Positions 1-64,000 of a DNA stretch of 64,000 bases are shown here, one piece after another. This stretch comes from Nitrosopumilus sp. (GTDB lineage: Archaea > Thermoproteota > Nitrososphaeria > Nitrososphaerales > Nitrosopumilaceae). The notes under the pieces were generated by a model. It saw only the letters and a list, made by a program, of their open reading frames with translations, was not told the DNA's origin and searched no databases. Numbering within the stretch: position 1 is the stretch's first letter; each line of letters opens with the position of its first letter. Position numbers and translations under genes: made by a program. The DNA lies in the NCBI GenBank assembly GCA_963662625.1, contig OY759726.1, positions 1,024,001 through 1,088,000 of the forward strand. Direction: 5' to 3'.

Positions 1-366
1 GCCGGCCGAAAGCGCCGGGGTCACGGCGCCTGTCCTGTAGTCCACCCTGCTCGCGATGGTGCCGCCCGTGGACAGCAGGAGGATCCTCGGCAGCCCCCTC
101 GCGGGCAGCTCCGCGGCCGCGCCGCCCGCGGGTGCCTCGGCAGCCTTGATCCTCTCGACCGCCCTGATCTTCCCGATCTCAAGCCCCACGTTGTACCCGC
201 TTTCAAGCTTCACCACGACGTGCCCGTCGTCGCCGTGCTCGTACCTGGGCATGACTATGCCGACGTGCGCGATGTCGGCCAGGAACCTCGCCGAGTCGCC
301 CACGGCCACACCGTGCCTCTTCAGGAACTCCAGGGATTCCCCGGCATACCCGCTGTATTCTGACAT
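1..366 (-). CDS. gatD: Glu-tRNA(Gln) amidotransferase subunit D, 5' part (runs off window)
   Basis: Manual translation from ATG at 366: MSEYSGYAGE...MPRYE...HVVVKLESGYNVG...LLSTGGTIASRVDYRTGAV, GatD N-domain plus asparaginase TGGTIAS motif. Confidence 0.93.
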   Translation of the reverse strand, partial: MSEYSGYAGESLEFLKRHGVAVGDSARFLADIAHVGIVMPRYEHGDDGHVVVKLESGYNVGLEIGKIRAVERIKAAEAPAGGAAAELPARGLPRILLLSTGGTIASRVDYRTGAVTPALSAG

Positions 367-398
367 TTACGGGAACTTGGACGGTTATTTTATTAAAA

Positions 399-2585
399 CT
401 ACCTGTAGTAGGATGCCACCAGCTTCTCGCCCATCTTGAGGTCCTTCTGCTCCCTGACCTTCTTTATCGCCTCCTCGAAGTGCTTCATGGCCACCTTGGC
501 GTCCAGCTGCTTCTTCTCGACGTCCTTCACGTCCGGGTGCGAGTCCAGGAACTCGTGGATGACCAGGGAGACGGCCGTGTTCGCGATGGACGCCGTGTCC
601 GCCCCGCTCAGGCCGTCGGTTATCTCGGCCAGCTTGTCAAAGTCCACGCGCCTGGGATCGCCGGCGTCGCTGATCGCGGGGATCTTCGCGGCGTTTATCT
701 TCAGGATGCTCTTGCGGCTCTCCTTGTCGGGCAGCGGGATCTGGATGATCTTGTCGAACCGCCCGGGCCTCAGCAGCGCCGGATCGATCATGTCGGCCCT
801 GTTCGTGGCGGCCAGGACGACCACCCCGTGCATGTTCTCCATGCCGTCGAGCTCCGTGAGCAGCTGGCTTACCACCCTCTCGGTGACCACCGTCTCCCCG
901 CCGGCGCCCCTGATGGGAGCTATCGAGTCTATCTCGTCGAAGAACACGACGCACGGGGACGACTGCCTGGCGCGCTTGAATATCTCCCTGATGCCCCTCT
1001 CGGACTCGCCGACCCACTTTGAAAGCAGTTCCGGCCCCCTCACCGAGACGAAGTTCGCCTCGCTCTGGGTGGCCACCGCCTTTGCTAGCAGCGTCTTGCC
1101 GGTGCCGCTCGGGCCGTGGAGCAGTATGCCCCTCGGCATTCTGTGCCCCAGCTTGTCATACAGCCCGGGGTACTTCATCGGCCATTCCACCGCCTCCTGC
1201 AGCTCGCGCTTGACGTCGTCCAGGCCCCCGACGTCCTCCCACTTTACGTCGGGGTTCTCGATGAACACCTCCCTCATGCCCGACGGCGTCACCTCGATCA
1301 GGGCCTTTTGGAAGTCGTCGTGGTTGACCACCAGCTTGTCCAGAGTCTCCGGCGGTATCTTCTCCTCCTCCAGGTTGAGCACCGGCAGCAGCCTCCTGAG
1401 GCACTTCATCGCGGCCTCCTTGCAGAGGTACTCCAGGTCCGCCCCGACGTACCCGTGGCTCACGCTGGATATCTTGTCGGCGTCCACGTCCTCGTGCAGG
1501 GGCATGTTCCTGCTGTGTATCGCAAGTATGTCCTTCCTCCCCTTCTTGTCGGGAACCTTGATCTCGATCTCCCTGTCAAACCGCCCGGGCCTCCTCAGGG
1601 CGGGGTCTATCGCGTTTGGCCTGTTGGTGGCCGATATCACTATGACCTTGCCCCTCGCCTCCAGGCCGTCCATCAGCGACAGCATCTGGGAGACCACCCG
1701 GCGTTCCACCTCGCCTGTCACCTCCTCGCGCTTTGGGGCGATCGAGTCTATCTCGTCCACGAATATTATCGACGGGGCCTTCTCCTTTGCCTCCTTGAAT
1801 ATCTCCCTCAGCCTGGCCTCGCTCTCCCCGTAGAACTTGCTCATTATCTCGGGCCCGGATATGCTGATAAAGTGGGCGTTGCTCTCGTTTGCGACCGCCT
1901 TTGCGAGCAGCGTCTTGCCGGTCCCCGGCGGCCCGTAAAGCAGGACGCCCTTGGGGGCCTCTATTCCGAGCTTCTCGAAGATCTCGGGGTGCCTCAGCGG
2001 GAGCTCGATCATCTCCCTGACCTTCTTGATCTCGTCGGTAAGCCCGCCGATGTCCTCGTACGTCACCTGCGGGACGCCGCGCAGCGTCTCCCCCTTCTCC
2101 GCTATGTGGAACACCGTCTTCTGCGTGATCAGCACGGCGTCGGCGGCCGGGGTGATCCCTATCACCTGGAACGTGAGCCTTCCCCCGAAGTACGGCACCA
2201 TCACGTTGTCCCCCTTTATCAGCGGAACGCTCTCCAGCGCGTCGGCGAGGTACCTCTCGTCGATCGGCGGTATGGCTTCCAGCGGGGCCACCACCACCTT
2301 CTCCGCGGCCACCGCCTTTATCTTCCTGACCGTGATCGTGTCGCCTATGGCGATCCCCGAGTTGTTCCTGCCAAGCCCGTCGATCCTGATGATCCCCTTT
2401 CCCTCGTCGGACGGGTACAGCGGCAGGCACTTCGCGACGGTCCTCCTCTTGCCCTTGATCTCTATGACGTCCCCCGTCGACGCGTTCAGCGTGTCCATCG
2501 AGTCGTAGTCGATCCTGGCGACCCCCCTGCCGACGTCCCTGGTGTATGCCTCCAGCACCTTGAGGGCCAGGGCGTTTTTGCTCAT
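399..2585 (-). CDS. cdc48: CDC48/VCP family AAA+ ATPase
   Basis: N-domain plus two AAA modules ([20 protein letters not shown], DPALxRPGRFD). Confidence 0.97.
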
Positions 2586-2869
2586 AATGCAAATCCGTCC
2601 GCCTAATTTTTATATCTTTGTTAGTTTTTATCCTGTTGCTCAATCCCCCCATGATCGCAAAAACGCGGCGGATCTCGTGCCTGGGGGCGCCTCTTTCTGC
2701 CCGCGGCGGCGCGCCTGCTGCCGCTCGCCCTGCCCGGACGGGCCCGTCCCGCGCGTAGCCGCAGGCATGGGCCGCCCCCGGGCGCGGCGCGCGGCCCGCG
2801 GGGGCGGGAGCTTGCAGCGCCCCTGCCAAAACAAAGCTTAAAATCATCAGTGGGCACGAGACGATCTAC

Positions 2870-3604
2870 TTGGGCAAGAGACCATTAGTGAGGAGACGGG
2901 GCCGCGGAGGAAACCAGTTTAGGGCCGCGTCCACGGGAAAGGTGGGCAGCAAGGCAAGGTACCCGCGGTTTTCCCTGTCGGAGCAGCATGACGGCGCGGT
3001 GATCGACCTGGTGCACGAGCGCGGCAGGGACGCGCCGCTGGCCAAGGTAAGGTTCGAGGACGGCTCCGTGTCGTTCGTACCTGCGGTGCTCGGAACGAAG
3101 GTGGGCGCCGTGCTCCAGTTCGGGCTAAAGTCGCAGATCGAGCCGGGCAACGTCATCAGCGTGCAGAACATCCCGGACGGGACCATAGTCTGCAACGTGG
3201 AAAAGCACTTCGGCGACGGCGGCGCAATCGTAAAGTCCGCCGGCACCAACGCGACGATATTCTCCCACGGCGACGAGGGCGTCACGCTAAAGCTGCCGTC
3301 CGGCAAGTTCGCCACCCTGAACCCCAAAAACAGGGCGATGATCGGGACGCTGGCCGGCGGAGGCGCCGGCGAGAGGCCCTTCATGAGCGCCGGCAACAAG
3401 TGGCGCAGCTTTTCGGCCAAGGGCAGGAAGTACCCGATCGTCCGGGGAGTGGCCCAGGCGGCATACGTGCACCCGCACGGCGGCGGAAGGCACCAGCACG
3501 TCGGCCAGAGCTCCACCGTCTCGCGCAACGCCCCGCCCGGAGCCAAGGTGGGCAGCATAGCGGCAAGAAAGACGGGCAGGGCCAGGATCAAGGAGAGGAA
3601 ATAG
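2870..3604 (+). CDS. rpl2: 50S ribosomal protein uL2
   Basis: HERGRDAPLA, LPSG, VRGVA, HPHGGGRHQH motifs; TTG start. Confidence 0.97.
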   Translation: MGKRPLVRRRGRGGNQFRAASTGKVGSKARYPRFSLSEQHDGAVIDLVHERGRDAPLAKVRFEDGSVSFVPAVLGTKVGAVLQFGLKSQIEPGNVISVQNIPDGTIVCNVEKHFGDGGAIVKSAGTNATIFSHGDEGVTLKLPSGKFATLNPKNRAMIGTLAGGGAGERPFMSAGNKWRSFSAKGRKYPIVRGVAQAAYVHPHGGGRHQHVGQSSTVSRNAPPGAKVGSIAARKTGRARIKERK

Positions 3605-3686
3605 CCCGGCGCCATCGGCTCCCTGGCGGCAGCCGACACGCGCCACGGCCAAACTTGATTAATGGCCGATTGGAACCAGACTCTGC

Positions 3687-3965
3687 ATGGCAAGCCAACG
3701 GGTGCGCATATTCGTCACCGGGAAGGTCCAGGGGGTGTTCTTCCGCCAGGCAATGAAGGTGACTGCCAAAAAGAACGGCGTCTCCGGCTGGGTGAGGAAC
3801 CTGCAGGACGGCAGGGTCGAGGCGGTCGTCGAGGGGGACGAGAGGGACGTGTGCAGGATGATAGAGTGGTCCCACGCCGGGCCCGCCAACGCGAGGGTGG
3901 AGGACGTCGAGATCCAAAACGAGGAATTCTCCGGCGGGTTTTCAGAATTCGACGTCCTATACTGA
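3687..3965 (+). CDS. acyP: Acylphosphatase
   Basis: GKVQGVFFR and GWVRNLxDGRVE signatures. Confidence 0.95.
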   Translation: MASQRVRIFVTGKVQGVFFRQAMKVTAKKNGVSGWVRNLQDGRVEAVVEGDERDVCRMIEWSHAGPANARVEDVEIQNEEFSGGFSEFDVLY

Positions 3966-4000
3966 CGCGGCCCGGACGGCCGCGCCGTGGCAAATTGTGA

Positions 4001-4316
4001 GGCAGTAGCCCCGCCGGTTCCGGTCCGGACAGATGGCCCCGTTTCGAGGCGCACAAGATCCGCCACGTTGACGGGGAAGCGTGGATGTTCCGCCTTAGGA
4101 CTGCTCCCTCCCGGACCTCGTCCCTTTCGACGGTTCGGGCCTCGAAGCCGTCCCTTCGGACGATTCTGGCCCTGCAACCACCCGCCCCGGCGTGATTTCA
4201 TTTCCGCACGCCAGGCGGGAACCACCCGCCCGGAGATTTACCCGACGGTTGCTGATCTCTGCATGTAGCCGGTTTCAGAATGGGGCACGGCTGGCACCCC
4301 GATCCTGCCTACTGCC
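4001..4316 (-). ncRNA. ffs: Archaeal SRP (7S) RNA
   Basis: 316-nt intergenic RNA; ends pair (GGCAGTAG / CTACTGCC); helix-8 motif GAGGTCCGGGAGGGAGCAG; TATA-like box about 25 nt upstream. Confidence 0.9.
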
Positions 4317-4348
4317 GCATTTCCTACGGAACCCGCGTTATATGTGCA

Positions 4349-5263
4349 TTAGGTTTGCCCCCGCCGCAGATCCGCGATGATGCCGCACACCGAGCACACG
4401 TCCCCCGTGCACCCGCTGCCGCACCTGCTGCACAGGTACCTTTCCTTGCCCCCGTCCTTCTTTACTGCCTGGGAGACCCTGAGGACCGACCTGTACAGGC
4501 TGTTCTTGATCCCGCTGTGCCTGCCCTCCAGGGAGTTCAGGAACTCTCGGATCTCCCCCCTGATCCCCTCGTCCATGTGCGGGCACGGCTCGGACTGGAA
4601 CGGGATGCCGTTGGTAAACGCGTAAAACACGATCTCCTCCTCGTAGATCTCGCAGAACGGCTTGATCTTCCTCACGTCGTTTGACGACGTGTCGGGATCC
4701 ATCCACCCTATCTTGCCGGTGTCCCCCGACAGCATGTTTATCACGAACGTCTGCAGCGTGTCGTCCAGGTTGTGCCCGGTCGCCACGGCGTCGGCCCCGA
4801 TGTCCGCCGCCGCGCGGTCCATCGCCCTCCTCCTCAGCGTGCCGCATATGGAGCAAGACGAGATCCTCCGGCTGCCCCTCAGCCCCAGCGCCTCGTCCAG
4901 CGTCATGTCGAACAGGTCCCTGTACGAGAACACCTCGTGTTCCACCCCGAGCCTGCCGCAAAAGTCCCCGACCAGCCCCAGCGCCTCGTCCCTGTACCCA
5001 GGGATGCCCTCGTCGATCGTGATTGCCTTGATCCTGAAGTTGTGCGCGCCGGCCATCTGCCCCATGACGTCTAGCAGCGCCAGCGAGTCCTTCCCGCCCG
5101 ACACGGCCACCGCCACCAGCTCGCCGTTGCCGATCATGCTGTGCCTCGAGATGGTCTTTGCCGCCTTCCGGACGATCGAGCTTGAAAAGCACCCCCCGCA
5201 CAGCCTCTCGCCGGAGTACCTGCGGGCGTACGCCGCCGGGCCCTCGCACCTGTCGCACTTCAT
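4349..5263 (-). CDS. tRNA 2-thiolation protein, Ncs6/TtuA (TIGR00269) family
   Basis: SGGKDS PP-loop, CSIC, TGHNLDD, terminal CxxC zinc fingers. Confidence 0.9.
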   Translation of the reverse strand: MKCDRCEGPAAYARRYSGERLCGGCFSSSIVRKAAKTISRHSMIGNGELVAVAVSGGKDSLALLDVMGQMAGAHNFRIKAITIDEGIPGYRDEALGLVGDFCGRLGVEHEVFSYRDLFDMTLDEALGLRGSRRISSCSICGTLRRRAMDRAAADIGADAVATGHNLDDTLQTFVINMLSGDTGKIGWMDPDTSSNDVRKIKPFCEIYEEEIVFYAFTNGIPFQSEPCPHMDEGIRGEIREFLNSLEGRHSGIKNSLYRSVLRVSQAVKKDGGKERYLCSRCGSGCTGDVCSVCGIIADLRRGQT

Positions 5264-5296
5264 GGAGGTGCCTGCGTTTTTTTCACTAATGACTCT

Positions 5297-6496
5297 TTAG
5301 ATGGTGAACCATCCCGACTTTACGTACGACAGCGCGATGTTGAGCCCGAACAGCACGAACGTGAAGGCGTAGATCCCCCACATCGTCCTCTGCACCGCGT
5401 CCTCCGAGATCTTCTCGTCTATGATGGAATGGATGAACTTGCCCCCGTCCAGGATGGGCAGCGGCAGCATGTTGATGATCCCGATGAAGAACGAGATCAT
5501 CCAGAGCCACAGCAGGAACACGGACAGGTTGTGGTCGTTCCACTCGATAAAGTCCAGGACTGGCTTGTACATGGCGTTGTCCCGCATGATCCCGATCATC
5601 CCACGCTCGGGGTCGTCGGGTGAGGGCGTGATCTCCACCGCAAAGTCGAGCTGCTGCCCGCCCCTCAGCACGGAGACGTCCGCAACGTCCCCCGGCGCTA
5701 TGCCCGCCCGCTGGAAGTCAAGCGCCGTGTGGACGGGCACCCCGTTGACCGAGGTGATGACGTCGTTGGCCAGCAGCCCGGCCCTCTCAGCGCCGCCGCC
5801 CTCTATGATCGAGACGACCAGGACGCCGTCCGGCGCGTCGTAAAAGGCGCCGAGTATCGGCTCGGGCAGGATCACCGCGAACAGCGGGTTGGTCAGGAGT
5901 ATGGCCCCCAGCACGAACGCGAATAGCACGTTTGAGGTCGCCCCGGCCCCTATGACCCTGAGCTTCGAGATCTTCCTGGCCTTCTTGAACTCCTCCTCGT
6001 CGGGCTCGACGAACCCGGCGAACATGGCTATGAAGATGGCGAACCCGCCCGTCTTGATCTTGATCTTCTCGAGGGTGGCGACGATCCCGTGCGCGCCCTC
6101 GTGGATCACCAGGACGATCGGTATGGAAAGCAGGAAGTAGGCGATGGATGACGACGACGTCAGCGTTATGCCGGGGATGAGCACCGTCAGCTCCGCAAAG
6201 TCGGTGGGCGTCACGAAGAACGCCGCGACGTTCGAGATCAGGAACCAGAACGCAAAGCCCATCATCCCGAACCCCGCGATCACGCTTACGTCTGCGAAGA
6301 CCCTGATCCCGCGCTTCGTCCTGCCGAGGATCCTCGTCAGCACGCCCTGCACCTGCCGGTTCTTGTACACTATGCTGTACACCTTCAGCTCGAACCCGTG
6401 CCTATCCAGCTTCAGCGCCTTTGCCGCCCCCAGGATAACCACCCAGGCCAACAACACGTAGATTATCGAGTTGTCGGTAATAAAATCAAGTTCCAA
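5297..6496 (-). CDS. Site-2 protease (M50) with PDZ domain
   Basis: HEGAH, NMLPLPILDGG, PDZ-like AERAGL..DVITSVNG, TM helices. Confidence 0.93.
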   Translation of the reverse strand: MELDFITDNSIIYVLLAWVVILGAAKALKLDRHGFELKVYSIVYKNRQVQGVLTRILGRTKRGIRVFADVSVIAGFGMMGFAFWFLISNVAAFFVTPTDFAELTVLIPGITLTSSSSIAYFLLSIPIVLVIHEGAHGIVATLEKIKIKTGGFAIFIAMFAGFVEPDEEEFKKARKISKLRVIGAGATSNVLFAFVLGAILLTNPLFAVILPEPILGAFYDAPDGVLVVSIIEGGGAERAGLLANDVITSVNGVPVHTALDFQRAGIAPGDVADVSVLRGGQQLDFAVEITPSPDDPERGMIGIMRDNAMYKPVLDFIEWNDHNLSVFLLWLWMISFFIGIINMLPLPILDGGKFIHSIIDEKISEDAVQRTMWGIYAFTFVLFGLNIALSYVKSGWFTI

Positions 6497-6540
6497 ACTG
6501 GTTGCTAATTTTTTTAAACTACGGCCATTTATCGGTTACT

Positions 6541-6852
6541 ATGAAGCCGGCCATGATCGTCTCGACTTATCCCGACAGGCGCAGCCTGGCCAGGGTCGCA
6601 GACCAGCTGGTGCGCTCGCGGGTCGCCGCGTGCGTGAACATCTCGAGGACGTCGTCAGTCTACCTGTGGAAGGGGAAGGTCGAGAGCTCGCCGGAGTACG
6701 TCGGGCTGTTCAAGACCACCCAGGAGAACAAGGACGCACTGAAGGAAAAGATCAGGGAGACCCACCCCTACGACGTACCGGAGATAGCCGAGATAGACGT
6801 CGCCTCCGTGAACAGGCCGTACCTGGACTGGCTCGTCGAGTCCACGTCCTAG
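6541..6852 (+). CDS. cutA: Divalent-cation tolerance protein CutA
   Basis: AACVNI, SVYLWKGKVE, HPYDVPEI. Confidence 0.93.
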   Translation: MKPAMIVSTYPDRRSLARVADQLVRSRVAACVNISRTSSVYLWKGKVESSPEYVGLFKTTQENKDALKEKIRETHPYDVPEIAEIDVASVNRPYLDWLVESTS

Positions 6853-7892
6853 GCGTCCAGGGCATAGCGCAGCAGGGACACGATGCCGCCCAGCCCGGTC
6901 ACCCTCAGGCCAAGATCCGTCGTCGAGTCCACGCCGAACGTCTGCGCGCCCTTGCCCTCCGCGCTGTTCAGCAGCCCGATCACCGCGTCCTCGTCATGCG
7001 ACTGGATGGCCCTGTCGGAGAACACCAGCAGCCTGACCGCGCCCAACCCGTCTGCCCTCCGCGTCTCCTCCAGCCCCATGGTGAACTTCCTGCTCTTCCT
7101 GCTCGCAAGCACCATCACCTCGTCGATTATGGACGAGACCCTTGCAAGCTTGCTCTCCGACATTATCTCCCTCATCACCTGCGACTTTGTGAAGGTGTAG
7201 ATGCCGTCCTCGCCGCCGGAGTCTATCCCCTCTGCCACCCGCACGCTGTACCCGCCCCTCGCCTGCAGGAAGTTGGCAAACTTCCTCTTCGTCTCCCCCG
7301 GGCCGAACACCACCACCGGGCACTCCCCCCCGCCCGCGGTGTCCAGCGCCCGCCGGGCCCGCTCGAAGAACTTCCCGATGTCAAAGGAGGTCTTGTACCT
7401 CTTCCCGCCGGCGCCCGAGTAGATGTTGGGGGAAAGCTCCACGTGGGTCCCCTTCAGACTCGCCACCCCGCAGTCCGACGTGTCTATCGCGACCAGGACG
7501 AAGCCGGCGTGGCCGCCGCCGGATCTGAGCAGCCTCCTCTCCACGCCGGACCACCTCTTCTTCGAGATCGTGAACCCCTCGTTGATCCTCAGCGTGAGCG
7601 CGTGGTGCGACCCGTGCGGGACGGACTCGTTGTTTGACTCCAGGATGGTCCCCGACACGCGCAGCCTGTCAAGCGCGTCGTCCAGGGAGACCCTCTCGGC
7701 CGCGAGCGCGACGCGTATCCTGACCCTCTCGCCCTTGCCGGGCCTCGCGTACTCCCTGTCCAGCTTGATCGTCCTGTAGGTGTCCCCCGTCACCCTGTCG
7801 CCCGGCTTTATCACCCGCCGGAGGCTCAGCATGTCGTCCGGGTCCTCGGCGATCACGGATACGGCGTTCTCGTCGACGTGCCTCTTGATCAC
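6849..7892 (-). CDS. pelA: mRNA surveillance protein Pelota
   Basis: DRLRVSGTI, GSHH, GPG, GLGGIVSLLRY; eRF1-like domains. Confidence 0.92.
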   Translation of the reverse strand: MIKRHVDENAVSVIAEDPDDMLSLRRVIKPGDRVTGDTYRTIKLDREYARPGKGERVRIRVALAAERVSLDDALDRLRVSGTILESNNESVPHGSHHALTLRINEGFTISKKRWSGVERRLLRSGGGHAGFVLVAIDTSDCGVASLKGTHVELSPNIYSGAGGKRYKTSFDIGKFFERARRALDTAGGGECPVVVFGPGETKRKFANFLQARGGYSVRVAEGIDSGGEDGIYTFTKSQVMREIMSESKLARVSSIIDEVMVLASRKSRKFTMGLEETRRADGLGAVRLLVFSDRAIQSHDEDAVIGLLNSAEGKGAQTFGVDSTTDLGLRVTGLGGIVSLLRYALDA

Positions 7893-7924
7893 GGTGCATC
7901 ACCCGGGCGCGGAAGGAAAGGGGG

Positions 7925-8332
7925 CTAGCCTGCCTTGCCCGGCAGCCCCGCCTTCTTCTTCATGTAGTTCTCCACCCAGTCAAGCGTCAGGACCCCCGCC
8001 TCGGCCAGGTTGGTCAGGGAGTTTGACGACGCCTCCCCCGTAACCTTGCCGTTGTTCCTCCTGATCTGGCGCCACTTGAGCGACGTATTGCCGCTCTTGG
8101 AGTTGTATATTATCCCGAGCACGTCCCTCGCGTTGACGAACGTGATGTCCCGGATCTTCTTCAGCGTAACCTTGTCGGCGGCCTCCACGTATATGGAACC
8201 CAGGCCGTCCTCCCTTTCCGCGAACACCTCGAAGTCGCTCAGGTAGCTCCTCGGGGCGTACGACCTGCACGTGCTCCCTATTATGAACCTCCTGAAGTTC
8301 TCCAGCGATGCCGGGACGTCTATGGCGACCAT
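7925..8332 (-). CDS. Conserved hypothetical protein
   Basis: 135-aa ORF with host-like codon usage filling the intergenic space. Confidence 0.75.
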   Translation of the reverse strand: MVAIDVPASLENFRRFIIGSTCRSYAPRSYLSDFEVFAEREDGLGSIYVEAADKVTLKKIRDITFVNARDVLGIIYNSKSGNTSLKWRQIRRNNGKVTGEASSNSLTNLAEAGVLTLDWVENYMKKKAGLPGKAG

Positions 8333-8407
8333 TCCTAATGGATGGATAACATGCCATTTATCAAGCTTCTTGAAAGACTCAATAGGCCGCCCGGGGATAC
8401 TGACTCG

Positions 8408-8465
8408 CGGGCGGTGATGAACCTATCCCTATGAGCGGTGATGAGGATCTTGAGTTCTGAGCCTG
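8408..8465 (+). ncRNA. Box C/D methylation-guide sRNA
   Basis: C box GTGATGA 8414-8420, D' ATGA 8431-8434, C' GTGATGA 8438-8444, D CTGA 8457-8460; 10- and 12-nt guides; terminal stem CGGGC/GCCTG. Confidence 0.82.
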
Positions 8466-8504
8466 TGCCCAGAACTTTTATGGCGCGCCGCCGCACCGGT
8501 CGCC

Positions 8505-8924
8505 ATGAAGTCCCTCACCGAGTACCTCACCTTCGAAGTCGGGTCCAGGCGCGCGTTCGTCAACATCACCCCGGCCGTGGGAAGGCTGGTCGAGAAGAGC
8601 CGGGTGCGGGAGGGATTGTGCCTCGTCAACGCGATGCACATCACGGCCAGCGTGTTCGTCAACGACGACGAGGCCGGGCTCCACAGCGACTACGAGCGGT
8701 GGCTGGAGGGCCTCGCCCCGCACGAGCCAGTCGGGCAGTACGATCACAACAAGACCGGCGAGGACAACGCTGACGCCCACCTGAAGAGGCAGGTCATGGG
8801 CCGCGAGGCGGTAATCGCCATCACCGGCGGCCGGCTGGACTTTGGCCCCTGGGAGCAGATCTTCTACGGCGAGTTTGACGGCAGAAGGCCCAAGCGGGTC
8901 CTGGTCAAGATCATCGGCGAGTGA
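8505..8924 (+). CDS. yjbQ: YjbQ/UPF0047 family protein
   Basis: [30 protein letters not shown]. Confidence 0.92.
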
Positions 8925-8927
8925 CGC

Positions 8928-9092
8928 TCAGCCAAAGTCCGCGTCGCGCTTCTGGCCCTGAGCCTCGTTCTTTCTCGCGGCGGCCCTGAACTCGTCGTCG
9001 TGGTTCTGCGGGCCGTGGCCGCACTCCGTGCACGCGACCTTGTAGCCGTTGGCGTCCCTCCGGTAGGACTCGCACCCGCAGAAGCACGCCAT
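8928..9092 (-). CDS. 54-aa Cys/His-rich putative zinc-binding microprotein
   Basis: Manual translation MACFCGCESY...ACTECGHGPQNH...DFG*; below ORF-track cutoff; fits between yjbQ and the DtxR-family gene. Confidence 0.7.
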   Translation of the reverse strand: MACFCGCESYRRDANGYKVACTECGHGPQNHDDEFRAAARKNEAQGQKRDADFG

Positions 9093-9114
9093 GGACGTCC
9101 GTGCCCTCCCGGGG

Positions 9115-9603
9115 TTATATCTCTTGGGGCGCCGGATCCCCGGCGCCCTCCTCCCGCGCCTCGGTGCAGCATTCCCCGAGCGGGATGTCGTGGCCGTGGG
9201 GGCACTTCCTCGGGTGTTTCAGCATGGTGCACAGCGCGTCGGTGAACTGCTTGTTCATGTGGTGCTCGATCCCGCACACCATCTCCTCGTCGATCTCCAC
9301 CTTCAGCGCGCTGTCCATCAGGACCTCCAGCAGCCTGCTGTTCCTCATCATGCTGGAACCGATGCTCTCCCCCTCCCCGGTAAGCGCCACCCCGACCTTG
9401 CTGTAGTTCACCAGGTTCTTGCCGTTCAGCTTCTTCAGCATCTGGACGACGCTCGGCTGCCTGACGTTGAGCATCTTCGCTATGGTGCTGATCTTCACGT
9501 CCTCGCCGCGCTCCTTTATGTGCCATATGGCCTTCAGGTACATCTCGACGTGCTCGGCCTCGGCCGTCCCCACGAAAAGGATCTCCTCGCCTTCCCCGCC
9601 CAT
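9115..9603 (-). CDS. DtxR/MntR family metal-dependent transcriptional regulator
   Basis: EMYLKAIW, HTH SVVQMLKKL, IEH, CPHGHDIP. Confidence 0.92.
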   Translation of the reverse strand: MGGEGEEILFVGTAEAEHVEMYLKAIWHIKERGEDVKISTIAKMLNVRQPSVVQMLKKLNGKNLVNYSKVGVALTGEGESIGSSMMRNSRLLEVLMDSALKVEIDEEMVCGIEHHMNKQFTDALCTMLKHPRKCPHGHDIPLGECCTEAREEGAGDPAPQEI

Positions 9604-9605
9604 GC

Positions 9606-10373
9606 CTACTCCTTCCGCGAGTCTTTTAATAAATATTCAAAGTACTGCCTCGCGAACCCGGCCAGCCCGGCGTGGTCGGCCCAGATGGCTACCATGTCTG
9701 CCGACTCCGCGCCGCCCATCTCCGGCCCCAGCAGGATCACGACGTACCTCTTGTCGGAGATTATCCCGCCGCCGAACAGGCCCTTCTTGATCTTCACGGT
9801 GGCCAGCCTCCTTATGGCCGCGAGCGACTCCCCGTCCATCTTGTCCGAGGTCAGCACCGTTATGTCCACGTCCTTGTCGTGCAGCGATCTCAGCTTCGGC
9901 AGGGCCTGCCTCACCAGCTCCTGGCCGACCTCGGGGAGAGCGATCATCACCTCGTTCCTGCACGAGTCCACCATGTCCAGGATCTTCGCGGCTATGTTCG
10001 TAGCCCCCGACAGCACCCATATGTCCGGCCTCTCGCTGGTCCCGCTCTTCTCGTACAGCGGCACCAGCTCCTTGAGGATCACGCCCCTGTCCTGCGCAAA
10101 GTCGCCCTCCATCTTCTGCCGGGTGGTCTCCAGCCCGGTGGCAGGGGACTTGGCAAAGTACTTGGTGGGCCTCGAGTCGTCGGATCCTATCCACCCCTTC
10201 TCCTCGAGCGCCCCGAGCACCTCGTAGATCTTCGAGTAGGGCACGCCCGACTTCTGGCTCAGGTCGGCCGCAGTCATCTCCCCGGACTTTAGCAGCGACG
10301 TGAACGTCCTTATCTCGTAGCTGGTCAGCCCTATCCTCTCCAGGGACTTTCTCGTCTTGTCCGATATGCTCAT
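9606..10373 (-). CDS. TrmB family transcriptional regulator
   Basis: True start MSISDK at 10373; GLTSYE, SGVPYSKIYEVL..LEEKGW. Confidence 0.9.
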   Translation of the reverse strand: MSISDKTRKSLERIGLTSYEIRTFTSLLKSGEMTAADLSQKSGVPYSKIYEVLGALEEKGWIGSDDSRPTKYFAKSPATGLETTRQKMEGDFAQDRGVILKELVPLYEKSGTSERPDIWVLSGATNIAAKILDMVDSCRNEVMIALPEVGQELVRQALPKLRSLHDKDVDITVLTSDKMDGESLAAIRRLATVKIKKGLFGGGIISDKRYVVILLGPEMGGAESADMVAIWADHAGLAGFARQYFEYLLKDSRKE

Positions 10374-10477
10374 CCGATCTAGTCGGCCGGTCTTAGTATT
10401 TAAGCAGGCCGTGGAAGGGGCGCCTCCCCGGGGCGCAGCACGCACGCGTCCTAAATTCCATACGGGGCCAAGTATGA

Positions 10478-10495
10478 AATTTAATATATAGGGTT
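10478..10495. promoter_or_regulatory. AT-rich TATA region of divergent trmB-like/tes promoter
   Basis: AATTTAATATATAGG about 25-35 nt upstream of the tes ATG in GC-rich context. Confidence 0.6.
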
Positions 10496-10517
10496 TTTTG
10501 AAAACGCCCATATAGCA

Positions 10518-12182
10518 ATGGCACTGATCCAGATATCCAACCAGACGGCCAAGAACCTGGGCAAAAAGTCCACCATCAGGTTCACCCAGAGCATCTGCCC
10601 CGACTGCAACATGATCCTCGACGCGGAGGTATTCGAGAGGGACGGCAGGGTCTACATGTCCAAGGTCTGCCCGACCCACGGCGAGTGCGAGGAGCTGTAC
10701 TTTGGCTCCTACGAGATGTACAAGAAGTTCAGCACGTACTGGATGGACGGGAAGGGCGCCCACGCCCCGAACGTGATGATCGACAAGTGCTCGTGCCCGA
10801 ACAACTGCGGGCTGTGCTCCAACCACCTCTCCCACAGCGGCCTGGCAAACATGATCGTGACCAACAGGTGCGACCTGACGTGCTGGTACTGCTTCTTCTA
10901 CGTCAAGAAGGGACTGGAGGGCGCATACATGTACGAGCCGGACCACACGCAGGTCAGGGCGATGATGAAGACCCTCAGGGCCGAGAGGCCCATACCGGGC
11001 AACTCGATGCAGATCACCGGCGGCGAGCCGATGCTGCGCGACGACATATCCGAGGTAATCAAGATCATGAAGGAGGAGGGCGTCGACCACATCCAGATGA
11101 ACACGAACGGCATCAGGCACGCGATGGATCCGGAGGCCGCTAGGGAGGTGAGGATCGCCGGCTGCAACAACCTGTACCTGAGCTTCGACGGCGTGACCGC
11201 CAGGACGAACCCGAAGAACCACTGGGAGATCCCGTACGCGCTTGACAGCTGCAGGAAGACGGGGACGACGGTCGTCTTCGTGCCGACTGTGATCAAGTCG
11301 ATCAACGACCACGAGCTGGGGGGCATCATCAGGTACGCGCAAAAGAACATGGACGTGGTCCACGCCGTGAACTTCCAGCCAGTCTCGCTGACGGGAAGGA
11401 TGGGCAAGAGCGAGCGCGAAAAGTACAGGATCACCATACCCGACTGCATCCAGAGGATCGAGGAGCAGACCAACGGCGAGGTCACCGTAGACGACTGGTT
11501 CCCGGTCCCGAGCTGCATGCCTCTCACCAACGTGATAGAGGCGTTCTCCAGCAAGCCGAAGTACGAGCTGTCGATCCACTTCGCCTGCGGCGCCGGCACG
11601 TACGTCTTCGAGGACGAGGATACCAAGAAGTTCGTGCCGCTGACAAAGTTCTGCGACATCCAGGGGATGCTGGAGCTGTTCGAGGACAAGGCAGAGGAGA
11701 TCCGCTCAGGCAAGAACAAGTACTTCACCATGCTCGAGGTGGTCAGGAAGCTGAAGGGGTTCGTGGACGCGAAGAAGCAGCCGGCCGGCCTGGACCTGGC
11801 CAAGATGTTCGGGAACATACTGATGAAGAGGTCGTTTGACGCCGTGGGCTCGTGGCACGTGAAGGGCCTGTTCCTCGGCATGATGCACTTTCAGGACAAG
11901 TACAACGAGGATCTCGAGCGCCTGCAGAGGTGCGACATCCATTACCTGACCCCGGATCTCAGGATCGTGCCGTTCTGCGCGTTCAACGTTATCCCGGAGT
12001 GGTACCGCGACAGGATCCAGAAAAAATACTCCATCACGGTCGAGGAATGGGAACAGCGGGAGGGCGTAAAGCTCGAGGACGGCCTGTACCGGGGCCTGAT
12101 GAGGCGCGGCGCGGGCGACGAGCTCGCGGCGGGCTGCGCGAAGAGCCAGATGTTCCACGACGCCTCCCAGGCCGTGATGTAG
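10518..12182 (+). CDS. tes: Tetraether (GDGT) lipid synthase, radical SAM
   Basis: N-terminal SICPDC..CPTHG, CPNNCGLC..H, radical SAM CDLTCWYC, C-terminal RCDIHY..IVPFC. Confidence 0.88.
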   Translation: MALIQISNQTAKNLGKKSTIRFTQSICPDCNMILDAEVFERDGRVYMSKVCPTHGECEELYFGSYEMYKKFSTYWMDGKGAHAPNVMIDKCSCPNNCGLCSNHLSHSGLANMIVTNRCDLTCWYCFFYVKKGLEGAYMYEPDHTQVRAMMKTLRAERPIPGNSMQITGGEPMLRDDISEVIKIMKEEGVDHIQMNTNGIRHAMDPEAAREVRIAGCNNLYLSFDGVTARTNPKNHWEIPYALDSCRKTGTTVVFVPTVIKSINDHELGGIIRYAQKNMDVVHAVNFQPVSLTGRMGKSEREKYRITIPDCIQRIEEQTNGEVTVDDWFPVPSCMPLTNVIEAFSSKPKYELSIHFACGAGTYVFEDEDTKKFVPLTKFCDIQGMLELFEDKAEEIRSGKNKYFTMLEVVRKLKGFVDAKKQPAGLDLAKMFGNILMKRSFDAVGSWHVKGLFLGMMHFQDKYNEDLERLQRCDIHYLTPDLRIVPFCAFNVIPEWYRDRIQKKYSITVEEWEQREGVKLEDGLYRGLMRRGAGDELAAGCAKSQMFHDASQAVM

Positions 12183-12277
12183 GCAGGCGCAGCGCATTCG
12201 GGCAGGGGCGCCACGTACGGAAAAGGGCCCGGCACGCTCGAAAAGAGTAATAAATTATCCGGCGTCCAGCTAACCCG

Positions 12278-14428
12278 TTGATCCCAAGAACGCAGTCGGC
12301 GACGCGGCGCCCCCCGCACCTGTACCGCCACCTGCTGGTCGCCGCGGTGCTCTGCATCTCGTTTTCAGCCTCGTTCCTCGTGAGATCCCAGCCGGCGGAG
12401 TTCGGGTTCGAGCTGCACGAGTTCGATCCCTTCTTCAACTACCGTGCCACCGGGTTCCTGCTGGAAAACGGCCTCGCCGCGTACCTCGGCTGGCATGACG
12501 ACCTGAGCTGGCACCCGGACGGCAGGGACGTCTCTGCCACGTCCCAGGTCATGCTTCACCTGACGGCGGCGGCGGCCTACCTGGCATTCGGGGCCGGCTC
12601 CGGCCTCTACGACTTTACGATAGTGCTCCCTGCCGTCTTCGGATCCCTCACCACGGTAGTCATATTCGCGCTCGTCCGGGTCATCGCGGGCACCACCGCC
12701 GGCCTCTTCGCGTCGGTGCTCTTTTCGGTGTCGCTCCCGATCGTCCTGCGGGGCTCGCTGGGATGGTTCAAGTCCGAGCCGCTCGGGATCTTTTACGGCC
12801 TGCTGGCCGTATACCTGTTCCTGAGCGGGATGCGGGCCGGCGGGGGTAGGGACGCCCTGCCAAGGATGGCCGGAGGGGGGGTAGTCCTGGGCTTCGGCCT
12901 GGCCTCGTGGGGCGGCATACAGTTCTTCGTCCTGCCGCTGGGCGTGTTCCTCCTGGCGCTCCCGTTTATCAGGAGGGACGGCCGGGCCCCTGCCGCTGGC
13001 ATCGCCGCGTTCGTCGCCGCATTCCTGCTGACCGCGCTGCTGTTCGAGAGGCCGGGCCCGGGCTTTGTACTCGGACTGGGGGGGTTCGCGCTGATGGTGC
13101 CCGCGGCATTCCTTGCCGCGTGCACCGCCATCCGGAGGGCCTCCCGGCGGGGGGGCGGGACCCGGAACTGCCTGGTGCTGCTGCTCGCCGTGCTCCTCTC
13201 GGGATCCGTCCTGATCGCGGTCAACGAGCACGCCCAGTTCATGCAGCTGCCCAACTTCCGCTACCTCAACGCCCTGAACCCGTTCCTCACAGCCACGAAC
13301 CCCCTGACCGACTCGGTCTCCGAGCACACCCCCACGAGCATCCAGGAGTCTTTCTTCTTCCACTCCGTGCTGATGATCTTCGCGGCGCTGGGGGCGTGGC
13401 TGGTCTTCAGGGACGCCGGCGGCCCGGGGCGGCCGCCGGCCGACATGGCCGCCTTTGCCCTGATAATGGGGATGTCCGGGGTCTACGTGAGCTCGGCCTT
13501 CATCCGGCTGGAGGTATTCGCGTCGATATCCGTGATAATCCTCTCGTCGATCGGGCTGTCCGTCCTGCTGCGGGAGGTCTTCGGCAACAGGTCGCTGGGG
13601 GCCCCGGCCAACGCCGTGAGAAACGCTGCCGTAAAGAACTCGTTTTTCGCGGCGATCGTGTTCCTGCTGATCGTCCCTTTCCTGATGCCCGCCGGCGCGA
13701 ACTGGATGGCCCTGACTGCCTCCCCGCCCACGATCCTCAACGGCGGGACATTTTATTCGGTCGGGACGGACGACTGGCTGGAGTCGCTGGAATGGATAAG
13801 GGACAACACCCCAGAGGACTCTGTGGTGGCCGCGTGGTGGGACTATGGCTACTGGATAAGCACGATGTCTGAACGGGCCACCCTGGCAGACAACGCCACG
13901 ATCGACTCGGGGCAGATCGAGAGGCTGGCAAGGATGTTCCTGAGCACCCCAGACGCCGGCTGGCAGATGCTGCAGGACATGGACGCGGACTACGTGGTGG
14001 TCTTCGTGGCCGGCGAGCGGCTGGCCACCGCCTCCGACGAGCCGCTCTACGTCCTGGAAGGGGGAGGGGACGAGTCAAAGAAGCAGTGGTTCATGAGGAT
14101 AGCCGGGGAGCCGGTGACCAAGTACCTGCACCCCGACGGCGAGACCGCCACCGACTACTTCTGGGACAGGACCCTCCTGGGGCGGCTCTTCCCGTTCTCC
14201 CCGCTGGGGTACGTGTATTTCGAGGACGGCGTGCAGTCGCGCAGCTACCTGCCCGGTCTGTCTGCCGTCTACGCCGAGGACGTAAAGTATCCCGAGGGAG
14301 GGCATGACGCGCCGTTCAGGCTGGTCCACGCGTCGCCGGGCTACCACGACGGGAGGCCCGGCCCGATGCTGGGGGTCTTCGTCTACGAGATCAACCACGG
14401 CTACGTGCCCGGCCGCGCCCCCGGCTGA
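12278..14428 (+). CDS. aglB: Oligosaccharyltransferase AglB (STT3)
   Basis: EFDPFFNYR, SVSEH, WWDYG, DESKK; many TM helices. Confidence 0.95.
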   Translation: MIPRTQSATRRPPHLYRHLLVAAVLCISFSASFLVRSQPAEFGFELHEFDPFFNYRATGFLLENGLAAYLGWHDDLSWHPDGRDVSATSQVMLHLTAAAAYLAFGAGSGLYDFTIVLPAVFGSLTTVVIFALVRVIAGTTAGLFASVLFSVSLPIVLRGSLGWFKSEPLGIFYGLLAVYLFLSGMRAGGGRDALPRMAGGGVVLGFGLASWGGIQFFVLPLGVFLLALPFIRRDGRAPAAGIAAFVAAFLLTALLFERPGPGFVLGLGGFALMVPAAFLAACTAIRRASRRGGGTRNCLVLLLAVLLSGSVLIAVNEHAQFMQLPNFRYLNALNPFLTATNPLTDSVSEHTPTSIQESFFFHSVLMIFAALGAWLVFRDAGGPGRPPADMAAFALIMGMSGVYVSSAFIRLEVFASISVIILSSIGLSVLLREVFGNRSLGAPANAVRNAAVKNSFFAAIVFLLIVPFLMPAGANWMALTASPPTILNGGTFYSVGTDDWLESLEWIRDNTPEDSVVAAWWDYGYWISTMSERATLADNATIDSGQIERLARMFLSTPDAGWQMLQDMDADYVVVFVAGERLATASDEPLYVLEGGGDESKKQWFMRIAGEPVTKYLHPDGETATDYFWDRTLLGRLFPFSPLGYVYFEDGVQSRSYLPGLSAVYAEDVKYPEGGHDAPFRLVHASPGYHDGRPGPMLGVFVYEINHGYVPGRAPG

Positions 14429-15185
14429 CCCGGCCCCTCCCCGCGAACTCGTCGTTGATGCGGCCTATCTCGTAAAGCCGGGCCTCCCCAGCAAGCTCCA
14501 GGTTGGGGATCACGCAGTGCCCCCCTATGACCCCCGGAAACATCTTCGGCCTGTTGCCCAGGTACCTGTGGATCTCGTCGGAGAACCCCCACATCTCGTC
14601 ATAGTCCACGCCGTGCCTGTCTGCGATCATCTTGCTCAGCTGCGCGTAGTTGATCAGCCAGCCGTAGTAGCTCGTGTCGACGACCAGCTTTGCCAGTTCC
14701 AGCGTGACCGGGCTTGACATCCTCCTGGCCCTCACACCGCATTTCCTCATCAGCCCGGCAAACGCGGACGCCGCCCACCTAGATCTCGGCGCGCCGTCCT
14801 CCAGGGCGTAGTATTTCGTGTACCTCCTGAGGTCCTTCATCATGCGCCCGTGCACCCCCCTGGTCGCGCTGTACACCACCGGGACCGGCAGCGCCCCCTG
14901 GAGCCCCGCGGTGGTGTTGGGGGGAACAGTGCTGTGGATCACCACGGCCTCGGGATCGAACATGCCGTACAGCTCCTCCACGTCGCGCGCAAAGCCCCCG
15001 GAAAACGGCAGGCACACGTGCAGCATCTCCGTCGCGAGGCCCCCGTACCTTGCCAGCCGCCCGCCGCTCGACAGAGCCGGGTCCGTGTCGTAGCCCGCCG
15101 CCACGCACTGCCCAGAGATCAGCCTCAGGATCGGCCCCCCGATCTCCCCCAGGCCGGCGACGACGTTCTTCTTCGGCCTTCCCAT
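14391..15185 (-). CDS. NDP-sugar dehydrogenase-like protein (UDP-glucose/GDP-mannose dehydrogenase family, short form)
   Basis: GLGEIG Rossmann motif, STVPP, ELAKL, PGVIGGHCV. Confidence 0.8.
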   Translation of the reverse strand: MGRPKKNVVAGLGEIGGPILRLISGQCVAAGYDTDPALSSGGRLARYGGLATEMLHVCLPFSGGFARDVEELYGMFDPEAVVIHSTVPPNTTAGLQGALPVPVVYSATRGVHGRMMKDLRRYTKYYALEDGAPRSRWAASAFAGLMRKCGVRARRMSSPVTLELAKLVVDTSYYGWLINYAQLSKMIADRHGVDYDEMWGFSDEIHRYLGNRPKMFPGVIGGHCVIPNLELAGEARLYEIGRINDEFAGRGRVSRGRGRARSRG

Positions 15186-15280
15186 ACGTGAACCTTGGGC
15201 CGCCGATGATGAAAGCGTATCGGTCGGGGGCCAGCCGGCCCGCGTGCAAGAGTTTTATCCTGAATTTTTGCAACCCTGCC

Positions 15281-16351
15281 ATGCGCATACTGCAGGCCGG
15301 CAACCCGAACTTCGGGTACGTCATGGCAAGGGAGCTCAGGAAGAGGGGGGTGGAGGCCGACCTCCTAGTCTCGCGCCAGGCCGTCACCGGCCCCGACCTT
15401 TCCATCAACGACCCGACGAGCCACGACCCGGGCGCCGGCGCCTGCCCCGACTGGGTGATCTTCTACGACCGCGACGGCACGGGCAAGACCGCCCGGGTCA
15501 TCCGGGCGATGAAAGGGTACGACTTGGTCTCCGCGTACAACACGCTGCCCATCCACGCCATGCTCTCGGGCAGGCCCTACGTAGCGGTGACCGGCGGGGA
15601 CGAGCTCCGCAGGAAGGCGTTCGAGCGGTCGGTGACGGGGTACCTGCTACGCAGGGCGTACAGGAAGGCAGACAGGCTGGTCTACACGTGGCCCGTGGCA
15701 AAGCCCTACGTGGAGAGGCTGGGGCTGGACGGCGCGGTGTTCATCCCGCGCACCTGGGACGCCGGGCGCTTTGTAAGGCGGGGCAGCCCGCCCGGCGACG
15801 GCCCGCTGCGCATATTCATGCCCACTGCACAGCTGTGGGACCTGAAGGGAAACGACAAGTTCCTCAGGGCGTTTGCCAGGCTGTGCGCCGAGGGCAGGGA
15901 CGTGTTCCTGTACTGCGTGGACTGGGGGCGGGACTCGGGCAGGGCCAGGGAACTGCTGGCAAGGCCAGAGTGCGCGAGGCGCACGGAGCTGGTCCCGGGC
16001 CCCGTGTCACGGGACGCGATGGCAGGCTACATGGAGAAATCGCACGTGCTGGCAGACCAGTTCAACACGGGCTCCTTTACCCGCGTGGGGATCGAGGCGT
16101 TCCACTTTGGGATCCCGGTCATGGTCAAACTCGACGAGCGGCTGTACGTGGAGGCGCACGGGGACCTCCCGTCGGTGCTGCAGTGCGGCACCGAGGAGGA
16201 GATCTACGGGCGGATCGAATGGGCGCTCGGGGACAGGGGAGGCCTGGGGAGGATGGGAGACGATTCCAGGCGGTGGGCGGCCAGGCACTTCGACCTGCAG
16301 AAAAATATTGACAGACATGTAGAACTTTATCAAGGGATTCTTAAAAAATGA
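15281..16351 (+). CDS. GT-B (GT4-like) glycosyltransferase, copy 1
   Basis: KGND, DQFNTGS..GIEA...GIPV; near-identical paralogue at 17896. Confidence 0.85.
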   Translation: MRILQAGNPNFGYVMARELRKRGVEADLLVSRQAVTGPDLSINDPTSHDPGAGACPDWVIFYDRDGTGKTARVIRAMKGYDLVSAYNTLPIHAMLSGRPYVAVTGGDELRRKAFERSVTGYLLRRAYRKADRLVYTWPVAKPYVERLGLDGAVFIPRTWDAGRFVRRGSPPGDGPLRIFMPTAQLWDLKGNDKFLRAFARLCAEGRDVFLYCVDWGRDSGRARELLARPECARRTELVPGPVSRDAMAGYMEKSHVLADQFNTGSFTRVGIEAFHFGIPVMVKLDERLYVEAHGDLPSVLQCGTEEEIYGRIEWALGDRGGLGRMGDDSRRWAARHFDLQKNIDRHVELYQGILKK

Positions 16352-16369
16352 CGGGGGATAGCAAAGCAC

Positions 16370-16795
16370 ATGACCGTAGCCGGCAACTGGGCCCGCAGGC
16401 GCTGGTTGAACTTCCGGCAGGGCCACAGCTACTACCTGATCTTCGCCATGTCATTTGCCAACTTCATCCTGATCGCGTACCGCCTCCTGGTGGAGCGCGT
16501 GGACGCGCTCAACGAGCTGTTCTCGAGCCTGTGGCTGTTCGTGGCAGCCTTCATCGCGCTGTACGTTCCCGCGGCAATACTGATCGGGCACTGGCACCAC
16601 AAGACGCAGGTCAAGATTGAGACCGAGCTGTGGCACAACCAGGATCCCGTCATGGCGCGGTGGTTCCGGCTGCTGATCGACATGCAGGCCGGCAGGGCCA
16701 CGCAGGAGGAGATTGCCGAGACCCGCGACTTCCTGAAATCGATAGAGGACGGAAAAAACTACAAGGAGTTAGCGGGCGACAAGGACAACCCATGA
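16370..16795 (+). CDS. Small membrane protein (2 TM), unknown function
   Basis: Two hydrophobic helices; stop overlaps the next ATG. Confidence 0.75.
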   Translation: MTVAGNWARRRWLNFRQGHSYYLIFAMSFANFILIAYRLLVERVDALNELFSSLWLFVAAFIALYVPAAILIGHWHHKTQVKIETELWHNQDPVMARWFRLLIDMQAGRATQEEIAETRDFLKSIEDGKNYKELAGDKDNP

Positions 16796-17853
16796 CGATA
16801 CGAGACGCCGTGGTCGTGGTGGGTACCCGGCCCCAGACCATAAAGTCGTACCCGCTGGTCAAGGCACTGCGCAGGCACGGGTTCGGGGTGGACGTGATCA
16901 ACACCGGGCAGCACTCCGACTACCTGATGTCCGGGCTGTTCTTCCGCAACCTCGCCGCCGCGAGGCCCGCAAGGAACCTGGGGGTGGGGCCGGGGACCCC
17001 GGGCGAGCAGCTCTCCCGGGCCATCCCGAAACTGGAGGCAGCCTTCCGGAGGGCGGGGCCGGATCTAGTGATTGCGCCCGGGGACACCACCTCCGCGCTT
17101 GCCACCGCCGTCGCTGCCTCAAAATGCGGCATCCTGCTGGCCCATCTGGAGGCAGGCGGCAGGGGCGTCCACGCGGGGATGCAGGAAGAGATCAACAGGA
17201 GGATGATAGACCACTCGTCTGACATCCTGTTCGCGCCTACCCGGGGCTGGGCAGACAACCTGGAGGCCGAACGCGTCCCCGGCGACGCCTACTTTGCGGG
17301 CGACACCATGTACGACCTCTTCCTGGAGGAGCGCGGGGCCGCCCCCGGGCCGGCCGGGGCCCCGCCCGTCCCGGGCAGGGTGCTGGTGACCATCCACCGC
17401 GCCGAGAAGATCGAGGAGAGGGGCCGCCTGGCGGGGGTCTGCGGCTTTCTGGACTCGCTGTGCGCGGCCGGGCTCGATCTGGTGTTCCCGGTCCACCCCC
17501 ACACCCGGAAGATGCTGGCCGAGTTCGGCCTCCGGCCCGACGCCAGGATGGTCGACCCGGTGGACCACGCCACGATGATGGGGCTGGTGGAACAGTCGTC
17601 ACTCGTGGTCACCGACTCCGGCGGACTGCAGAAGGAGGCGTACTGGATGTCCAGGCCGTGCATCGCGGTCCACGAGACCTTCGAGTGGAAGGAACTGGTG
17701 GACGAGCGCGCCAACTTTCCAATGTGGCCCGGCAGGCCCATGCCGGCATCCAGGGCCAAAAGGATCGCGAGGGCCTCGTTTGAGCCAAAGCCGTCCATCT
17801 TCGGATCCGGGAACGCCTCCGAGAGGATATGCGAGATACTCGGGGAATACTGA
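16792..17853 (+). CDS. wecB: UDP-N-acetylglucosamine 2-epimerase family protein (divergent)
   Basis: GTRPQTIK, TGQH, GDT, HLEAG, EEINR, TDSGGLQKEA. Confidence 0.88.
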   Translation: MTIRDAVVVVGTRPQTIKSYPLVKALRRHGFGVDVINTGQHSDYLMSGLFFRNLAAARPARNLGVGPGTPGEQLSRAIPKLEAAFRRAGPDLVIAPGDTTSALATAVAASKCGILLAHLEAGGRGVHAGMQEEINRRMIDHSSDILFAPTRGWADNLEAERVPGDAYFAGDTMYDLFLEERGAAPGPAGAPPVPGRVLVTIHRAEKIEERGRLAGVCGFLDSLCAAGLDLVFPVHPHTRKMLAEFGLRPDARMVDPVDHATMMGLVEQSSLVVTDSGGLQKEAYWMSRPCIAVHETFEWKELVDERANFPMWPGRPMPASRAKRIARASFEPKPSIFGSGNASERICEILGEY

Positions 17854-17895
17854 CCTCCTGACAACCGTTTTATGTAAACGCGGCCCCATCTGCCC

Positions 17896-18981
17896 ATGCG
17901 CATACTGCAGGCCGGCAACCCGAACTTCGGGTACGTCATGGCAAGGGAGCTCAGGAAGAGGGGGGTGGAGGCCGACCTCCTGGTATCGAGGTCCAGCATG
18001 TCCGGCACCGGGGCGTACGGCACCCCGGCGTCCGTAAACGACCCGATGAGCCACGACCCGGGCGCCGGCGCCTACCCCGACTGGGTGATCTTCTACGACA
18101 TACACAAGAGGGGCAGGGCCCTGCAGGTCTCGAACCTCCTGAAAAAATACGACGTCATCGAGGCCTACCAGGCCACCCCCATCCACGCCATGCTCTCGGG
18201 CAGGCCCTACGTAGCGGTGACCGGCGGGGACGAGCTCCGCAGGAAGGCGTTCGAGCGGTCGGTGACGGGGTACCTGCTACGCAGGGCGTACAGGAAGGCA
18301 GACAGGCTGGTCTACACGTGGCCCGTGGCAAAGCCCTACGTGGAGAGGCTGGGGCTGGACGGCGCGGTGTTCATCCCGCGCACCTGGGACGCCGGGCGCT
18401 TTGTAAGGCGGGGCAGCCCGCCCGGCGACGGCCCGCTGCGCATATTCATGCCCACTGCACAGCTGTGGGACCTGAAGGGAAACGACAAGTTCCTCAGGGC
18501 GTTTGCCAGGCTGTGCGCCGAGGGCAGGGACGTGTTCCTGTACTGCGTGGACTGGGGGCGGGACTCGGGCAGGGCCAGGGAACTGCTGGCAAGGCCAGAG
18601 TGCGCGAGGCGCACGGAGCTGGTCCCGGGCCCCGTGTCACGGGACGCGATGGCAGGCTACATGGAGAAATCGCACGTGCTGGCAGACCAGTTCAACACGG
18701 GCTCCTTTACCCGCGTGGGGATCGAGGCGTTCCACTTTGGGATCCCGGTCATGGTCAACCTCGACGAGCGGCTGTACGTGGAGGCGCACGGGGACCTCCC
18801 GTCGGTGCTGCAGTGCGGCACCGAGGAGGAGATCTACGGGCGGATCGAATGGGCGCTCGGGGACAGGGGAGGCCTGGGGAGGATGGGAGACGATTCCAGG
18901 CGGTGGGCGGCCAGGCACTTCGACCTGCAGAAAAACGTCGACAGGCACGTGGAACTCTGCCAGGAGATCCTCCGGAGGTAG
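17896..18981 (+). CDS. GT-B (GT4-like) glycosyltransferase, copy 2
   Basis: Same motifs as copy 1; about 760 bp nearly identical to copy 1. Confidence 0.85.
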   Translation: MRILQAGNPNFGYVMARELRKRGVEADLLVSRSSMSGTGAYGTPASVNDPMSHDPGAGAYPDWVIFYDIHKRGRALQVSNLLKKYDVIEAYQATPIHAMLSGRPYVAVTGGDELRRKAFERSVTGYLLRRAYRKADRLVYTWPVAKPYVERLGLDGAVFIPRTWDAGRFVRRGSPPGDGPLRIFMPTAQLWDLKGNDKFLRAFARLCAEGRDVFLYCVDWGRDSGRARELLARPECARRTELVPGPVSRDAMAGYMEKSHVLADQFNTGSFTRVGIEAFHFGIPVMVNLDERLYVEAHGDLPSVLQCGTEEEIYGRIEWALGDRGGLGRMGDDSRRWAARHFDLQKNVDRHVELCQEILRR

Positions 18982-18986
18982 GCAGG

Positions 18987-19733
18987 CTATGCCGCCAGCC
19001 TCTTGAAGTTGCCGTGCAGTATGGCGTGCTTTGACCTCTCGTCCAGCAGTGCGTCCTCCACGTTGGAGCGCATGGCGTTGAAGCTGCACCATGGAAAGTC
19101 GCTGCCAAACAGGACCCTCTCCCTGCCAAGCACCTCCACGGCGTGCTCGATCCTGTACGGCGTGCTGGTGCCAGAGGTGTCAAAATACACGTTCCCGAGC
19201 CCCTCCGCGGCGGCCACCGCGCGCCTGACGATCGCCGTATCGTTGCCGCCCATGTGGGCCAGGACTACCCTTATCCCGGGAAACCTCCTGGCCACCTCCA
19301 GCCCGTGAAGAAACGACGTGTTTGACTCCCGGGAGCCGTCCATGTACCTACCGCAGTGGACAAGCAACACCGCCCGCTTCTCGTCCAGCATGTCCATGAC
19401 CGGCGCGTACCCCGCGTCGGAGACCGGCCGGCCCTCGTACGAGCCGTGGAACTTGGCCCCTATCAGCCCGTCGCCGATCCCACTCTCCAAGTCCTTCAGG
19501 TCGTTCCCGATCCGGCCCCTTCGGACCCAGTAGAACCCGTGGATCCTCCGGTTCTCCCTTGCAAGCGCCATGATCTTCCGGTTGTACAGGCCCGTGTCCT
19601 TTTCAAACGGGATCAGCCCGACCTCGTCGATCCCGTTCTTTTCGATGAAATCGCCCAGCTTGGACGGGTCTAGGAAATTGTTTATGCTGTCTGACCACCC
19701 CAGGTGGACGTGGACGTCATTTATGCCGCCCAT
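18987..19733 (-). CDS. Amidohydrolase_2 family metallohydrolase
   Basis: DVHVH, KFH, VHCG, AHMGG, FDTS, LFGSDFP. Confidence 0.9.
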   Translation of the reverse strand: MGGINDVHVHLGWSDSINNFLDPSKLGDFIEKNGIDEVGLIPFEKDTGLYNRKIMALARENRRIHGFYWVRRGRIGNDLKDLESGIGDGLIGAKFHGSYEGRPVSDAGYAPVMDMLDEKRAVLLVHCGRYMDGSRESNTSFLHGLEVARRFPGIRVVLAHMGGNDTAIVRRAVAAAEGLGNVYFDTSGTSTPYRIEHAVEVLGRERVLFGSDFPWCSFNAMRSNVEDALLDERSKHAILHGNFKRLAA

Positions 19734-20280
19734 CTACAACCCGCCCGACCTGGTCCCTCCCCCCGATCACGAAGGAGTTAGGCGGCACGCTCCTCGTCAG
19801 GACACACCTTGCGGCAATCAGCGAGTGGTGCCCCACGACTATCCCGGGCATCACGGTCACCCCAGTCCCGATCCTGACATTGTCCTCGATCTTCGGGGGC
19901 GAGATCCTGGCCTCGGCCTTGCCCCGCGACGTCCCGTGCCCCGCGCCGGTAATCTCCGGCGTGTTTGCCGTCACGACATAGTGCGCCATGAACACGTTGC
20001 TGCCCACCGACATGCCCCTGGTTATGTGCGCCTGGGCCTCGATCGTGGTGTTGCTCCCTATGGCGGCGTCCCCCTCGCACATTGACAGGGGGCCGAAGAT
20101 CGTGTTGTCGCCAATCCTCGTGTTGGGCCTCAGCACGGCGTTTGCCCCGACGACGCACTCCTTCCCTATTTCACAGCCTTCGTAGATCACCGCCCCCGGC
20201 TCGACCTTGGTTCCCTCGCCCACGACGGCGGAGGCGTGGATGGACGCCCTGCCAGATACCAGCTCCCAGGTTCCAGCCAT
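19717..20280 (-). CDS. Left-handed beta-helix acyltransferase (sugar N/O-acetyltransferase)
   Basis: Hexapeptide repeats; IEDNVRIG..VMPGIVVG. Confidence 0.88.
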   Translation of the reverse strand: MAGTWELVSGRASIHASAVVGEGTKVEPGAVIYEGCEIGKECVVGANAVLRPNTRIGDNTIFGPLSMCEGDAAIGSNTTIEAQAHITRGMSVGSNVFMAHYVVTANTPEITGAGHGTSRGKAEARISPPKIEDNVRIGTGVTVMPGIVVGHHSLIAARCVLTRSVPPNSFVIGGRDQVGRVVDGRHK

Positions 20281-20375
20281 ACCGTTCCTAGCCGCCCGGC
20301 AAATTAAACATATCCGGGCCGCCGCGACACAAAACCCTACTGCTTATTTACCAGAAGCCGGTCAGTGTTTTTGTA

Positions 20376-22238
20376 ATGGCAAAGTGGGCAGACTACCTGA
20401 TATCCGAGGCCGTCTACGATTCCAACCACCTGATCTTCAGGGCAAAGCGGCATCAGGACACCGGGGACGGCGTCGGCCCGCCGACGGTGGTGGACAGGCT
20501 TTCGATTGCCTCTGACATAAAAAATGGCCGAAAATACGTCACCATCTACGACACGTCCCTTTCGTGGAAGAAGGGCAACCAAATCCGAGCTTTTCGGTTA
20601 AACGGCGAACCGTATGTCAGGATCGACAACAACGAGGTAAGGCTGGATTTTCTTGGAGACATCCCTGAATTGCAGGGCTACGAGTCCGAACTGGAACAGC
20701 TGTCATCAGGATTAAAAGGACAAGAACCGGATCCAGATCCGGAACCGGAACCTGTCCGGAAGCCCGAGCCTTTCCAAAAGCCGGAACCGTCCACCGAGCC
20801 CGCACCAAAGCCGGAACCGTCCACCGAGCCCGCACCAAAGCCGGAACCGTCCACCGAGCCCGCACCAAAGCCGGAACCGTCCACCGAGCCCGCACCAAAG
20901 CCGGAACCGTCCACCGAGCCCGCACCAAAGCCGGAACCGTCCACCGAGCCCGCACCAAAGCCGGAACCGTCCACCGAGCCCGCACCAAAGCCGGAACCGT
21001 CCACCGAGCCCGCACCAAAGCCGGAACCGTCCACCGAGCCCGCACCAAAGCCGGAACCGTCCACCGAGCCCGCACCAAAGCCGGAACCGTCCACCGAGCC
21101 CGCCGCAGAACCGTCGCCATCATCGGAGACCCAAGCCGCCCCCGAGCTCTCGTCCCAGCGCCCGTGGGGCTCGCTGCCCAAGGGCGTAAAGCCGGAACCG
21201 TCCACCGAGCCCGCCGCAGAACCGTCGCCATCATCGGAGACCCAAGCCGCCCCCGAGCTCTCGTCCCAGCGCCCGTGGGGCTCGCTGCCCAAGGGCGTAA
21301 AGCCGGAACCGTCCACCGAGCCCGCCGCAGAACCGTCGCCATCATCGGAGACCCAAGCCGCCCCCGAGCTCTCGTCCCAGCGCCCGTGGGGCTCGCTGCC
21401 CAAGGGCGTAAAGCCGGAACCGTCCACCGAGCCCGCCGCAGAACCGTCGCCATCATCGGAGACCCAAGCCGCCCCCGAGCTCTCGTCCCAGCGCCCGTGG
21501 GGCTCGCTGCCCAAGGGCGTAAAGCCGGAACCGTCCACCGAGCCCGCCGCAGAACCGTCGCCATCATCGGAGACCCAAGCCGCCCCCGAGCTCTCGTCCC
21601 AGCGCCCGTGGGGCTCGCTGCCCAAGGGCGTAAAGCCGGAACCGTCCACCGAGCCCGCCGCAGAACCGGAACCGGAACCGGAACCGGAACCGGAACCGGA
21701 ACCGGAACCGGAACCGGAACCGGAACCGGAACCGGAACCGGAACCGGAACCGGCCTCCGAGAAACTGGCCCAACTTGCAGACTTTAAATCACAAATTGAG
21801 GAATTGGAAGACTCACTGGCAGACATCAAACTGCTGTCCGGCAGGGTTTCTGAGCAAGAGACTAAGCCGAAAAAAGGAAACGCGCAGCCACGGGTACCCG
21901 GCCCAAAGGCGACCTCAAAACCCGGTGGCGCCGACGAGAAGGCGGCGCGGCTGCTCAAGATGCAGGACGAGGCACTAGGTGACCTGCAGGACAGGCTCGG
22001 GGCTCCCGCGCCAGAAGACGCCCGGCCCGCGCCAGAAGACGCCCGGCCCGCGCCAGAAGACGCCCGGCCCGCGCCAGAGATCACGGCGTACTGCGTCAAA
22101 TGCAAAGAAAAACGCCCAGTCGACAACGCCCGACCCATCGTCATGCAAAACGGGCGCCATGCCGTCAGGGGAACCTGCTCGGTCTGCGGCTGCACGGTAT
22201 TCAGGATTGTCAAGAAACACCAGTCTACGAAACAGTAA
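20376..22238 (+). CDS. DUF3892-like N-domain + Pro/Glu-rich repeat linker + C-terminal DUF5679-like zinc ribbon
   Basis: WADYLIS..YVRID N-terminus; [10 protein letters not shown]...GTCSVCG C-terminus; domain names from recall. Confidence 0.75.
20778..21752 (+). repeat. Compound in-frame tandem array: 10 x 30 bp, 5 x 111 bp, 15 x GAACCG
   Basis: Units start at 20778 ([10 protein letters not shown]), 21078 (37 aa with WGSLPK) and 21663 (EP); a further 3 x 21 bp near 22005-22075. Confidence 0.95.
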
Positions 22239-22264
22239 AAAAACTAGGCGCCCTCACTACGACT

Positions 22265-22939
22265 ATGACCACCGCACCGACCCAGTGCTTTGTCAGGCTG
22301 TCCAGCTTTGCAGATCTGGCAAGATACGTCTGTGCCTTCAGGGTGCACCCGCTGCGCGCGTACTCCCACAAGTACCGTAACACCAGGATAATCTCGACCA
22401 CCATGGTGCTGAGCAACACCCTGCTGATATTTTACGTCCCCATGAGCAAAACCGGGAGGTACATATCTTACAACACCTCCAAAGGAAAGGAGTCATGCGA
22501 CATCGTGGAGTCTACCAAGGCCATATCGCTTTACGCCCCAATCATAAACTTCGAGTCCAAGATCTCCCCGCTGAGGACCAAGTCAAAAAACCACACTGAC
22601 CGGCTCAACCCGGTCAAGCTGGGGGACATCGGTAGCCTGGCAAGGCTCACCTACGACCCGGACTTTCCAGATGAGCAGGACCTCGCGCTGTTCGCGTTCA
22701 AGCACGGGAGGTCTTGGGTGCTGGGTTACGTCACCTCGCTGGACGTGCACGACATCGTTTACCAGTTCAACTACATAGACCTCGAGTCGGAGCCATCCAA
22801 GCCGTTCCTGAAATACATGGGAAACAAGGGCAGGGATCCGGAATTTGCCGACAGCATAGGGCACGGGTTTACCTACCTGCCGGTAATAAAGATAAAAGTG
22901 GATCATCCCATCTTCGGGATGCGCGGCCGCAGCGCCTAG
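22265..22939 (+). CDS. Hypothetical protein
   Basis: 224-aa ORF downstream of and co-oriented with the repeat protein. Confidence 0.75.
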   Translation: MTTAPTQCFVRLSSFADLARYVCAFRVHPLRAYSHKYRNTRIISTTMVLSNTLLIFYVPMSKTGRYISYNTSKGKESCDIVESTKAISLYAPIINFESKISPLRTKSKNHTDRLNPVKLGDIGSLARLTYDPDFPDEQDLALFAFKHGRSWVLGYVTSLDVHDIVYQFNYIDLESEPSKPFLKYMGNKGRDPEFADSIGHGFTYLPVIKIKVDHPIFGMRGRSA

Positions 22940-23042
22940 TCACCCCCGCGAGGCAAGCTCCGTGATCTTCCGGGCGTGCCGTCATCCCAAGTGGCGCGGG
23001 ATCTGGCTAGTCACCCCCGCGAGGCAAGCTCCGTGATCTTCC
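22936..23042. repeat. 36-bp perfect direct repeat separated by 35 bp
   Basis: CTAGTCACCCCCGCGAGGCAAGCTCCGTGATCTTCC at 22936-22971 and 23007-23042. Confidence 0.92.
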
Positions 23043-23685
23043 TCCTAGAGTCAGACACCATCCTTTCCACGGTCCGGACGTACACCCTGGCGGCGTAGGC
23101 GATCTCAAAGCCCCCGTGGCACTCAAAGAACGCCGACGCGACGACGCAGTCGCCCGCCACCGCCGGCTCCCCGTTTTCCCTCCTCTTGCGGTTGATCGCC
23201 TTCAGGAAGGCCGGGATCTGCCTGTTGACCTCCACCGCGAGCTCACCCCTGGACCTCAGCTTCCCTCCTCTCAAACCCACCCGGACCGGGTGAGGCACGT
23301 CGTCCCTGCACCTCTCCCTTGCCCTGATCATTATCCTTATGGGGGGCAGCCTCTTGTGGCGCCCGTAGGCGCCCGCGATGGCCCTCATGGCGCCAGGATA
23401 GCCCCCGCGGTGCTCCCTTTCGAACCTCTCCCCGTACCACGAGACGAACTCCACCGCGCCCGGGTCGTTCTTCAGCACGCTTTTTTCCCTGAACCCGCCC
23501 ATGCCGCCCCGGTCCACGGGCAGCCCGAAGTCCCTGGCCGCCTCCTCGAATATGCAGCCGTATGCCCTGGCCACCAGGCCGAGGTACGACCGGAAGAAAT
23601 AACCGACATAGTACGGGTCGGGATCGTAGTTCCCGATCTGCACGGCCTCGGCCTTGCAGCCCTCGATCAGCTCCCCGGCGTCCAT
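23011..23685 (-). CDS. Hypothetical protein
   Basis: 224-aa ORF, 6 bp from its upstream neighbour. Confidence 0.7.
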   Translation of the reverse strand: MDAGELIEGCKAEAVQIGNYDPDPYYVGYFFRSYLGLVARAYGCIFEEAARDFGLPVDRGGMGGFREKSVLKNDPGAVEFVSWYGERFEREHRGGYPGAMRAIAGAYGRHKRLPPIRIMIRARERCRDDVPHPVRVGLRGGKLRSRGELAVEVNRQIPAFLKAINRKRRENGEPAVAGDCVVASAFFECHGGFEIAYAARVYVRTVERMVSDSRRKITELASRG

Positions 23686-23691
23686 GGCAGG

Positions 23692-24051
23692 CTATGTGAA
23701 CTTTGAATGACCCTTCAGCTCCACGGCGAGCCTCTTGAAAATCTCGTTGACGCTCACGTCAACCAGGTTGATCGTCGCGTTTTCGGCGACTATCTGCTTT
23801 TCGAACCTTTCCTTGACCGCAAAGGAGACCGACGACCAGTGCAGCACGCCCTTAAGCTGCTCCTCCACTGTGGCGTTGGTGGTGGGAAAGTTCGCCGGCG
23901 AAAACACGATCCCGTCAGTCCACTGCATCGTGGGTATGGCACCCCCGGAGGTGCGCGTGCTGAAGGCGATCTGCCTCACCCAGTCCTCGAACCTGTACTC
24001 GATCACCTCGTGGATCACCAGCTTCTTCCAGGGCTCGATCATGATCTCCAT
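23692..24051 (-). CDS. Conserved archaeal hypothetical protein
   Basis: Likely start MEIMIEPWKKLVIHEV; TATA-like TTATAA upstream. Confidence 0.75.
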   Translation of the reverse strand: MEIMIEPWKKLVIHEVIEYRFEDWVRQIAFSTRTSGGAIPTMQWTDGIVFSPANFPTTNATVEEQLKGVLHWSSVSFAVKERFEKQIVAENATINLVDVSVNEIFKRLAVELKGHSKFT

Positions 24052-24139
24052 GCACTGCCATTCCGCACGGCCGGTTATAACCTTGCTTTCGCGGCCTGCC
24101 GAGCTCATTTTAAATATGGTCCCCCGGATAGAACGTGGA

Positions 24140-25192
24140 ATGGCGGGCCCCGGTGAGGACATCAGTTCGCTGAAGACCGTCGAGTGGAGGGACGGCCGCG
24201 TCGTGATGATCGACCAGACGAGGCTGCCCAACAGGCTCGAGTTCGTGGAGTACGACGACTATTCCCAGGTGGCCGAGGCCATAAGGACGCTGGTCGTCCG
24301 GGGCGCCCCGGCAATCGGGGTGTCCGGCGCCTTTGGGCTGGCCCTTGCCGCGCTGCGGAGCAGCGCCGCGGACAGGGACGCGCTGATCGCCGACATGGAA
24401 AGGGCGAGGGACGTGCTACTCGGGACCAGGCCTACCGCGGTAAACCTGGCCTGGGGCCTGGAACGGATCATGTCCGTCGCGGCGTCCTGCGGGACGGCCT
24501 CCCAGGTGCGCGAGTCGGTCGTCGCCGAGGCCAAAAGCATGGCAGAGCGGGACGTCGAGATCAACAGATCGATGGGGCGGAACGGCTCGGCACTCTTCGA
24601 GGACAATGACACCGTCATGACCCACTGCAACGCCGGTGCCCTGGCGACCGTGGGGTACGGCACCGCGCTGGGGGTGATCAGGGCCGCAAAGGAGAGCGGG
24701 AAGAACGTCAGGGTGATAGCCACCGAGACCAGGCCCGTCCAGCAGGGCTCCAGGCTCACCGCGTTCGAGCTGATGCATGACGGCTTTGACGTGAGCCTGA
24801 TCCCGGACACGGCGGTGGGCTACAGCATGGCAAACGGCCTGGTGGACAAGGTGGTGGTGGGCGCAGACAGGATCGTGAAGACCGGGCACGTGTTCAACAA
24901 GATCGGGACGTACCAGGTCGCGGCCATGGCCAAGCGGCACGGGATCCCGTTCTACGTGGCCGCGCCGCTGTCCACGTTCGACATGAAAAGCAGCCACCGG
25001 GACGTGATCATCGAGATGAGGAAGGGGGCCGAGGTCACGGGGACGGGAGACGGGAGGACCGCGCCCGACGGCGTCAGCGTGATCAACCCGGCGTTTGACA
25101 TGACCCCCCCGGAACTGATCGCCGGGATCATCACCGAGAGGGGGATAGCCGCCCCCCCGCTCGCGGAGTCGATCGCGGGGCTGTTTGGCTGA
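24140..25192 (+). CDS. mtnA: S-methyl-5-thioribose-1-phosphate isomerase
   Basis: IDQTRLP, VRGAPAIG, RPTAVNL, THCNAGALAT, ETRP, NKIGTY, NPAFD. Confidence 0.95.
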   Translation: MAGPGEDISSLKTVEWRDGRVVMIDQTRLPNRLEFVEYDDYSQVAEAIRTLVVRGAPAIGVSGAFGLALAALRSSAADRDALIADMERARDVLLGTRPTAVNLAWGLERIMSVAASCGTASQVRESVVAEAKSMAERDVEINRSMGRNGSALFEDNDTVMTHCNAGALATVGYGTALGVIRAAKESGKNVRVIATETRPVQQGSRLTAFELMHDGFDVSLIPDTAVGYSMANGLVDKVVVGADRIVKTGHVFNKIGTYQVAAMAKRHGIPFYVAAPLSTFDMKSSHRDVIIEMRKGAEVTGTGDGRTAPDGVSVINPAFDMTPPELIAGIITERGIAAPPLAESIAGLFG

Positions 25193-25264
25193 CCCGGGAG
25201 CCCGGAATTAATCAAAGCTAATTTTTAGAAAGTTTTTATTGTTTCCAAAACGGTCTTACAGGAT

Positions 25265-25912
25265 ATGATCACCGTTTCTGCCCAGGCAGTGGAGGACTCG
25301 CTCAGGCAGTGCATGGATCCCGAGATCCCGCTGAACATAGTGGAGATGGGCCTGATCTATGGGATCGACGTTGCGGAGAACAACGACGTCAGCATCAAGA
25401 TGACCATGACCACCCAGGGGTGCCCACTGCACGAGACACTCGTCCAGGACGCGACGAGGTTCGTAAAGAGGGTCCCGGGCGTGAACAACGTCAAGGTGGA
25501 CATCGTCTGGGATCCGCCGTGGACGATGGACAAGATGTCGGAGGGCGCCAGGCAGAAGATCAAGAGCATGGGCATCGGGGCGGGCACCCCGGCGCCGATC
25601 AACTACGAGACCGCGCTGCCGCAGGGGGTCGGCAAGCTGGTGCAGCAGAAGGACGGCTCGATGGTGCTGGCAAACGAGCACGACCAGGGATTCATGGTAA
25701 ACCAGGCGATCGTCGACTTTTGGAAGTCGTGCAACGGGCAGCGGAAGGTGACGGAGCTCGTGGACCTGTTCGCGCAGCAGACGGGGCTGCAACGGAACCA
25801 GGTGGAAAAGGAGGTCACGCAGCTCCTCCAGCAGCTGCGCGACGGGGGGCTGATCGTCATCCCGAGCCAGCCAGACGCCCCGAACGTCGAGTTCAACGGT
25901 CAGAAGACGTAG
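25265..25912 (+). CDS. DUF59 (Fe-S assembly, SufT/PaaD-like) domain fused to PqqD-like domain
   Basis: DPEIPLNIVEMGLIY, TTQGCP, WDPPW; C-terminal NQ..FWK.CNG...LQQLRDGGLI. Confidence 0.8.
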   Translation: MITVSAQAVEDSLRQCMDPEIPLNIVEMGLIYGIDVAENNDVSIKMTMTTQGCPLHETLVQDATRFVKRVPGVNNVKVDIVWDPPWTMDKMSEGARQKIKSMGIGAGTPAPINYETALPQGVGKLVQQKDGSMVLANEHDQGFMVNQAIVDFWKSCNGQRKVTELVDLFAQQTGLQRNQVEKEVTQLLQQLRDGGLIVIPSQPDAPNVEFNGQKT

Positions 25913-26547
25913 CTCGAGCTCGCGCCGTCAAAGTTGACCACTGCCCCGGAAAGGTACTTTATCCTGTTCTGGACTATGGCCCTCACAAAGTCGCCTATCT
26001 CGCCGGGCTCGCCGAGCCTCTTCATGGGGAGCGATCTACCGTACTCCTCGGCGTCCCCCACCAGCTCCCTGGTCCTGTCCGTGTTGATCGGACCCGGGGC
26101 GATGTTGACGCAGCTGATCCCCCTGCCGGCGTATTCCCTGCTCATGACCTTGAAGACCTCGCTGAACGCGGCCCTGTACGCCGAGGATATGACCAGCCTC
26201 TCGCTCGGCTCCTTTATCACGCTCGAGCTGATCAGGAATATGTACCCGCCGGGATTCACGATGATCCCCCGCAGCAGCTGGCAGAAGCCCAGGAACAGCT
26301 GGTTGTGGTACCTGTTCCAGTCTGCCTCCGTGACGTCGCGGAACTCCTTGGGCTCCGGGCCACCGGTGTTCAACACCAGGATGTCCGTCCTGCCGTGGCC
26401 CTCGGCGAACCTCCTCACGCTGTCCAGGTCGGACGTGTCCACGTCTTTCCTCGAGGCCGCAAAGACCTCGATCCCGGCCGACCTCAGCGACTCGGCGATG
26501 GCCTTGCCGATCCCCCTGGAGCCCCCCAGAACAATCGCCCCCGCCAT
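25900..26547 (-). CDS. Short-chain dehydrogenase/reductase
   Basis: GGSRGIG, NTGGP, NIAPG.I.TDR, RLGEP.E. Confidence 0.9.
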   Translation of the reverse strand: MAGAIVLGGSRGIGKAIAESLRSAGIEVFAASRKDVDTSDLDSVRRFAEGHGRTDILVLNTGGPEPKEFRDVTEADWNRYHNQLFLGFCQLLRGIIVNPGGYIFLISSSVIKEPSERLVISSAYRAAFSEVFKVMSREYAGRGISCVNIAPGPINTDRTRELVGDAEEYGRSLPMKRLGEPGEIGDFVRAIVQNRIKYLSGAVVNFDGASSSYVF

Positions 26548-26606
26548 GCGGTACAACAACACGCGGCCTATTTAGCCTGTGCAGCGGGCCTGCAGGCGCC
26601 GCCCCC

Positions 26607-26858
26607 TCAGGCGGTGCCTGCGCTCTCCTTGATCTCAGAGATCGTCCCCAGGACCGAGTCCATCCTGACGATGGCGATCTTACCGTCCCAGCCAAGCGCG
26701 ACGTACCAGTCCCCCGCGTCGGAGTGGTATTTGGTCTCCAGGGTCTTGATCCCGCCGGGCTCGGCGCCGTACGCCTTCGCGACGCCGGAGACCGCGAGTG
26801 CTATGGCGTCCCCCTCCTTCTCCAGCCTCCTCTTCATCAGTCCTATCCCGGGGCTCAC
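26607..26858 (-). CDS. Small conserved hypothetical protein
   Basis: 83-aa ORF with host-like codon usage. Confidence 0.65.
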   Translation of the reverse strand: MSPGIGLMKRRLEKEGDAIALAVSGVAKAYGAEPGGIKTLETKYHSDAGDWYVALGWDGKIAIVRMDSVLGTISEIKESAGTA

Positions 26859-26906
26859 GGTTTCGGTCCGCGCCGTCCTCTAATAAAGCCTTCAGGCAGC
26901 CCGTCC

Positions 26907-29094
26907 GTATGAGGTCACCACCCCTACACTGTCTTGGATGCCCCGCCTGACAGGGATTTCCCGTGCCCCCCACGTGATCATGCACGTCATGAAGTAGGAC
27001 CGCCTGTCCCTCCAGGGCTTCCCGACCTTGATCTGGCCGCCTGTCTTTCGGGACACCACCATGTGCCGCAGGCCGCGCCCGGGGGCGCTGTCCGTGGGTC
27101 CCGCCCCCCGTGCCCCGGGAACGCAGACCGGCGGGGCAGCGGCGCCTGCAGCCTGCCCGCCAGGGGGGCAAGCGCGGTGCCCCTGGCGTCTCCGTGCCCG
27201 AACAGCAGCCTGCGCATCCCAGACCCGGAGGCGCGGCGCAGGCGCGCCGAGTGCCTGCCCGAGGCGGCGCCCGCCAGCGCCCCGGCGTACACGTCTGACA
27301 CCTGCCGGCGCGGCACCCCGGCGCGCGGCGCCGCCCCCTTCCTCTCCGCCGCGTGCCGCAGCTCCCGCAGCCCGCGGGGCCGGCACGGCCGGCGGCGCCC
27401 GCCCGGGCCGGACCTCCCGTACGCGGAGGGCCTGCCGGACGTGACGATCCCGCGGTACCCGTCCATGTACCTGCCGGGCACCTGCGACCCCCTGCTCCGG
27501 CCGTCCACGGTCACGGCGTTCCTGCCGGACTGGATGACCCGCGCCCACCCGTCCTCTCCCGCCAGGCTGGCGCGCGTCCCGTCGGCCCCGGCCCTCTTGG
27601 ACCTCCTGGCGCGTCCCACGATGTCCCGGAACGGCCCGCGCATCGCGCCGCGGGTGCGCCCCGTCACGTTTATGGCTCTGCATGTTTCGCGATCCTCACC
27701 CCGGTGATCTCCCGTACGTAGTGATCACATTAGATAATCGCTCATCTTGGCGACCTTGATCTCCCCCGTGCGCAGCATCGTCCCTATTGATTCCTTCATC
27801 TCGTCGGCCGACCCGTACAGCCTGTTGGCAGTGTGCAGCCCCGTGTTGCGCCACTGTCCCTCCGCCGGGCTGGGGTCTGGCGCGTGGGCGGGAAAGTGCA
27901 TGAGCACGACGTCCCCGCCGCGGCCCCTGACGGCTCCCGTCACCTTGCGCGACTTGCGGCAGCCCGCGCTGCCCGCAGGGACGGGCACCTTCCCGGACCT
28001 CCTGCGGAGCCTGCCGAGAAAGTCCGAGAAGCTGTCCCCGTTAGCCCTCTCGCAGGACGGGCAGCAGGACCCGTCCCGGCGCGGCGCGCCAAACGAGCAG
28101 GACCGCTGCCCCGGCAGCGCGGGCGGGGCCGCGGCCCCGGCGCCCCGGGGCGCCCGCGCCTTCTTCTGCACCAGCCCGATTATGTGGGACGCCTCGTCCT
28201 GGGCGACGACGGCGTACCCCCCGGGGAGCAGCGCGGGACGGCGCGCCTTGCTTTTTTTTAAACGCCCTCCGCCCGGGTCCCGGGGCCGGCTTGGGGTGCC
28301 TGGGCCTGGGGGTCTGCCTCGTGAAGCCGATCCTGCGCGGCACCTCGCATGTCCCGGAGGTGCCGTACCGCACCCCGAACCTTTTCTCCATGCGGGCCGC
28401 CAGGAGGCGGGCGGCCCGCAGGCCCGACCCGAACCCGAACCCCTGCGGGCCCGCGAGGGGGCCTTTCCTGGGCTGCGCCAGCTGCGGCCCGCCCGGCTCC
28501 GGCGGGGTGCCGGGCCTCCTCTCGTCGTACCTGCCGTGGATCCCCGTCCGCATGGCGCGCATGAGCCACCCGCGCACCGTGGAGTAGGGCCGGTTCAGCG
28601 CCCCGCCTATCTGGCGTATGGACGCGCCCTCCTTGCGCATAACGTACGCGAGCAGCCTCGCGCGTGCCTTCGGATCCTTTTCCGTCCTGCGGGTCTTCCT
28701 GAGGTACCCCGCCCCAGTCTTGGGAAGGAACTCCCTCCCTGTTGGTATGATGATGTCTTTCATGCGTGGCGTCAGGCTTGCCACGATCTGGACCTTTCGG
28801 TCTAATATTGTTGGCTGTTTTGTGAGCGATTATTAGTTGGGATTACTACGGCACCCGCCATCTTCCCGAACGGGGCGGCCGCGCGGAGCGGCGCGGCCAC
28901 CGCGGCCACCGTGTTCCTGCCGCAGCTCCCGCGCGCCGGGAGGCCGCCTGGCGCCACGTGCAACTTGCAGCACCCGGGGCCCCCGGCGGCCTGGCCGTTC
29001 TGCGCCTTGCCACGCACGTACTGGCACCTCCTGCCATAGGGATCGGCATGATCGCGCCTTGTTGGTTAAAGGGTCAGCACACGTGACCTCATAC
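26907..29094 (-). mobile_element. Degenerate, internally deleted IS66-family element
   Basis: 12-bp TIR GTATGAGGTCAC / GTGACCTCATAC; 8-bp flanks GCCCGTCC / GCCAGTCC (7/8 match); decayed TnpC motifs; homologous to 41074-42075. Confidence 0.82.
27721..28846 (-). mobile_element. Degenerate IS630-family element nested in the IS66 relic
   Basis: 24-bp imperfect TIR (18/24, core ATAATCGCTCA) flanked by TA; HTH ORF, A8 slippery run at 28252-28259, QDEAS, decayed P..PxxNPxExxW; IS66 sequence resumes on both sides. Confidence 0.85.
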
Positions 29095-29141
29095 GCCAGT
29101 CCCGGCGGACGGGCGCGCGATCCGGTCCTGCCACGGCATGA

Positions 29142-29216
29142 AGGGCTCGGAGGGCTTCGATCCCTCGACCTGGCGGTCCGAAGCCGCCCGCACTATCCTG
29201 ACTGTGCTACGAGTCC
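29142..29216 (-). tRNA. tRNA-Arg(TCG)
   Basis: Cloverleaf GGACTCG..GCAC/GTGC..GGCGG-CT-TCG-GA-CCGCC..GAGGG-ATCGAAG-CCCTC-CGAGCCC; one acceptor-stem mismatch. Confidence 0.88.
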
Positions 29217-29259
29217 AAAAAAATAAGAATTTAACGGGCCTAAATACCTGTCTTGGTAC

Positions 29260-30435
29260 ATGAAGGTATCAAGGAAGGTGGTCGGAGTGGAGTACGCAAT
29301 CCGGGACATCGTGCTTGCCGCCAGGAGGGTGCAGCAGAAGGGGATGCGGGTAGACTACCTCAACATAGGCGATCCGGTGCAGTTCGGCTTCCAGCCGCCC
29401 GACAACGTGCGGCAGGCGCTCGTCGACTCCGTCAGGAGGGGCGAGAACTACTACTCCCCGTCCGAAGGCCTGCCGGAGCTCCGCGACGCGATAGCGAAAA
29501 AAGAGGGCGCCAACGGCTTCCAGACATCCCCCGACGACGTACTGATCACCAACGGCGTCTCCGAGGGGCTGGACATGGTGATGTCGTCGATCGTGGAGGA
29601 GGGCGACGAGGTGCTGCTGCCCGGGCCGTACTACCCGCCGTACGCGTCGTACGTCCGGCTGCACGGCGGGGTGCCCGTCGAGTTCGCAGTCGACCTGGAG
29701 CACTCCACGCCCGACATAGGAGACATAATGTCCAAGATCACCCCGAAGACGGTCGCAATCTGCCTGATCAGCCCGAACAACCCCACGGGCGTGGTGTTCA
29801 ACGAAAAGTCGCTGAGGGAGCTCGTGGACATCGCGAACCAGCACGGGCTTTACATAATCTGCGACGAGATATACGACCGGATAGTGTTCGACGAGGAGTT
29901 CGTCGGCATCGGTAGGGTGGCAGGCGACTCCCCGGTGATAGTCCTCAACGGCTTCTCCAAGGTCAACCTGATGTCGGGGTGGCGCATCGGCTACATCGCG
30001 TTCGGCCGGTCCCCGGGGCTCGACGGCCTGCGCGAACACCTGCCAAAGCTGGCCCGGGTCAGGATAGCGACGAACCTGCCGGTCCAGCACGCGGCCCTGG
30101 AGTCCCTCCGGGGGCCGCAGGACTACATATCCCGGTTCGTGTCCGAACTGAAGGCGCGCAGGGACTTCGTGGTGGGGCGCCTCAACTCGATGCCGGGGCT
30201 GTCCTGCCCCGTCCCGAGGGGCGCGTTTTACGCGTTCCCGAGGATCGAGACCGACAGGTTCGGCACCGACAAGGAGTTCGTCACGGGCCTCCTGGAGTCG
30301 AAGGGGGTCCTGACCGTCCACGGCTCAGGCTTCGGGGAGCAGTTCGGCAGCGGGCACTTTAGGCTGGTCTTCCTGCCCGGCATGGACGTGCTGGAGTCCG
30401 CAATGGACAAGATCGAGGAGTTCGTGGGTCAGTAG
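29260..30435 (+). CDS. PLP-dependent class I/II aminotransferase (AlaA/AspC-like)
   Basis: LNIGDP, PNNPTG, DEIY, GFSK..MSGWRIG, GAFY. Confidence 0.93.
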   Translation: MKVSRKVVGVEYAIRDIVLAARRVQQKGMRVDYLNIGDPVQFGFQPPDNVRQALVDSVRRGENYYSPSEGLPELRDAIAKKEGANGFQTSPDDVLITNGVSEGLDMVMSSIVEEGDEVLLPGPYYPPYASYVRLHGGVPVEFAVDLEHSTPDIGDIMSKITPKTVAICLISPNNPTGVVFNEKSLRELVDIANQHGLYIICDEIYDRIVFDEEFVGIGRVAGDSPVIVLNGFSKVNLMSGWRIGYIAFGRSPGLDGLREHLPKLARVRIATNLPVQHAALESLRGPQDYISRFVSELKARRDFVVGRLNSMPGLSCPVPRGAFYAFPRIETDRFGTDKEFVTGLLESKGVLTVHGSGFGEQFGSGHFRLVFLPGMDVLESAMDKIEEFVGQ

Positions 30436-30830
30436 CTCCAGTACGAGAGCCTGTCGGGCACGATCTCGATTATGCAGTCGGTGTCGTCGAGCAGCTCCGC
30501 GGCGGCCTTGGATTCCAGCGAGTCGTAGTACCTCGAAAGGATCCTCCTTGCGATCCTCTTCACCCTGCCCACCTCCAGGATCAGGCTGGCGCGCCCGCGG
30601 CCCGCGACGCCGAAGATGTCCGGGGAGTTCACGCCCACGTCGACGCAGAACGCGACGTCCCCGTTCCTCCCCACGTTCCTCGCCTTCTGCGTCCCCGCGT
30701 TGGTGCCCACGTAGAGTTTTTTAGCGATGAGGCCGTACCACACGGGAACCACGTGGGGCGTCCCGTCGGCCCCCACCGTCGCCAGCCTCAGGACCTTCTG
30801 GGATCTCAGGAACTCATCCCTTTTGTTCAC
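30429..30830 (-). CDS. Pyridoxamine 5'-phosphate oxidase-like (putative F420-dependent) protein
   Basis: LATV..DGTPHVVPVW, K.RN..N..VAFCVD; GTG start assumed. Confidence 0.82.
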   Translation of the reverse strand: MNKRDEFLRSQKVLRLATVGADGTPHVVPVWYGLIAKKLYVGTNAGTQKARNVGRNGDVAFCVDVGVNSPDIFGVAGRGRASLILEVGRVKRIARRILSRYYDSLESKAAAELLDDTDCIIEIVPDRLSYWSY

Positions 30831-31047
30831 GCCTACGAAGGCCCCAGAGCGCCATAAAAACCCCAAAGCCGATCATCCCAGCCGAGACCTTCTCGTTGGT
30901 GACCTCGGAGTTCACCAGGAACTCCAGCATGAACTCGGGGCCCCACAGGATCAGCTGCCTCACGAGCACGATCCCCGCCATGATCCCAAACAGCGCGCCT
31001 ATGGCCGTGTGCCAGTTCCTGCCGCGCCTGTAGTGTTCGTGGCTCAT
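30814..31047 (-). CDS. Small membrane protein
   Basis: 77 aa, two hydrophobic segments, operonic spacing. Confidence 0.65.
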   Translation of the reverse strand: MSHEHYRRGRNWHTAIGALFGIMAGIVLVRQLILWGPEFMLEFLVNSEVTNEKVSAGMIGFGVFMALWGLRRREQKG

Positions 31048-31058
31048 GGCGCGGGCGC

Positions 31059-31730
31059 CTAGACGATCTTTATCCCGGGGTTCTTCATCTTGTTCCTGAT
31101 CATCGCGTTCAGGAGCAGCGGCGTGGAGATCTCCGCAAGGTATGCCAGCTTCCCGGGGCCCAGGTAGACCGGCCTCAGCCCGCTTATCTCGTTGATGAGC
31201 CCGTTGACCACGCCCACCGCCCCCATGTCGTCCCCGCAGACGAATATGTCGTAGTCCAGTTCCAGCGTGGGGTTGGCGAGTTTTTTCTCCGAGATGACGT
31301 GGAACGCGGAGACCAGCCTGGAGCTGTCCCTGACGTGCCTTGAGACCAGCTGGTGCGAGAACGGCATGCCCTCCTTTATGGGTATGAACTCAAACCCGGC
31401 GTCGGTCTTGACCATGGGGACTATCGGGGAGACCACGACGCACCCGTCCCTGGCCTGGGGGCACACCTCGGAGCACACCGCGTCTATGTTGCCGTACGGG
31501 ATGGACAGGACCAGGACGTCGCTTTCCCTTGCCACGGAGGCGTTGTCGCCGCCGCCGACCGTGCCGCCGACCTGCCCGAAGGCCTCCCTCGCGGCGCCGG
31601 CGTACTCGTCGGCCGCCGCCCTTGCCCGGGCCGCGTCCCTCGAGCCCACCAGCACGTCGTGGTTACGGCACCACCTGAGCGCGAAGCCCTTCCCCATGCC
31701 GCCGGTGCCGCCTATGATCCCGACCTTCAT
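31059..31730 (-). CDS. npdG: NADPH-dependent F420 reductase
   Basis: IIGGTGGMGKG, VGSRD, VSAFH, DIFVCGDD. Confidence 0.88.
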   Translation of the reverse strand: MKVGIIGGTGGMGKGFALRWCRNHDVLVGSRDAARARAAADEYAGAAREAFGQVGGTVGGGDNASVARESDVLVLSIPYGNIDAVCSEVCPQARDGCVVVSPIVPMVKTDAGFEFIPIKEGMPFSHQLVSRHVRDSSRLVSAFHVISEKKLANPTLELDYDIFVCGDDMGAVGVVNGLINEISGLRPVYLGPGKLAYLAEISTPLLLNAMIRNKMKNPGIKIV

Positions 31731-31764
31731 GGTGTTGCTCTGACAATGTTATTATTATCTCTAT

Positions 31765-32403
31765 ATGAACTCCCACCAATTGGGCTCTATTATTTTTCTA
31801 CGGCACGGACAGGCCAAAAACAACGTCGAAAGAGTCCTGGCAGGCCGCACCCCCGGGATCCCGCTCACCGACGAGGGGGCGGAGCAGGCAGGCCAGGCAG
31901 CCGGGTACCTGGCCGAGATGGGCGTCTCGGCGGTCTACTCGAGCCCCGTCCAGAGGGCCAGGGAGACTGCCGACATAGTGGCGCGCCGCAACTCGCTGGA
32001 GGTCGCCCTCGACGACCGGCTGATCGAGCTCGACATGGGCAAGTTCACCGGGATGCCCTACGACGAGATCTTCACCAGCCACGGCAACGTCTTCCTAAAG
32101 TTCTACAACGGCGAGCTGGAGATAGCGCACAACGGGGTGGAGACCTTCTCGGAGGTGAAAAAGCGCGTCCTGAGCATGGTGGGCCACGTCCTCGAGCGCC
32201 ACCCGGGCGAGAACGTCGTGCTGGTGACCCACATGGACCCGATCAAGGCGATGCTGTCCACCGTGGTGGACCTGAGCCCCGGGAACCTCTTCGAGCTGAT
32301 CCTCGCAAACGCGTCCCTCAACATATTCCGGGAGTCAGGGGGGCGGTTCACGGTATCGGGGCTCAACGTGATGCACCCCTCGCGCTTTGCCGGCGACTGG
32401 TGA
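31765..32403 (+). CDS. Histidine phosphatase (phosphoglycerate mutase) family protein
   Basis: LRHG, SSP..RA.ETA, LIELDMG, VTH; start may be TTG at 31780. Confidence 0.9.
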   Translation: MNSHQLGSIIFLRHGQAKNNVERVLAGRTPGIPLTDEGAEQAGQAAGYLAEMGVSAVYSSPVQRARETADIVARRNSLEVALDDRLIELDMGKFTGMPYDEIFTSHGNVFLKFYNGELEIAHNGVETFSEVKKRVLSMVGHVLERHPGENVVLVTHMDPIKAMLSTVVDLSPGNLFELILANASLNIFRESGGRFTVSGLNVMHPSRFAGDW

Positions 32404-32490
32404 TCGCGATCCCCCCAGCGCCGGGCAAATTCGCCGCGGCGTCTTGAAAACCCTTAAATAGAAATCAGAGATCACGAAGGTCAATCACCT

Positions 32491-32754
32491 ATGAAAGGCA
32501 CGCTCGGACTCCTCTCGTTGTTGGCAGTTGCGGTTATAGTTCCCGCAGCGGAATATGCGCTTGCCGCGGGCGACGAGCCCGGGGAGTACGTCGATCGCAG
32601 GGTGCTTATATGGAACCTGTTCTTCAGGATGATGACCGTCGCGTTCACCGTCGGCGCTGTCGTCTCGGGTACGATCATCTGGCTGGTCCTCCGGTTCAGG
32701 GAGTCGAATCCCAAGGCAAAGCCGACTCCGTACGAGAAGGAAGGGGTGTGGTAG
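32491..32754 (+). CDS. Heme-copper oxidase subunit II, N-terminal part (signal peptide + TM1)
   Basis: Signal peptide, TM helix, RFRE...P loop; first gene of cox operon; ends at TAG. Confidence 0.75.
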   Translation: MKGTLGLLSLLAVAVIVPAAEYALAAGDEPGEYVDRRVLIWNLFFRMMTVAFTVGAVVSGTIIWLVLRFRESNPKAKPTPYEKEGVW

Positions 32755-32757
32755 GCG

Positions 32758-33189
32758 ACGGGACACCATTCCAACTGGCCCGAGTGGATCTACATCGGCA
32801 TCGTGATCGCGCTGATGACGTGGGTGGGCGCCGAGGCCTGGAACGTGGAACGCATAGTGGAGCACGTCCCGGCGGACGCCGAGGTCATCAAGGTCACGGG
32901 CCAGCAGTGGTTCTGGATGTTCGAGCACGAGGACGGGACCAAGGAGATAGGCGAGCTGCACCTCGACGCCGGAAAGGCGTACAAGTTCGAGGTGATGTCG
33001 ACGGACGTGATACACTCGTTCAACATACACGACTACGTGGTGCTGATGGACGCGGTGCCGGGCAGGGTGAACACGGTGTGGTTTGCGCCGGACCAGCCCG
33101 GCGAGCACGACATCCAGTGCAGGGAGTACTGCGGGCTGATTCACTACAACATGCGCGGAAAACTGATAGTGGAGGACCCGCTGTCTTGA
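32758..33189 (+). CDS. coxB: Heme-copper oxidase subunit II, TM2 + CuA domain (start uncertain: ACG 32758 or GTG 32803)
   Basis: GQQWFW, DVIHSF, DAVPG, CREYCGLIHYNM CuA motif. Confidence 0.9.
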   Translation, partial: TGHHSNWPEWIYIGIVIALMTWVGAEAWNVERIVEHVPADAEVIKVTGQQWFWMFEHEDGTKEIGELHLDAGKAYKFEVMSTDVIHSFNIHDYVVLMDAVPGRVNTVWFAPDQPGEHDIQCREYCGLIHYNMRGKLIVEDPLS

Positions 33190-33238
33190 CCGCGCCTTCG
33201 CCACGACGGCCTGGAATCATGCGGGGGGCGCTCGACTG

Positions 33239-34765
33239 ATGGTGCTGGAACTGCAGAAGCCGCGCCCCATATGGCAGATCATGTTCTCCACGCACCACAC
33301 CGACGTGGGCCTGCTGTACCTCATATCGTCGCTGGCGTTCCTCTTCCTGGGCGGCACCCTGGCGCTGGCTATCAGGGCAGAGCTGTTCCTGCCAGGCGCG
33401 CAGATCATCGCCGATTCCATGACGTTCAACAGGATGTTCACGGTCCACGGGACCACACTCATCTTCCTGTTCATCATACCCTTCGCCTCCGCGGTGGGCA
33501 ACTACTTTGTCCCGATAATGGTCAGGTACAAGGACATGGCGTACCCGAAGCTGAACGCCATAGCCTTCTGGATGATCCCGCCCTCCGGGGCGCTCATCTG
33601 GCTGGGGTTTGCGGACTTTACGTGGTACGCCACCCCGCCCTACTCCATAATCAGCGCGCCGGGGCCGGCCGCCGACATGTGGATATTCGGGCTGAAGATC
33701 CTGGGGATCTCGTCCGTGCTGGGCGCCATCAACTTCGTCGTGACCATCCTGAAGTGCAAGCACCCCGACATGTCGATAGGGCAGGTCCCCCTGCTGGCGT
33801 GGTCCTTCCTGTCCTCGTCGCTGATAATCCTGGTCGCCATACCGACGTTCGCCGCGGCGCTCCTGATGCTCCTCACCGACAGGCTCGGGGTCAGCGGGTT
33901 CTTCAACCCCGCCATGGGAGGCGACCCGATAGCGTACGCGCACCTGTTCTGGTTCACGTTCCACCCGGAGGTCTACGTGCTCGTAATCCCGGCGATCGGG
34001 ATGATGTACGAGATAATACCGAGGTTCTCGAGGAAGCCGATCTTCAGCTACGGCTCCGGCGTGTTCGCGTTCGTGATGCTGTCGATCGTGGGCTTTTCGT
34101 CGTGGGCGCACCACATGTACGCCACCGGCATGTCCTTCACCGAGAAGACCGTCTTCATGGTCGGGACGCTGGCCGCGGTGCCCGCCTCCGCCATGCACGT
34201 CTTCAACTTCCTCGCTACGATGTGGAACGGCAGGATAAGGTTCTCCACCCCGATGATGTGGGCAGTCGGCGGGATCGCGCTCTTCTTCTCGGCAGGCGCC
34301 GGCGGCGTAGTGAACAGCGCGATGCCGCTGGACTTTTCGACCCACGACACCTACTGGGTCGTGGGGCACTTCCACCTGTTCGTGATGGGCACGATCGCCT
34401 TCGGATCCATCGCCTACCTCTACTACATGTTCCCGTACGTGACCGGGCGCATGTACAACGAGACCATGGGCAAGATACACTTCATACTGTCGTTCGTGGG
34501 CACCGTCATGGTGTTCTTCACCCAGCACGTGCTGGGCCTGTACGGGATGCCGAGGAGGATCTTCGACTACCCGCCAATACCCGAGTGGATCGCCATGAAC
34601 CAGATAGCGTCCGTCGGGGCCATGATAATCGGGGTGAGCATGGCGCTGTTCCTTGCAAACATGATCCACAGCTCCGCGAAGGGCGAGCCCGCCAACACGG
34701 ACGACCCGTTCGGGCTGGGGGGAAGGTACTACTACCCGTTCGAGGCGAAGAACCCGCACCACTAG
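33239..34765 (+). CDS. coxA: Heme-copper oxidase subunit I
   Basis: HGT, WFTFHPEVY, WAHH, HFH, GMPRR. Confidence 0.97.
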   Translation: MVLELQKPRPIWQIMFSTHHTDVGLLYLISSLAFLFLGGTLALAIRAELFLPGAQIIADSMTFNRMFTVHGTTLIFLFIIPFASAVGNYFVPIMVRYKDMAYPKLNAIAFWMIPPSGALIWLGFADFTWYATPPYSIISAPGPAADMWIFGLKILGISSVLGAINFVVTILKCKHPDMSIGQVPLLAWSFLSSSLIILVAIPTFAAALLMLLTDRLGVSGFFNPAMGGDPIAYAHLFWFTFHPEVYVLVIPAIGMMYEIIPRFSRKPIFSYGSGVFAFVMLSIVGFSSWAHHMYATGMSFTEKTVFMVGTLAAVPASAMHVFNFLATMWNGRIRFSTPMMWAVGGIALFFSAGAGGVVNSAMPLDFSTHDTYWVVGHFHLFVMGTIAFGSIAYLYYMFPYVTGRMYNETMGKIHFILSFVGTVMVFFTQHVLGLYGMPRRIFDYPPIPEWIAMNQIASVGAMIIGVSMALFLANMIHSSAKGEPANTDDPFGLGGRYYYPFEAKNPHH

Positions 34766-34777
34766 GAGGAGGATGAG

Positions 34778-35743
34778 TTGAGCCAGGAGACCGAAACTTA
34801 CTACAGGACGACCCCCGCCAGGACGGGGAAGATGATGGCGATCATGCTGGGCATCTGCATCGCCGGCGGCGCGATCTTCTTCGCGATGTGGGACTACTGG
34901 ATCTCCGAGCCCGCCCCGGTGGTCGCCATGATGGCGGCCGACACGGGAGCGGCCGAGGAGCAGGCAGAGGCGACGGGAAAGACGATCAACAGCGACCTGG
35001 TGTTCATCGAGTCGTCCGACTTCCTCATAATGTCGTTCAACGCGCTGCCCGGCGAGGAGGGCGCCAACCCCACCATCAACGCAAGCGTCGGTGACTCGAT
35101 AGTCTTCAACGTGGCCAACGGCGGCATATCGTTCCACGCGTTCGGCATCACGAGGGACTCCGAGGGCGACAAGGGCATAATCCCCGGGAGCGAGATCGGC
35201 AGCCCCAACCAGCCGCTGAAGGGCGGGGAATCCGGGACGGTCACGTTCGTGCCAGGGAGCGAGGGGACGTACTACTACATCTGCACCGTCCCGGGACACA
35301 GGATGCAGGGGATGGAGGGCCAGATAGTGGTGGGCCCCGCGGAAGGCGGGGGCGCGCCCGCCGAGGCGGCGCCGCCGACCGGCGTGTCCCTTGACCTCGT
35401 GCTCGACTTCGTCGAGTCCGACGACATCCTGACGCTCGGGTTCAACGCGCTGCCCGGAGAGGAGGGCAGCAACCCGGAGATCCGCGTGAACTCCGGCGAC
35501 GAGGTCACCGTCACCTCGACCAACACGGGCAAGTCGTTCCACGCGTTCGGCGTCGTGGCGGACCCGGAGGACTTTAACAACGTAATATGGGACTCGGCGA
35601 TCGCCGCCCCGACCAACCCGCTGAGGCCCGGCGAGAGCGGCACGGCGACGTTCCTGGCCGGCGCCCCCGGGACGTACTACTACATATGCACCGTCCCGGG
35701 CCACGCGCTGCAGGGCATGCAGGGAAGCTTCATCGTAGAGTAG
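34778..35743 (+). CDS. Membrane-anchored blue copper protein with two cupredoxin domains
   Basis: Two H...CTVPGH...GM type-1 Cu sites; N-terminal TM; GGAGG RBS. Confidence 0.9.
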   Translation: MSQETETYYRTTPARTGKMMAIMLGICIAGGAIFFAMWDYWISEPAPVVAMMAADTGAAEEQAEATGKTINSDLVFIESSDFLIMSFNALPGEEGANPTINASVGDSIVFNVANGGISFHAFGITRDSEGDKGIIPGSEIGSPNQPLKGGESGTVTFVPGSEGTYYYICTVPGHRMQGMEGQIVVGPAEGGGAPAEAAPPTGVSLDLVLDFVESDDILTLGFNALPGEEGSNPEIRVNSGDEVTVTSTNTGKSFHAFGVVADPEDFNNVIWDSAIAAPTNPLRPGESGTATFLAGAPGTYYYICTVPGHALQGMQGSFIVE

Positions 35744-35745
35744 TT

Positions 35746-36189
35746 TTGGCGATCCAGTACCTAGCACTAGCGACCATGGTCGTGCTGTACTCCCTGATGT
35801 TCATCGGGGGGTACATATCCGCGGCCGGGCTCGGGCTGACGTGCCCGGAGTGGCCGCTGTGCCCCAACGGGCTGATGCCCTCAGAGGAATACCTGATAGA
35901 GTGGATCCACAGGCTGGTGGCTGCCACCACCGGGGCGCTCGTGATCGCCACGATGGTCGCAAGCCTGCTCAACAAGAACGCCGACGGGAAGATCAAGATC
36001 ACGAGCTCGCTGGCGACGGTGTTCGTGATCACGCAGATAACGCTCGGCGCGCTGGTGATCGACCTGAAGCTGCACGCAGTGCTGGTCGCGATACACCTGG
36101 GGATCGGGATACTGCTGTTTGCCATGGTGCTGCTGACGACGCTGTTCGCGTTCAGGGTGGCAAGGGTGGCGCCGCGCCCTAGGGCCTAG
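35746..36189 (+). CDS. ctaA: Heme A synthase, short COX15/CtaA type
   Basis: GLTCPEWPLC, EWIHR, QITLG, H; TTG start. Confidence 0.88.
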   Translation: MAIQYLALATMVVLYSLMFIGGYISAAGLGLTCPEWPLCPNGLMPSEEYLIEWIHRLVAATTGALVIATMVASLLNKNADGKIKITSSLATVFVITQITLGALVIDLKLHAVLVAIHLGIGILLFAMVLLTTLFAFRVARVAPRPRA

Positions 36190-36691
36190 GCCCCCTGAGC
36201 CTGGGAAGGTAGATGTACCCCATCACGCCGGCGAAGCACAGTGCCCCGACGGTGATCGCCACGATGAAGATGTAGCCGAACGGGCTCTGCGTGCCCATGT
36301 TGAACTTGTACTCCAGCGGCGCGAGGCTGCCGTCCATGTCGTACAGGATCACCTCCACTATGTGGTTACCCTGGTTCCTCCAGGTGTAGTCGAACTCCCA
36401 GTGGGCGCCCGAGTGCGACTTTGGGGGGACCGCGTCGACCTGCTGGCCGTTGTAGAAGAACCTGATCCCCATGGTGAACCTGTCCACCTCCTCAAAGTCC
36501 TCGTCCGTGACCCTCACCATGAACAGGGAGGGCTCCCCGATCTGGGGGAATTCGGGGGCCGTGGCCACCTGGACCCTGTACCCGCCGTGGAACTTCTCGG
36601 CTGAGTTGAACATGGAGTGGGCGTGGGCCTCGCAGGCCGCTGGCGACAGGGCCAGGAGCACCACCACCACCACGGACGATCGCGCCTTCAT
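36179..36691 (-). CDS. Secreted/membrane-anchored hypothetical protein
   Basis: Signal peptide ending AHA-H, beta-rich domain, C-terminal TM. Confidence 0.7.
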   Translation of the reverse strand: MKARSSVVVVVLLALSPAACEAHAHSMFNSAEKFHGGYRVQVATAPEFPQIGEPSLFMVRVTDEDFEEVDRFTMGIRFFYNGQQVDAVPPKSHSGAHWEFDYTWRNQGNHIVEVILYDMDGSLAPLEYKFNMGTQSPFGYIFIVAITVGALCFAGVMGYIYLPRLRGPRP

Positions 36692-36809
36692 CTCTGGTTG
36701 TTGGGCAACCCCGACGAATATAGCGTTAACCTGCGGCGCGCCGATCCCTGCCCGATCGGGGCCCAAATCTTCAAAACCTTTAAATCATGATTGGCAAGAA
36801 ACTGATCCG

Positions 36810-37403
36810 TTGACAGTAGTCACGAAGTCCATAGACATCAAGACGCCCGTGGAGAACGTTTTCACATATTTTGCGAGGCCCGAGCACGTCTCCGACCAGA
36901 TCAAGAGCGACGCCGTGGGCATGGCAGTGGTACCGATGGACATCAAGGACGGGATGGGGGTAGGCACCACGTTCAGGGTGATCGGGGACTTTAACGGGAA
37001 GCGCCTGGAATGGGACTGCGAGACGACCGAGTTCGACAGGAACGAGAGGATCTCCGCGAGGCAGATAGACGGCCCGTTCAAGAGGTGGCAGATAACCAAC
37101 GAGTTCAAGCCGCTGGGCGAGAACCTGACCCGGGTCACGATGTCGGTGGACTACGAGATGCCGTTTGGCCCGCTAGGCGCCATCATGGACAAGGCCAAGT
37201 TCGCAAAGTCCGCGGAGCGCGGGATGGAGACCGCGCTGTACAACGTCAGGGGCCTGCTGGAAGGCAACGGCTCGATCCCCGTGTACATCACGCTGGACGC
37301 GTACAGGAAGCTGCTGGCCGAAAAGAAGAAGATGAACGTGCCGGTATCCACCGCGCTCACCGCCATACTGGAAAAATACAGCGAGATCGAGGCAAAGGCC
37401 TGA
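36810..37403 (+). CDS. SRPBCC/polyketide cyclase family protein
   Basis: KSIDIKTPVENVF, GPFKRW, TRVT..VDYEMPFGPLG. Confidence 0.85.
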   Translation: MTVVTKSIDIKTPVENVFTYFARPEHVSDQIKSDAVGMAVVPMDIKDGMGVGTTFRVIGDFNGKRLEWDCETTEFDRNERISARQIDGPFKRWQITNEFKPLGENLTRVTMSVDYEMPFGPLGAIMDKAKFAKSAERGMETALYNVRGLLEGNGSIPVYITLDAYRKLLAEKKKMNVPVSTALTAILEKYSEIEAKA

Positions 37404-37456
37404 CCCCGCAGCGTGATCTTAAGGTTAATAACAACAGTCAGCCATGCTAAACTTGC

Positions 37457-37530
37457 GGGTCTATGGCGCAGCCAGGTAGCGCACAGGACTCTTAATCCTG
37501 CTGTCAAGGGTTCGAATCCCTTTAGACCCG
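37457..37530 (+). tRNA. tRNA-Lys(CTT)
   Basis: GGGTCTA/TAGACCC acceptor stem; CAGGA-CT-CTT-AA-TCCTG; GGTTCGAAT. Confidence 0.95.
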
Positions 37531-37635
37531 CTCCCACCAATGGCACCCACCCGCGGCGCGGCCACTACGTCCGGCACCGTCCTGCAAACGCGCTCTGCCA
37601 GGCGCCCAACAAGATTGTGGCCCCCACGCGCCGCC

Positions 37636-38067
37636 TGTAGTATATGTAAAGTCGGTCCGCTAACCATCTGTGTCCACCTCCATCCATCTCGGGCTGCTCT
37701 CACTGATCGTGCCCTGGCATTCTTGTCATGGAAGGCCTTCATCGGGGTCTGGCAGTTGCCGGTGTCCGGGGAGAAGCGCAACCTGTCCCAGTTGCAGTAC
37801 CCGACGCACTAGGACGTGCTCCCGTGGCGTAGTATCCGTGATTAAAATGGGATCAGGCACGGTGCACCAAGTTTCCTGCACGACTGCATTGGGTGGATGC
37901 AGGCATCGATCTTGGCCATGCTTGGCAACGGGGAGGCCAGGGCCATCAAGATGGTCCAATATTTAACACCGTCACTGCGCCATGTCCCGTGTGGGTTTCC
38001 ACGTATTGAATCTTTTGGTCGGGATTGTTGTCCAAGTTGTGATCCAACATCAATCGCGTATACTACG
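37636..38067 (-). mobile_element. Short relic of an IS481-like element
   Basis: End TGTAGTATATG with decayed inverted counterpart at 38055-38067; minus-strand fragments YCNWDR..QTPMKAF..PRWME resemble an integrase-core C-terminus. Confidence 0.45.
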
Positions 38068-38325
38068 CACCCTGCCCGAATGCCTGAGGACGTCCCACGC
38101 AGGGCTTGACGTTATGAAGTACACCAGCAGGAAGCCCTTGGTGCTCAAGAACTTTTGAGCGTTGCTATAGGTTGTTGCCAACGGGGACGGTGCGCGGCCG
38201 TGATCCAAGGACTTTTCGGTTTGGCATGGCTGGGCCGGTGGTTCAACTGTTTGGACCCGGCAATTTCTGGCAGTTGTGCAACAGGCTACAAAGCTGGGTT
38301 TCCTTATATTGTGCCAGTGGCAGGC

Positions 38326-39402
38326 ATGAACATGGTAAAAAGCTGCATAGGGATAGACACTACAAACTATTTCAGGCAAGCCAGTAAGCCGTTTCAGGCA
38401 CCCATTGGGGTGGGGCTTGAGGTTGAAGACTATGACGTGTTTACGAGCAAATACGACTCAGTTGTCGAGGAGTTGAAGAAGACACATGACATCTCCACGA
38501 ATAGGAAATGTATCAAAAGCCATTATGTCTATGAAAAAAACCCGTCTTCTGCAAGGCAGTTCATAGCTGATTTTACAAAAAGACTCATGCCACACGTAAA
38601 AACAGTCTTTGTGTCACATACCATACTCAACTCCCAAAAAACACCCAGAATTCAATACTACAGGGGAAGGATGGCTGTAACCCCCAGCGAATTCGTTTTA
38701 CATCTACAGAGTTATTACCCGCATGTTCTGGCATGGAAGATACTTTCTACCCTTCCTGACAGGAGGAACTCCGTGTTTATGCTGGATCACTTTACTGGAC
38801 ATATCACAAAGGCGTGGGAGCAGATCGAGAATGAAAACATTTTGATCTACCCATCAGGAGAGTACTGCAACCCACTGATCTCATCTGCCGACTTTGTGTC
38901 CAAGTACATAAGCGATTTCATCCACCTTAACAAGACAAGGTTGGAATTCGGATCTATTTCCAAGGCGCTTGGGCAGTTTGGCGTGGAGGAGATCAGTAGG
39001 AACCGCGGTAGCCCCATGCAAGAGCAAAGCACCAAAACAGAACTCTTGCAGTATTTTATCTACGACCTGTCCATGATCACCCCCCATGAGAAAAGGGCCA
39101 TAGATGTCGGCAGGAAGATCAAGCATCCGATATATTTTCTGCTGACTGGAAAGAAATTCAATCGCGAGGCCGAGGCGTTAAAACATACCGTATACTTCGA
39201 CATTGTGGCCAACCGCGCTTGCGGCGATCGGGGTTCCATACGCGCCGTAAATGTGGATGAAATGCCAAACGAGCTAAAAGTCATGCGAGACGGCGACAAG
39301 ATCATTGCGTTTGGCGGCGACTCCCTTGACCTGGCAAATTATCTAGTCAACGACTTTAGCGGCCTGAAGGTCGAGGTGGTTCCCAGCAGGAACTTGAAAT
39401 GA
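38326..39402 (+). CDS. Low-GC hypothetical protein with putative RNase H-like (DUF3800-like) acidic motifs
   Basis: IGIDT near N-terminus, MLDHF, LISSADF; AT-richer codon usage than core genes. Confidence 0.65.
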   Translation: MNMVKSCIGIDTTNYFRQASKPFQAPIGVGLEVEDYDVFTSKYDSVVEELKKTHDISTNRKCIKSHYVYEKNPSSARQFIADFTKRLMPHVKTVFVSHTILNSQKTPRIQYYRGRMAVTPSEFVLHLQSYYPHVLAWKILSTLPDRRNSVFMLDHFTGHITKAWEQIENENILIYPSGEYCNPLISSADFVSKYISDFIHLNKTRLEFGSISKALGQFGVEEISRNRGSPMQEQSTKTELLQYFIYDLSMITPHEKRAIDVGRKIKHPIYFLLTGKKFNREAEALKHTVYFDIVANRACGDRGSIRAVNVDEMPNELKVMRDGDKIIAFGGDSLDLANYLVNDFSGLKVEVVPSRNLK

Positions 39403-39459
39403 ACTGCCTTTAGCGCGGCGGGATTCAAGCGCCCGGGGTGTAGTTTGTTGAACACATGA

Positions 39460-40847
39460 TAACCACCCAGGCGTAGTTGCCCCGATGGACCGGCCCCTGG
39501 TAGCGCGTGGGCCTAGCGCCCTTTCTGTTGAATGGGGCAACCCGGGCTGCCGTGTCACTGGGCTTCGCGCCCTGATGGGCGTGTGCGGCCTCCGATCCGT
39601 CAGACATCCGAAAGGAGGTGATAGGAAAGGATGAGAAAGACAAGCATAGGGACAGGCATGGGGAAGAGAAAGTGCGACGCGTGCGTGGCGGGCGGGAACG
39701 GGAAGGTTCCCGGGAGGGGGCAGTACCCCGACACCCGGGACGGCGCGGCGAAGTTCGCAGGGGCGATGGCGCGCAGGCATGCCTGGGCGGCGGCCCCTGC
39801 AGGGCCGCCCGCGAGACGACTGGCAACATGCGGGACAGGACGTCTGGCGCCTCCGGGGCGACCGGGACCGGCATCAAACTGGCCAACACGCACAGGATGG
39901 CCCTGATAGCCAGGACCGCCAAGAAGACCGACATGGTGGACGCCGAGAAGATAGCGCAGGTGCCGGGAACGGGCATGATACCGGAGCGCTGCGTCCCCCC
40001 GGGCCACACCAGGGGGATACGCGCGATGGCCGGGCATAGGGTGAGGCTGGCCCGGGACAGGACGCGCGTGACAAGCCGCGCCCGCAGCCTCCCGGGCCGC
40101 CACGACATCCAAATGGACGCCTCCACCATGCACTCCGAAAAGGCCCTGGGGCAGCCGGAGTCCGCGGGGCCGGGCTCCGTGTGCGACGGGGCGGTGCTGG
40201 TCCAGTGCGCCCGGCAGGCGGGGCACCTGACGGAGGAGATCTCCGTGACGGAGGGGCTCCCCGGGACGGGGGCCGCCCACAACGGTGACGCGAGGCTGCC
40301 GGCCGGCACGGCCGGCGTCGGCACGCTCGCCGCGGTGCTGATGGCCCCAGGGATGGGGGACGTCCCCGGGTTCAGGGGGCCAAGGCAGATGGCGTCGTGG
40401 GCCGGGCTGTGCCCGGCCGCATGCCAGTCGGGGAACCGGCTGCACGCGGGGAGGATCAAGAAGATCGACTCCAGCAGCCTGGCTAGCCGGGCCACGTGCG
40501 AGGCCGCGGACGTGGCAGTGCGGCACGACGCCAGGATGGAGGCCGTGTACGCGTCCGCGCGCCGGAGGCACGCGGACATGCACGGGCCGGCCATAATCGT
40601 GGTGGCCCACAAGATGGTCACCATAATGTGGCACATGCTGACCACCAAGACACCCTACGAGTCCCGCAACGAGAGGCTGTACCGGCGCAAGCTGGCCAGG
40701 ACGGGTAAGGCGCGCCGGGGTTGACCCCCCCGTTGCCCGCATCCCGGATCGTCTTGCCAGCGCTAGCCATGAATCCCATGCCATGCAACCCAGGCACGGA
40801 TCGGAAAAGCCGTGGGATGCATTGCGGCAACTACGCCTGGGTGGTTA
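39460..40847 (+). mobile_element. IS110/IS1111-family element with frameshifted, degenerate recombinase
   Basis: 22-bp perfect IR TAACCACCCAGGCGTAGTTGCC; KKTD..DA, GVG, WAGLCP...QSG, AHKM motifs; ORF start 39631 is out of frame with the rest. Confidence 0.88.
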
Positions 40848-41073
40848 ACATAGGTGCGCAACCATGCCTGAACCCGTCTTTGTGGGGTTGTTTTTCGTGC
40901 CTGAAAACCGAGTTGCGCAACAAGCTACTTGGGGGGGAAACTATACCTGAAATGTGGGTTGTGCAAGAGCACAACGCACTATATTTGTAGTCTATGAGCA
41001 TGACTCCTAGTCGAAGCCGTGCCCTATACACCATATGTATTATTGGGTATATATACGGTCTGTTACATACTAG

Positions 41074-42075
41074 GTATGAGGTCACCACCCCTACACTATC
41101 TTGGATACCTCGCCTGACAGGGATTTCCCGTGCCTCTCCCACATGATCATGCACGTCATGAAGTGGGACCACCTGTCCCTCCAGGGCTTCCCTCCCTTGA
41201 TCTGGCCGCTTATCTTTCGGGACGCCACCACGTGCCGCAGGCCGCGCCCGGGGGCGCTGTCCGTGGGCCCCGCCCCCCTGTGCCCCGGGAACGTGAACAG
41301 GCGGGGCAGCGGCGCCTGCAGCCTGCCCGCCAGGGGGGCAGGCGCGGTGCCCCCGGCGTCCCCGTGCCCGAACGGCAGCCTGCGCATCCCAGACTCGAAG
41401 GCGCGGCGCAGGCGCGCCGAGTGCCTGCCCGAGGCGGCGGCCGCCGGCGCCCCCTTCCTCTCCGCGGCGCGCCGCAGCTCCCGCAGCCCGTGGGACCGGC
41501 ACGGCCGGTGGCGCCCGCCCGGGCCTGACCTCCCGTACGCGGAGGGCCTGCCGGACGTGACGATCCCGCGGTACCCGCCCGCGTGCCTGCCTGGCACCCG
41601 CGGCCCCCTGCTCCGGCCGTGCACGATCACGGCGTTCCTGCCGGACCGGGTGACCCGCGCCCGCCCGCCCTCTCCCGCCAGGTTGGCGCGCGTCTCGTCG
41701 GCCCCGGCATTCTTGGACCTCCTGGCGCGGCCCACGATGTCCCGGAACTGCCCGCGCATCGCGCCGCGGGTGTGCCCCGTCACGTTTATCGCGGTCGATT
41801 TCGCGATCCTCACCCCCGTGATCTCCCGCACGGCCCCCGCCATCTTCCCGAACGGGACGGCCGCGTGGCGCAGCGCGGCCACCGCGGCCACCGTGTTCTT
41901 GCCGTAGCTCCCGCGCGCAGGGAGGCCGCTTGGCGCCACGTGCTCCCTGCTGCACTTGGGGCACGCGGCGGTCTGGACGGCGTGGCGCGTCTCCGTCACC
42001 ACCACCTCAAAGTCCAGGATGTCCCGCGTGACGGGCCCAGTAGTTGAAAATGTACCCCGCGGGGCGCCGGCCAGC
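41074..42075 (-). mobile_element. Degenerate IS66-family element, second copy, 5'-truncated
   Basis: Same TIR GTATGAGGTCAC at 41074; open ORF with CPKC, ADET and decayed CWAH and TNN..ER.LR..V..RK motifs. Confidence 0.82.
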
Positions 42076-42119
42076 ATGTTTTGACACGATCCGTGAACGT
42101 TTTGGACAGAAAAGCCAAT

Positions 42120-42500
42120 TGATCAGGCGCCCCTGTCATCCCTTATGCAACACCAAAAAGAACCACAGGGGCACCGGCTTGAGGTGGCGGGCAAGGCGTT
42201 TAAAACGTTGCCACGGCTGCTTGGGAAGGCGGGCATCAGGTTCTCGGGCCGGCACAACGCCGCGTGCGGCATGGCCGACTTCGTGCGCGTGCTGGTGTCC
42301 ATGTGCAGGGACCGCTCGTGCGCGTCGGGCGCCGCCGGGGCGCTCGCCGTGCGCCACGGGCCCCGCCGCGTACCGTCGTCGACGTGGTTCCTGTCCAGGA
42401 TAGGGGGACGTGCCGGGACCCCGGCGCCATGGAGGGCGGGTGCAGGGACGCCCTGCGCTCCACGGTGCGCGGGGCCCGTCGCGCCGGGATCATCGGGGGG
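42120..42500 (+). pseudogene. Possible N-terminal fragment of another transposase (ISH3/IS4-like, uncertain)
   Basis: Frameshifted fragment MQHQKE...VPSSTWFLSRI wedged between IS66 and IS110 relics. Confidence 0.35.
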
Positions 42501-43540
42501 TCAACCCCGGCGCGCCTTACCCGTCCTGGCCAGCTTGCGCCGGTACAGCCTCTCGTTGCGGGACTCGTAGGGTGTCTTGGTGGTCAGCATGTGCCACATT
42601 ATGGTGACCATCTTGTGGGCCACCACGATTATGGCCGGCCCGTGCATGTCCGCGTGCCTCCGGCGCGCGGACGCGTACACGGCCTCCATCCTGGCGTCGT
42701 GCCGCACTGCCACGTCCGCGGCCTCGCACGTGGCCCGGCTAGCCAGGCTGCTGGAGTCGATCTTCTTGATCCTCCCCGCGTGCAGCCGGTTCCCCGACTG
42801 GCATGCGGCCGGGCACAGCCCGGCCCACGACGCCATCTGCCTTGGCCCCCTGAACCCGGGGACGTCCCCCATCCCTGGGGCCATCAGCACCGCGGCGAGC
42901 GTGCCGACGCCGGCCGTGCCGGCCGGCAGCCTCGCGTCACCGTTGTGGGCGGCCCCCGTCCCGGGGAGCCCCTCCGTCACGGAGATCTCCTCCGTCAGGT
43001 GCCCCGCCTGCCGGGCGCACTGGCCCAGGACCAACCCGTCGCACACGGAGCCCGGCCCCGCGGATTCCAGCTGCCCCAGGGCCTTTTCGGAGTGCATGGT
43101 GGAGGCGTCCATTTGGATGTCGTGGCGGCCCGGGAGGCTGCGGGCGCGGCTTGTCACGCGCGTCCTGTCCCGGGCCAGCCTCACCCTATGCCCGGCCATC
43201 GCGCGTATCCCCCTGGTGTGGCCCGGGGGGACGCAGCGCTCCGGTATCATGCCCGTTCCCGGCACCTGCGCTATCTTCTCGGCGTCCACCATGTCGGTCT
43301 TCTTGGCGGTCCTGGCTATCAGGGCCATCCTGTGCGTGTTGGCCAGTTTGATGCCGGTCCCGGTCGCCCCGGAGGCGCCAGACGTCCTGTCCCGCATGTT
43401 GCCAGTCGTCTCGCGGGCGGCCCTGCAGGGGCCGCCGCCCAGGCATGCCTGCGCGCCATCGCCCCTGCGAACTTCGCCGCGCCGTCCCGGGTGTCGGGGT
43501 ACTGCCCCCTCCCGGGAACCTTCCCGTTCCCGTCCACCTG
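42496..43540 (-). mobile_element. IS110-family recombinase relic, second copy, inverted, lacking intact ends
   Basis: Near-identical reverse complement of about 39690-40729. Confidence 0.9.
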
Positions 43541-43572
43541 CATGGTGCCCATCCCCGCGGGCAACTGCACGC

Positions 43573-44127
43573 TCACGCCTTGCGCAGCAGCGTGAACCTC
43601 GCCCTGTCCGGCTCGATCTCCTCGTGCATGTCCACGTTGCTGATCACCCTCACCCCGTAGCCCCGCCACCTCCTGTACATGTTGCGGTACCTGGAATGCC
43701 CGTCGATCCGCCCCTCGTGCTCCCCGAACCTCTCGCAGTTCATTATGTACCTCCTGGCGACCCTGTGCATCTCGGCGACCCCCCTGTCCAGCGTGGCCCC
43801 GTCCAGGTAGTTCAGCAGCCCGTGCGTGAACACGAGGTCCACCGACGCGTCCCCGAACGGCAGGCACGAGATGTCGCCCCTGACAAATCCCCCGTGCGGG
43901 CACCCGCGCCTCGCCATGGCAAGCGCCCTGCAGTTCGGGTCGACCCCGTAGACCCCGGCGGTCTCGGGGAGGAGCCTCAGGTCGATCCCCGTGCCGCACC
44001 CCGCCTCGAGCACGCTTGAGCACCCCAGCGACGCGGCCAGGCCGCTGACGTACCTGGCGAACTCCGCGTTGTACCTGGCCTCGTTCCCGTCGGCGTACCT
44101 GTCCCAGAAGCCCTCGTCGTACCCCAT
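43573..44127 (-). CDS. Class I SAM-dependent methyltransferase
   Basis: VLEAGCGTG, GVD, GD...LPF.D.SVDLV. Confidence 0.9.
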   Translation of the reverse strand: MGYDEGFWDRYADGNEARYNAEFARYVSGLAASLGCSSVLEAGCGTGIDLRLLPETAGVYGVDPNCRALAMARRGCPHGGFVRGDISCLPFGDASVDLVFTHGLLNYLDGATLDRGVAEMHRVARRYIMNCERFGEHEGRIDGHSRYRNMYRRWRGYGVRVISNVDMHEEIEPDRARFTLLRKA

Positions 44128-44161
44128 GGAACCCCCACGCGCAGCCGGTATTTGATGCTAG

Positions 44162-44326
44162 TCACCTGTGGGCGCACGCGCACGGGACCATCTCGGTGTC
44201 AAACGCGCAGTCGTGCGGCCCCTCTGACCTGCCGTCCGTGGGGATCTCCTTCATGCACTCGCCGTGGCGGCCCTTCCTGCAGAACCAGCACACCCTGTAC
44301 GTCTTCCCCGGCGCGCACGACCCCAT
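44162..44326 (-). CDS. 54-aa Cys-rich microprotein
   Basis: Manual translation MGSCAPGKTYRVCWFCRKGRHGEC...HDC...PCACAHR*; fills the ilvE-methyltransferase gap. Confidence 0.65.
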   Translation of the reverse strand: MGSCAPGKTYRVCWFCRKGRHGECMKEIPTDGRSEGPHDCAFDTEMVPCACAHR

Positions 44327-44366
44327 CGGAAACACTAGCGGGATTGCAGGTAAAAACCTTCGCGGG

Positions 44367-45281
44367 CTAGACGAACTCCAGCCACCTCAGGAACCTCTCG
44401 TCCCTGCCCGTGGCCGCGTCCGTGAACGACTTCTGCAGGGCCCTGGTGACGGCCCCCATCTTCCCGTTCCCGATGCTCACCCTGTCGATCTGCGTCACCG
44501 ACTTTACCTCCGCGGCGGTACCCGTCATGAACACCTCGTCTGCCAGGTACAGGTCGTCCCTGTCCAGGTCAGCCTCCTCCACGGAGCCGCCGTCCTCCTC
44601 GATGATCCGGATCACGCTGTCCCTAGTGATCCCCCCCAGACCCCCCGCGGAGAGCGGGGGCGTCCTGACGGCGCCGTCCTTGACCACGAAGATGTTCTCG
44701 GCGCTGCCCTCGGCAACCTTCCCGTGCATGTTGAGCATTATGGCCTCGTCATAGCCGTCTTCTAGCGCCTCGACCCTAGCGAGCGCGGCGTTGGAGTAGT
44801 TTGCGGCGGCCTTTGCCTGCGTGGGCTGCGACCGGGAGTCGATCTTCGCCCAGCTCGAGACCTTGCACCTGGCGCCCTCGAACTTTCCCGCGCTAGACTC
44901 GCCCATCTTCCACTCCCAGCACGCGATGGACACGTCCACCCTGTTCTGGGTGGGGGTGAGCCCCATCTTGCCGTACCCGTAGTACGCCAGGGGCCTGATG
45001 TAGCACTCCTTCAGGCCGCTTGCCCTCACGGTGTCCATTATGGCGCCGCTGATCTGCCTCTTCGAGTACCGCATCCTCATCGAGTACAGCTTTGCTGACC
45101 TGAAGAACCTGTCGACGTGGTCCGCCAGCCTGAACACTGCCCTGCCCCTCGCGGTGTCGTAGCACCTGATCCCCTCGAAGATGGACGTGGAGTAGTGCAG
45201 CGCGTGGGTGAGCACGTGCACCTTGGCGTCCCTGAACGGGACCAGGCTGCCGTTCATCCAGATCTTGCCCGCCTCCCTCAT
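44367..45281 (-). CDS. ilvE: Branched-chain amino acid aminotransferase
   Basis: HALHY, FEGIR, YIRP, AKAAANY, EGSAENIF, GITR, TGTAAEV. Confidence 0.96.
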   Translation of the reverse strand: MREAGKIWMNGSLVPFRDAKVHVLTHALHYSTSIFEGIRCYDTARGRAVFRLADHVDRFFRSAKLYSMRMRYSKRQISGAIMDTVRASGLKECYIRPLAYYGYGKMGLTPTQNRVDVSIACWEWKMGESSAGKFEGARCKVSSWAKIDSRSQPTQAKAAANYSNAALARVEALEDGYDEAIMLNMHGKVAEGSAENIFVVKDGAVRTPPLSAGGLGGITRDSVIRIIEEDGGSVEEADLDRDDLYLADEVFMTGTAAEVKSVTQIDRVSIGNGKMGAVTRALQKSFTDAATGRDERFLRWLEFV

Positions 45282-45456
45282 GGGTGATAACAAAAACCCT
45301 ACCAATTTAAAGAATTATCTCGAGCGCTCCCCGGCATGACCTGCCGCGCGGCCCATCCCGGACCGGCCCCCGCGGGGCTGCCTTCCGCGCCTGGAAGACC
45401 GCCCCGCGAGACTGCCAGGCAGGAAACTACATATTCGATCAGGCGTAACATAATGC

Positions 45457-45660
45457 ATGGAATGGTACCTGGGAATCTCCGCGATAGCGCTCCTCGTGGT
45501 GGGCCTCGTCGGCCAGGCCTTTGAGATGAGGAGGATCAGGGTGGCCGCCTACCAGGGCGGCATGGGATCGTCGAACATTTTCCTGGACCGGCGCAACTTC
45601 AAGTGGTACGGCCTGATCGGGCTGGGAATGGTCATGTGGTACGCCGCGGAGCGCATGTGA
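45457..45660 (+). CDS. Small membrane protein
   Basis: 67 aa, two hydrophobic segments. Confidence 0.65.
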   Translation: MEWYLGISAIALLVVGLVGQAFEMRRIRVAAYQGGMGSSNIFLDRRNFKWYGLIGLGMVMWYAAERM

Positions 45661-45730
45661 CGCGCCCGGGCCGTGCCTGGGGGCGCGCGGCGGATCATGT
45701 TCTATATAGATCAATGCTAAATACCCGAAT

Positions 45731-45843
45731 GGCGTACCAACAGCATCGCGTGTTTTGGGTAACGCCGGACTAAATCTAGATAACGGTCCAAGAACAAACC
45801 CACGTTGGCAACCACCGGTGAAACTCCGGCGTTGCCACTGACA
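45731..45843 (+). ncRNA. Candidate structured small RNA
   Basis: TATATA at 45703-45708; three consecutive hairpins; lower GC than flanks. Confidence 0.45.
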
Positions 45844-45844
45844 C

Positions 45845-47248
45845 TCATCTGATCAGGGCCGATGCCTGGTGCACGGCCCTGATGGCCTTCTTGATGTTGC
45901 CGCCAGAGTCCTCCACCACGATGATTATGCGCGACGTCTCCTCCTGCGCGTCCATGTTCAGTATGTTCAGGCCCGCCTCGCCTATCTTCGCGCTGGTCCT
46001 CGACGCGACGTGCTGCGCCCTCCACATCCCGTCGCCGATCAGGGTGATGACGCCCCTGTTGTAGGTGATCGCAGCCAGCGGGTCAAACGCCAGGAAGTAC
46101 TTCTCGTTCCGCCTCACATAGTCCCCGTCCAGGAACAGTATCCTGGAAAACTCTATCCCGTCCCTCGTAAACGGCGACAGTATCACGAACTCGCTGTACC
46201 GCTTGTCCCTTTCCAGCGACACCAGCAGCTTCTGCACCTCGCTTGTCTCTATCCTGAATATGGCGCAGTTCTCCCTCCCAGTGACGATCTTGATCGGCCG
46301 CCCGCCGTCGCGGTCGGGGATCCTCTTTATCGTCGTGGTCTTCGAGGGGTCCCCCATGTTGGTCACCGTGATCGGCACGTCCACGCCGTTTTCGACGATC
46401 TCCTTGATCGCGATCGGGTCCAGGATCTTCATCCCGAACATCCCGGCGAGCCTCGCCTCGTTGTACGACAGCTGGTCCACCTCGCTGAGCCCGGAGTCCA
46501 CGACCTTGGGATCCGCCGACACGACGGCGCTGTCCTTCTCAAAATCCACCCTCGTGTCGTAGTCCTTGTGGAACAGTATGCCGATGTCGGCCGCCGTCCT
46601 GTCGGAGCCCCCCCTCTCGTAGGTGGTCATGGCCCCCTCGGGGGTCCTCCCGATGAAGCCGCCGATCGTGACCACGTCGTTCTCCTCGACGAGCCTTGCC
46701 ATCTCCCCCATCCTGGCCCGCGACTCGGCCGCGAGGAAGTTGGTGGACTCGATGTTGTGGTCCGTGACGATCGGCCAGTCCTCGAACCCCACGGAGCGCG
46801 ATCTCACCCCGCTGCCCCTCAGGACGTGGTCCATCACCTGGGACATCAGGATCTCGCCGGAGAACGCCAGCGCCCTGGAGCGGACCTCGTCTGCGAACTC
46901 CCGCCTCTCGAGGGCCTCGTCGAGCGCCTCCTGGGCCATGCCGAGGCCAAGCCGGACGGCGTCCGCGCACTCGCCCGCGCCCCCGGCCCTCTCCAGGATC
47001 TTGCCGTAGCAGGCGCCGGCGGCGTCCAGCGACGCCCTCGTGCCGGACTCCGCGTTCCTCCCCTGCTCGAGCACCACGTCGGTGAGCGAGCGCCTCTCCC
47101 CGCCCGCCACGGTGAGGGGGGCCGAGAACACGGCTACCACCTTCGAGTCCCGCCCCAGGTCGCCGATCCTCCTGACGATCGCCGGTATCGACGTGCCGTC
47201 CGTGCCCAGGGCGCTGCCCCCGAACTTCGCTACTACCAGGTTTGCCAC
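45845..47248 (-). CDS. lysC: Aspartate kinase
   Basis: KFGGS, SGE, GFIG, RGGSDRTA, SADP, LSYNEA, ACT domain. Confidence 0.93.
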   Translation of the reverse strand: MANLVVAKFGGSALGTDGTSIPAIVRRIGDLGRDSKVVAVFSAPLTVAGGERRSLTDVVLEQGRNAESGTRASLDAAGACYGKILERAGGAGECADAVRLGLGMAQEALDEALERREFADEVRSRALAFSGEILMSQVMDHVLRGSGVRSRSVGFEDWPIVTDHNIESTNFLAAESRARMGEMARLVEENDVVTIGGFIGRTPEGAMTTYERGGSDRTAADIGILFHKDYDTRVDFEKDSAVVSADPKVVDSGLSEVDQLSYNEARLAGMFGMKILDPIAIKEIVENGVDVPITVTNMGDPSKTTTIKRIPDRDGGRPIKIVTGRENCAIFRIETSEVQKLLVSLERDKRYSEFVILSPFTRDGIEFSRILFLDGDYVRRNEKYFLAFDPLAAITYNRGVITLIGDGMWRAQHVASRTSAKIGEAGLNILNMDAQEETSRIIIVVEDSGGNIKKAIRAVHQASALIR

Positions 47249-47294
47249 GGTACATTACGGCTCCCCGCGGTCATCTATTAAGGATTGGATCGCC

Positions 47295-48317
47295 TCAAAG
47301 CAGGCCCCCGATTATCCTCCCGGCCTCGGCCGCCCCCCCGCCCCGGGCGGGCCTCCTGCCCCGCCCGAGCCTCTCCGAGACCAGGTCCGCCAGCCTGTCG
47401 ACGTCCCCGAAGGAGAACCCCTCCCGGCGGGCGTTGTCCTCCTGCTCGAAATGGCCCCTTATCGGGATGAAAACCCCCGGGGTGCCGTACGCGTTTGCCT
47501 CGTCTATCGTGGACCTGCCGGCAAGCGAGACCAGGGCGTCGGCCGCAAAGACGTACTCGTGCAGGTTGTCGACGAACCCGATGTCCCTGGCCCCCCGCCA
47601 CGCACCGCCTGCCCTGCCCAGGGACGGCCCGGGGGCCAGCACCATCTCGGCGCCCCCCCTTATCCCGGGCGCCGCCTCCAGGGCCTTCTCGATCAGGAAG
47701 CCCCCGGCGTCCGTCCCCCCCACCGACACCAGGACCGTGTTCCTCCCAAACGAGAACCTCTCCCTCAGCTCCCCCCTGGAGAGCGACGCCTGCCTGACCA
47801 CCGGGCCGACCCTCGATACGTTGCCGCTGTCCTCCCCGCGCTCCGGCATGATCACCGCGTCGCACCTCCCGATGATCTCGCGCATCGCCCCGTTCATCGC
47901 CCTCTCGATGACCGACGCCGGCCATCCGGCAAAGCGCGTCTCGAGCACGTCCGTTACCAGGACCGTCGGGATCCCCATCTCCTGCGCCACGGCCAGCGAC
48001 GCAAAGTCCTCGTCGCTTGCCACCAGGCGGGGGCGCCGCGCCCCGATGACCCTCCTTGCCGCCGCCTTGCATTCCCTGTAGTACCGGTAGTAGCCCAGCA
48101 GCCACCTCCCCTGGCCGGCCAGGCGGCCGTCCCTCACCGCGAACCGCGGGGGGTCGTACAGGTCCTCGGCCGCGAAGCCGGCCCCCCTCAGGAGCCGCGC
48201 CGCGTGGCCCCCGGAGACGAACCCCGCCGGGACGCCCCCCATGGCCCCCGCTATGGCGATGTCCCTGGCGGCGTGGCCCAGCCCTATGGGGCTGGTAAAG
48301 AAGAGCAGGCCGGCCAT
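47295..48317 (-). CDS. GT28/MurG-like glycosyltransferase
   Basis: GLGHA.R, VGP, VSVGG, AGRSTIDEA..GTP, HFEQ.DNA. Confidence 0.85.
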   Translation of the reverse strand: MAGLLFFTSPIGLGHAARDIAIAGAMGGVPAGFVSGGHAARLLRGAGFAAEDLYDPPRFAVRDGRLAGQGRWLLGYYRYYRECKAAARRVIGARRPRLVASDEDFASLAVAQEMGIPTVLVTDVLETRFAGWPASVIERAMNGAMREIIGRCDAVIMPERGEDSGNVSRVGPVVRQASLSRGELRERFSFGRNTVLVSVGGTDAGGFLIEKALEAAPGIRGGAEMVLAPGPSLGRAGGAWRGARDIGFVDNLHEYVFAADALVSLAGRSTIDEANAYGTPGVFIPIRGHFEQEDNARREGFSFGDVDRLADLVSERLGRGRRPARGGGAAEAGRIIGGLL

Positions 48318-48464
48318 GGCACCACGCCGCGCCCCCCACATTTCTGCATTCCCGGCGGCGGCGGATCCTGGGGAACGAGGCGGGCGCCGGGTCCGGTGGC
48401 GCGCGGGGGCAGCGGCGGGGCCGGCCGCTCAAAGTTTAAATGGTTTTCAGCGAGGTATGTCTCT

Positions 48465-48539
48465 GGGCCCATAGTCCAGTTCGGTTATGACGTCGCCCTT
48501 ACACGGCGAAGATCCGGGGTTCAAGTCCCCGTGGGCCCA
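48465..48539 (+). tRNA. tRNA-Val(TAC)
   Basis: GGGCCCA/TGGGCCC; TCGCC-CT-TAC-AC-GGCGA; GGTTCAAGT; TTTAAA promoter upstream. Confidence 0.95.
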
Positions 48540-48834
48540 TCCAGGCTTCGGACTCGGGCCAGCCTAGCGCGGCCTGCCGCCCGGGCCATGCGTCATTGCC
48601 ACACGCAGGACTCGAGGATGCCCGCGACGTCCGCGGGAATGGCGGCCACCCCGTACGTCCTGACCATGATCCTTTTCTTCCCCGCCGCCAAGAGCCCGCG
48701 CCGCCCAAGCCTTCCCGCCGTGGAGGCGGGCTTTTCGTCCCGCCGCCATTCCGCAGTCCACTGGCCGCATCCCTGGGGCACTTCTGGGAAGACCGCACGG
48801 CACCGGTTTGTTTTTATACCCTCTCCCAACAATC

Positions 48835-50109
48835 ATGGCATTGAACAAAGCCCTCATTGCCGTACCGATAATCGCGGTGGCCATAATCGTATCCATCGCG
48901 ATGAGCTATTCCGCGGATCCCGGATCCGACATGCAAGACCCGGTATCCCCGGCGCAAGACCCGGTATCCCCGGCGCAAGACCCGGGATCCCAGGCGCAAG
49001 AGGCGCCGGCCCTGTCAGGCGACGTGAACCTGGGCGTACTGCTCCCGCTGACCGGCGACCTGGCCAGCCACGGGGAGGAGGACAGGATGGCGGCCCTGCT
49101 CGCGGTGGACGACTTTAACGCGTACCTGAGGGACAACGGCAGGGACTGGCAATTTACCAGCACCGTGGAGGACACGCAGACAAACCCGGTGATTGCGCTG
49201 GAAAAGGTCACGGCGCTCAACGCGAAGGGAATAAACGTCGTGGTGGGGCCCGCCACCAGCGCGAACATAAGGAACATCATAGGGTACGCCACCGCGAACA
49301 ACGTTATACTGATCAGCTGCTGCAGCACCGCCCCGGCGCTGGCAATAGCCGGGGACAACGTCTTCAGGACAGTCCCCGACGACACCAAGCAGGGGCCGGC
49401 GATCGCGGACCTGATGAAGTCCCGCGGCGTCGAAGCCCTCATTCCAGTGTGGCGGGCAGACGCCTGGGGCGACGGCCTGAGGGACGCCACGGTTGAGGCG
49501 TTCTCCTCGTCTGGCGGCGTCGTGGACGACGGCATAAGGTACAACCCCGAGTCCCCGGAGTTCTCGGCGTCAACCTCGCTCCTGGCGAACCAGGTCCAGC
49601 AGTACGTGGACCAGTACGGCGCCGACAAGGTGGGGGTGCTTCTGATCTCATTTTCTGAGACCCTCCAGTTCATGCAGTCGGCCTCGGCGCACGACGTGCT
49701 GGACGACGTGAGGTGGTTCGGCTCGGACGCCAACACCAACGAGCAGAAGATCATAGAGGATCCCATAGGGCTCCAATTCTCCCAGGCGGTCGATTTCACC
49801 ACCGTGCAGTTCGCTGCGTTTGACAACCCCGTTAACAAGAGGGTGAAGGACCACATAGTGTCGGAGCTCGGCAGGGTCCCGAGCGTCTACGCCTACACCT
49901 CGTACGACGCCGTCTGGCTTGCGGGCCTCGCGATCGACGCGGCGCAGAGCACGGAGACGGCGCAGATCAGGGAGAACATCATCCCGGTCGCCGCCGACTT
50001 TACCGGCGCGGTCGGCTCGACCAAGCTCAACCCCGCGGGGGACCTGGACTCCTCGGACTATGCCGTGTGGACGATAAGTGACGACGTGTGGATAGTCATC
50101 GACCAATAG
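48835..50109 (+). CDS. ABC branched-chain amino-acid (LivJ-like) substrate-binding protein, stand-alone
   Basis: N-terminal TM, GVLLPLTG, EDT, VVGP..S, STAP.L, FRTVPDD, YDAV; 21-bp repeats in linker. Confidence 0.9.
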   Translation: MALNKALIAVPIIAVAIIVSIAMSYSADPGSDMQDPVSPAQDPVSPAQDPGSQAQEAPALSGDVNLGVLLPLTGDLASHGEEDRMAALLAVDDFNAYLRDNGRDWQFTSTVEDTQTNPVIALEKVTALNAKGINVVVGPATSANIRNIIGYATANNVILISCCSTAPALAIAGDNVFRTVPDDTKQGPAIADLMKSRGVEALIPVWRADAWGDGLRDATVEAFSSSGGVVDDGIRYNPESPEFSASTSLLANQVQQYVDQYGADKVGVLLISFSETLQFMQSASAHDVLDDVRWFGSDANTNEQKIIEDPIGLQFSQAVDFTTVQFAAFDNPVNKRVKDHIVSELGRVPSVYAYTSYDAVWLAGLAIDAAQSTETAQIRENIIPVAADFTGAVGSTKLNPAGDLDSSDYAVWTISDDVWIVIDQ

Positions 50110-50139
50110 CCAGCTGGTACGCGGCACTGGCATGAGCAT

Positions 50140-50190
50140 GTGGTAGCCACCCGGGCGCAGTTGCCCCGATGGATCGGCGCCCGGCAGCGC
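50140..50190 (+). mobile_element. Solo relic of the IS110 left end
   Basis: 42/51 identity to 39456-39506. Confidence 0.8.
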
Positions 50191-50642
50191 TACGGCACGG
50201 TGATGCCCTTCGTGAAAGAGAGCGAGTTCTGCTCAAAGCCGAGGCGCCTGTAGAACTTGTGGGACTCTTTGCGCACGTTTGCCGACTCCAGCCTTATCCT
50301 GTGGCACCTCTTCTTCTTTGCGTGCGCTATGCACGCGTTGACCAGCCTCTTGCCAGTCCCGCGGTTCCGGTGCCCGCTGTGCACTATGAGCTCCGCGATG
50401 TACAGCTCCGGCGTCAGGCGGTTCAGCCTCGGCAGCAGCACCATGCTTGCCATCCCGACCACCTCCCCGTCCTCCCTGGCCACGATGATCCTCTTGTCGG
50501 GATCCGAGGTGTACCTCTTCACCATCCCCTCGAACGCCCTGGCGTCCGCGTCCTTTTGCGGCCTCGGGCGGCCCAGCGCATACGACAGCTCCAGTATCGC
50601 CGGGGCGTCCCGGTACGTTGCGCTCCTTATGGCGGCGGCCAT
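50190..50642 (-). CDS. GNAT family N-acetyltransferase
   Basis: ELIV...RNRGTG, H.FY..LGF. Confidence 0.9.
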   Translation of the reverse strand: MAAAIRSATYRDAPAILELSYALGRPRPQKDADARAFEGMVKRYTSDPDKRIIVAREDGEVVGMASMVLLPRLNRLTPELYIAELIVHSGHRNRGTGKRLVNACIAHAKKKRCHRIRLESANVRKESHKFYRRLGFEQNSLSFTKGITVP

Positions 50643-50756
50643 GGTGACAGTATCACCGTAAAATAAAAAAACGTTGCACAAAACCGTCCCGGTGCGCGCT
50701 CCGCGGCAGGGGCCGCCCGGGGGGCCCGCCCCGGGCTCCGGCGGGGCCTCCGCCGG

Positions 50757-51914
50757 TCAGACCTGGTCCCGGTACATCCGGATCACCTTCTCGTACATCG
50801 CGTCCTGGCCGTACGTAGACTCTAGCACCCCGCGGCCGTTTCTTCCCATCTCGGCTGCCTTCTGGCAGTCGTCGACGCAGTCGATCATCCTGCCAGCCCA
50901 CGCGACGCCGTCCCGGGAGCCGATGACGTACCCCGTCCTGCCGTCCTCCACGATGTCCGACGCCGGCCTCACGTCGGACACCAGCACGGGCTTGTTCTGC
51001 AGGAACGCCTCGAGTATGACCAGGCCGAACCCCTCGCAAAGGCTCGGAAACACCATCGCGGCAGACTCCGCGATGATCCTCTCCTTCTCCCGGGCCCCCA
51101 CGTGCCCCGCGAACCTCACGTGCCGTCCGAGCCCCATGTCCCTGACCATCTCCTCCAGCGCCCCCCTGTGCGGGCCGTCGCCGACTATGACCAGCCTGAT
51201 CCCGGGCCTCTTCTGCCTCGCGATGCCGACCGCCTCGATCACCACCTCCAGGTTCTTGTAAAAGACCAGCCTTCCCACGAACACGAACTGCGACGGGTCC
51301 GTCTTGGAGCCGCGCACGGCCTCCCCGTCCACCGCGTTGTGGATCACGTAGACGGGTTTTTTTGCGCCGAACCTCACAAGGTCGTCCCTGCTCGCCTCGC
51401 TCACGGTGTGGATGCAGTCGAGGCGGAGCCTGGTCGCCAGCCTCTCGAAGAACGGCGCGAGCATGACGCTGATCCTCGACACGCCGTTCTGCGAGCCCCA
51501 CCTCCTCCAGTAGTCCCTCCCGCACAGCGAGAACACGTCGTGGATGGTCGTGACGTGCGGCCTGCCGGTGACCGACGAGAGGAGCGATCCGGCAAGCGCC
51601 GGCGCGAAGTTGTTGGAGTGGATGATCTCGATCCCGTGCTCCCTCACGAGCCGCCTGCCCTCCCTGGCGGCGTTTGCCACGTACCTCAGGTTGTCCAGGA
51701 ACCCGGCCGGCATGCCCCCACTGTACTCCAGGGTGGGCCTCACGAAGACCACGTTGGCCCCGGCGGCGTCCCCGTACTGCTCCCCCCTTATCCGGTTCGT
51801 GACGACCCACACGGAGTTGCCGTTCTCCGCCAGCTTCCTTGCGAGCATGTGGAACACGTACTCCCCGCCGCCGCGCGTGGTAGAGAAGAACTGGGACAGC
51901 AGGAGCACCTTCAT
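50757..51914 (-). CDS. GT4 glycosyltransferase
   Basis: GGGE, VGRL..YKN, VGDGP, EGFGLVILEA. Confidence 0.93.
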   Translation of the reverse strand: MKVLLLSQFFSTTRGGGEYVFHMLARKLAENGNSVWVVTNRIRGEQYGDAAGANVVFVRPTLEYSGGMPAGFLDNLRYVANAAREGRRLVREHGIEIIHSNNFAPALAGSLLSSVTGRPHVTTIHDVFSLCGRDYWRRWGSQNGVSRISVMLAPFFERLATRLRLDCIHTVSEASRDDLVRFGAKKPVYVIHNAVDGEAVRGSKTDPSQFVFVGRLVFYKNLEVVIEAVGIARQKRPGIRLVIVGDGPHRGALEEMVRDMGLGRHVRFAGHVGAREKERIIAESAAMVFPSLCEGFGLVILEAFLQNKPVLVSDVRPASDIVEDGRTGYVIGSRDGVAWAGRMIDCVDDCQKAAEMGRNGRGVLESTYGQDAMYEKVIRMYRDQV

Positions 51915-51920
51915 GGCGTG

Positions 51921-52670
51921 CTAGTCACCCGGCTTCTTCCCGTCCAGGATCCCAAGGTAGTCGTTTATCACCCTGCCCGGCTCCCCCTCGCTTGCGATCC
52001 TCCCGTCCTCCAGCATTATGGCCCTGTCGCACAGGCTGTCCACCGAACTGAGGTCGTGCGAGACGAAGACTATGGTCTTCTTGGCCTCCTTGAACCTCAT
52101 GAACGCCTCGTAGCTCTTCTTCTGGAACGGCGGGTCCCCCACGGCCAGGACCTCGTCGACCAGTATGATGTCGGGGTTTATCCGGACCGCCGTCGCGAAC
52201 GCCAGGCGCATGGCCATCCCCGTCGAGAACTTTTTCAGCTTGACGTTCCTGAACCTTTCTAGCTCCGCAAAGCCGATTATCTCGTCCACCATCCCGGTGA
52301 TCTGGCCGTGGGAAAACCCCAGGATCTTCCCGTAAAACACCACGTTGTCCCTGGCCGACAGCTCCGGGTTGAACCCAGTCCCCAGCGACAGCAGCGGGAC
52401 CATGCTGCCACTGATCCTGATCTCCCCGGAGTCGGGCCTGTAGATCCCGGCAATGAGGCGGAGGAGGGTGGTCTTCCCTATGCCGTTCCGGCCCACGATC
52501 CCGAACATCTCGCCCTTCCTCACCTCGAAGGAGACGTTCCTGAGTATGCCTATCTCGGAGTCGTCCCCGGCCCTGCTGAACACCGAGTCCCTGCTCCTGG
52601 TCTTGAACCGCTTGCTTACAGAGTCCACCTCTATGGCGTTTCCCGGGATCCTGCTACAGCTCCTCAACAA
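51921..52670 (-). CDS. wzt: Polysaccharide ABC exporter ATPase (no C-terminal CBM)
   Basis: GRNGIGKTT, GFNPELS, FSTGM..RLAF, DEVLAVGD..FQKK. Confidence 0.93.
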   Translation of the reverse strand: MLRSCSRIPGNAIEVDSVSKRFKTRSRDSVFSRAGDDSEIGILRNVSFEVRKGEMFGIVGRNGIGKTTLLRLIAGIYRPDSGEIRISGSMVPLLSLGTGFNPELSARDNVVFYGKILGFSHGQITGMVDEIIGFAELERFRNVKLKKFSTGMAMRLAFATAVRINPDIILVDEVLAVGDPPFQKKSYEAFMRFKEAKKTIVFVSHDLSSVDSLCDRAIMLEDGRIASEGEPGRVINDYLGILDGKKPGD

Positions 52671-53427
52671 TCCTGAACTCGTAACGTTTGAATATAATGT
52701 ATCCTACTACGAGGATCCCGACCGAGAATGCCGCGGTGTACGCCATGGCAAAGGCAGACGGCAGCTGCCCGTACAGCGCGGCGCCGTGGGCCATGTCCAG
52801 GAACTGCGCCACCGGGTTGATCAGGAGTATCCTGCCCATCTCCTCCGGGAATATGCTGATGTCGTAGATCACCGGCGTCAGGAAGAACCCGGCGTACGTG
52901 GCGATCGTCCACACGTTCTGCACGTCCCTGAACCTGACGTACACCACCGAAAGGATGAACGAGATGCCCAGCGTCATGCAGAACAGCAGCGCCACGAGCA
53001 CCGGCAGCAAGAGTATCGTGGCCTCCGGGACGAACCGGAACCCCGCCACGAACCCGAAGAACACCACGAACTCGACCCCCAGCATGATGAACGCGGTGAC
53101 GCAGGAACTGATCGGGAGTATGCCCCTCGGGAAGTACGTCTGGTTGACGATCCCCGCCCTGGCCAGGATGCTCCCTAGCCCCGTGCTGGTGGAGCGCGCA
53201 AAGTAGTTCCACATTATGATTCCCAGCAGGAGGTAGAGCGGGTAGTTCTCGATGTCCGACTTGAACACGTGGGAGAAGATCAGGTACAGGATCCCGAGCA
53301 TCAGCATGGGCTCCAGGAACGACCACAGCGCCCCCAGCAGGGATCCCTTGTAGCGGATGATCAGGTCGTTCACGGCAAACGTCCTTATCAGCGAACGGTT
53401 CTCCCATATCTCGCTTGGCGGCATCAC
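52654..53427 (-). CDS. wzm: Polysaccharide ABC exporter permease
   Basis: RYKGS.LG.LW...P, FRD, F.TPVIY, NP. Confidence 0.93.
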   Translation of the reverse strand: MMPPSEIWENRSLIRTFAVNDLIIRYKGSLLGALWSFLEPMLMLGILYLIFSHVFKSDIENYPLYLLLGIIMWNYFARSTSTGLGSILARAGIVNQTYFPRGILPISSCVTAFIMLGVEFVVFFGFVAGFRFVPEATILLLPVLVALLFCMTLGISFILSVVYVRFRDVQNVWTIATYAGFFLTPVIYDISIFPEEMGRILLINPVAQFLDMAHGAALYGQLPSAFAMAYTAAFSVGILVVGYIIFKRYEFRIVEEL

Positions 53428-53448
53428 CGGAATGTCGCACCTCTTGTT

Positions 53449-54582
53449 TTATATCTCGTTTGCCCGCCCCCCGCAGAACCTGCGGATCAGGCCGGCCATC
53501 TCGGCGGCCTTGCCCTCCCAGTCGTTCTGCCTCGCCACGTCCTGCCCGGCCGCCGCGTCGTGGCCCTGCCCGGCGGCCGACTCGACGTGCCCCAGGAACT
53601 CCTCGTGACTCTTTGCCACCCTGCATATGCCGCCGAACCTGCCCAGCTCGGGCAGCTCCGTGGTGACCGTGGGCTTGCCCGAGGCCATGTACTCGTAGAA
53701 CTTGTTCGGGTTCACGCTGCGGGTCAGCCTGTTGACTAGGAACGGGATTATGCACACGTCAAACGCCTTGACGTACCCGGGGAGCTCCCGGTAGTCCTTC
53801 CTGCCAAGGACGTGCAGGTTCCCGGACCTCATCTGCCTCAGGCGCCTCCTCTGCCTCGGGGGGGCCCACCCGATCAACACTACCGACGCGTCGGGGAACC
53901 TCCGCAGGATCTTCTCCAGCAGGTCAAAGTCAAACCACTCCCCCATGGCCCCCACGTACCCTATGACGGGCCGCGCGATGCCCCGCACCTCCGCCGCGAC
54001 CTCCGTCCCCTCCTGCGAGGCCTTCCCAAAATGCGCCGCGTCCACGCCGTTTCCCACTAGGAAGATCTCCTTCCTGCCCCTGAACCTCTCCAGGATGCTC
54101 TCCGACGGGGTGAACATCACGTCGGATCTTGCCTCCAGGACGCCTATGTACTCCTCGAGCCAGGGGCCGGTGGCGTCGAACTCCCTGACGTCGTCCGTGA
54201 TGTCGTAGCAGACCAGGGACTCGCCCAGGCTGCCTATCACGCACGAGTACCTCGGCTTGTAAAACAGCAGGACCGGCTCGCGGATTCCCCTGTCCCTCAG
54301 GATTTTTTTCATCCCCCTGGTTATGATCCGGTCGTTGCCCCTCCGGCCAAAGCCGATCCTGTCTGCCAGCGGGATCGTGGGGACCGACACCACCTCCACG
54401 TTCTCCCGCACCATGCGGCTCCTCCTGAACGGCGTCCTGGCGATGATGCTCCACGCGATCGACAGCCAGAACGACGGCTCGACGTACAGCACCTTCCAGT
54501 CGCTCGGGAACCGGGAGACCATCTGCTGCTGCCTCTGCCAGAGGAAGTTCCAGGTGATGTCCGAAAAGCAAACTATCTGCAA
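53449..54582 (-). CDS. GT-B glycosyltransferase (TuaH-like)
   Basis: W..LWQRQQ, YDITDD, NGVD..HF, NPNKFYEYMASGKP; TTG start assumed. Confidence 0.88.
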   Translation of the reverse strand: MQIVCFSDITWNFLWQRQQQMVSRFPSDWKVLYVEPSFWLSIAWSIIARTPFRRSRMVRENVEVVSVPTIPLADRIGFGRRGNDRIITRGMKKILRDRGIREPVLLFYKPRYSCVIGSLGESLVCYDITDDVREFDATGPWLEEYIGVLEARSDVMFTPSESILERFRGRKEIFLVGNGVDAAHFGKASQEGTEVAAEVRGIARPVIGYVGAMGEWFDFDLLEKILRRFPDASVVLIGWAPPRQRRRLRQMRSGNLHVLGRKDYRELPGYVKAFDVCIIPFLVNRLTRSVNPNKFYEYMASGKPTVTTELPELGRFGGICRVAKSHEEFLGHVESAAGQGHDAAAGQDVARQNDWEGKAAEMAGLIRRFCGGRANEI

Positions 54583-54721
54583 TACATGACTCAGGCCCGG
54601 TTTGGCGATTAAAGTTTTTGTAGGGGTATGGCCCGCCGGCTCCGGCGGGGCAGTTCCCGACAGGCTGCGCCGCGTCCCGCGCCTGAAAATACAGAAATAG
54701 ATCTTCCCAGCAAAACTTGGA

Positions 54722-55528
54722 ATGGCAAAAAACCTCGAAAAGGTGTTCAAGGCAAAAACTCGGCTCCTTGACGAGCTGCAGCACGTCCTGGAAGCCAAGA
54801 TCGAGGCAATCACGGAGCTGGAGCGGTCGCTCGAGGAGAAGACCGGCGCCGTCACGGAGCTGGAGCGGTCGCTCGAGGAGAAGACCGGCGCCGTCACGGA
54901 GCTGGAGCGGTCGCTCGAGGAGAAGACCGGCGCCGTCACGGAGCTGGAGCGGTCGCTCGAGGAGAAGACCGGCGCCGTCACGGAGCTGGAGCGGTCGCTC
55001 GAGGAGAAGACCGGCGCCGTCACGGAGCTGGAGCGGTCGCTCGAGGAGAAGACCGGCGCCGTCACGGAGCTGGAGCGGTCGCTCGAGGAGAAGACCGGCG
55101 CCGTCACGGAGCTGGAGCGGTCGCTCGAGGAGAAGACCGGCGCCGTCACGGAGCTGGAGCGGTCGCTCGAGGAGAAGACCGGCGCCGTCACGGAGCTGGA
55201 GCGGTCGCTCGAGGAGAAGACCGGCGCCGTCACGGAGCTGGAGCGGTCGCTCGAGGAGAAGACCGGCGCCGTCACGGAGCTGGAGCGGTCGCTCGAGGAG
55301 AAGACCGGCGCCGTCACGGAGCTGGAGCGGTCGCTCGAGGAGAAGACCGGCGCCATGGCGGGGCTGCAAGAGTCGCTCGACGGGAAGGCGGCCGACGCCA
55401 AGCTGCTGGAAGGGAAACTGAAGGCAAGCCAAAACGAGGCGGCGCAGCAGAAGGCGGAGATCGACTCGCTGAAGAGCTCGCTGTCCTACAGAATCGGAAA
55501 GAGGTTCGGCTCCAAGCCCGCGGGCTAG
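54722..55528 (+). CDS. Stand-alone coiled-coil protein with perfect 14-aa repeats and SLSYRIG tail
   Basis: 13 x VTELERSLEEKTGA; no enzyme domain. Confidence 0.85.
   Translation: MAKNLEKVFKAKTRLLDELQHVLEAKIEAITELERSLEEKTGAVTELERSLEEKTGAVTELERSLEEKTGAVTELERSLEEKTGAVTELERSLEEKTGAVTELERSLEEKTGAVTELERSLEEKTGAVTELERSLEEKTGAVTELERSLEEKTGAVTELERSLEEKTGAVTELERSLEEKTGAVTELERSLEEKTGAVTELERSLEEKTGAMAGLQESLDGKAADAKLLEGKLKASQNEAAQQKAEIDSLKSSLSYRIGKRFGSKPAG
54809..55354 (+). repeat. 13 x 42-bp tandem repeat
   Basis: GTCACGGAGCTGGAGCGGTCGCTCGAGGAGAAGACCGGCGCC; 546 bp. Confidence 0.96.
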
Positions 55529-55622
55529 CGCGGGCAGCGGCCCGCGGGGATCCGGCCCCGCGGCTTCGGGTGAGGTGCCAGGAAATAAACAGATAATTGG
55601 AGCGGGGCGCGATCGTTAACCG

Positions 55623-56426
55623 TTGCAAGACAAGGTGTCAAAGGCGGGGGGCGGTTCCCAGGCCGGCGGACCTGGCGCAGGATCCGTCCCGCGGGAGGAA
55701 TCGCGCGATCCCATCGAGGACGAACTCTCCGTGTACATGCGCTCGGATCTCTCGCCCGCGGAGAGGGCGAGGCTGATCGGGAGGCTGTGGCAGAGGCTGG
55801 CCTCGACCGAGTTTGCCCACGGCGAGTCCCTTTCCATGCAGCCCGCGCTGGCTGACATGTGCGTCGATTCCAAATCCAACATGCTGGACGAGTGGGAGCT
55901 CGCATGCCTCTGCTCCTGCATCGTAAACTTTGACTGGAAGCCCGACGACTACCTGATAGAGATCGGGACGAACATAGGCCAGACCGCCGTATTCATGGCC
56001 AAGGTGCTCCGGTCGATGGGCCTTGGCACGAAGATCATCAGCGTGGACCCGTTCTCCTTCGCGGCCGACAAGATGCTCAACCCGAAAGGAAACTACTCCT
56101 ACTATGTCACGCTCACCAGGCAGCAAAACGTCAACGACATGTGCATCCCGGTGACGGCGTTCTCCCAGGACATCCCGCACATCTTCAAGGAAAACGTGGG
56201 GGTGTTGCTCGTGGACGGCTCCCACCAGTACGAGGACGTGAAAAAAGACCTCGATTACTACTCCGGGCTGGTCAGGCCGAACGGATACGTCTTCGTGGAC
56301 GACTATAACGCCTCAAACTACCCCGGCGTGTACGGGGCGTTCGACGAGTGGCTTGCCGGCTATGACAACTTTGAGCTGTCCTACAAGGACAGCTACTTTG
56401 TAATAGCGAAAAAGATCCGTGACTAG
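55623..56426 (+). CDS. Class I SAM methyltransferase (Methyltransf_24-like)
   Basis: IEIGT..G, SVDPF, VDGSHQYE.V..D, GYVFVDDY..YPGV. Confidence 0.87.
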   Translation: MQDKVSKAGGGSQAGGPGAGSVPREESRDPIEDELSVYMRSDLSPAERARLIGRLWQRLASTEFAHGESLSMQPALADMCVDSKSNMLDEWELACLCSCIVNFDWKPDDYLIEIGTNIGQTAVFMAKVLRSMGLGTKIISVDPFSFAADKMLNPKGNYSYYVTLTRQQNVNDMCIPVTAFSQDIPHIFKENVGVLLVDGSHQYEDVKKDLDYYSGLVRPNGYVFVDDYNASNYPGVYGAFDEWLAGYDNFELSYKDSYFVIAKKIRD

Positions 56427-56604
56427 CGCCGCTCCCGACCCGCGCTGGCATTGCGGCCCGGCCGGTGGGGCCCCCCCGCGCCCCCGTCCCAGGACGGCCC
56501 GGCGTCCCCGCCGCGGGCGGCCCCGGGGCCCGCCGCGCACGTGGCTGCAGCAAAGCCGCGGGTTGATAGCAAAACAAGTATAGGGACTTTTTTCTGGTAC
56601 TTAC

Positions 56605-59505
56605 ATGTTGAGCGAAGATCCTACGACGGAGGCAGACTCGCAAAAGCCCTCGCTCTGGGACGGGATAGCGGCGCAGTACCGCACCGCGCCGGACCGGGGG
56701 GAGGCCGAGATCGCGGGGGAGCTCGAGTCCATCCTGGAGGGCCTCGGGGTGCGCGCCGGCTCCGCCCTGCTGGAGGCGGGATCCGGCAGCGGGCACATAT
56801 CCTCGCTCCTTGCGTCAAAGGGGTACAGGACCACGCTCCTCGACTTTAGCAAGGCCGCGCTGAAAAAATCAAAGCGGCTCTACAAGAAGAACGGCCTGGA
56901 CGGGATCTTCGTCCACTCCGACCTGTTTGACATCTCCGCCGAGTCCGTGGGCACCCATGACGTCGTGTGGAACTCCGGGGTCTTGGAGCACTTTGACGGC
57001 TGGCAGATCATCGAGGCGATGCAGAAGATGGCGTCCGTCGCCAAGAAATTCGTGATAATACTGGTCCCGAACTCTAACAGCTCCGAGTACATGGAGTTTA
57101 GGAAGAAGGCGCTGGAGGACGGCGCGTGGCAGTGGGGGCTGGAGATACTGCGCGAGGACATGAGGGACATGGCCGCGATCTCCGGCCTGGAGGTGGTGGA
57201 GGAGCGGTTCGTGGGGACCACCCACCTGAAATACTTTAAAGACTACGCAAAGCCGGTCGAGGACGCCGACGATCCAGATGGCATTCCCGACGACGAGAAG
57301 TACCTCAGGGTAATAGTGGCAAGGCCAGCCCCCCCGGCGCCGCCCGACCGGGAACTGGAGGCCGCCGCGCTGTCCAGGATCCTCCGGAACGACTCGGAGG
57401 CCCTGCGCCGGACGTACTACAACGACATCACGATCCTTATGGATCGGCTCAAGTCGCTCGGGGCCAAGGCAGGCGAGGACAAGGCCTTCATCGCCCAGCT
57501 GAAAACCGATTTTGCCTCCTCGCGGCAGACGATAGCGACCCTGGAGGGGAACCTCTCCACGTCGCTCCAGACGGCGGCCGACCTGGAGGGGGATCTTGCC
57601 TCCTCGCGGCAGACGATAGCGACCCTGGAGGGGAACCTCTCCGGGTCGCTCCAGACCATAGCCAACCTCGAAGGCGACCTCTCCACGTCGCTCCAGACGG
57701 CGGCCGACCTGGAGGGGGATCTTGCCTCCTCGCGGCAGACGATAGCGACCCTGGAGGGGAACCTCTCCGGGTCGCTCCAGACCATAGCCAACCTCGAAGG
57801 CGACCTCTCCACGTCGCTCCAGACGGCAGCCGACCTGGAGGGGGGCCTTGCCGCCTCGCGGCAGACCATAGCCGACCTGGAGGGGGGCCTTGCCGCCTCG
57901 CGGCAGACCATAGCCGACCTGGAGGGGGGCCTTGCCGCCTCGCGGCAGACCATAGCCGACCTGGAGGGGGGCCTTGCCGCCTCGCGGCAGACCATAGCCG
58001 ACCTGGAGGGGGGCCTTGCCGCCTCGCGGCAGACCATAGCCGACCTGGAGGGTGACCTCCTGGCCCAGAAAAAGATCAACTCCGACCTTGCCGACGAGAA
58101 CCTCGCCCTGGGCCGGGCCTTGGAATTCGAACGGCAGAAGATCGACACGCTGCTGAACACAAAGACGTGGAAGCTCACGAGGCTGTACGAGAAGAAGTTC
58201 CAAGGAAACGTCCTGGGGAGGATGATAGAAAAGACTGTCGACCTGGCCCTGAAGGGCCAGAAGGACAGCGGCGCTGCGCCGCAGGCAGCCGCGGAGGCCC
58301 CGGACGCCGCGCCTGCCGCAGCGGAGGCCCCGGACGCCGCGCCACAAGAAGCGCAGAAGAAGAATGCCCACCTAGAGGCCCTCCGGGAGATAATACGGGA
58401 GAACGGGGGCGTCAAGGGGATCGTCGTCTACCCGCCCACGGTCGACTGGAACATCCCGCTCCTCCAGAGGCCGCAACACATGGCATCCCACCTGGCCCGG
58501 AACAACTGGCTGTATTTTTACTGCACCACGAACGCCTATGACAAGGTCAGCGGCTTTGAGAAGATATCTGACCGGCTCTACCTGACCGATCGATTCGACG
58601 AACTGGTGGGGGAACTGGACTCCTTCTTCGCCTTCGTGCACAGCGCGCACCCCACCCTGACGATCCCCGATCTCGAGGGCCTGGGGAAGAAGGCGATGCT
58701 GGTGTACGACTACCTCGACGAGATCCACCCCGACGTCAGCGGGCTCAACCCCCGGGACGTCCTGGACCGGCACACCCACATGATGAAGAACAGCACGGCG
58801 GTGGTCGCCACCGCCGGGAAGCTGTTCTCCGACGTGGCAGAACTGCGCCGGGACAACGTCTACCTGCTCCCGAACGCGGTGGACTATGACCACTTCCACA
58901 GGACCCGGGATCCGGGGGCGATCCCCAAGGAGATCAGGCCGATCAGGGAGTCCGGAGGGCCGATCCTGGGATACTTTGGCGCCATAGCAAAGTGGTTTGA
59001 CTACGAGCTGATCAAGGAGGTGGCCCGGGCCCGGCCGGACTGGAACATCGTCCTGATCGGCTGGGACTATGACAAGACGGTCGGCAAGAGCGGGATCGAC
59101 GAGTTCGAGAACATACACTACCTTGGCATAAAGGAGTACGGCATCCTGCCAGAATACGCCGTGTGGTTTGACGTGTGCATCCTGCCGTTCCTCGTAAACG
59201 ACATCACCAACTCCACGTCCCCGATAAAGCTCTTTGAGTACATGGCGCTAGGCAAACCCATAGTCGCGACCCCGATAAGGGAGGTGGGCAACTACAAGAG
59301 CCCGCTCGTGGCCGGCGGCCCGGGGGAGTTCGTCGAAAAGGTCGAGCAGGCGCTCAAGCTCGGGGGAGACCGGGATTACCTCGAGCTGGTGGACGGGGAG
59401 GCCAGGGGCAACACCTGGAAGAAGAGGTTTGACGACCTGGACGGGATACTGGAATCGCTGCTGGAGCGGGGAGGCCAGGGGCAACGCTTGGAAGAAGGGC
59501 CTTGA
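56605..59505 (+). CDS. Methyltransferase - coiled coil - glycosyltransferase fusion
   Basis: LLEAGSGSG/NSGVLEHF; 14-aa repeats; NTKTWKLT; QRPQH, NAVD..HF, SPIKLFEYMALGKP. Confidence 0.9.
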   Translation: MLSEDPTTEADSQKPSLWDGIAAQYRTAPDRGEAEIAGELESILEGLGVRAGSALLEAGSGSGHISSLLASKGYRTTLLDFSKAALKKSKRLYKKNGLDGIFVHSDLFDISAESVGTHDVVWNSGVLEHFDGWQIIEAMQKMASVAKKFVIILVPNSNSSEYMEFRKKALEDGAWQWGLEILREDMRDMAAISGLEVVEERFVGTTHLKYFKDYAKPVEDADDPDGIPDDEKYLRVIVARPAPPAPPDRELEAAALSRILRNDSEALRRTYYNDITILMDRLKSLGAKAGEDKAFIAQLKTDFASSRQTIATLEGNLSTSLQTAADLEGDLASSRQTIATLEGNLSGSLQTIANLEGDLSTSLQTAADLEGDLASSRQTIATLEGNLSGSLQTIANLEGDLSTSLQTAADLEGGLAASRQTIADLEGGLAASRQTIADLEGGLAASRQTIADLEGGLAASRQTIADLEGGLAASRQTIADLEGDLLAQKKINSDLADENLALGRALEFERQKIDTLLNTKTWKLTRLYEKKFQGNVLGRMIEKTVDLALKGQKDSGAAPQAAAEAPDAAPAAAEAPDAAPQEAQKKNAHLEALREIIRENGGVKGIVVYPPTVDWNIPLLQRPQHMASHLARNNWLYFYCTTNAYDKVSGFEKISDRLYLTDRFDELVGELDSFFAFVHSAHPTLTIPDLEGLGKKAMLVYDYLDEIHPDVSGLNPRDVLDRHTHMMKNSTAVVATAGKLFSDVAELRRDNVYLLPNAVDYDHFHRTRDPGAIPKEIRPIRESGGPILGYFGAIAKWFDYELIKEVARARPDWNIVLIGWDYDKTVGKSGIDEFENIHYLGIKEYGILPEYAVWFDVCILPFLVNDITNSTSPIKLFEYMALGKPIVATPIREVGNYKSPLVAGGPGEFVEKVEQALKLGGDRDYLELVDGEARGNTWKKRFDDLDGILESLLERGGQGQRLEEGP
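57508..58053 (+). repeat. 13 x 42-bp tandem array with higher-order structure
   Basis: 8 variant units (126-bp block duplicated) plus 5 GLAASRQTIADLEG units; 546 bp. Confidence 0.93.
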
Positions 59506-59543
59506 CGACCTGGACGGGATGCTGGAATCGCTGCTGGAGCGGG
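59398..59543 (+). repeat. 73-bp imperfect tandem duplication of the gene 3' end
   Basis: GAGGCCAGGGGCAAC...CTGGAGCGGG starts at 59398 and 59471. Confidence 0.9.
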
Positions 59544-59544
59544 G

Positions 59545-59928
59545 CTAGCTGCACTCCGTGCTCCAAGTGGCCTTGTGATCCTTTCCGTCGTCGAGGAACT
59601 CGCTGCTCTTGGCGCACATCGTGGTGTTCTTTATCTCGGTGTTCTGGATCGCGTCGACCTTGACGTCCATGCGCCTGAACTTCTTGCCGTCCTCCTCCGC
59701 GGTGTAGGGGTCGCTTGTCACCACGTTGAACTCGTAGGTGTAGGTGGTGGTGTCGCCCTTCTTGGGGTTGTTGGCGTACGATCTAGCGGTGACCCCGAAC
59801 TCCTTGCTCTGACCGCCGTACTTTATGTCGCACCTCTCGGCGTCCACGGTATAGTACACCCTGATCCCGATGTTCTGGTTCAGGGCCTCGATGAAGAACA
59901 CCGTGTCCCAGCCCTTGATCTCAGACAA
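59545..59928 (-). CDS. Hypothetical beta-rich protein
   Basis: 127-aa ORF with strong host codon bias; TTAATAAAA upstream. Confidence 0.6.
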   Translation of the reverse strand: MSEIKGWDTVFFIEALNQNIGIRVYYTVDAERCDIKYGGQSKEFGVTARSYANNPKKGDTTTYTYEFNVVTSDPYTAEEDGKKFRRMDVKVDAIQNTEIKNTTMCAKSSEFLDDGKDHKATWSTECS

Positions 59929-59955
59929 CGTACGTGTGTGGGCGCCGCCCTTTTA

Positions 59956-61023
59956 TTAACTGTCGCGATTCAGCCTGCGGACGATCTTCCCCGCGGCGCT
60001 CCCGTTCCCGAACGGGCTCTTCCAGCCACGGTCCCTTTTTGCCATGGCCTGAGCGCACCTGAGGACGCGGCCCGGCTCGGTGCCCGCCACCATGTTCGCG
60101 CCCGCGGCCACCGTCTCGGGCCTCTCCGTGTTGTCCCGCAGCGTCACGCACGGGACCCCCAGTATGCACGCCTCCTCCTGGATCCCCCCCGAGTCTGTCA
60201 TCACGAGCATCGCGTCCTTCTGCATCCCCAGGAACGAGAAATAGTCGGCCGGCCGCACCACCATGGTCTTGCCAAAGCTGATCCCGAACTTCCTTGCCAT
60301 CTTCCTAGAGCGGGGGTGCATCGGGTACACCACCGGCACCCGGAACCTCCGGGCGACCAGGTCCAGTGACTCCGCTATTCTCCCGAACCTGGCCGGGTCG
60401 TCGACGTTCTCCTGCCTGTGGACCGAGGCCAGGATATAGCCGCGCAGCCCCTCGACGCGGCCCGGTTTTTTCGCGTATCTTATGTTCTGGAGCACCGCGT
60501 CTGCTATCGTGTTTCCAGTTACCGATATCCTCTTCCGCGGTATCCCCTCGCCAAGCAAGATCTCCCTCGTCTCCGGGGTGGGGGCAAAGAGGTAGTCCGA
60601 GCAGTGGTCCGTCAGCCTCCTGTTTACCTCCTCGGGCATGCCCATGTCGTAGCTCCTGAGGCCCGCCTCCACGTGCCCCACGGGGACGCCGGCCTTGCTT
60701 GCGGCGATTGCAGCCCCGAGCACCGTGTTCGTGTCCCCTTGGACCAGGATCGCGTCCGGCCTGTCCCCCGCGAGGATCCTCTCGGTTCCGGCGATTACCA
60801 GCGCGGTCTGCCTCCCGGGCCGGCCCGATCCCACGTCCAGCCTGTACTTGGGCCTGGGTAGCCCCAGCTGTTCGAAGAAGACCCCGTCAAGGCCGTAGGA
60901 GTAGTGCTGCCCCGAGTGGATGACGTAGTGGTCGATGCCCTCCGCCTCGAGCTTCCTTATCACCGGCGACATCTTGATTATCTCGGGGCGCGTGCCCACC
61001 GCGACTGCGATCTTTTCGGCCAA
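59956..61023 (-). CDS. wecB: UDP-N-acetylglucosamine 2-epimerase (canonical)
   Basis: GTRPEIIK, SGQHY, QGDT, HVEAGLRS, PEEVNR, HRQEN, TDSGGIQEEA, RDNTERPE. Confidence 0.95.
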   Translation of the reverse strand: MAEKIAVAVGTRPEIIKMSPVIRKLEAEGIDHYVIHSGQHYSYGLDGVFFEQLGLPRPKYRLDVGSGRPGRQTALVIAGTERILAGDRPDAILVQGDTNTVLGAAIAASKAGVPVGHVEAGLRSYDMGMPEEVNRRLTDHCSDYLFAPTPETREILLGEGIPRKRISVTGNTIADAVLQNIRYAKKPGRVEGLRGYILASVHRQENVDDPARFGRIAESLDLVARRFRVPVVYPMHPRSRKMARKFGISFGKTMVVRPADYFSFLGMQKDAMLVMTDSGGIQEEACILGVPCVTLRDNTERPETVAAGANMVAGTEPGRVLRCAQAMAKRDRGWKSPFGNGSAAGKIVRRLNRDS

Positions 61024-61151
61024 CCCTGATCCGTCCAAGCCGGAGCCTGCAATATACTTTGATGGCGCGCCGGTGCGTGGCGCCATGGCTCCCCGGATCC
61101 GCGCGGCCCACGATCGATACGCCTTTGATCCGGCAGGCCCAAGCTAGGCGC

Positions 61152-61325
61152 ATGGAAGATCCGAAGGAGGCGCTGCTGAACGCGGAACTTGCCGCGGCCG
61201 CAGTGGCGATGGAGGCGGTGAAAAACGTGGTGGCGGCCCTGAAAAGGGAGAACACCGCCCTTGACAAGAAACTCGCCGCCCTGAAAAGGAAGAATACCGC
61301 CCATAAAGGGAGGAAGTCGGGCTGA
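61152..61325 (+). CDS. Possible 57-aa coiled-coil microprotein or gene fragment
   Basis: MEDPKEALL...; 14-aa internal duplication AALKRENTA / AALKRKNTA. Confidence 0.4.
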   Translation: MEDPKEALLNAELAAAAVAMEAVKNVVAALKRENTALDKKLAALKRKNTAHKGRKSG

Positions 61326-61609
61326 GGGCCAGGATGTCGCTCCCCCGCTGCAAGTCGCCGCCCGTCCCGCCGTTCTGGGAAATGGGCAAGTCGAACTGAG
61401 GGCCGGGATGGCGTCCTGCCAGGATGCCCCCGGCATGTGGCGTGCCGCCGCCTTGCAGCTAGGCCAGCGGGGGCGCCTGTGGATCGGGTGTGCCGCGCCA
61501 GCGCCTGGCGTGCCCCCAGGACGCGCTGCGGAACCCGCCCGCGCTTGGCCGTCCGTAGGGCGGGACCGGATCGCTTATGAATATATAACTGGATGGCGTA
61601 CCTACCGCG

Positions 61610-62128
61610 TTGAAAGCCCTGATCATGCTGGTCCTGTCGTGCGCCATGCTGGTTCCCGCAGCTCATGCGCAGGACCTCCCCCCAGTGGAGTACGGCGAGA
61701 AAAAGTACCAGAACATGGACTCCAGGCTGGTTGCCCTCTACGAGTCAGCCGCAAGAGGACAGCCCACGCCTAGCACCACCGTCCCGCTCAGCGCGGACGT
61801 CCAGACGGTCCAGGTGGTGCTGGAGATGGTCATGCCCGGGGCGCCCGTCCCGGAGGGGCTGGGGATAGCGGTGGAGACATCGTACGAGGAACTGGTGCAG
61901 GCGACGGTCCCGGTTAGGAACCTGGCTGCCATAGCGGCCGACGAGAACGTCAGGCTCGTCACGCTTCCCGCCAGGCCTGTTCCCGCAGCTGTGGAGCCGG
62001 CAGCGTTGCAGCCGGCGGCGGATGCCAGGGATCAGGGCAGCTGGCTATACCTGCTGGCGCTCCCGGCGGCGGCCCTGCCCGCAGGCGTCATCGCGCTTGC
62101 GTGGAAGCGAAGAGCGTCAACAAAATGA
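61610..62128 (+). CDS. Secreted, C-terminally anchored protein resembling a subtilase prodomain
   Basis: Signal peptide (AHA-Q); DSRL..L, V.VVLE, VQATVP..L..IA..ENV..V..P; C-terminal TM + WKRR. Confidence 0.7.
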   Translation: MKALIMLVLSCAMLVPAAHAQDLPPVEYGEKKYQNMDSRLVALYESAARGQPTPSTTVPLSADVQTVQVVLEMVMPGAPVPEGLGIAVETSYEELVQATVPVRNLAAIAADENVRLVTLPARPVPAAVEPAALQPAADARDQGSWLYLLALPAAALPAGVIALAWKRRASTK

Positions 62129-64000
62129 ACTTGAATGCCTGCATCGCGGCGCTGCTCGTGGCAGGCTGTGCCGTGACAGGCGGGGCGCACCTTGCGCAGG
62201 AAGCGCGCGTCATGCAGGACGGCCACGCGGATCCGCAGATCCTGCCAGGCGTCCACGCGGCGCGGGATCCTGGGGAGGTGGTCAGCGAGGGCGCAAGGGT
62301 GATGGGCTCCGACCATGCCAACGCCGCGGGACACACCGGCAAGGGGGTCAGGGTGGCGGTGATCGACACCGGCTTTGACGTAGCAAACCCCGAGATCGCC
62401 GGGAACGTCGCCGAATACAAGTCCTTTTACTCCGGCAGCGACATCGCCGGCGACAACTACCTCCACGGCACGGCCGTGGCAGAGATCATAGCGGACGTCG
62501 CCCCGGACGCGGAGCTGTACCTCTACAACTTCGGCACCAACGTGGAGTTCTTCAACCTGGTAGACCACATAATCGCCCGCGGGGACATCGACGTCGTGTC
62601 GATGTCCCTGGGGTGGTACCCGTTCCTGCCGGCCGACGGCACGAGCAGGATGGCGCAAAAGGTGAGCGAGGCCAGGGACGGCGGGATCCTGTGGGTCAAT
62701 TCCGCGGGAAATTCCGCGGACAAGCACTGGCAGGGGAGGTTCTCAGACGCCGACGGCGACAGGTGGAACGACTTCCTGGGGACGGACGAGACGATCAACA
62801 TCAGAGTGCGCGGGGGCGACACGCTGACGGTAATCCTCAACTGGGACGACTGGGACTCGCCATCGCAGGACTATGATCTCTGCCTGTTCGGATACTGGGA
62901 ACCCGACGGCCTTCGGCTGATAGGGTGCACGGACAACCCACAACCCGGGTCTGATCCAGTGGAGGGCGTAGGGTACCGGGCAGATCGCGACATGATCGTG
63001 CACGTGGCAATCCACAAGCACTCCGCGTCCGGGGACGCGAACTTCCAGCTGTTCTCGAGCCACCCCTTGGACGAGCACGCGGTGGCGGACTCCAGCCTGG
63101 TGATCCCTGCAGACTCCCCGGGCTCCATGAGCGTGGGCGCGAGCCACTGGGGCACTGGCGACCTCGAGTGGTACAGCTCCCGGGGCCCCACGGTCGACGG
63201 GAGGGTAAAGCCGGACATCTCCGGGCCCACCCGCGTCAGCACCACGGCCTACGGGGCAGTGGGGTTCGCCGGCACGTCGGCGGCCGCCCCGCACGTCGCC
63301 GGCGCAGCAGCGCTGGCAATGGAAAAGTACCCCGGCGCCACGGCAGACCAGGTCCAAGTCCTGCTAGAGTCCATGGTGGAGTCGCGCCACTCCAAGTCGA
63401 ACCGGGACGGGACGGGCAGGGTGGACGTGTCAGTGCTTGCCACGTCGGACGTGCTGGCGCTGGACAACGCCCGCGTGGAATGTGCGTCCAGCGGCATGTG
63501 CTACTTCCCGGCCACGCTGACCGTCCCGCGAGGAGCCACTGTGACCTGGACAAACGTAGGCACCACCCCGATCGGCTTTCAAAGCTACCCGTCGAGCGGC
63601 AAGATATTTTCCAGCGGCATACTTTTGCCGGGGGACAGCTATTCCATGGCATTTGATGCGGACGGCACGTTTGACTACCACGGCCATCCGTACCCGTGGA
63701 CGACGGGGCGGATAATAGTGGGCACCGGCGAGTACCTGTGGCCCGCGATATCCTCGGCCGCCGTCACCGGCCCCAACCAGGTCACCGTGACGTTCTCAAA
63801 GCCCGTCACCGCCGCGTTGGACGACTTTGCCGACATCACCATATCCGGGGAAACCTCGGCCAGAAAGTTCACGGGAATCGCCGGATCCGGCACCGGCGCC
63901 ATCACGCTTGAGTTTGCAGGCCCGCCGGCACCGCCGGACGCCGCCGGGGCGATGTACGTGGGCGCGGGAATCTTGGACGGCGACGGGAACGCCGTCGCAG
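62125..64000 (+). CDS. S8 subtilase with cupredoxin-like and further surface domains (runs off window)
   Basis: Manual translation from ATG 62125: VAVIDTGF, HGTAVAE, NSAGN, GTSAAAPHVAG, then FPATLTV..G.TVTWTN. Confidence 0.92.
   Translation, partial: MNLNACIAALLVAGCAVTGGAHLAQEARVMQDGHADPQILPGVHAARDPGEVVSEGARVMGSDHANAAGHTGKGVRVAVIDTGFDVANPEIAGNVAEYKSFYSGSDIAGDNYLHGTAVAEIIADVAPDAELYLYNFGTNVEFFNLVDHIIARGDIDVVSMSLGWYPFLPADGTSRMAQKVSEARDGGILWVNSAGNSADKHWQGRFSDADGDRWNDFLGTDETINIRVRGGDTLTVILNWDDWDSPSQDYDLCLFGYWEPDGLRLIGCTDNPQPGSDPVEGVGYRADRDMIVHVAIHKHSASGDANFQLFSSHPLDEHAVADSSLVIPADSPGSMSVGASHWGTGDLEWYSSRGPTVDGRVKPDISGPTRVSTTAYGAVGFAGTSAAAPHVAGAAALAMEKYPGATADQVQVLLESMVESRHSKSNRDGTGRVDVSVLATSDVLALDNARVECASSGMCYFPATLTVPRGATVTWTNVGTTPIGFQSYPSSGKIFSSGILLPGDSYSMAFDADGTFDYHGHPYPWTTGRIIVGTGEYLWPAISSAAVTGPNQVTVTFSKPVTAALDDFADITISGETSARKFTGIAGSGTGAITLEFAGPPAPPDAAGAMYVGAGILDGDGNAVA

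Follow-up and report, generated by a model that had tools for sequence, protein, structure and literature searches.

Dead copies of insertion sequences (IS) in the genome of this Nitrosopumilus sp. change mainly by A:T→G:C transitions, and the unique genes of the same genome have moved in the same direction. The explanation that we favor, with modest confidence, is that the relics record a genome-wide and lineage-specific A:T→G:C pressure, which is mainly mutational and does not involve special targeting of the elements. Throughout, the window is the whole stretch of 64,000 nucleotides that was analyzed, and positions refer to it unless given as genome positions. The host genome (G000) is one contig and 99.5% complete; the genomes used for comparison include two low-GC members of its genus (G001 and G002), a GC-rich genome from another genus (G060), and a mid-GC relative (G008). 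W and S denote A/T and G/C, and counts written as x/y/z are W>S transitions, S>W transitions, and transversions.

Results

IS elements in the window

The IS elements named in an earlier note on this DNA are present where it had placed them, with matches to PF03050 (39 bits), PF02371 (45.7 bits, 39618–40724), and the HTH_33 and HTH_23 domains. Two regions on the minus strand, 26907–27718 and 41074–42037, are assigned to the IS66 family through the DDE_Tnp_IS66 domain and are referred to as copies 1 and 2. Copy 2 matches PF03050 with 39.2 bits, with further support from repeat matches and codon comparison. Copy 1 alone has no Pfam match; it is placed by 77% identity to copy 2 over 53 residues, 85 to 93% DNA identity to five other IS66-like copies, translated-search matches to the copy 2 protein, and codon comparison. 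It is broken at 27718 by another element, and its remainder past the insertion (28848–29095, minus strand) aligns to the continuation of other IS66-like copies. The inserted element (27718–28859, minus strand) is an IS630-like relic of family G/O that matches only HTH_33 and HTH_23; copies F, O, and P, which are related to it and lower in GC, do have DDE_3. The motif AHAPDPSP reported earlier, a decayed form of the IS630 motif P-Y-x-P-x-L-N-P, was found on the minus strand within 27725–28171.

An IS110-family relic (family A) that reads IGTGMGK occupies 39441–40857 on the plus strand. Its two domains, DEDD_Tnp_IS110 (PF01548) and Transposase_20 (PF02371), score 21.3 bits, which is below the curated cutoff, and 45.7 bits, against 98 and 78.2 bits in the intact master. 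A partial inverted duplicate of this relic lies on the minus strand at 42494–43538 and is 99% identical to 39687–40730, and a solo left end at 50136–50190 on the plus strand was recognized by eye against the master left end. All three are assigned to the IS110 family. Next to the duplicate, at 42032–42500 on the plus strand, is a 470-bp fragment homologous to the 5' part of DDE_Tnp_1 family C elements, of which the genome holds 18 copies.

Contigs of four other runs differ from the unique DNA of the window at 0 to 2 positions, and the listed variants derive from paralogous IS copies. A contig from another sample's run (X2) covers 27769–28845 of the IS630-like relic with 0 differences.

Most of the individual decay events described in the earlier note could be traced. 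The reported change of the IS110 catalytic GID to GTG is seen directly, as an intact copy elsewhere reads IGIDIGK and every aligned relic, the window copy included, reads IGTGMGK. For the solo IS110 end, where 7 of 9 differences had been counted as A→G or T→C, we count 8 among 9 to 10 differences from the master. Dead frames do stay open, as had been remarked: IS110 relic frames run to 360 to 440 codons and are mostly stop free, because A→G and T→C cannot make TAA, TAG, or TGA. Seven of the eight changes listed for IS66 were located (E→G, as DET→DGT, N→S, and FE→SG in copy 1; W→R, D→G, I→T, and Y→H in copy 2), and the remaining one, SYGK→SCGR, is absent from the codons compared. Outgroup support is clear for E→G and W→R, partial for I→T and FE→SG, and ambiguous for the others. 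Between the two IS66 copies, 22 sites are S in copy 1 and W in copy 2, 22 are reversed, and 16 are transversions.

Polarity of the changes

To set the direction of change, we relied on master copies that are intact or identical, on Pfam scores, and on outgroup transposases. Masters are present as four to six identical copies. The two IS110 Pfam domains score 98 and 78 bits in the master and 64 and 62 bits in one relic, and of the 39 residues that distinguish master from relic, outgroup transposases agree with the master at 32 and with the relic at 2. Polarization by majority rule was rejected: counting singletons across all repeats yielded 502 AT→GC and 394 GC→AT transitions, a seemingly unbiased result, but a copy with 29 apparent G:C→A:T changes proved to be the intact master, and edits common to many relics mask the bias under this rule. 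As a practical warning, polarizing IS copies by majority consensus misleads where decay recurs at hot sites.

Substitution spectrum of the relics

In at least five transposase types, the differences between relic and master are mainly A:T→G:C transitions. IS110 relics range from 44/0/0 to 199/2/9, and the same direction is found in families B, C1, D, E, F, G, O, and P (DDE_Tnp_1, rve, and IS630-type transposases). Two intact subfamilies, taken as a control, differ symmetrically (41/40/80). For the elements of the window, the IS110 relic gives 96/9/21 and its inverted duplicate 74/5/17 against the intact master (genome positions 1194284–1195699), and the IS630-like relic gives 80/24/19 against the lowest-GC copy of its family (genome positions 14884–15948).

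Across 28 relics from eight families, computed on 2,999 W and 6,049 S sites, 927 of 1,340 distinct changes (69%) are A:T→G:C transitions, with 166 G:C→A:T transitions and 247 transversions (54 W>S, 96 S>W, 21 W<>W, and 76 S<>S). The per-site odds ratio of W>S over S>W is 10.7 (p ~1e-282), with rates per site of 0.327 and 0.043, and this bias leads to an equilibrium GC of ~0.88, next to 0.87 at fourfold sites. Transitions show an 11-fold GC-ward asymmetry, computed by hand, and transversions one of 1.1-fold.

Editing is alike at all three codon positions (0.17 to 0.26), and termini and noncoding parts of elements are edited at 10%, compared with 17 to 26% in the open reading frame. Relics vary widely in the proportion of W>S to other changes, and one composite copy carries 44 edits in its IS110 part and at most ~13 in the adjoining element. 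By the base at −1, the edited fraction is 0.24 for G, 0.225 for C, 0.26 for T, and 0.115 for A. ADAR-type editing has a 5' neighbor preference in which G is disfavored, and hyperediting of this type was rejected, as G at −1 is not disfavored here. A simple local motif was likewise set aside, since identical 8-mers are edited in one place and unedited elsewhere, leaving graded preferences only.

Composition of the host genome and its relatives

The host genome is 63.4% GC, with codon-position GC highest at third positions (GC3 0.86, GC1 0.60, and GC2 0.45) and 87% GC at fourfold sites; its dead DNA reaches 75 to 80%. Its two congeners have ~42 to 46% GC over orthologous DNA. From G002 to the host, over ~88.7 kb, there are 13,784 W>S transitions and 1,814 S>W. 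A three-way comparison with both congeners assigns 958 W>S and 31 S>W transitions in unique genes to the host branch. At third codon positions of unique genes, the GC-ward asymmetry is 88-fold for transitions and ~6-fold for transversions, and 60% of W sites have turned over, compared with no more than 44% of A/T sites in the relic that is edited most heavily.

In the second GC-rich genome, G060, IS66 relics show 1,050 W>S, 232 S>W, and 573 transversions, with some relics reaching 84 to 89% GC. IS110 copies of G008 differ symmetrically (46/35/24), a comparison set aside as too small in number.

Coupled double changes

Approximately one-third of relic edits occur as coupled pairs in which 5'-T-N-N-A-3' becomes C-N-N-G. 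At distance 3, 117 such T..A pairs are observed against 23 expected; the reverse orientation, A..T, gives 33 against 20, and same-strand pairs are depleted. The hottest site is TCGA, where both positions are edited in 27 of 32 cases, compared with 8 of 38 at TGCA (p = 2e-7). At synonymous T..A sites of unique genes (n = 1,543), a hand count finds both, none, or one of the positions changed in 575, 309, and 659 cases, against 530, 264, and 749 expected, so that coupling there is weak. It is absent in G060, and genome-wide depletion of TCGA was not seen in genes (observed/expected, 1.08). Codon phase or protein-level selection was rejected as the source of the pairing, as all three codon positions are edited alike. 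A short base excision repair patch from a T:G mismatch was rejected too; it predicts an excess at distances 1 to 2 and of T..T pairs, neither of which is seen.

Edits shared among relics

Independent relics have repeatedly changed at the same sites, including relics that have few other changes in common. W>S edits are shared far above chance and more than other changes are, so that recurrence or conversion, and not a set of independent events, accounts for part of the pattern. The two inverted IS110 arms of the window (42494–43538 and 39687–40730) have 8 to 9 differences, which fall in three short blocks where the 42494–43538 arm is in the master state; these conversion tracts bring back A/T states and are therefore not GC biased. 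For the nested edits, pure descent and pure time-ordered susceptibility of sites were both rejected, as the distribution of transversions fits neither, which leaves a mixture with recurrence and conversion. In our reading, the sharing comes from hot sites that are hit repeatedly, from descent that relics have in common, and from a measure of short-tract conversion between copies.

Repair genes

Endonuclease V and NucS were not found in the host genome or in its low-GC congeners; among the 21 relatives searched, endonuclease V is present in 8 and NucS in 5. A check of these two genes, which the earlier note had proposed, does not discriminate, since they are also not found in the low-GC congeners and most of the family, and their deficiency was rejected as a cause because the loss is not specific to the GC-rich lineage. 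All five genomes compared carry UDG, Ogt, NDK, a Y-family polymerase, one HhH-GPD glycosylase, and a dCMP-deaminase-type gene; ITPase was found in all but G001, a genome that is 97% complete. No gain or loss that sets the host apart from the low-GC congeners emerged from the 10 families tested.

Discussion

A coherent course of events can be proposed from these observations. Intact transposase genes already stand at ~90% GC at third codon positions, and selection would keep A/T at their first and second positions. When a copy dies, the A/T sites thus freed may drift to G/C, mostly by transitions, so that no stops would arise and frames would persist. The same pressure would have moved the host to 63% GC, while its congeners sit at ~42 to 46%. 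We infer that the pressure is likely to be, for the most part, a bias of mutation that strongly prefers certain sites. A large share of the events in this genome are concerted double changes, in which one adenine changes on each strand, 3 bp from the other. It is possible, and we offer this tentatively, that an undescribed process turns such adenine pairs (best at TCGA) into guanines in one event, through a dimeric adenine-modifying or -excising enzyme or through a bifunctional adduct, the change then being fixed within the duplex by G:T-type mismatch correction, and that it has been a main driver of the rise from ~43 to 63% GC within the genus.

Some observations sit less comfortably with a single genome-wide process: transversions in genes are GC biased, coupling is weak in genes and absent in G060, and TCGA is not depleted. 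The variable W>S ratios among relics and the uneven editing of the composite copy (44 versus ~13) fit it poorly as well. Moreover, the substitutions come from one genome, and their direction is also what a fixation bias would yield, whether through GC-biased conversion or through selection on GC.

Such a fixation bias is the main competitor. Mutation would then be AT biased or neutral, and G/C alleles would be fixed preferentially, by GC-biased heteroduplex repair between cells or by selection on GC; relics would be carried along, since the bias acts on DNA of every kind. This would accommodate the common direction of relics and unique genes and the ~6-fold GC bias of third-position transversions in genes; short-tract conversion between IS copies does occur, and published polymorphism work reports that, in nearly all bacteria, segregating mutations show an excess of GC→AT (PMC2936529). 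It is harder to reconcile with a relic asymmetry that is restricted to transitions, and it would not lead one to expect an orientation- and distance-specific T..A coupling or a preference for TCGA over TGCA. The three conversion tracts in the window restore A/T, and the abundance of decaying IS copies may suggest that selection is weak. We consider fixation bias rather unlikely and favor a mutational cause because the coupled pattern fits paired adenine lesions or double misincorporation.

It could also be speculated that a host process akin to repeat-induced point mutation (RIP), with A:T→G:C polarity, recognizes IS copies and converts paired adenines on top of a genome-wide drift. Coupling that is strong in relics and weak in unique genes, undepleted TCGA in genes, bursts of W>S without other changes (44/0/0 and 89/1/1), the same sites struck in relics sharing few other changes, and the ~3- to 5-fold heavier editing of the IS110 part of the composite copy than of its neighbor all point this way. 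Yet six identical C2 copies and four D copies are unedited, unique genes have the same polarity with at least equal W-site turnover, the relic bias equals fourfold composition, and termini and noncoding parts are edited less than the open reading frame, which together make targeting quite improbable. An artifact is far less credible still: cross-mapped reads in polishing, or paralogue mismapping and assembly errors, could in principle yield shared G/C states, but contigs from other runs exactly match unique DNA and one relic, the states form a graded series that is consistent over many loci, G060 shows the same direction, and errors would not spare the masters.

The broader claims of the earlier note can be placed accordingly. 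A strong GC-ward bias is borne out by the relic spectra and by the host branch of the unique genes, and its role as the source of the high GC of this lineage is plausible, given the genomic GC and GC3 of the host relative to its congeners. That decay is almost only A:T→G:C holds for young relics (44/0/0 and 89/1/1) and is too strong for the set as a whole, where the share is 69%. The element-targeted version is not needed as a main cause, with masters unedited, relic bias close to fourfold composition, and unique genes of the same polarity.

Comparison with known systems

Directional mutation pressure, with amelioration toward host composition (Sueoka; Lawrence and Ochman), is a close precedent, as sequences released from selection approach neutral-site composition here too, and GC3, fourfold composition, and per-site relic rates all agree with directional GC-ward pressure. 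The present case differs in that dead DNA moves GC-ward and carries a coupled double-substitution signature. Fungal RIP produces one-way C:G→T:A transitions on both strands of repeats, at up to tens of percent of susceptible sites and with context preference. The relic changes resemble it in being one-way transitions on both strands with context preference, but their polarity is opposite, identical repeats are spared, and unique genes drift alike. In RIP all sufficiently similar repeats are mutated and the changes are confined to repeats and near flanks; here the six C2 and four D copies, identical or nearly so, show 0 to 2 differences, and the 958-to-31 asymmetry lies in unique genes.

GC-biased gene conversion expects an equal W>S advantage for transitions and transversions, scaling with recombination. 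A net W>S excess and G/C alleles common to paralogous copies are as expected from it; the restriction of the relic bias to transitions and the orientation-specific 3-bp coupling differ from it. Bacterial A:T→G:C mutators arise through loss of mismatch repair, ndk, dcd, or, under nitrosative stress, nfi; their transition-dominated spectrum is similar, and endonuclease V and the MutS-independent NucS were not found in the host, but in every family tested the low-GC congeners match the host, and NDK is present in the host. The colibactin signature involves adenines on opposite strands 3 to 4 bp apart, as 5'-A..T-3' in AT-rich DNA and with single changes. Here an A→G change is likewise linked to a second adenine ~3 bp off on the other strand; unlike colibactin, the orientation is 5'-T..A-3', the core is G/C rich, and both adenines change. 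No paper on prokaryotic IS relics that decay by A:T→G:C changes, or on a T-N-N-A double-substitution signature, came up in full-text literature searches.

Prokaryotic mutation is generally held to be AT biased, with GC-rich genomes kept so by selection or biased conversion. The unselected dead DNA of two GC-rich ammonia-oxidizing archaea moves strongly GC-ward, unlike this general expectation, and in the host genome that movement carries a distinctive coupled signature. Sponge-associated Thaumarchaeota are reported to have 47 to 67% GC, compared with 32 to 34% in free-living marine relatives (PMC6697440, PMC7848895), and the cause is there said to need further investigation (PMC6697440). The host resembles them in being a GC-rich ammonia oxidizer with many transposases, and the present analysis adds a polarized spectrum. 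The series of master and relic IS copies offers such a spectrum ready made for the question of high GC in sponge-associated Thaumarchaeota.

Results

The genome, a single contig of 1,858,698 bases with 63.4% GC (the window spans bases 1024001 to 1088000), encodes an archaeal AmoA and hence belongs to an ammonia-oxidizing archaeon. Repeat matches, at least one per position, cover about 271 kb. The IS66, IS110, and IS630-like elements named in the earlier note are borne out in the window by Pfam matches (PF03050; PF02371 and PF01548; HTH_33 and HTH_23, respectively), and these relics are interspersed with ordinary genes for aminotransferases, an amino acid kinase, and a binding protein. Other repeats in the window include long in-frame tandem repeats at 20664 to 21779, 54647 to 55528, and 57405 to 58143 (periods of 30, 111, and 42 nt), non-coding repeats of ~105 to 195 bp at 37630 to 37830 and 38066 to 38290 (~10 to 15 genomic copies, 75 to 95% identity), and paralogous gene segments at 15279 to 15809 and 17894 to 18439, 2.6 kb apart and 82 to 98% identical. 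Mutually cross-matching repeats with a 75-nt period occur at many loci genome-wide and look like large families of repeat proteins. Across the genome, coding DNA of unique open reading frames (ORFs) is strongly depleted of CTAG (observed/expected, 0.19) and enriched in GATC (1.67).

The apparent direction of relic decay depends on which copy is taken as ancestral. Under majority rule, where a base counts as changed when four or more copies agree on another, the totals are apparently unbiased (502 AT>GC transitions, 394 GC>AT transitions, and 377 transversions), with single copies extreme one way or the other. The IS110-type copy at genome positions 1194284 to 1195699 has 29 "private" changes by this rule, all 29 being G:C>A:T. 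The canonical stretches IGIDIGK, LR, and VQDRTRVINRVH are all present in the protein of this same copy, which terminates at a TGA stop; all other IS110-type copies have IGTGMGK, PG, and ARDRTRVTSRAR, and reading continues past the stop. Its two Pfam domains score 98 and 78 bits, against 64 and 62 in a relic, and at the 39 residues that differ from the nearest relic, outgroup transposases from four other genomes match the copy at 32 and the relic at 2. From these motifs, scores, and outgroup agreement, it is the intact master. Majority-rule polarization was therefore rejected, the deviant copy being the master and the relics sharing derived A:T>G:C changes.

Relative to this master, the IS110 relics carry A:T>G:C transitions, G:C>A:T transitions, and transversions numbering 44/0/0 (genome position 728464), 89/1/1 (476448), 96/9/21 (the window copy), 143/19/40 (1699627), 186/12/15 (1507275), and 199/2/9 (17305). 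The same direction is seen in families B, C1, D, E, F, G, O, and P, including 70/9/4 for one family D relic against four identical masters. Masters outside IS110 variously bear DDE_Tnp_1, rve, or DDE_3 domains, so that the pattern is common to several unrelated chemistries of transposition. A control comparison of two intact subfamilies was symmetric (41/40/80). With each distinct change tallied a single time across 28 relics from eight families (2999 A/T and 6049 G/C master sites), we obtained 927 A:T>G:C against 166 G:C>A:T transitions, with 54 A/T-to-G/C, 96 G/C-to-A/T, 21 A-T, and 76 G-C transversions. A:T>G:C transitions thus make up 69% of changes, a lower bound since part of the others stems from the masters' own history. 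The GC-ward pattern described in the earlier note is real and strong, and most, though not all, of its individual sequence examples were located. One window relic is reproduced exactly by a contig from another sample's run.

Many of these A:T>G:C changes (edits) are, unexpectedly, coupled. The youngest IS110 relic has 22 T>C and 22 A>G changes, mostly arranged in pairs three bases apart, with 11 T..A pairs at distance 3 against 0.4 expected. Pooled over eleven master-relic comparisons from many families, T..A pairs at distance 3 number 117 (23 expected), with 35 (16), 42 (16), and 10 (14) at distances 2, 4, and 1; at distance 3, A..T pairs in the opposite orientation number 33 (20), A..A 11 (25), and T..T 17 (28). 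T-N-N-A sites have both bases edited or neither (11 both, 2 one, and 36 none in the youngest relic). In the only full-length family D relic, ~23 T..A pairs make up about two thirds of the 70 edits. The two middle bases have an effect: sites double-edited in at least one relic comprise 27/32 TCGA, 34/53 TGGA, and 22/36 TCCA but only 8/38 TGCA (TCGA versus TGCA, Fisher P = 2e-7). The edited fraction is 0.44 for an A with T three bases upstream, against 0.13 to 0.23 otherwise; an adjacent A reduces it, and it is alike at all codon positions and lower (0.10) in non-coding ends. At synonymous sites of unique genes, coupling of T..A words is weak (both bases changed in 575, one in 659, and neither in 309, where 530, 749, and 264 would be expected); no excess is seen there for A..T words, and no TCGA depletion was seen in genes. 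In G060, a GC-rich 3.2-Mb genome of a different genus, orientation-specific coupling is absent (T..A, 62 versus 43; A..T, 68 versus 47).

Edited sites in the IS110 family form a nested series, and relic pairs in every family share edits far above chance and beyond their sharing of other changes (63/65 versus 6/12 in one pair; 33/42 versus 2/7 in another). Repeated hits at hot sites, shared ancestry among relics, and short-tract conversion between copies all contribute. Conversion is directly visible in the window at 39687 to 43538, where inverted, 99% identical arms of an IS110 relic flank the second IS66 relic and a 470-bp element fragment. Differences between the arms, at 8 to 9 sites, are confined to three short, conversion-like blocks, in which one arm has the master state and its sister, with a related fragment, the relic state. 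As these tracts return A/T states, conversion there is not obviously GC biased. At genome positions 1194278 to 1196973, 718141 to 720839, and 728464 to 731133, an IS110-type element and a family B DDE_Tnp_1 element lie end to end, which looks like a 2.7-kb unit that moves or is duplicated as a whole; the two halves of one of these copies have very unequal edit numbers.

Discussion

The earlier note, in what was a sensible inference, proposed either a general GC-ward bias or a process targeting elements. The sequence comparisons favor the former, with a pressure that we consider genome-wide and lineage specific rather than IS targeted, on five indications. Identical masters, in sets of six and four, carry no edits, which speaks against targeting. 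The per-site relic rates (0.327 for A/T and 0.043 for G/C) predict an equilibrium of ~88% GC, close to the 87% at fourfold sites of 876 long unique ORFs (GC3, 0.86). The two congeners are far AT richer: over one region their orthologous DNA has a GC of 0.43 to 0.46 against 0.64 here, and 199 kb of G002 sequence has 42% GC. In ~88.7 kb aligned to G002, 13,784 sites are A/T there and G/C here, the opposite holding at 1,814; on the branch leading to this genome, at sites where the congeners G001 and G002 agree, 958 A:T>G:C transitions stand against 31 G:C>A:T. Finally, when the IS66 relics of G060 are set against three near-identical masters, they show 1050 A:T>G:C transitions, 232 G:C>A:T transitions, and 573 transversions, individual fragments reaching 84 to 89% GC. 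The relics therefore display the behavior of unselected DNA in these genomes. The GC gap within the genus, over the one region compared, is ~20 points; loci of a 3.2-Mb sister-genus member reach a GC of about 0.70.

The repair genes searched offer no correlate. Endonuclease V and NucS, both named in the earlier note, were not found here, nor were they found in the low-GC congeners: endonuclease V was found in 8 of 21 relatives searched, in none of this genus (three genomes) and in only 2 of the family's 12 other genomes, and NucS in 5 of 21 and none of this genus. This genome, G001, G002, G003, and G008 all have Ogt, NDK, a Y-family polymerase, two UDG-family genes, one HhH-GPD glycosylase, and one dCMP-deaminase-type gene; an ITPase gene is shared by all but G001, where it was not found, and the DCD model matched none of the five. 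None of the gene families examined distinguishes this genome from the low-GC congeners.

The pressure may be mutational, as the coupled, orientation-specific, and sequence-selective signature suggests. It may instead reflect a fixation bias, which should favor every A/T-to-G/C change; the relic asymmetry, ~11-fold in transitions and ~1.1-fold in transversions, thus speaks for mutation. Against mutation stands the GC bias of about 6-fold in third-position transversions of genes, a figure inflated by multiple hits and by its restriction to sites that two AT-rich genomes conserve. Every datum being a substitution also counts against it. The only public runs with this DNA are stored as contigs and are identical at unique loci.

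The T-N-N-A double substitution matches no known process that we can name. The wider picture of a genome-wide GC-ward pressure fits the raised GC published for sponge-associated Thaumarchaeota, for which the authors state that the mechanism requires further investigation (PMC6697440, PMC7848895).

Follow-up and report, generated by a model that had tools for sequence, protein, structure and literature searches.

An ammonia-oxidising archaeon is host to a bacterial-style Wzm/Wzt glycan cluster in which two proteins carry long coiled-coil stalks encoded by tandem repeats of equal unit length and number. This raises the question of whether these stalks act as rulers for a surface glycan, and whether their matched lengths reflect pairing. 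The cluster lies in the window, a 64,000-nucleotide stretch of Nitrosopumilus sp. contig OY759726.1 (positions 1,024,001 to 1,088,000), and the genes on either side of the two stalk proteins, in window coordinates, are:

50757..51914, minus strand, GT4 glycosyltransferase (PF00534 6e-35, PF13439 3e-24)
51921..52670, minus strand, Wzt/TagH-type ABC ATPase, 249 aa (PF00005; NF010065 and NF050108 as best matches, below cut-off)
52654..53427, minus strand, Wzm ABC-2 permease (PF01061 9e-11; NF050109 3e-20, below cut-off)
53449..54582, minus strand, stand-alone TuaH-like GT-B glycosyltransferase (NF047676 4e-19, below cut-off)
59545..59928, minus strand, protein of 127 aa with no Pfam or NCBIfam match
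59956..61086, minus strand, WecB non-hydrolysing UDP-GlcNAc 2-epimerase (TIGR00236, 350 bits, above the cut-off of 210)

Wzm and Wzt are thus encoded together with glycosyltransferases, and their best NCBIfam matches are to Wzm and Wzt/TagH models, at scores below the curated cut-offs. The GT4 protein, whose orthologues sit after wzt in genomes G001 and G417, is likely to carry out a priming or adapter step. The stand-alone glycosyltransferase is a paralogue of the glycosyltransferase domain of protein B (33% identity over 262 aa) and is likely to be a second polymerase module; the NF047676 scores of 68.7 and 76.1 bits, against a curated cut-off of 550, permit the description TuaH-like only. 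Judged by its family, the WecB protein would supply UDP-ManNAc. The 127-aa protein also directly follows B in G001, L039 and L057-L059. The oligosaccharyltransferase AglB is encoded 40 kb away in this genome, and directly adjoins related loci in Methanosarcinales. The 249-aa Wzt contains the ABC_tran domain alone and lacks the C-terminal CBM that reads the cap; PF14524 has no match in the host genome (0 of 1 genome, 99.5% complete), and a Wzt CBM is found in the related methanogen locus L042. As the CBM is absent, capping may not gate export here.

The two stalk proteins and the elements associated with them are:

54722..55528, plus strand, protein A, a 255-aa coiled-coil stalk with a truncated anchor (first basic helix only)
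54809..55354, plus strand, array A, 13 x 42 bp, perfect from 54810 onward; each unit spans two heptads, and every second d position holds Lys
55469..55525, plus strand, anchor motif of protein A, comprising the first helix, with a net charge of +4
55582..55598, plus strand, AT-rich box about 25-40 nt upstream of the methyltransferase TTG, resembling boxes before other genes of the genome
55623..56426, plus strand, Methyltransf_24 sugar O-methyltransferase of MycF/TylF-like fold (PF13578 6e-16)
56605..59505, plus strand, protein B, 966 aa, comprising methyltransferase, stalk, anchor, linker and GT-B
57508..58053, plus strand, array B, 13 x 42 bp, with four unit types and a duplication of 126 bp; the last five units are nearly identical

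Protein B comprises a class I SAM methyltransferase (about aa 15-241), a 248-aa stalk (D274-W522; helices are predicted by the model to run to aa 517), a two-helix amphipathic anchor (about aa 520-550), a linker and a TuaH-like GT-B domain (about aa 600-956). In terms of its sequence this is the layout of the WbbB and O7-ORF6 rulers, namely methyltransferase-coil-anchor-GT. Its extended coil bears a terminator-type enzyme distally, a feature that protein A lacks (its methyltransferase is C-terminal or split off), and is followed by a predicted membrane-type amphipathic anchor, formed by a basic helix and a second helix with a computed hydrophobic moment of 0.70. Domain order and model together thus support the proposal that this is an archaeal Wzm/Wzt locus with a WbdD/WbbB-like protein. 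B is nevertheless no member of the WbdD (O8/O9a) family: neither a Pfam scan nor the model revealed a kinase domain, and WbdD chains are absent from the 22 PDB matches of the methyltransferase profile A4. The methyltransferase motifs are invariant in all 14 aligned B orthologues, among which the stalk ranges from 59 to 248 aa between conserved flanks. One protein, P0014, lacks most of the N-terminal methyltransferase and retains a 157-aa stalk, possibly a gene-call effect. The C-terminal part of B is matched in 10 of 401 family genomes (E<=1e-20), in only 3 of these as close orthologues; an order-level search gave 2 of 401 genomes, profile A2 matches occur in 7 of 401, and the ESM Atlas returned no match of at least 0.9.

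Protein A (stalk M1-Y256) had been described by the first-pass annotation as a coil-only protein and the second of two rulers, and neither description holds. By sequence comparison it is the N-terminal half of a longer gene, coil-anchor-linker-methyltransferase, whose two halves are fused in relatives (all 7 cluster representatives found: P0121, P0122, P0127-P0131), and the Methyltransf_24 frame at 55623-56426 is the C-terminal half; the two are separated by a stop codon, a shift of frame and a further stop in frame. This frame and the TuaH-like glycosyltransferase at 53449-54582 were missing from the earlier description of the locus. MycF provides the top Foldseek matches of the P0128 model. 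Contigs of runs X1 and X2 show 0 differences over 55325-57541. No longer fused form with the window methyltransferase was seen among 980 candidates of at least 469 aa (0/980; fusions of 373-468 aa were covered only by the near-length search). Being a fission product with no enzyme at its distal end, A cannot measure in the WbdD sense. The AT-rich box suggests that the split-off methyltransferase gene may have its own promoter; a sigma-70 promoter scan was uninformative, as the host is archaeal. The simpler idea that A merely lost an N-terminal methyltransferase, derived from L034 synteny, was set aside because the closer relatives are coil-anchor-methyltransferase fusions; such a loss is kept as deeper history, the coil-anchor alignment being gapless. 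A profile-profile alignment sets the Y of SSLSY in A on the W of NTKTW in B and continues without gaps through the anchor (probability 93.7), indicating that the similar end motifs noticed earlier (SSLSYRIG and NTKTWKLT) are homologous. The second amphipathic helix of P0128/P0129-type relatives has been lost from the anchor of A.

That both coils contain in-frame arrays of 13 42-bp units was borne out by TRF and by unit-by-unit translation (13 x 14 aa for each). TRF reports 13.0 copies at 54810-55354 with 100% matches for array A, and 13.0 copies at 57512-58058 with 80% matches and an inner 126-bp period for array B, which is layered in the order a b a c b a c b d d d d d. The perfect identity of array A implies recent homogenisation. 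The two units are unrelated in sequence, as had been claimed: their best cyclic identity of 21/42 is reached by 27% of 2000 shuffles. In run X1, perhaps the source sample, the repeats collapse into contigs with depths of 438, 82 and 177 against flanks of 35-41.5, corresponding to 10.6-12.5, 2.0-2.4 and 4.3-5.1 copies where the assembly predicts 12.0, 2.1 and 4.64. As far as contig-level depth can tell, in which within-population variation is invisible, the unit counts are no assembly artefact. Among 32 other near-perfect in-frame arrays of the host genome, 46 of 496 pairs (9%) agree in length within 21 bp and 11 (2%) within 3 bp, which gives the chance level for such a match.

Measured as whole stalks, A and B are 255 and 248 aa, about 37 nm at 0.148 nm per residue, and differ by one heptad; the 27 nm given earlier as the total applies to the array alone. 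Apart from the window, A could be paired with B in just three related lineages, and the A/B lengths in the four are 73/73, 101/101, 101/84 (seen on two contigs) and 255/248. All spans except 84 equal 3 modulo 7, and if stalks change by 14 aa at a time, 248 and one other value lie nearest 255. The exact matches 73/73 and 101/101, both in non-repetitive lineages, together with 255/248 exceed expectation: p is about 0.04 for the three short lineages and 0.0016 once the window is included, and the permutation count is 2 of 24, values to be read with the kinship of the lineages and the choice of the window for its match in mind. By coil-caller edges A exceeds B by 10-31 aa in these short pairs, which means that 'exact' rests on fixed anchors. 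Loci with several coils were few by this caller and showed no match in general (L042 150/187/251, L065 110/60, L034 105/65, L059 105/143), and an anchor HMM for a general coil-matching test over the fetched loci was overfitted. Other long-contig genomes also have stalks of 150-250 aa that differ in length at one and the same locus, as in L042 (150, 187 and 251). Loci L034 and L059, with 99.5% identical DNA, have B stalks of 59 and 137 aa and a partner of 387 aa in both; further partner/B pairs are 105/91, 105/91 and 105/105, and in G417 B is 207 aa and the coil of its partner is gone. In G001 the A contig stops at the start of the array and B has 80 aa without an array; the array is thus probably in A only, and a search for the missing middle of A gave only a spurious match in a riboflavin-kinase-like gene and the N-terminus. 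Copy number varies in a sister species (B 59/91/105/137, partner 105/119, with short-read collapse as a caveat), where B can change while its partner stays at 105. This supports the earlier inference that stalk length shifts in register-keeping steps; most of the steps are of 14 residues, even within one species. Trees resolve neither the crown clade of B nor the root of A, and hence the order of these changes cannot be read from them. Of the earlier proposal that the copy-number match reflects pairing or co-selection, loose tracking survives (73/73, 101/101, 255/248), whereas strict coupling is not supported, in view of 101/84, the fixed partner and G417.

These observations are best explained, with a probability of roughly 0.5, by a terminator-ruler glycan locus in which the A/B match reflects loose tracking plus chance. 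A surface polysaccharide would be built on a lipid carrier at the inner face of the membrane and exported via Wzm/Wzt, as gene content and domain order suggest. Chain extension close to the membrane may fall to the two TuaH-like GT-B modules, the C-terminus of B and the stand-alone protein, and a ManNAc-derived sugar is probably used; the N-terminal methyltransferase of B, about 37 nm out on its stalk, would cap chains that reach it, as in WbdD, WbbB and O7-ORF6. Slippage by 42-bp units could retune this reach in steps of about 2 nm. A would be a paralogous coil-anchor module, which in relatives may tether a membrane-proximal sugar O-methyltransferase to the complex and here is split off. As the genome is rich in VNTRs and each stalk consists of 14-residue repeats prone to slippage, the 13/13 match is best read without a hard one-to-one constraint. 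Domain order, the range of B stalks, the within-species steps, the fused relatives of A, the variation of B at a fixed partner, the mismatches in other genomes and the 9% chance level speak for this interpretation; the p-values of the match, the lack of a CBM, the length-independent methylation by WsaE and the absence of WbdD among the PDB matches speak against it.

A less probable alternative is that the coil of A runs parallel to the stalk of B and pairs with it in a hetero-dimer or trimer. A would then stiffen B and have to equal it in length, and for this role it would have been kept after the split and expanded along with B. Its fuller form, in which the enzyme-less coil pairs along the whole B stalk and two unrelated repeats are driven to equal size beside a CBM-less Wzm/Wzt, is equally tentative. 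The near-equal pairs, including 248 beside 255, fit such pairing, as do the homologous anchors and the register kept in all spans but 84; A has nothing at its distal end, yet its N-terminal 30 aa are conserved, and G001 retains its 5' region and start as well as the box upstream. The promoter-like box implies that the coil of A is no longer the tether of the methyltransferase, a point in favour of the same idea. In both exact-match pairs the buried Lys/Arg of A lie opposite Leu of B, or in one case Val, and Leu/Phe of A lie opposite most of the buried polar residues of B. When the window anchors are aligned, however, the polar d layers come in phase, K against S, rather than staggered; the 101/84 pair and the probable single array of G001 are mismatches, the methyltransferase-coil partners that resemble A change length independently or have lost their coil, and WbdD556 forms a homo-trimer by itself, according to the available text of PMC3482155. 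A hetero-complex prediction of the 101/101 pair (P0003 236-398 with P0128 1-138) speaks neither for nor against pairing, with a score of 0.26 against a mark of 0.32 and no folded controls. We regard it as unlikely that the stalk is no length ruler at all, with CBM-less export coupled to synthesis setting chain length as in K. pneumoniae O1/O2a, the methyltransferases decorating and the coils serving as spacers or oligomerisation domains. The CBM-less genome and the O1/O2a systems, in which capping is not needed for length (PMC11231755, as excerpted), accord with this, as do the fourfold spread of stalk lengths and P0014. The invariant methyltransferase motifs oppose it, and for O3/O5/O12/O4/O7 the same source regards the combination of coil and distal terminator as the hallmark of length control. 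Very improbable is a decaying remnant of fission, its perfect array neutral slippage, or arrays that are assembly artefacts: A has indeed lost the second anchor helix and the enzyme, and its array is 100% identical in a genome with 32 other such arrays, but over 268 codons its frame has stayed open and the heptad register is kept, its C-terminal GC3 of 0.88 resembles that of its neighbours, and read depth fits the assembly.

A few O-antigen systems of bacteria are known to use coiled-coil rulers; in those described in PMC11231755, a single coil protein bears the terminator at its distal end. That text describes K. pneumoniae O7 ORF6 and the O12/Raoultella WbbB with an N-terminal terminator-type enzyme, a central coil and a C-terminal glycosyltransferase, adjoining wzm/wzt, and in O7 a second glycosyltransferase from a stand-alone protein. 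The present locus differs in its archaeal host, in TuaH-like GT-B modules where those have GT2, in a B without kinase or CBM and a Wzt without CBM, and in its 42-bp VNTR stalk and second coil protein without a distal enzyme. E. coli O8/O9a WbdD, acting with WbdA, shares the methyltransferase, the long coil and the membrane-associated amphipathic helix (PMC3482155, in part); here there is no kinase or cap-reading Wzt domain, and the glycosyltransferase is fused. Geobacillus stearothermophilus WsaE/WsaF, with Wzm/Wzt and WsaB, offers a methyltransferase-GT fusion, a partner glycosyltransferase and an ABC-exported cell-surface glycan, but these are rhamnosyltransferases, and WsaE methylation is length-independent in vitro (extracts of PMC2943079). 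In E. coli O101/O162 a methyltransferase has a C-terminal coil proposed as a ruler, whose natural disruption alters chain length; there a single coil protein is present, and the available portion of PMC13168486 describes no VNTR. Our literature search, which covered few subscription papers and had outside its scope a terminator survey that may cover archaea, found no report of a ruler in an archaeal ammonia-oxidiser, of a VNTR ruler or of a paired stalk.

With stalks of 59-248 aa, the locus family provides a naturally occurring set of lengths on which the ruler rule could be examined in non-bacterial systems whose Wzt has no CBM. Should A indeed brace B, the principle of the design would be new: one length constraint spanning two genes, whose repeats are independent of each other. 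In ammonia-oxidising archaea only a hexasaccharide N-glycan, or none, is reported for the two species studied in the available part of PMC12153357; the present cluster points to long, methylated surface glycans in these organisms.

The host genome, a single 1.86-Mb contig (99.5% complete, 63% GC), encodes archaeal amoA and aglB, and close homologues carry the names Nitrosopumilus or Thaumarchaeota. The glycan system is rare, a close orthologue of its 966-aa methyltransferase-stalk-anchor-glycosyltransferase protein (B) being present in 3 of 401 family genomes. Its features (window positions) are:

53449-54582, minus strand: TuaH-like GT-B glycosyltransferase (GT)
Same strand as the preceding gene: wzm, wzt and a GT4 gene
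54722-55528, plus strand: coil protein A
54810-55354, plus strand: array A, 13.0 x 42 bp, perfect
55623-56426, plus strand: Methyltransf_24
56605-59505, plus strand: protein B
57512-58058, plus strand: array B, 13.0 x 42 bp, 80% matches
Beyond B, minus strand: a small conserved gene, then wecB

In the predicted structure of B (mean pLDDT 67.6), a class I methyltransferase is followed by long helices that run to residue 517; two short helices and a linker then lead to a GT-B domain, and a kinase domain is absent. Wzt has 249 aa, and no Wzt_C domain (the cap-reading CBM) was found anywhere in the genome. A 73-bp tandem duplication (59385-59544; 2.2 copies, 90%) of the 3' end of the B gene makes the B C-terminus ~12 residues longer than in most orthologues. 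Elsewhere, stacked perfect repeats of 30, 111, 6 and 21 bp (20724-22078) lie inside a 620-aa ORF (20376-22238), several degenerate, presumably transposase-like ORFs occupy 38155-43400, two of which (39618-40724 and 42501-43397) are nearly the same in sequence but oppositely oriented, and a CRISPR-like array of >100 repeats lies at G000:C1:1684050-1693521.

The first-pass annotation had described two unrelated 42-bp arrays of 13 units each. This is confirmed by the copy counts, by translation of each array in frame as 13 x 14 aa, and by the unit identity of 21/42, equalled by 27% of shuffles. Array A is uniform in unit type and array B is built up in layers (a b a c b a c b d d d d d). The unit counts also agree with the reads: in run X1, which may be the source sample of the assembly (the stretch is present in three runs of one study), the depth of collapsed repeat contigs was as expected from the assembly, namely 10.6-12.5 copies, depending on the flank, for 12.0 expected, and 2.0-2.4 for 2.1 and 4.3-5.1 for 4.64 in two others. 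As to chance matching, 46/496 pairs of near-perfect in-frame arrays in the genome agree within 21 bp. The genome tends to expand coils, and another heptad VNTR coil (21/63-bp units) occurs in an unrelated ORF (G000:C1:50014-50337).

Rather than a separate coil-only protein, A is half of a coil-anchor-linker-methyltransferase gene. Its C-terminal 71 residues retrieved six matches, two of them true relatives; a search with one of these recovered eight proteins, seven of which join a coil, an anchor, a low-complexity linker and the enzyme found at 55623-56426 (Methyltransf_24) in one polypeptide, the eighth being that stand-alone methyltransferase itself. In the window the halves are divided by one stop codon, a shift of frame and another stop in frame, and X1 and X2 contigs span the split with 0 differences. 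An AT-rich box lies upstream of the methyltransferase's TTG, and similar boxes precede other genes. Among the fused chains, the C-terminal tail of P0121 looks like the product of a frameshift, and P0128 is predicted to form one helix across residues 2-112, its modelled enzyme domain resembling MycF-type sugar O-methyltransferases. In the relative G001, about nine 12-bp QDVS repeats precede the methyltransferase in frame (L021:1-115), a second VNTR, in the linker. The anchors of A and B are homologous, and A lacks the second anchor helix. As the slot of A in another species (loci L034 and L059) holds a methyltransferase-coil-anchor protein, then an FkbM methyltransferase, A probably arose by loss of a distal enzyme. 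In all cases covered by PMC11231755 the terminator is distal; A is therefore not a ruler of that kind.

For A the stalk was counted from Met1 up to the anchor Tyr; for B, whose anchors were fixed ahead of any pairing, the count ran between its last invariant Asp and the anchor Trp. Partners were inferred from contigs of equal length, and 6/16 coil-bearing A relatives could be paired. Three contigs of one species have A/B lengths of 73/73 aa, one contig has 101/101 and two have 101/84; the window has 255/248. Random draws of B from the spans observed give p=0.04 for the three short lineages, or 0.0016 once the window is added, and 2/24 permutations do equally well; these values overstate the tracking, since the lineages are kin, the window was picked because it matched, and long repeats are lost in short-read assemblies. 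In the two exact pairs, buried Lys/Arg of A lie mostly opposite Leu of B; in the window, aligning the anchors puts Lys opposite Ser, and staggering requires a one-heptad shift.

Several loci speak against tight coupling. L034 and L059, with 99.5% identical DNA, have B stalks of 59 vs 137 and a 387-aa partner (the A-like gene in A's slot) in both; further contigs give partner/B pairs of 105/91, 105/91 and 105/105, and a form of the partner longer by one unit (119) exists as well. In the genome G417, B is 207, ~355 kb from wzm/wzt, and the partner's coil is lost, the A coil finding no match there. In G001 the contig of A stops where the window's array starts and the B stalk, at 80 aa, has no array, a hint that A alone may carry one there. 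Among other loci on long contigs, stalks are long yet unequal (150, 187 and 251 in L042). The L059 B stalk (L059:5527-5833) combines 14-aa and 18-aa (7+11) units, and length steps are therefore not always pure heptads. A family member (L152:6186-12461) encodes a 2091-aa multi-GT protein with two VNTR coils (25-aa = 7+7+11 and 14-aa units) adjoining CBM-less wzm/wzt.

According to PMC11231755, PMC3482155 and PMC2943079, chains exported by ABC transporters are capped, and their length can be set, by a distal methyltransferase that a coil holds above GTs close to the membrane. Gene content, domain order, copy numbers, fission and length variation among relatives are shown here; for function, a ruler whose stalks track each other loosely is given about even odds (0.5). 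Two TuaH-like GTs would polymerise the chain, WecB would provide a ManNAc-type sugar, the separate O-methyltransferase would modify residues near the membrane, and B would cap at ~37 nm, vs ~11 nm in the shortest-pair species, gaining ~2 nm of reach per unit. A length-matched two-protein stalk, which the exact pairs favour and the unequal stalks of L034 and L059 oppose, seems rather unlikely. By analogy the system would operate like WbbB/O7-ORF6, differing in its Wzt without CBM; given that absence, length might instead be controlled through coupling to export, as in O1/O2a, and the absence of any ruler is a still less probable reading. A dead remnant or an artefact is very improbable.

In the window aglB (STT3) lies 40 kb off, in a second glycosylation cluster (12278-20280) with a second wecB (below the cut-off) and a NeuD-like acetyltransferase; in L039 it lies 4 kb from B, and in the methanogens L038, L040 and L041 it sits next to related loci. 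The three methanogen loci, which also adjoin wecB, share with L036 and L042 (all five from Methanosarcinales) the TuaH-like GT and the methyltransferase-coil-GT module; L042 combines a CBM-bearing Wzt with three stalks built from VNTRs. These loci might provide methanogen AglB with a long glycan exported by the ABC route. B is not regarded as a homologue of WbdD, no chain of which was among 22 PDB hits, and a literature search of partial coverage found nothing on a version of the system in ammonia-oxidising archaea, VNTR rulers or paired stalks. The locus stands out for a companion coil that carries no enzyme and that tracks the length of the B stalk in part.
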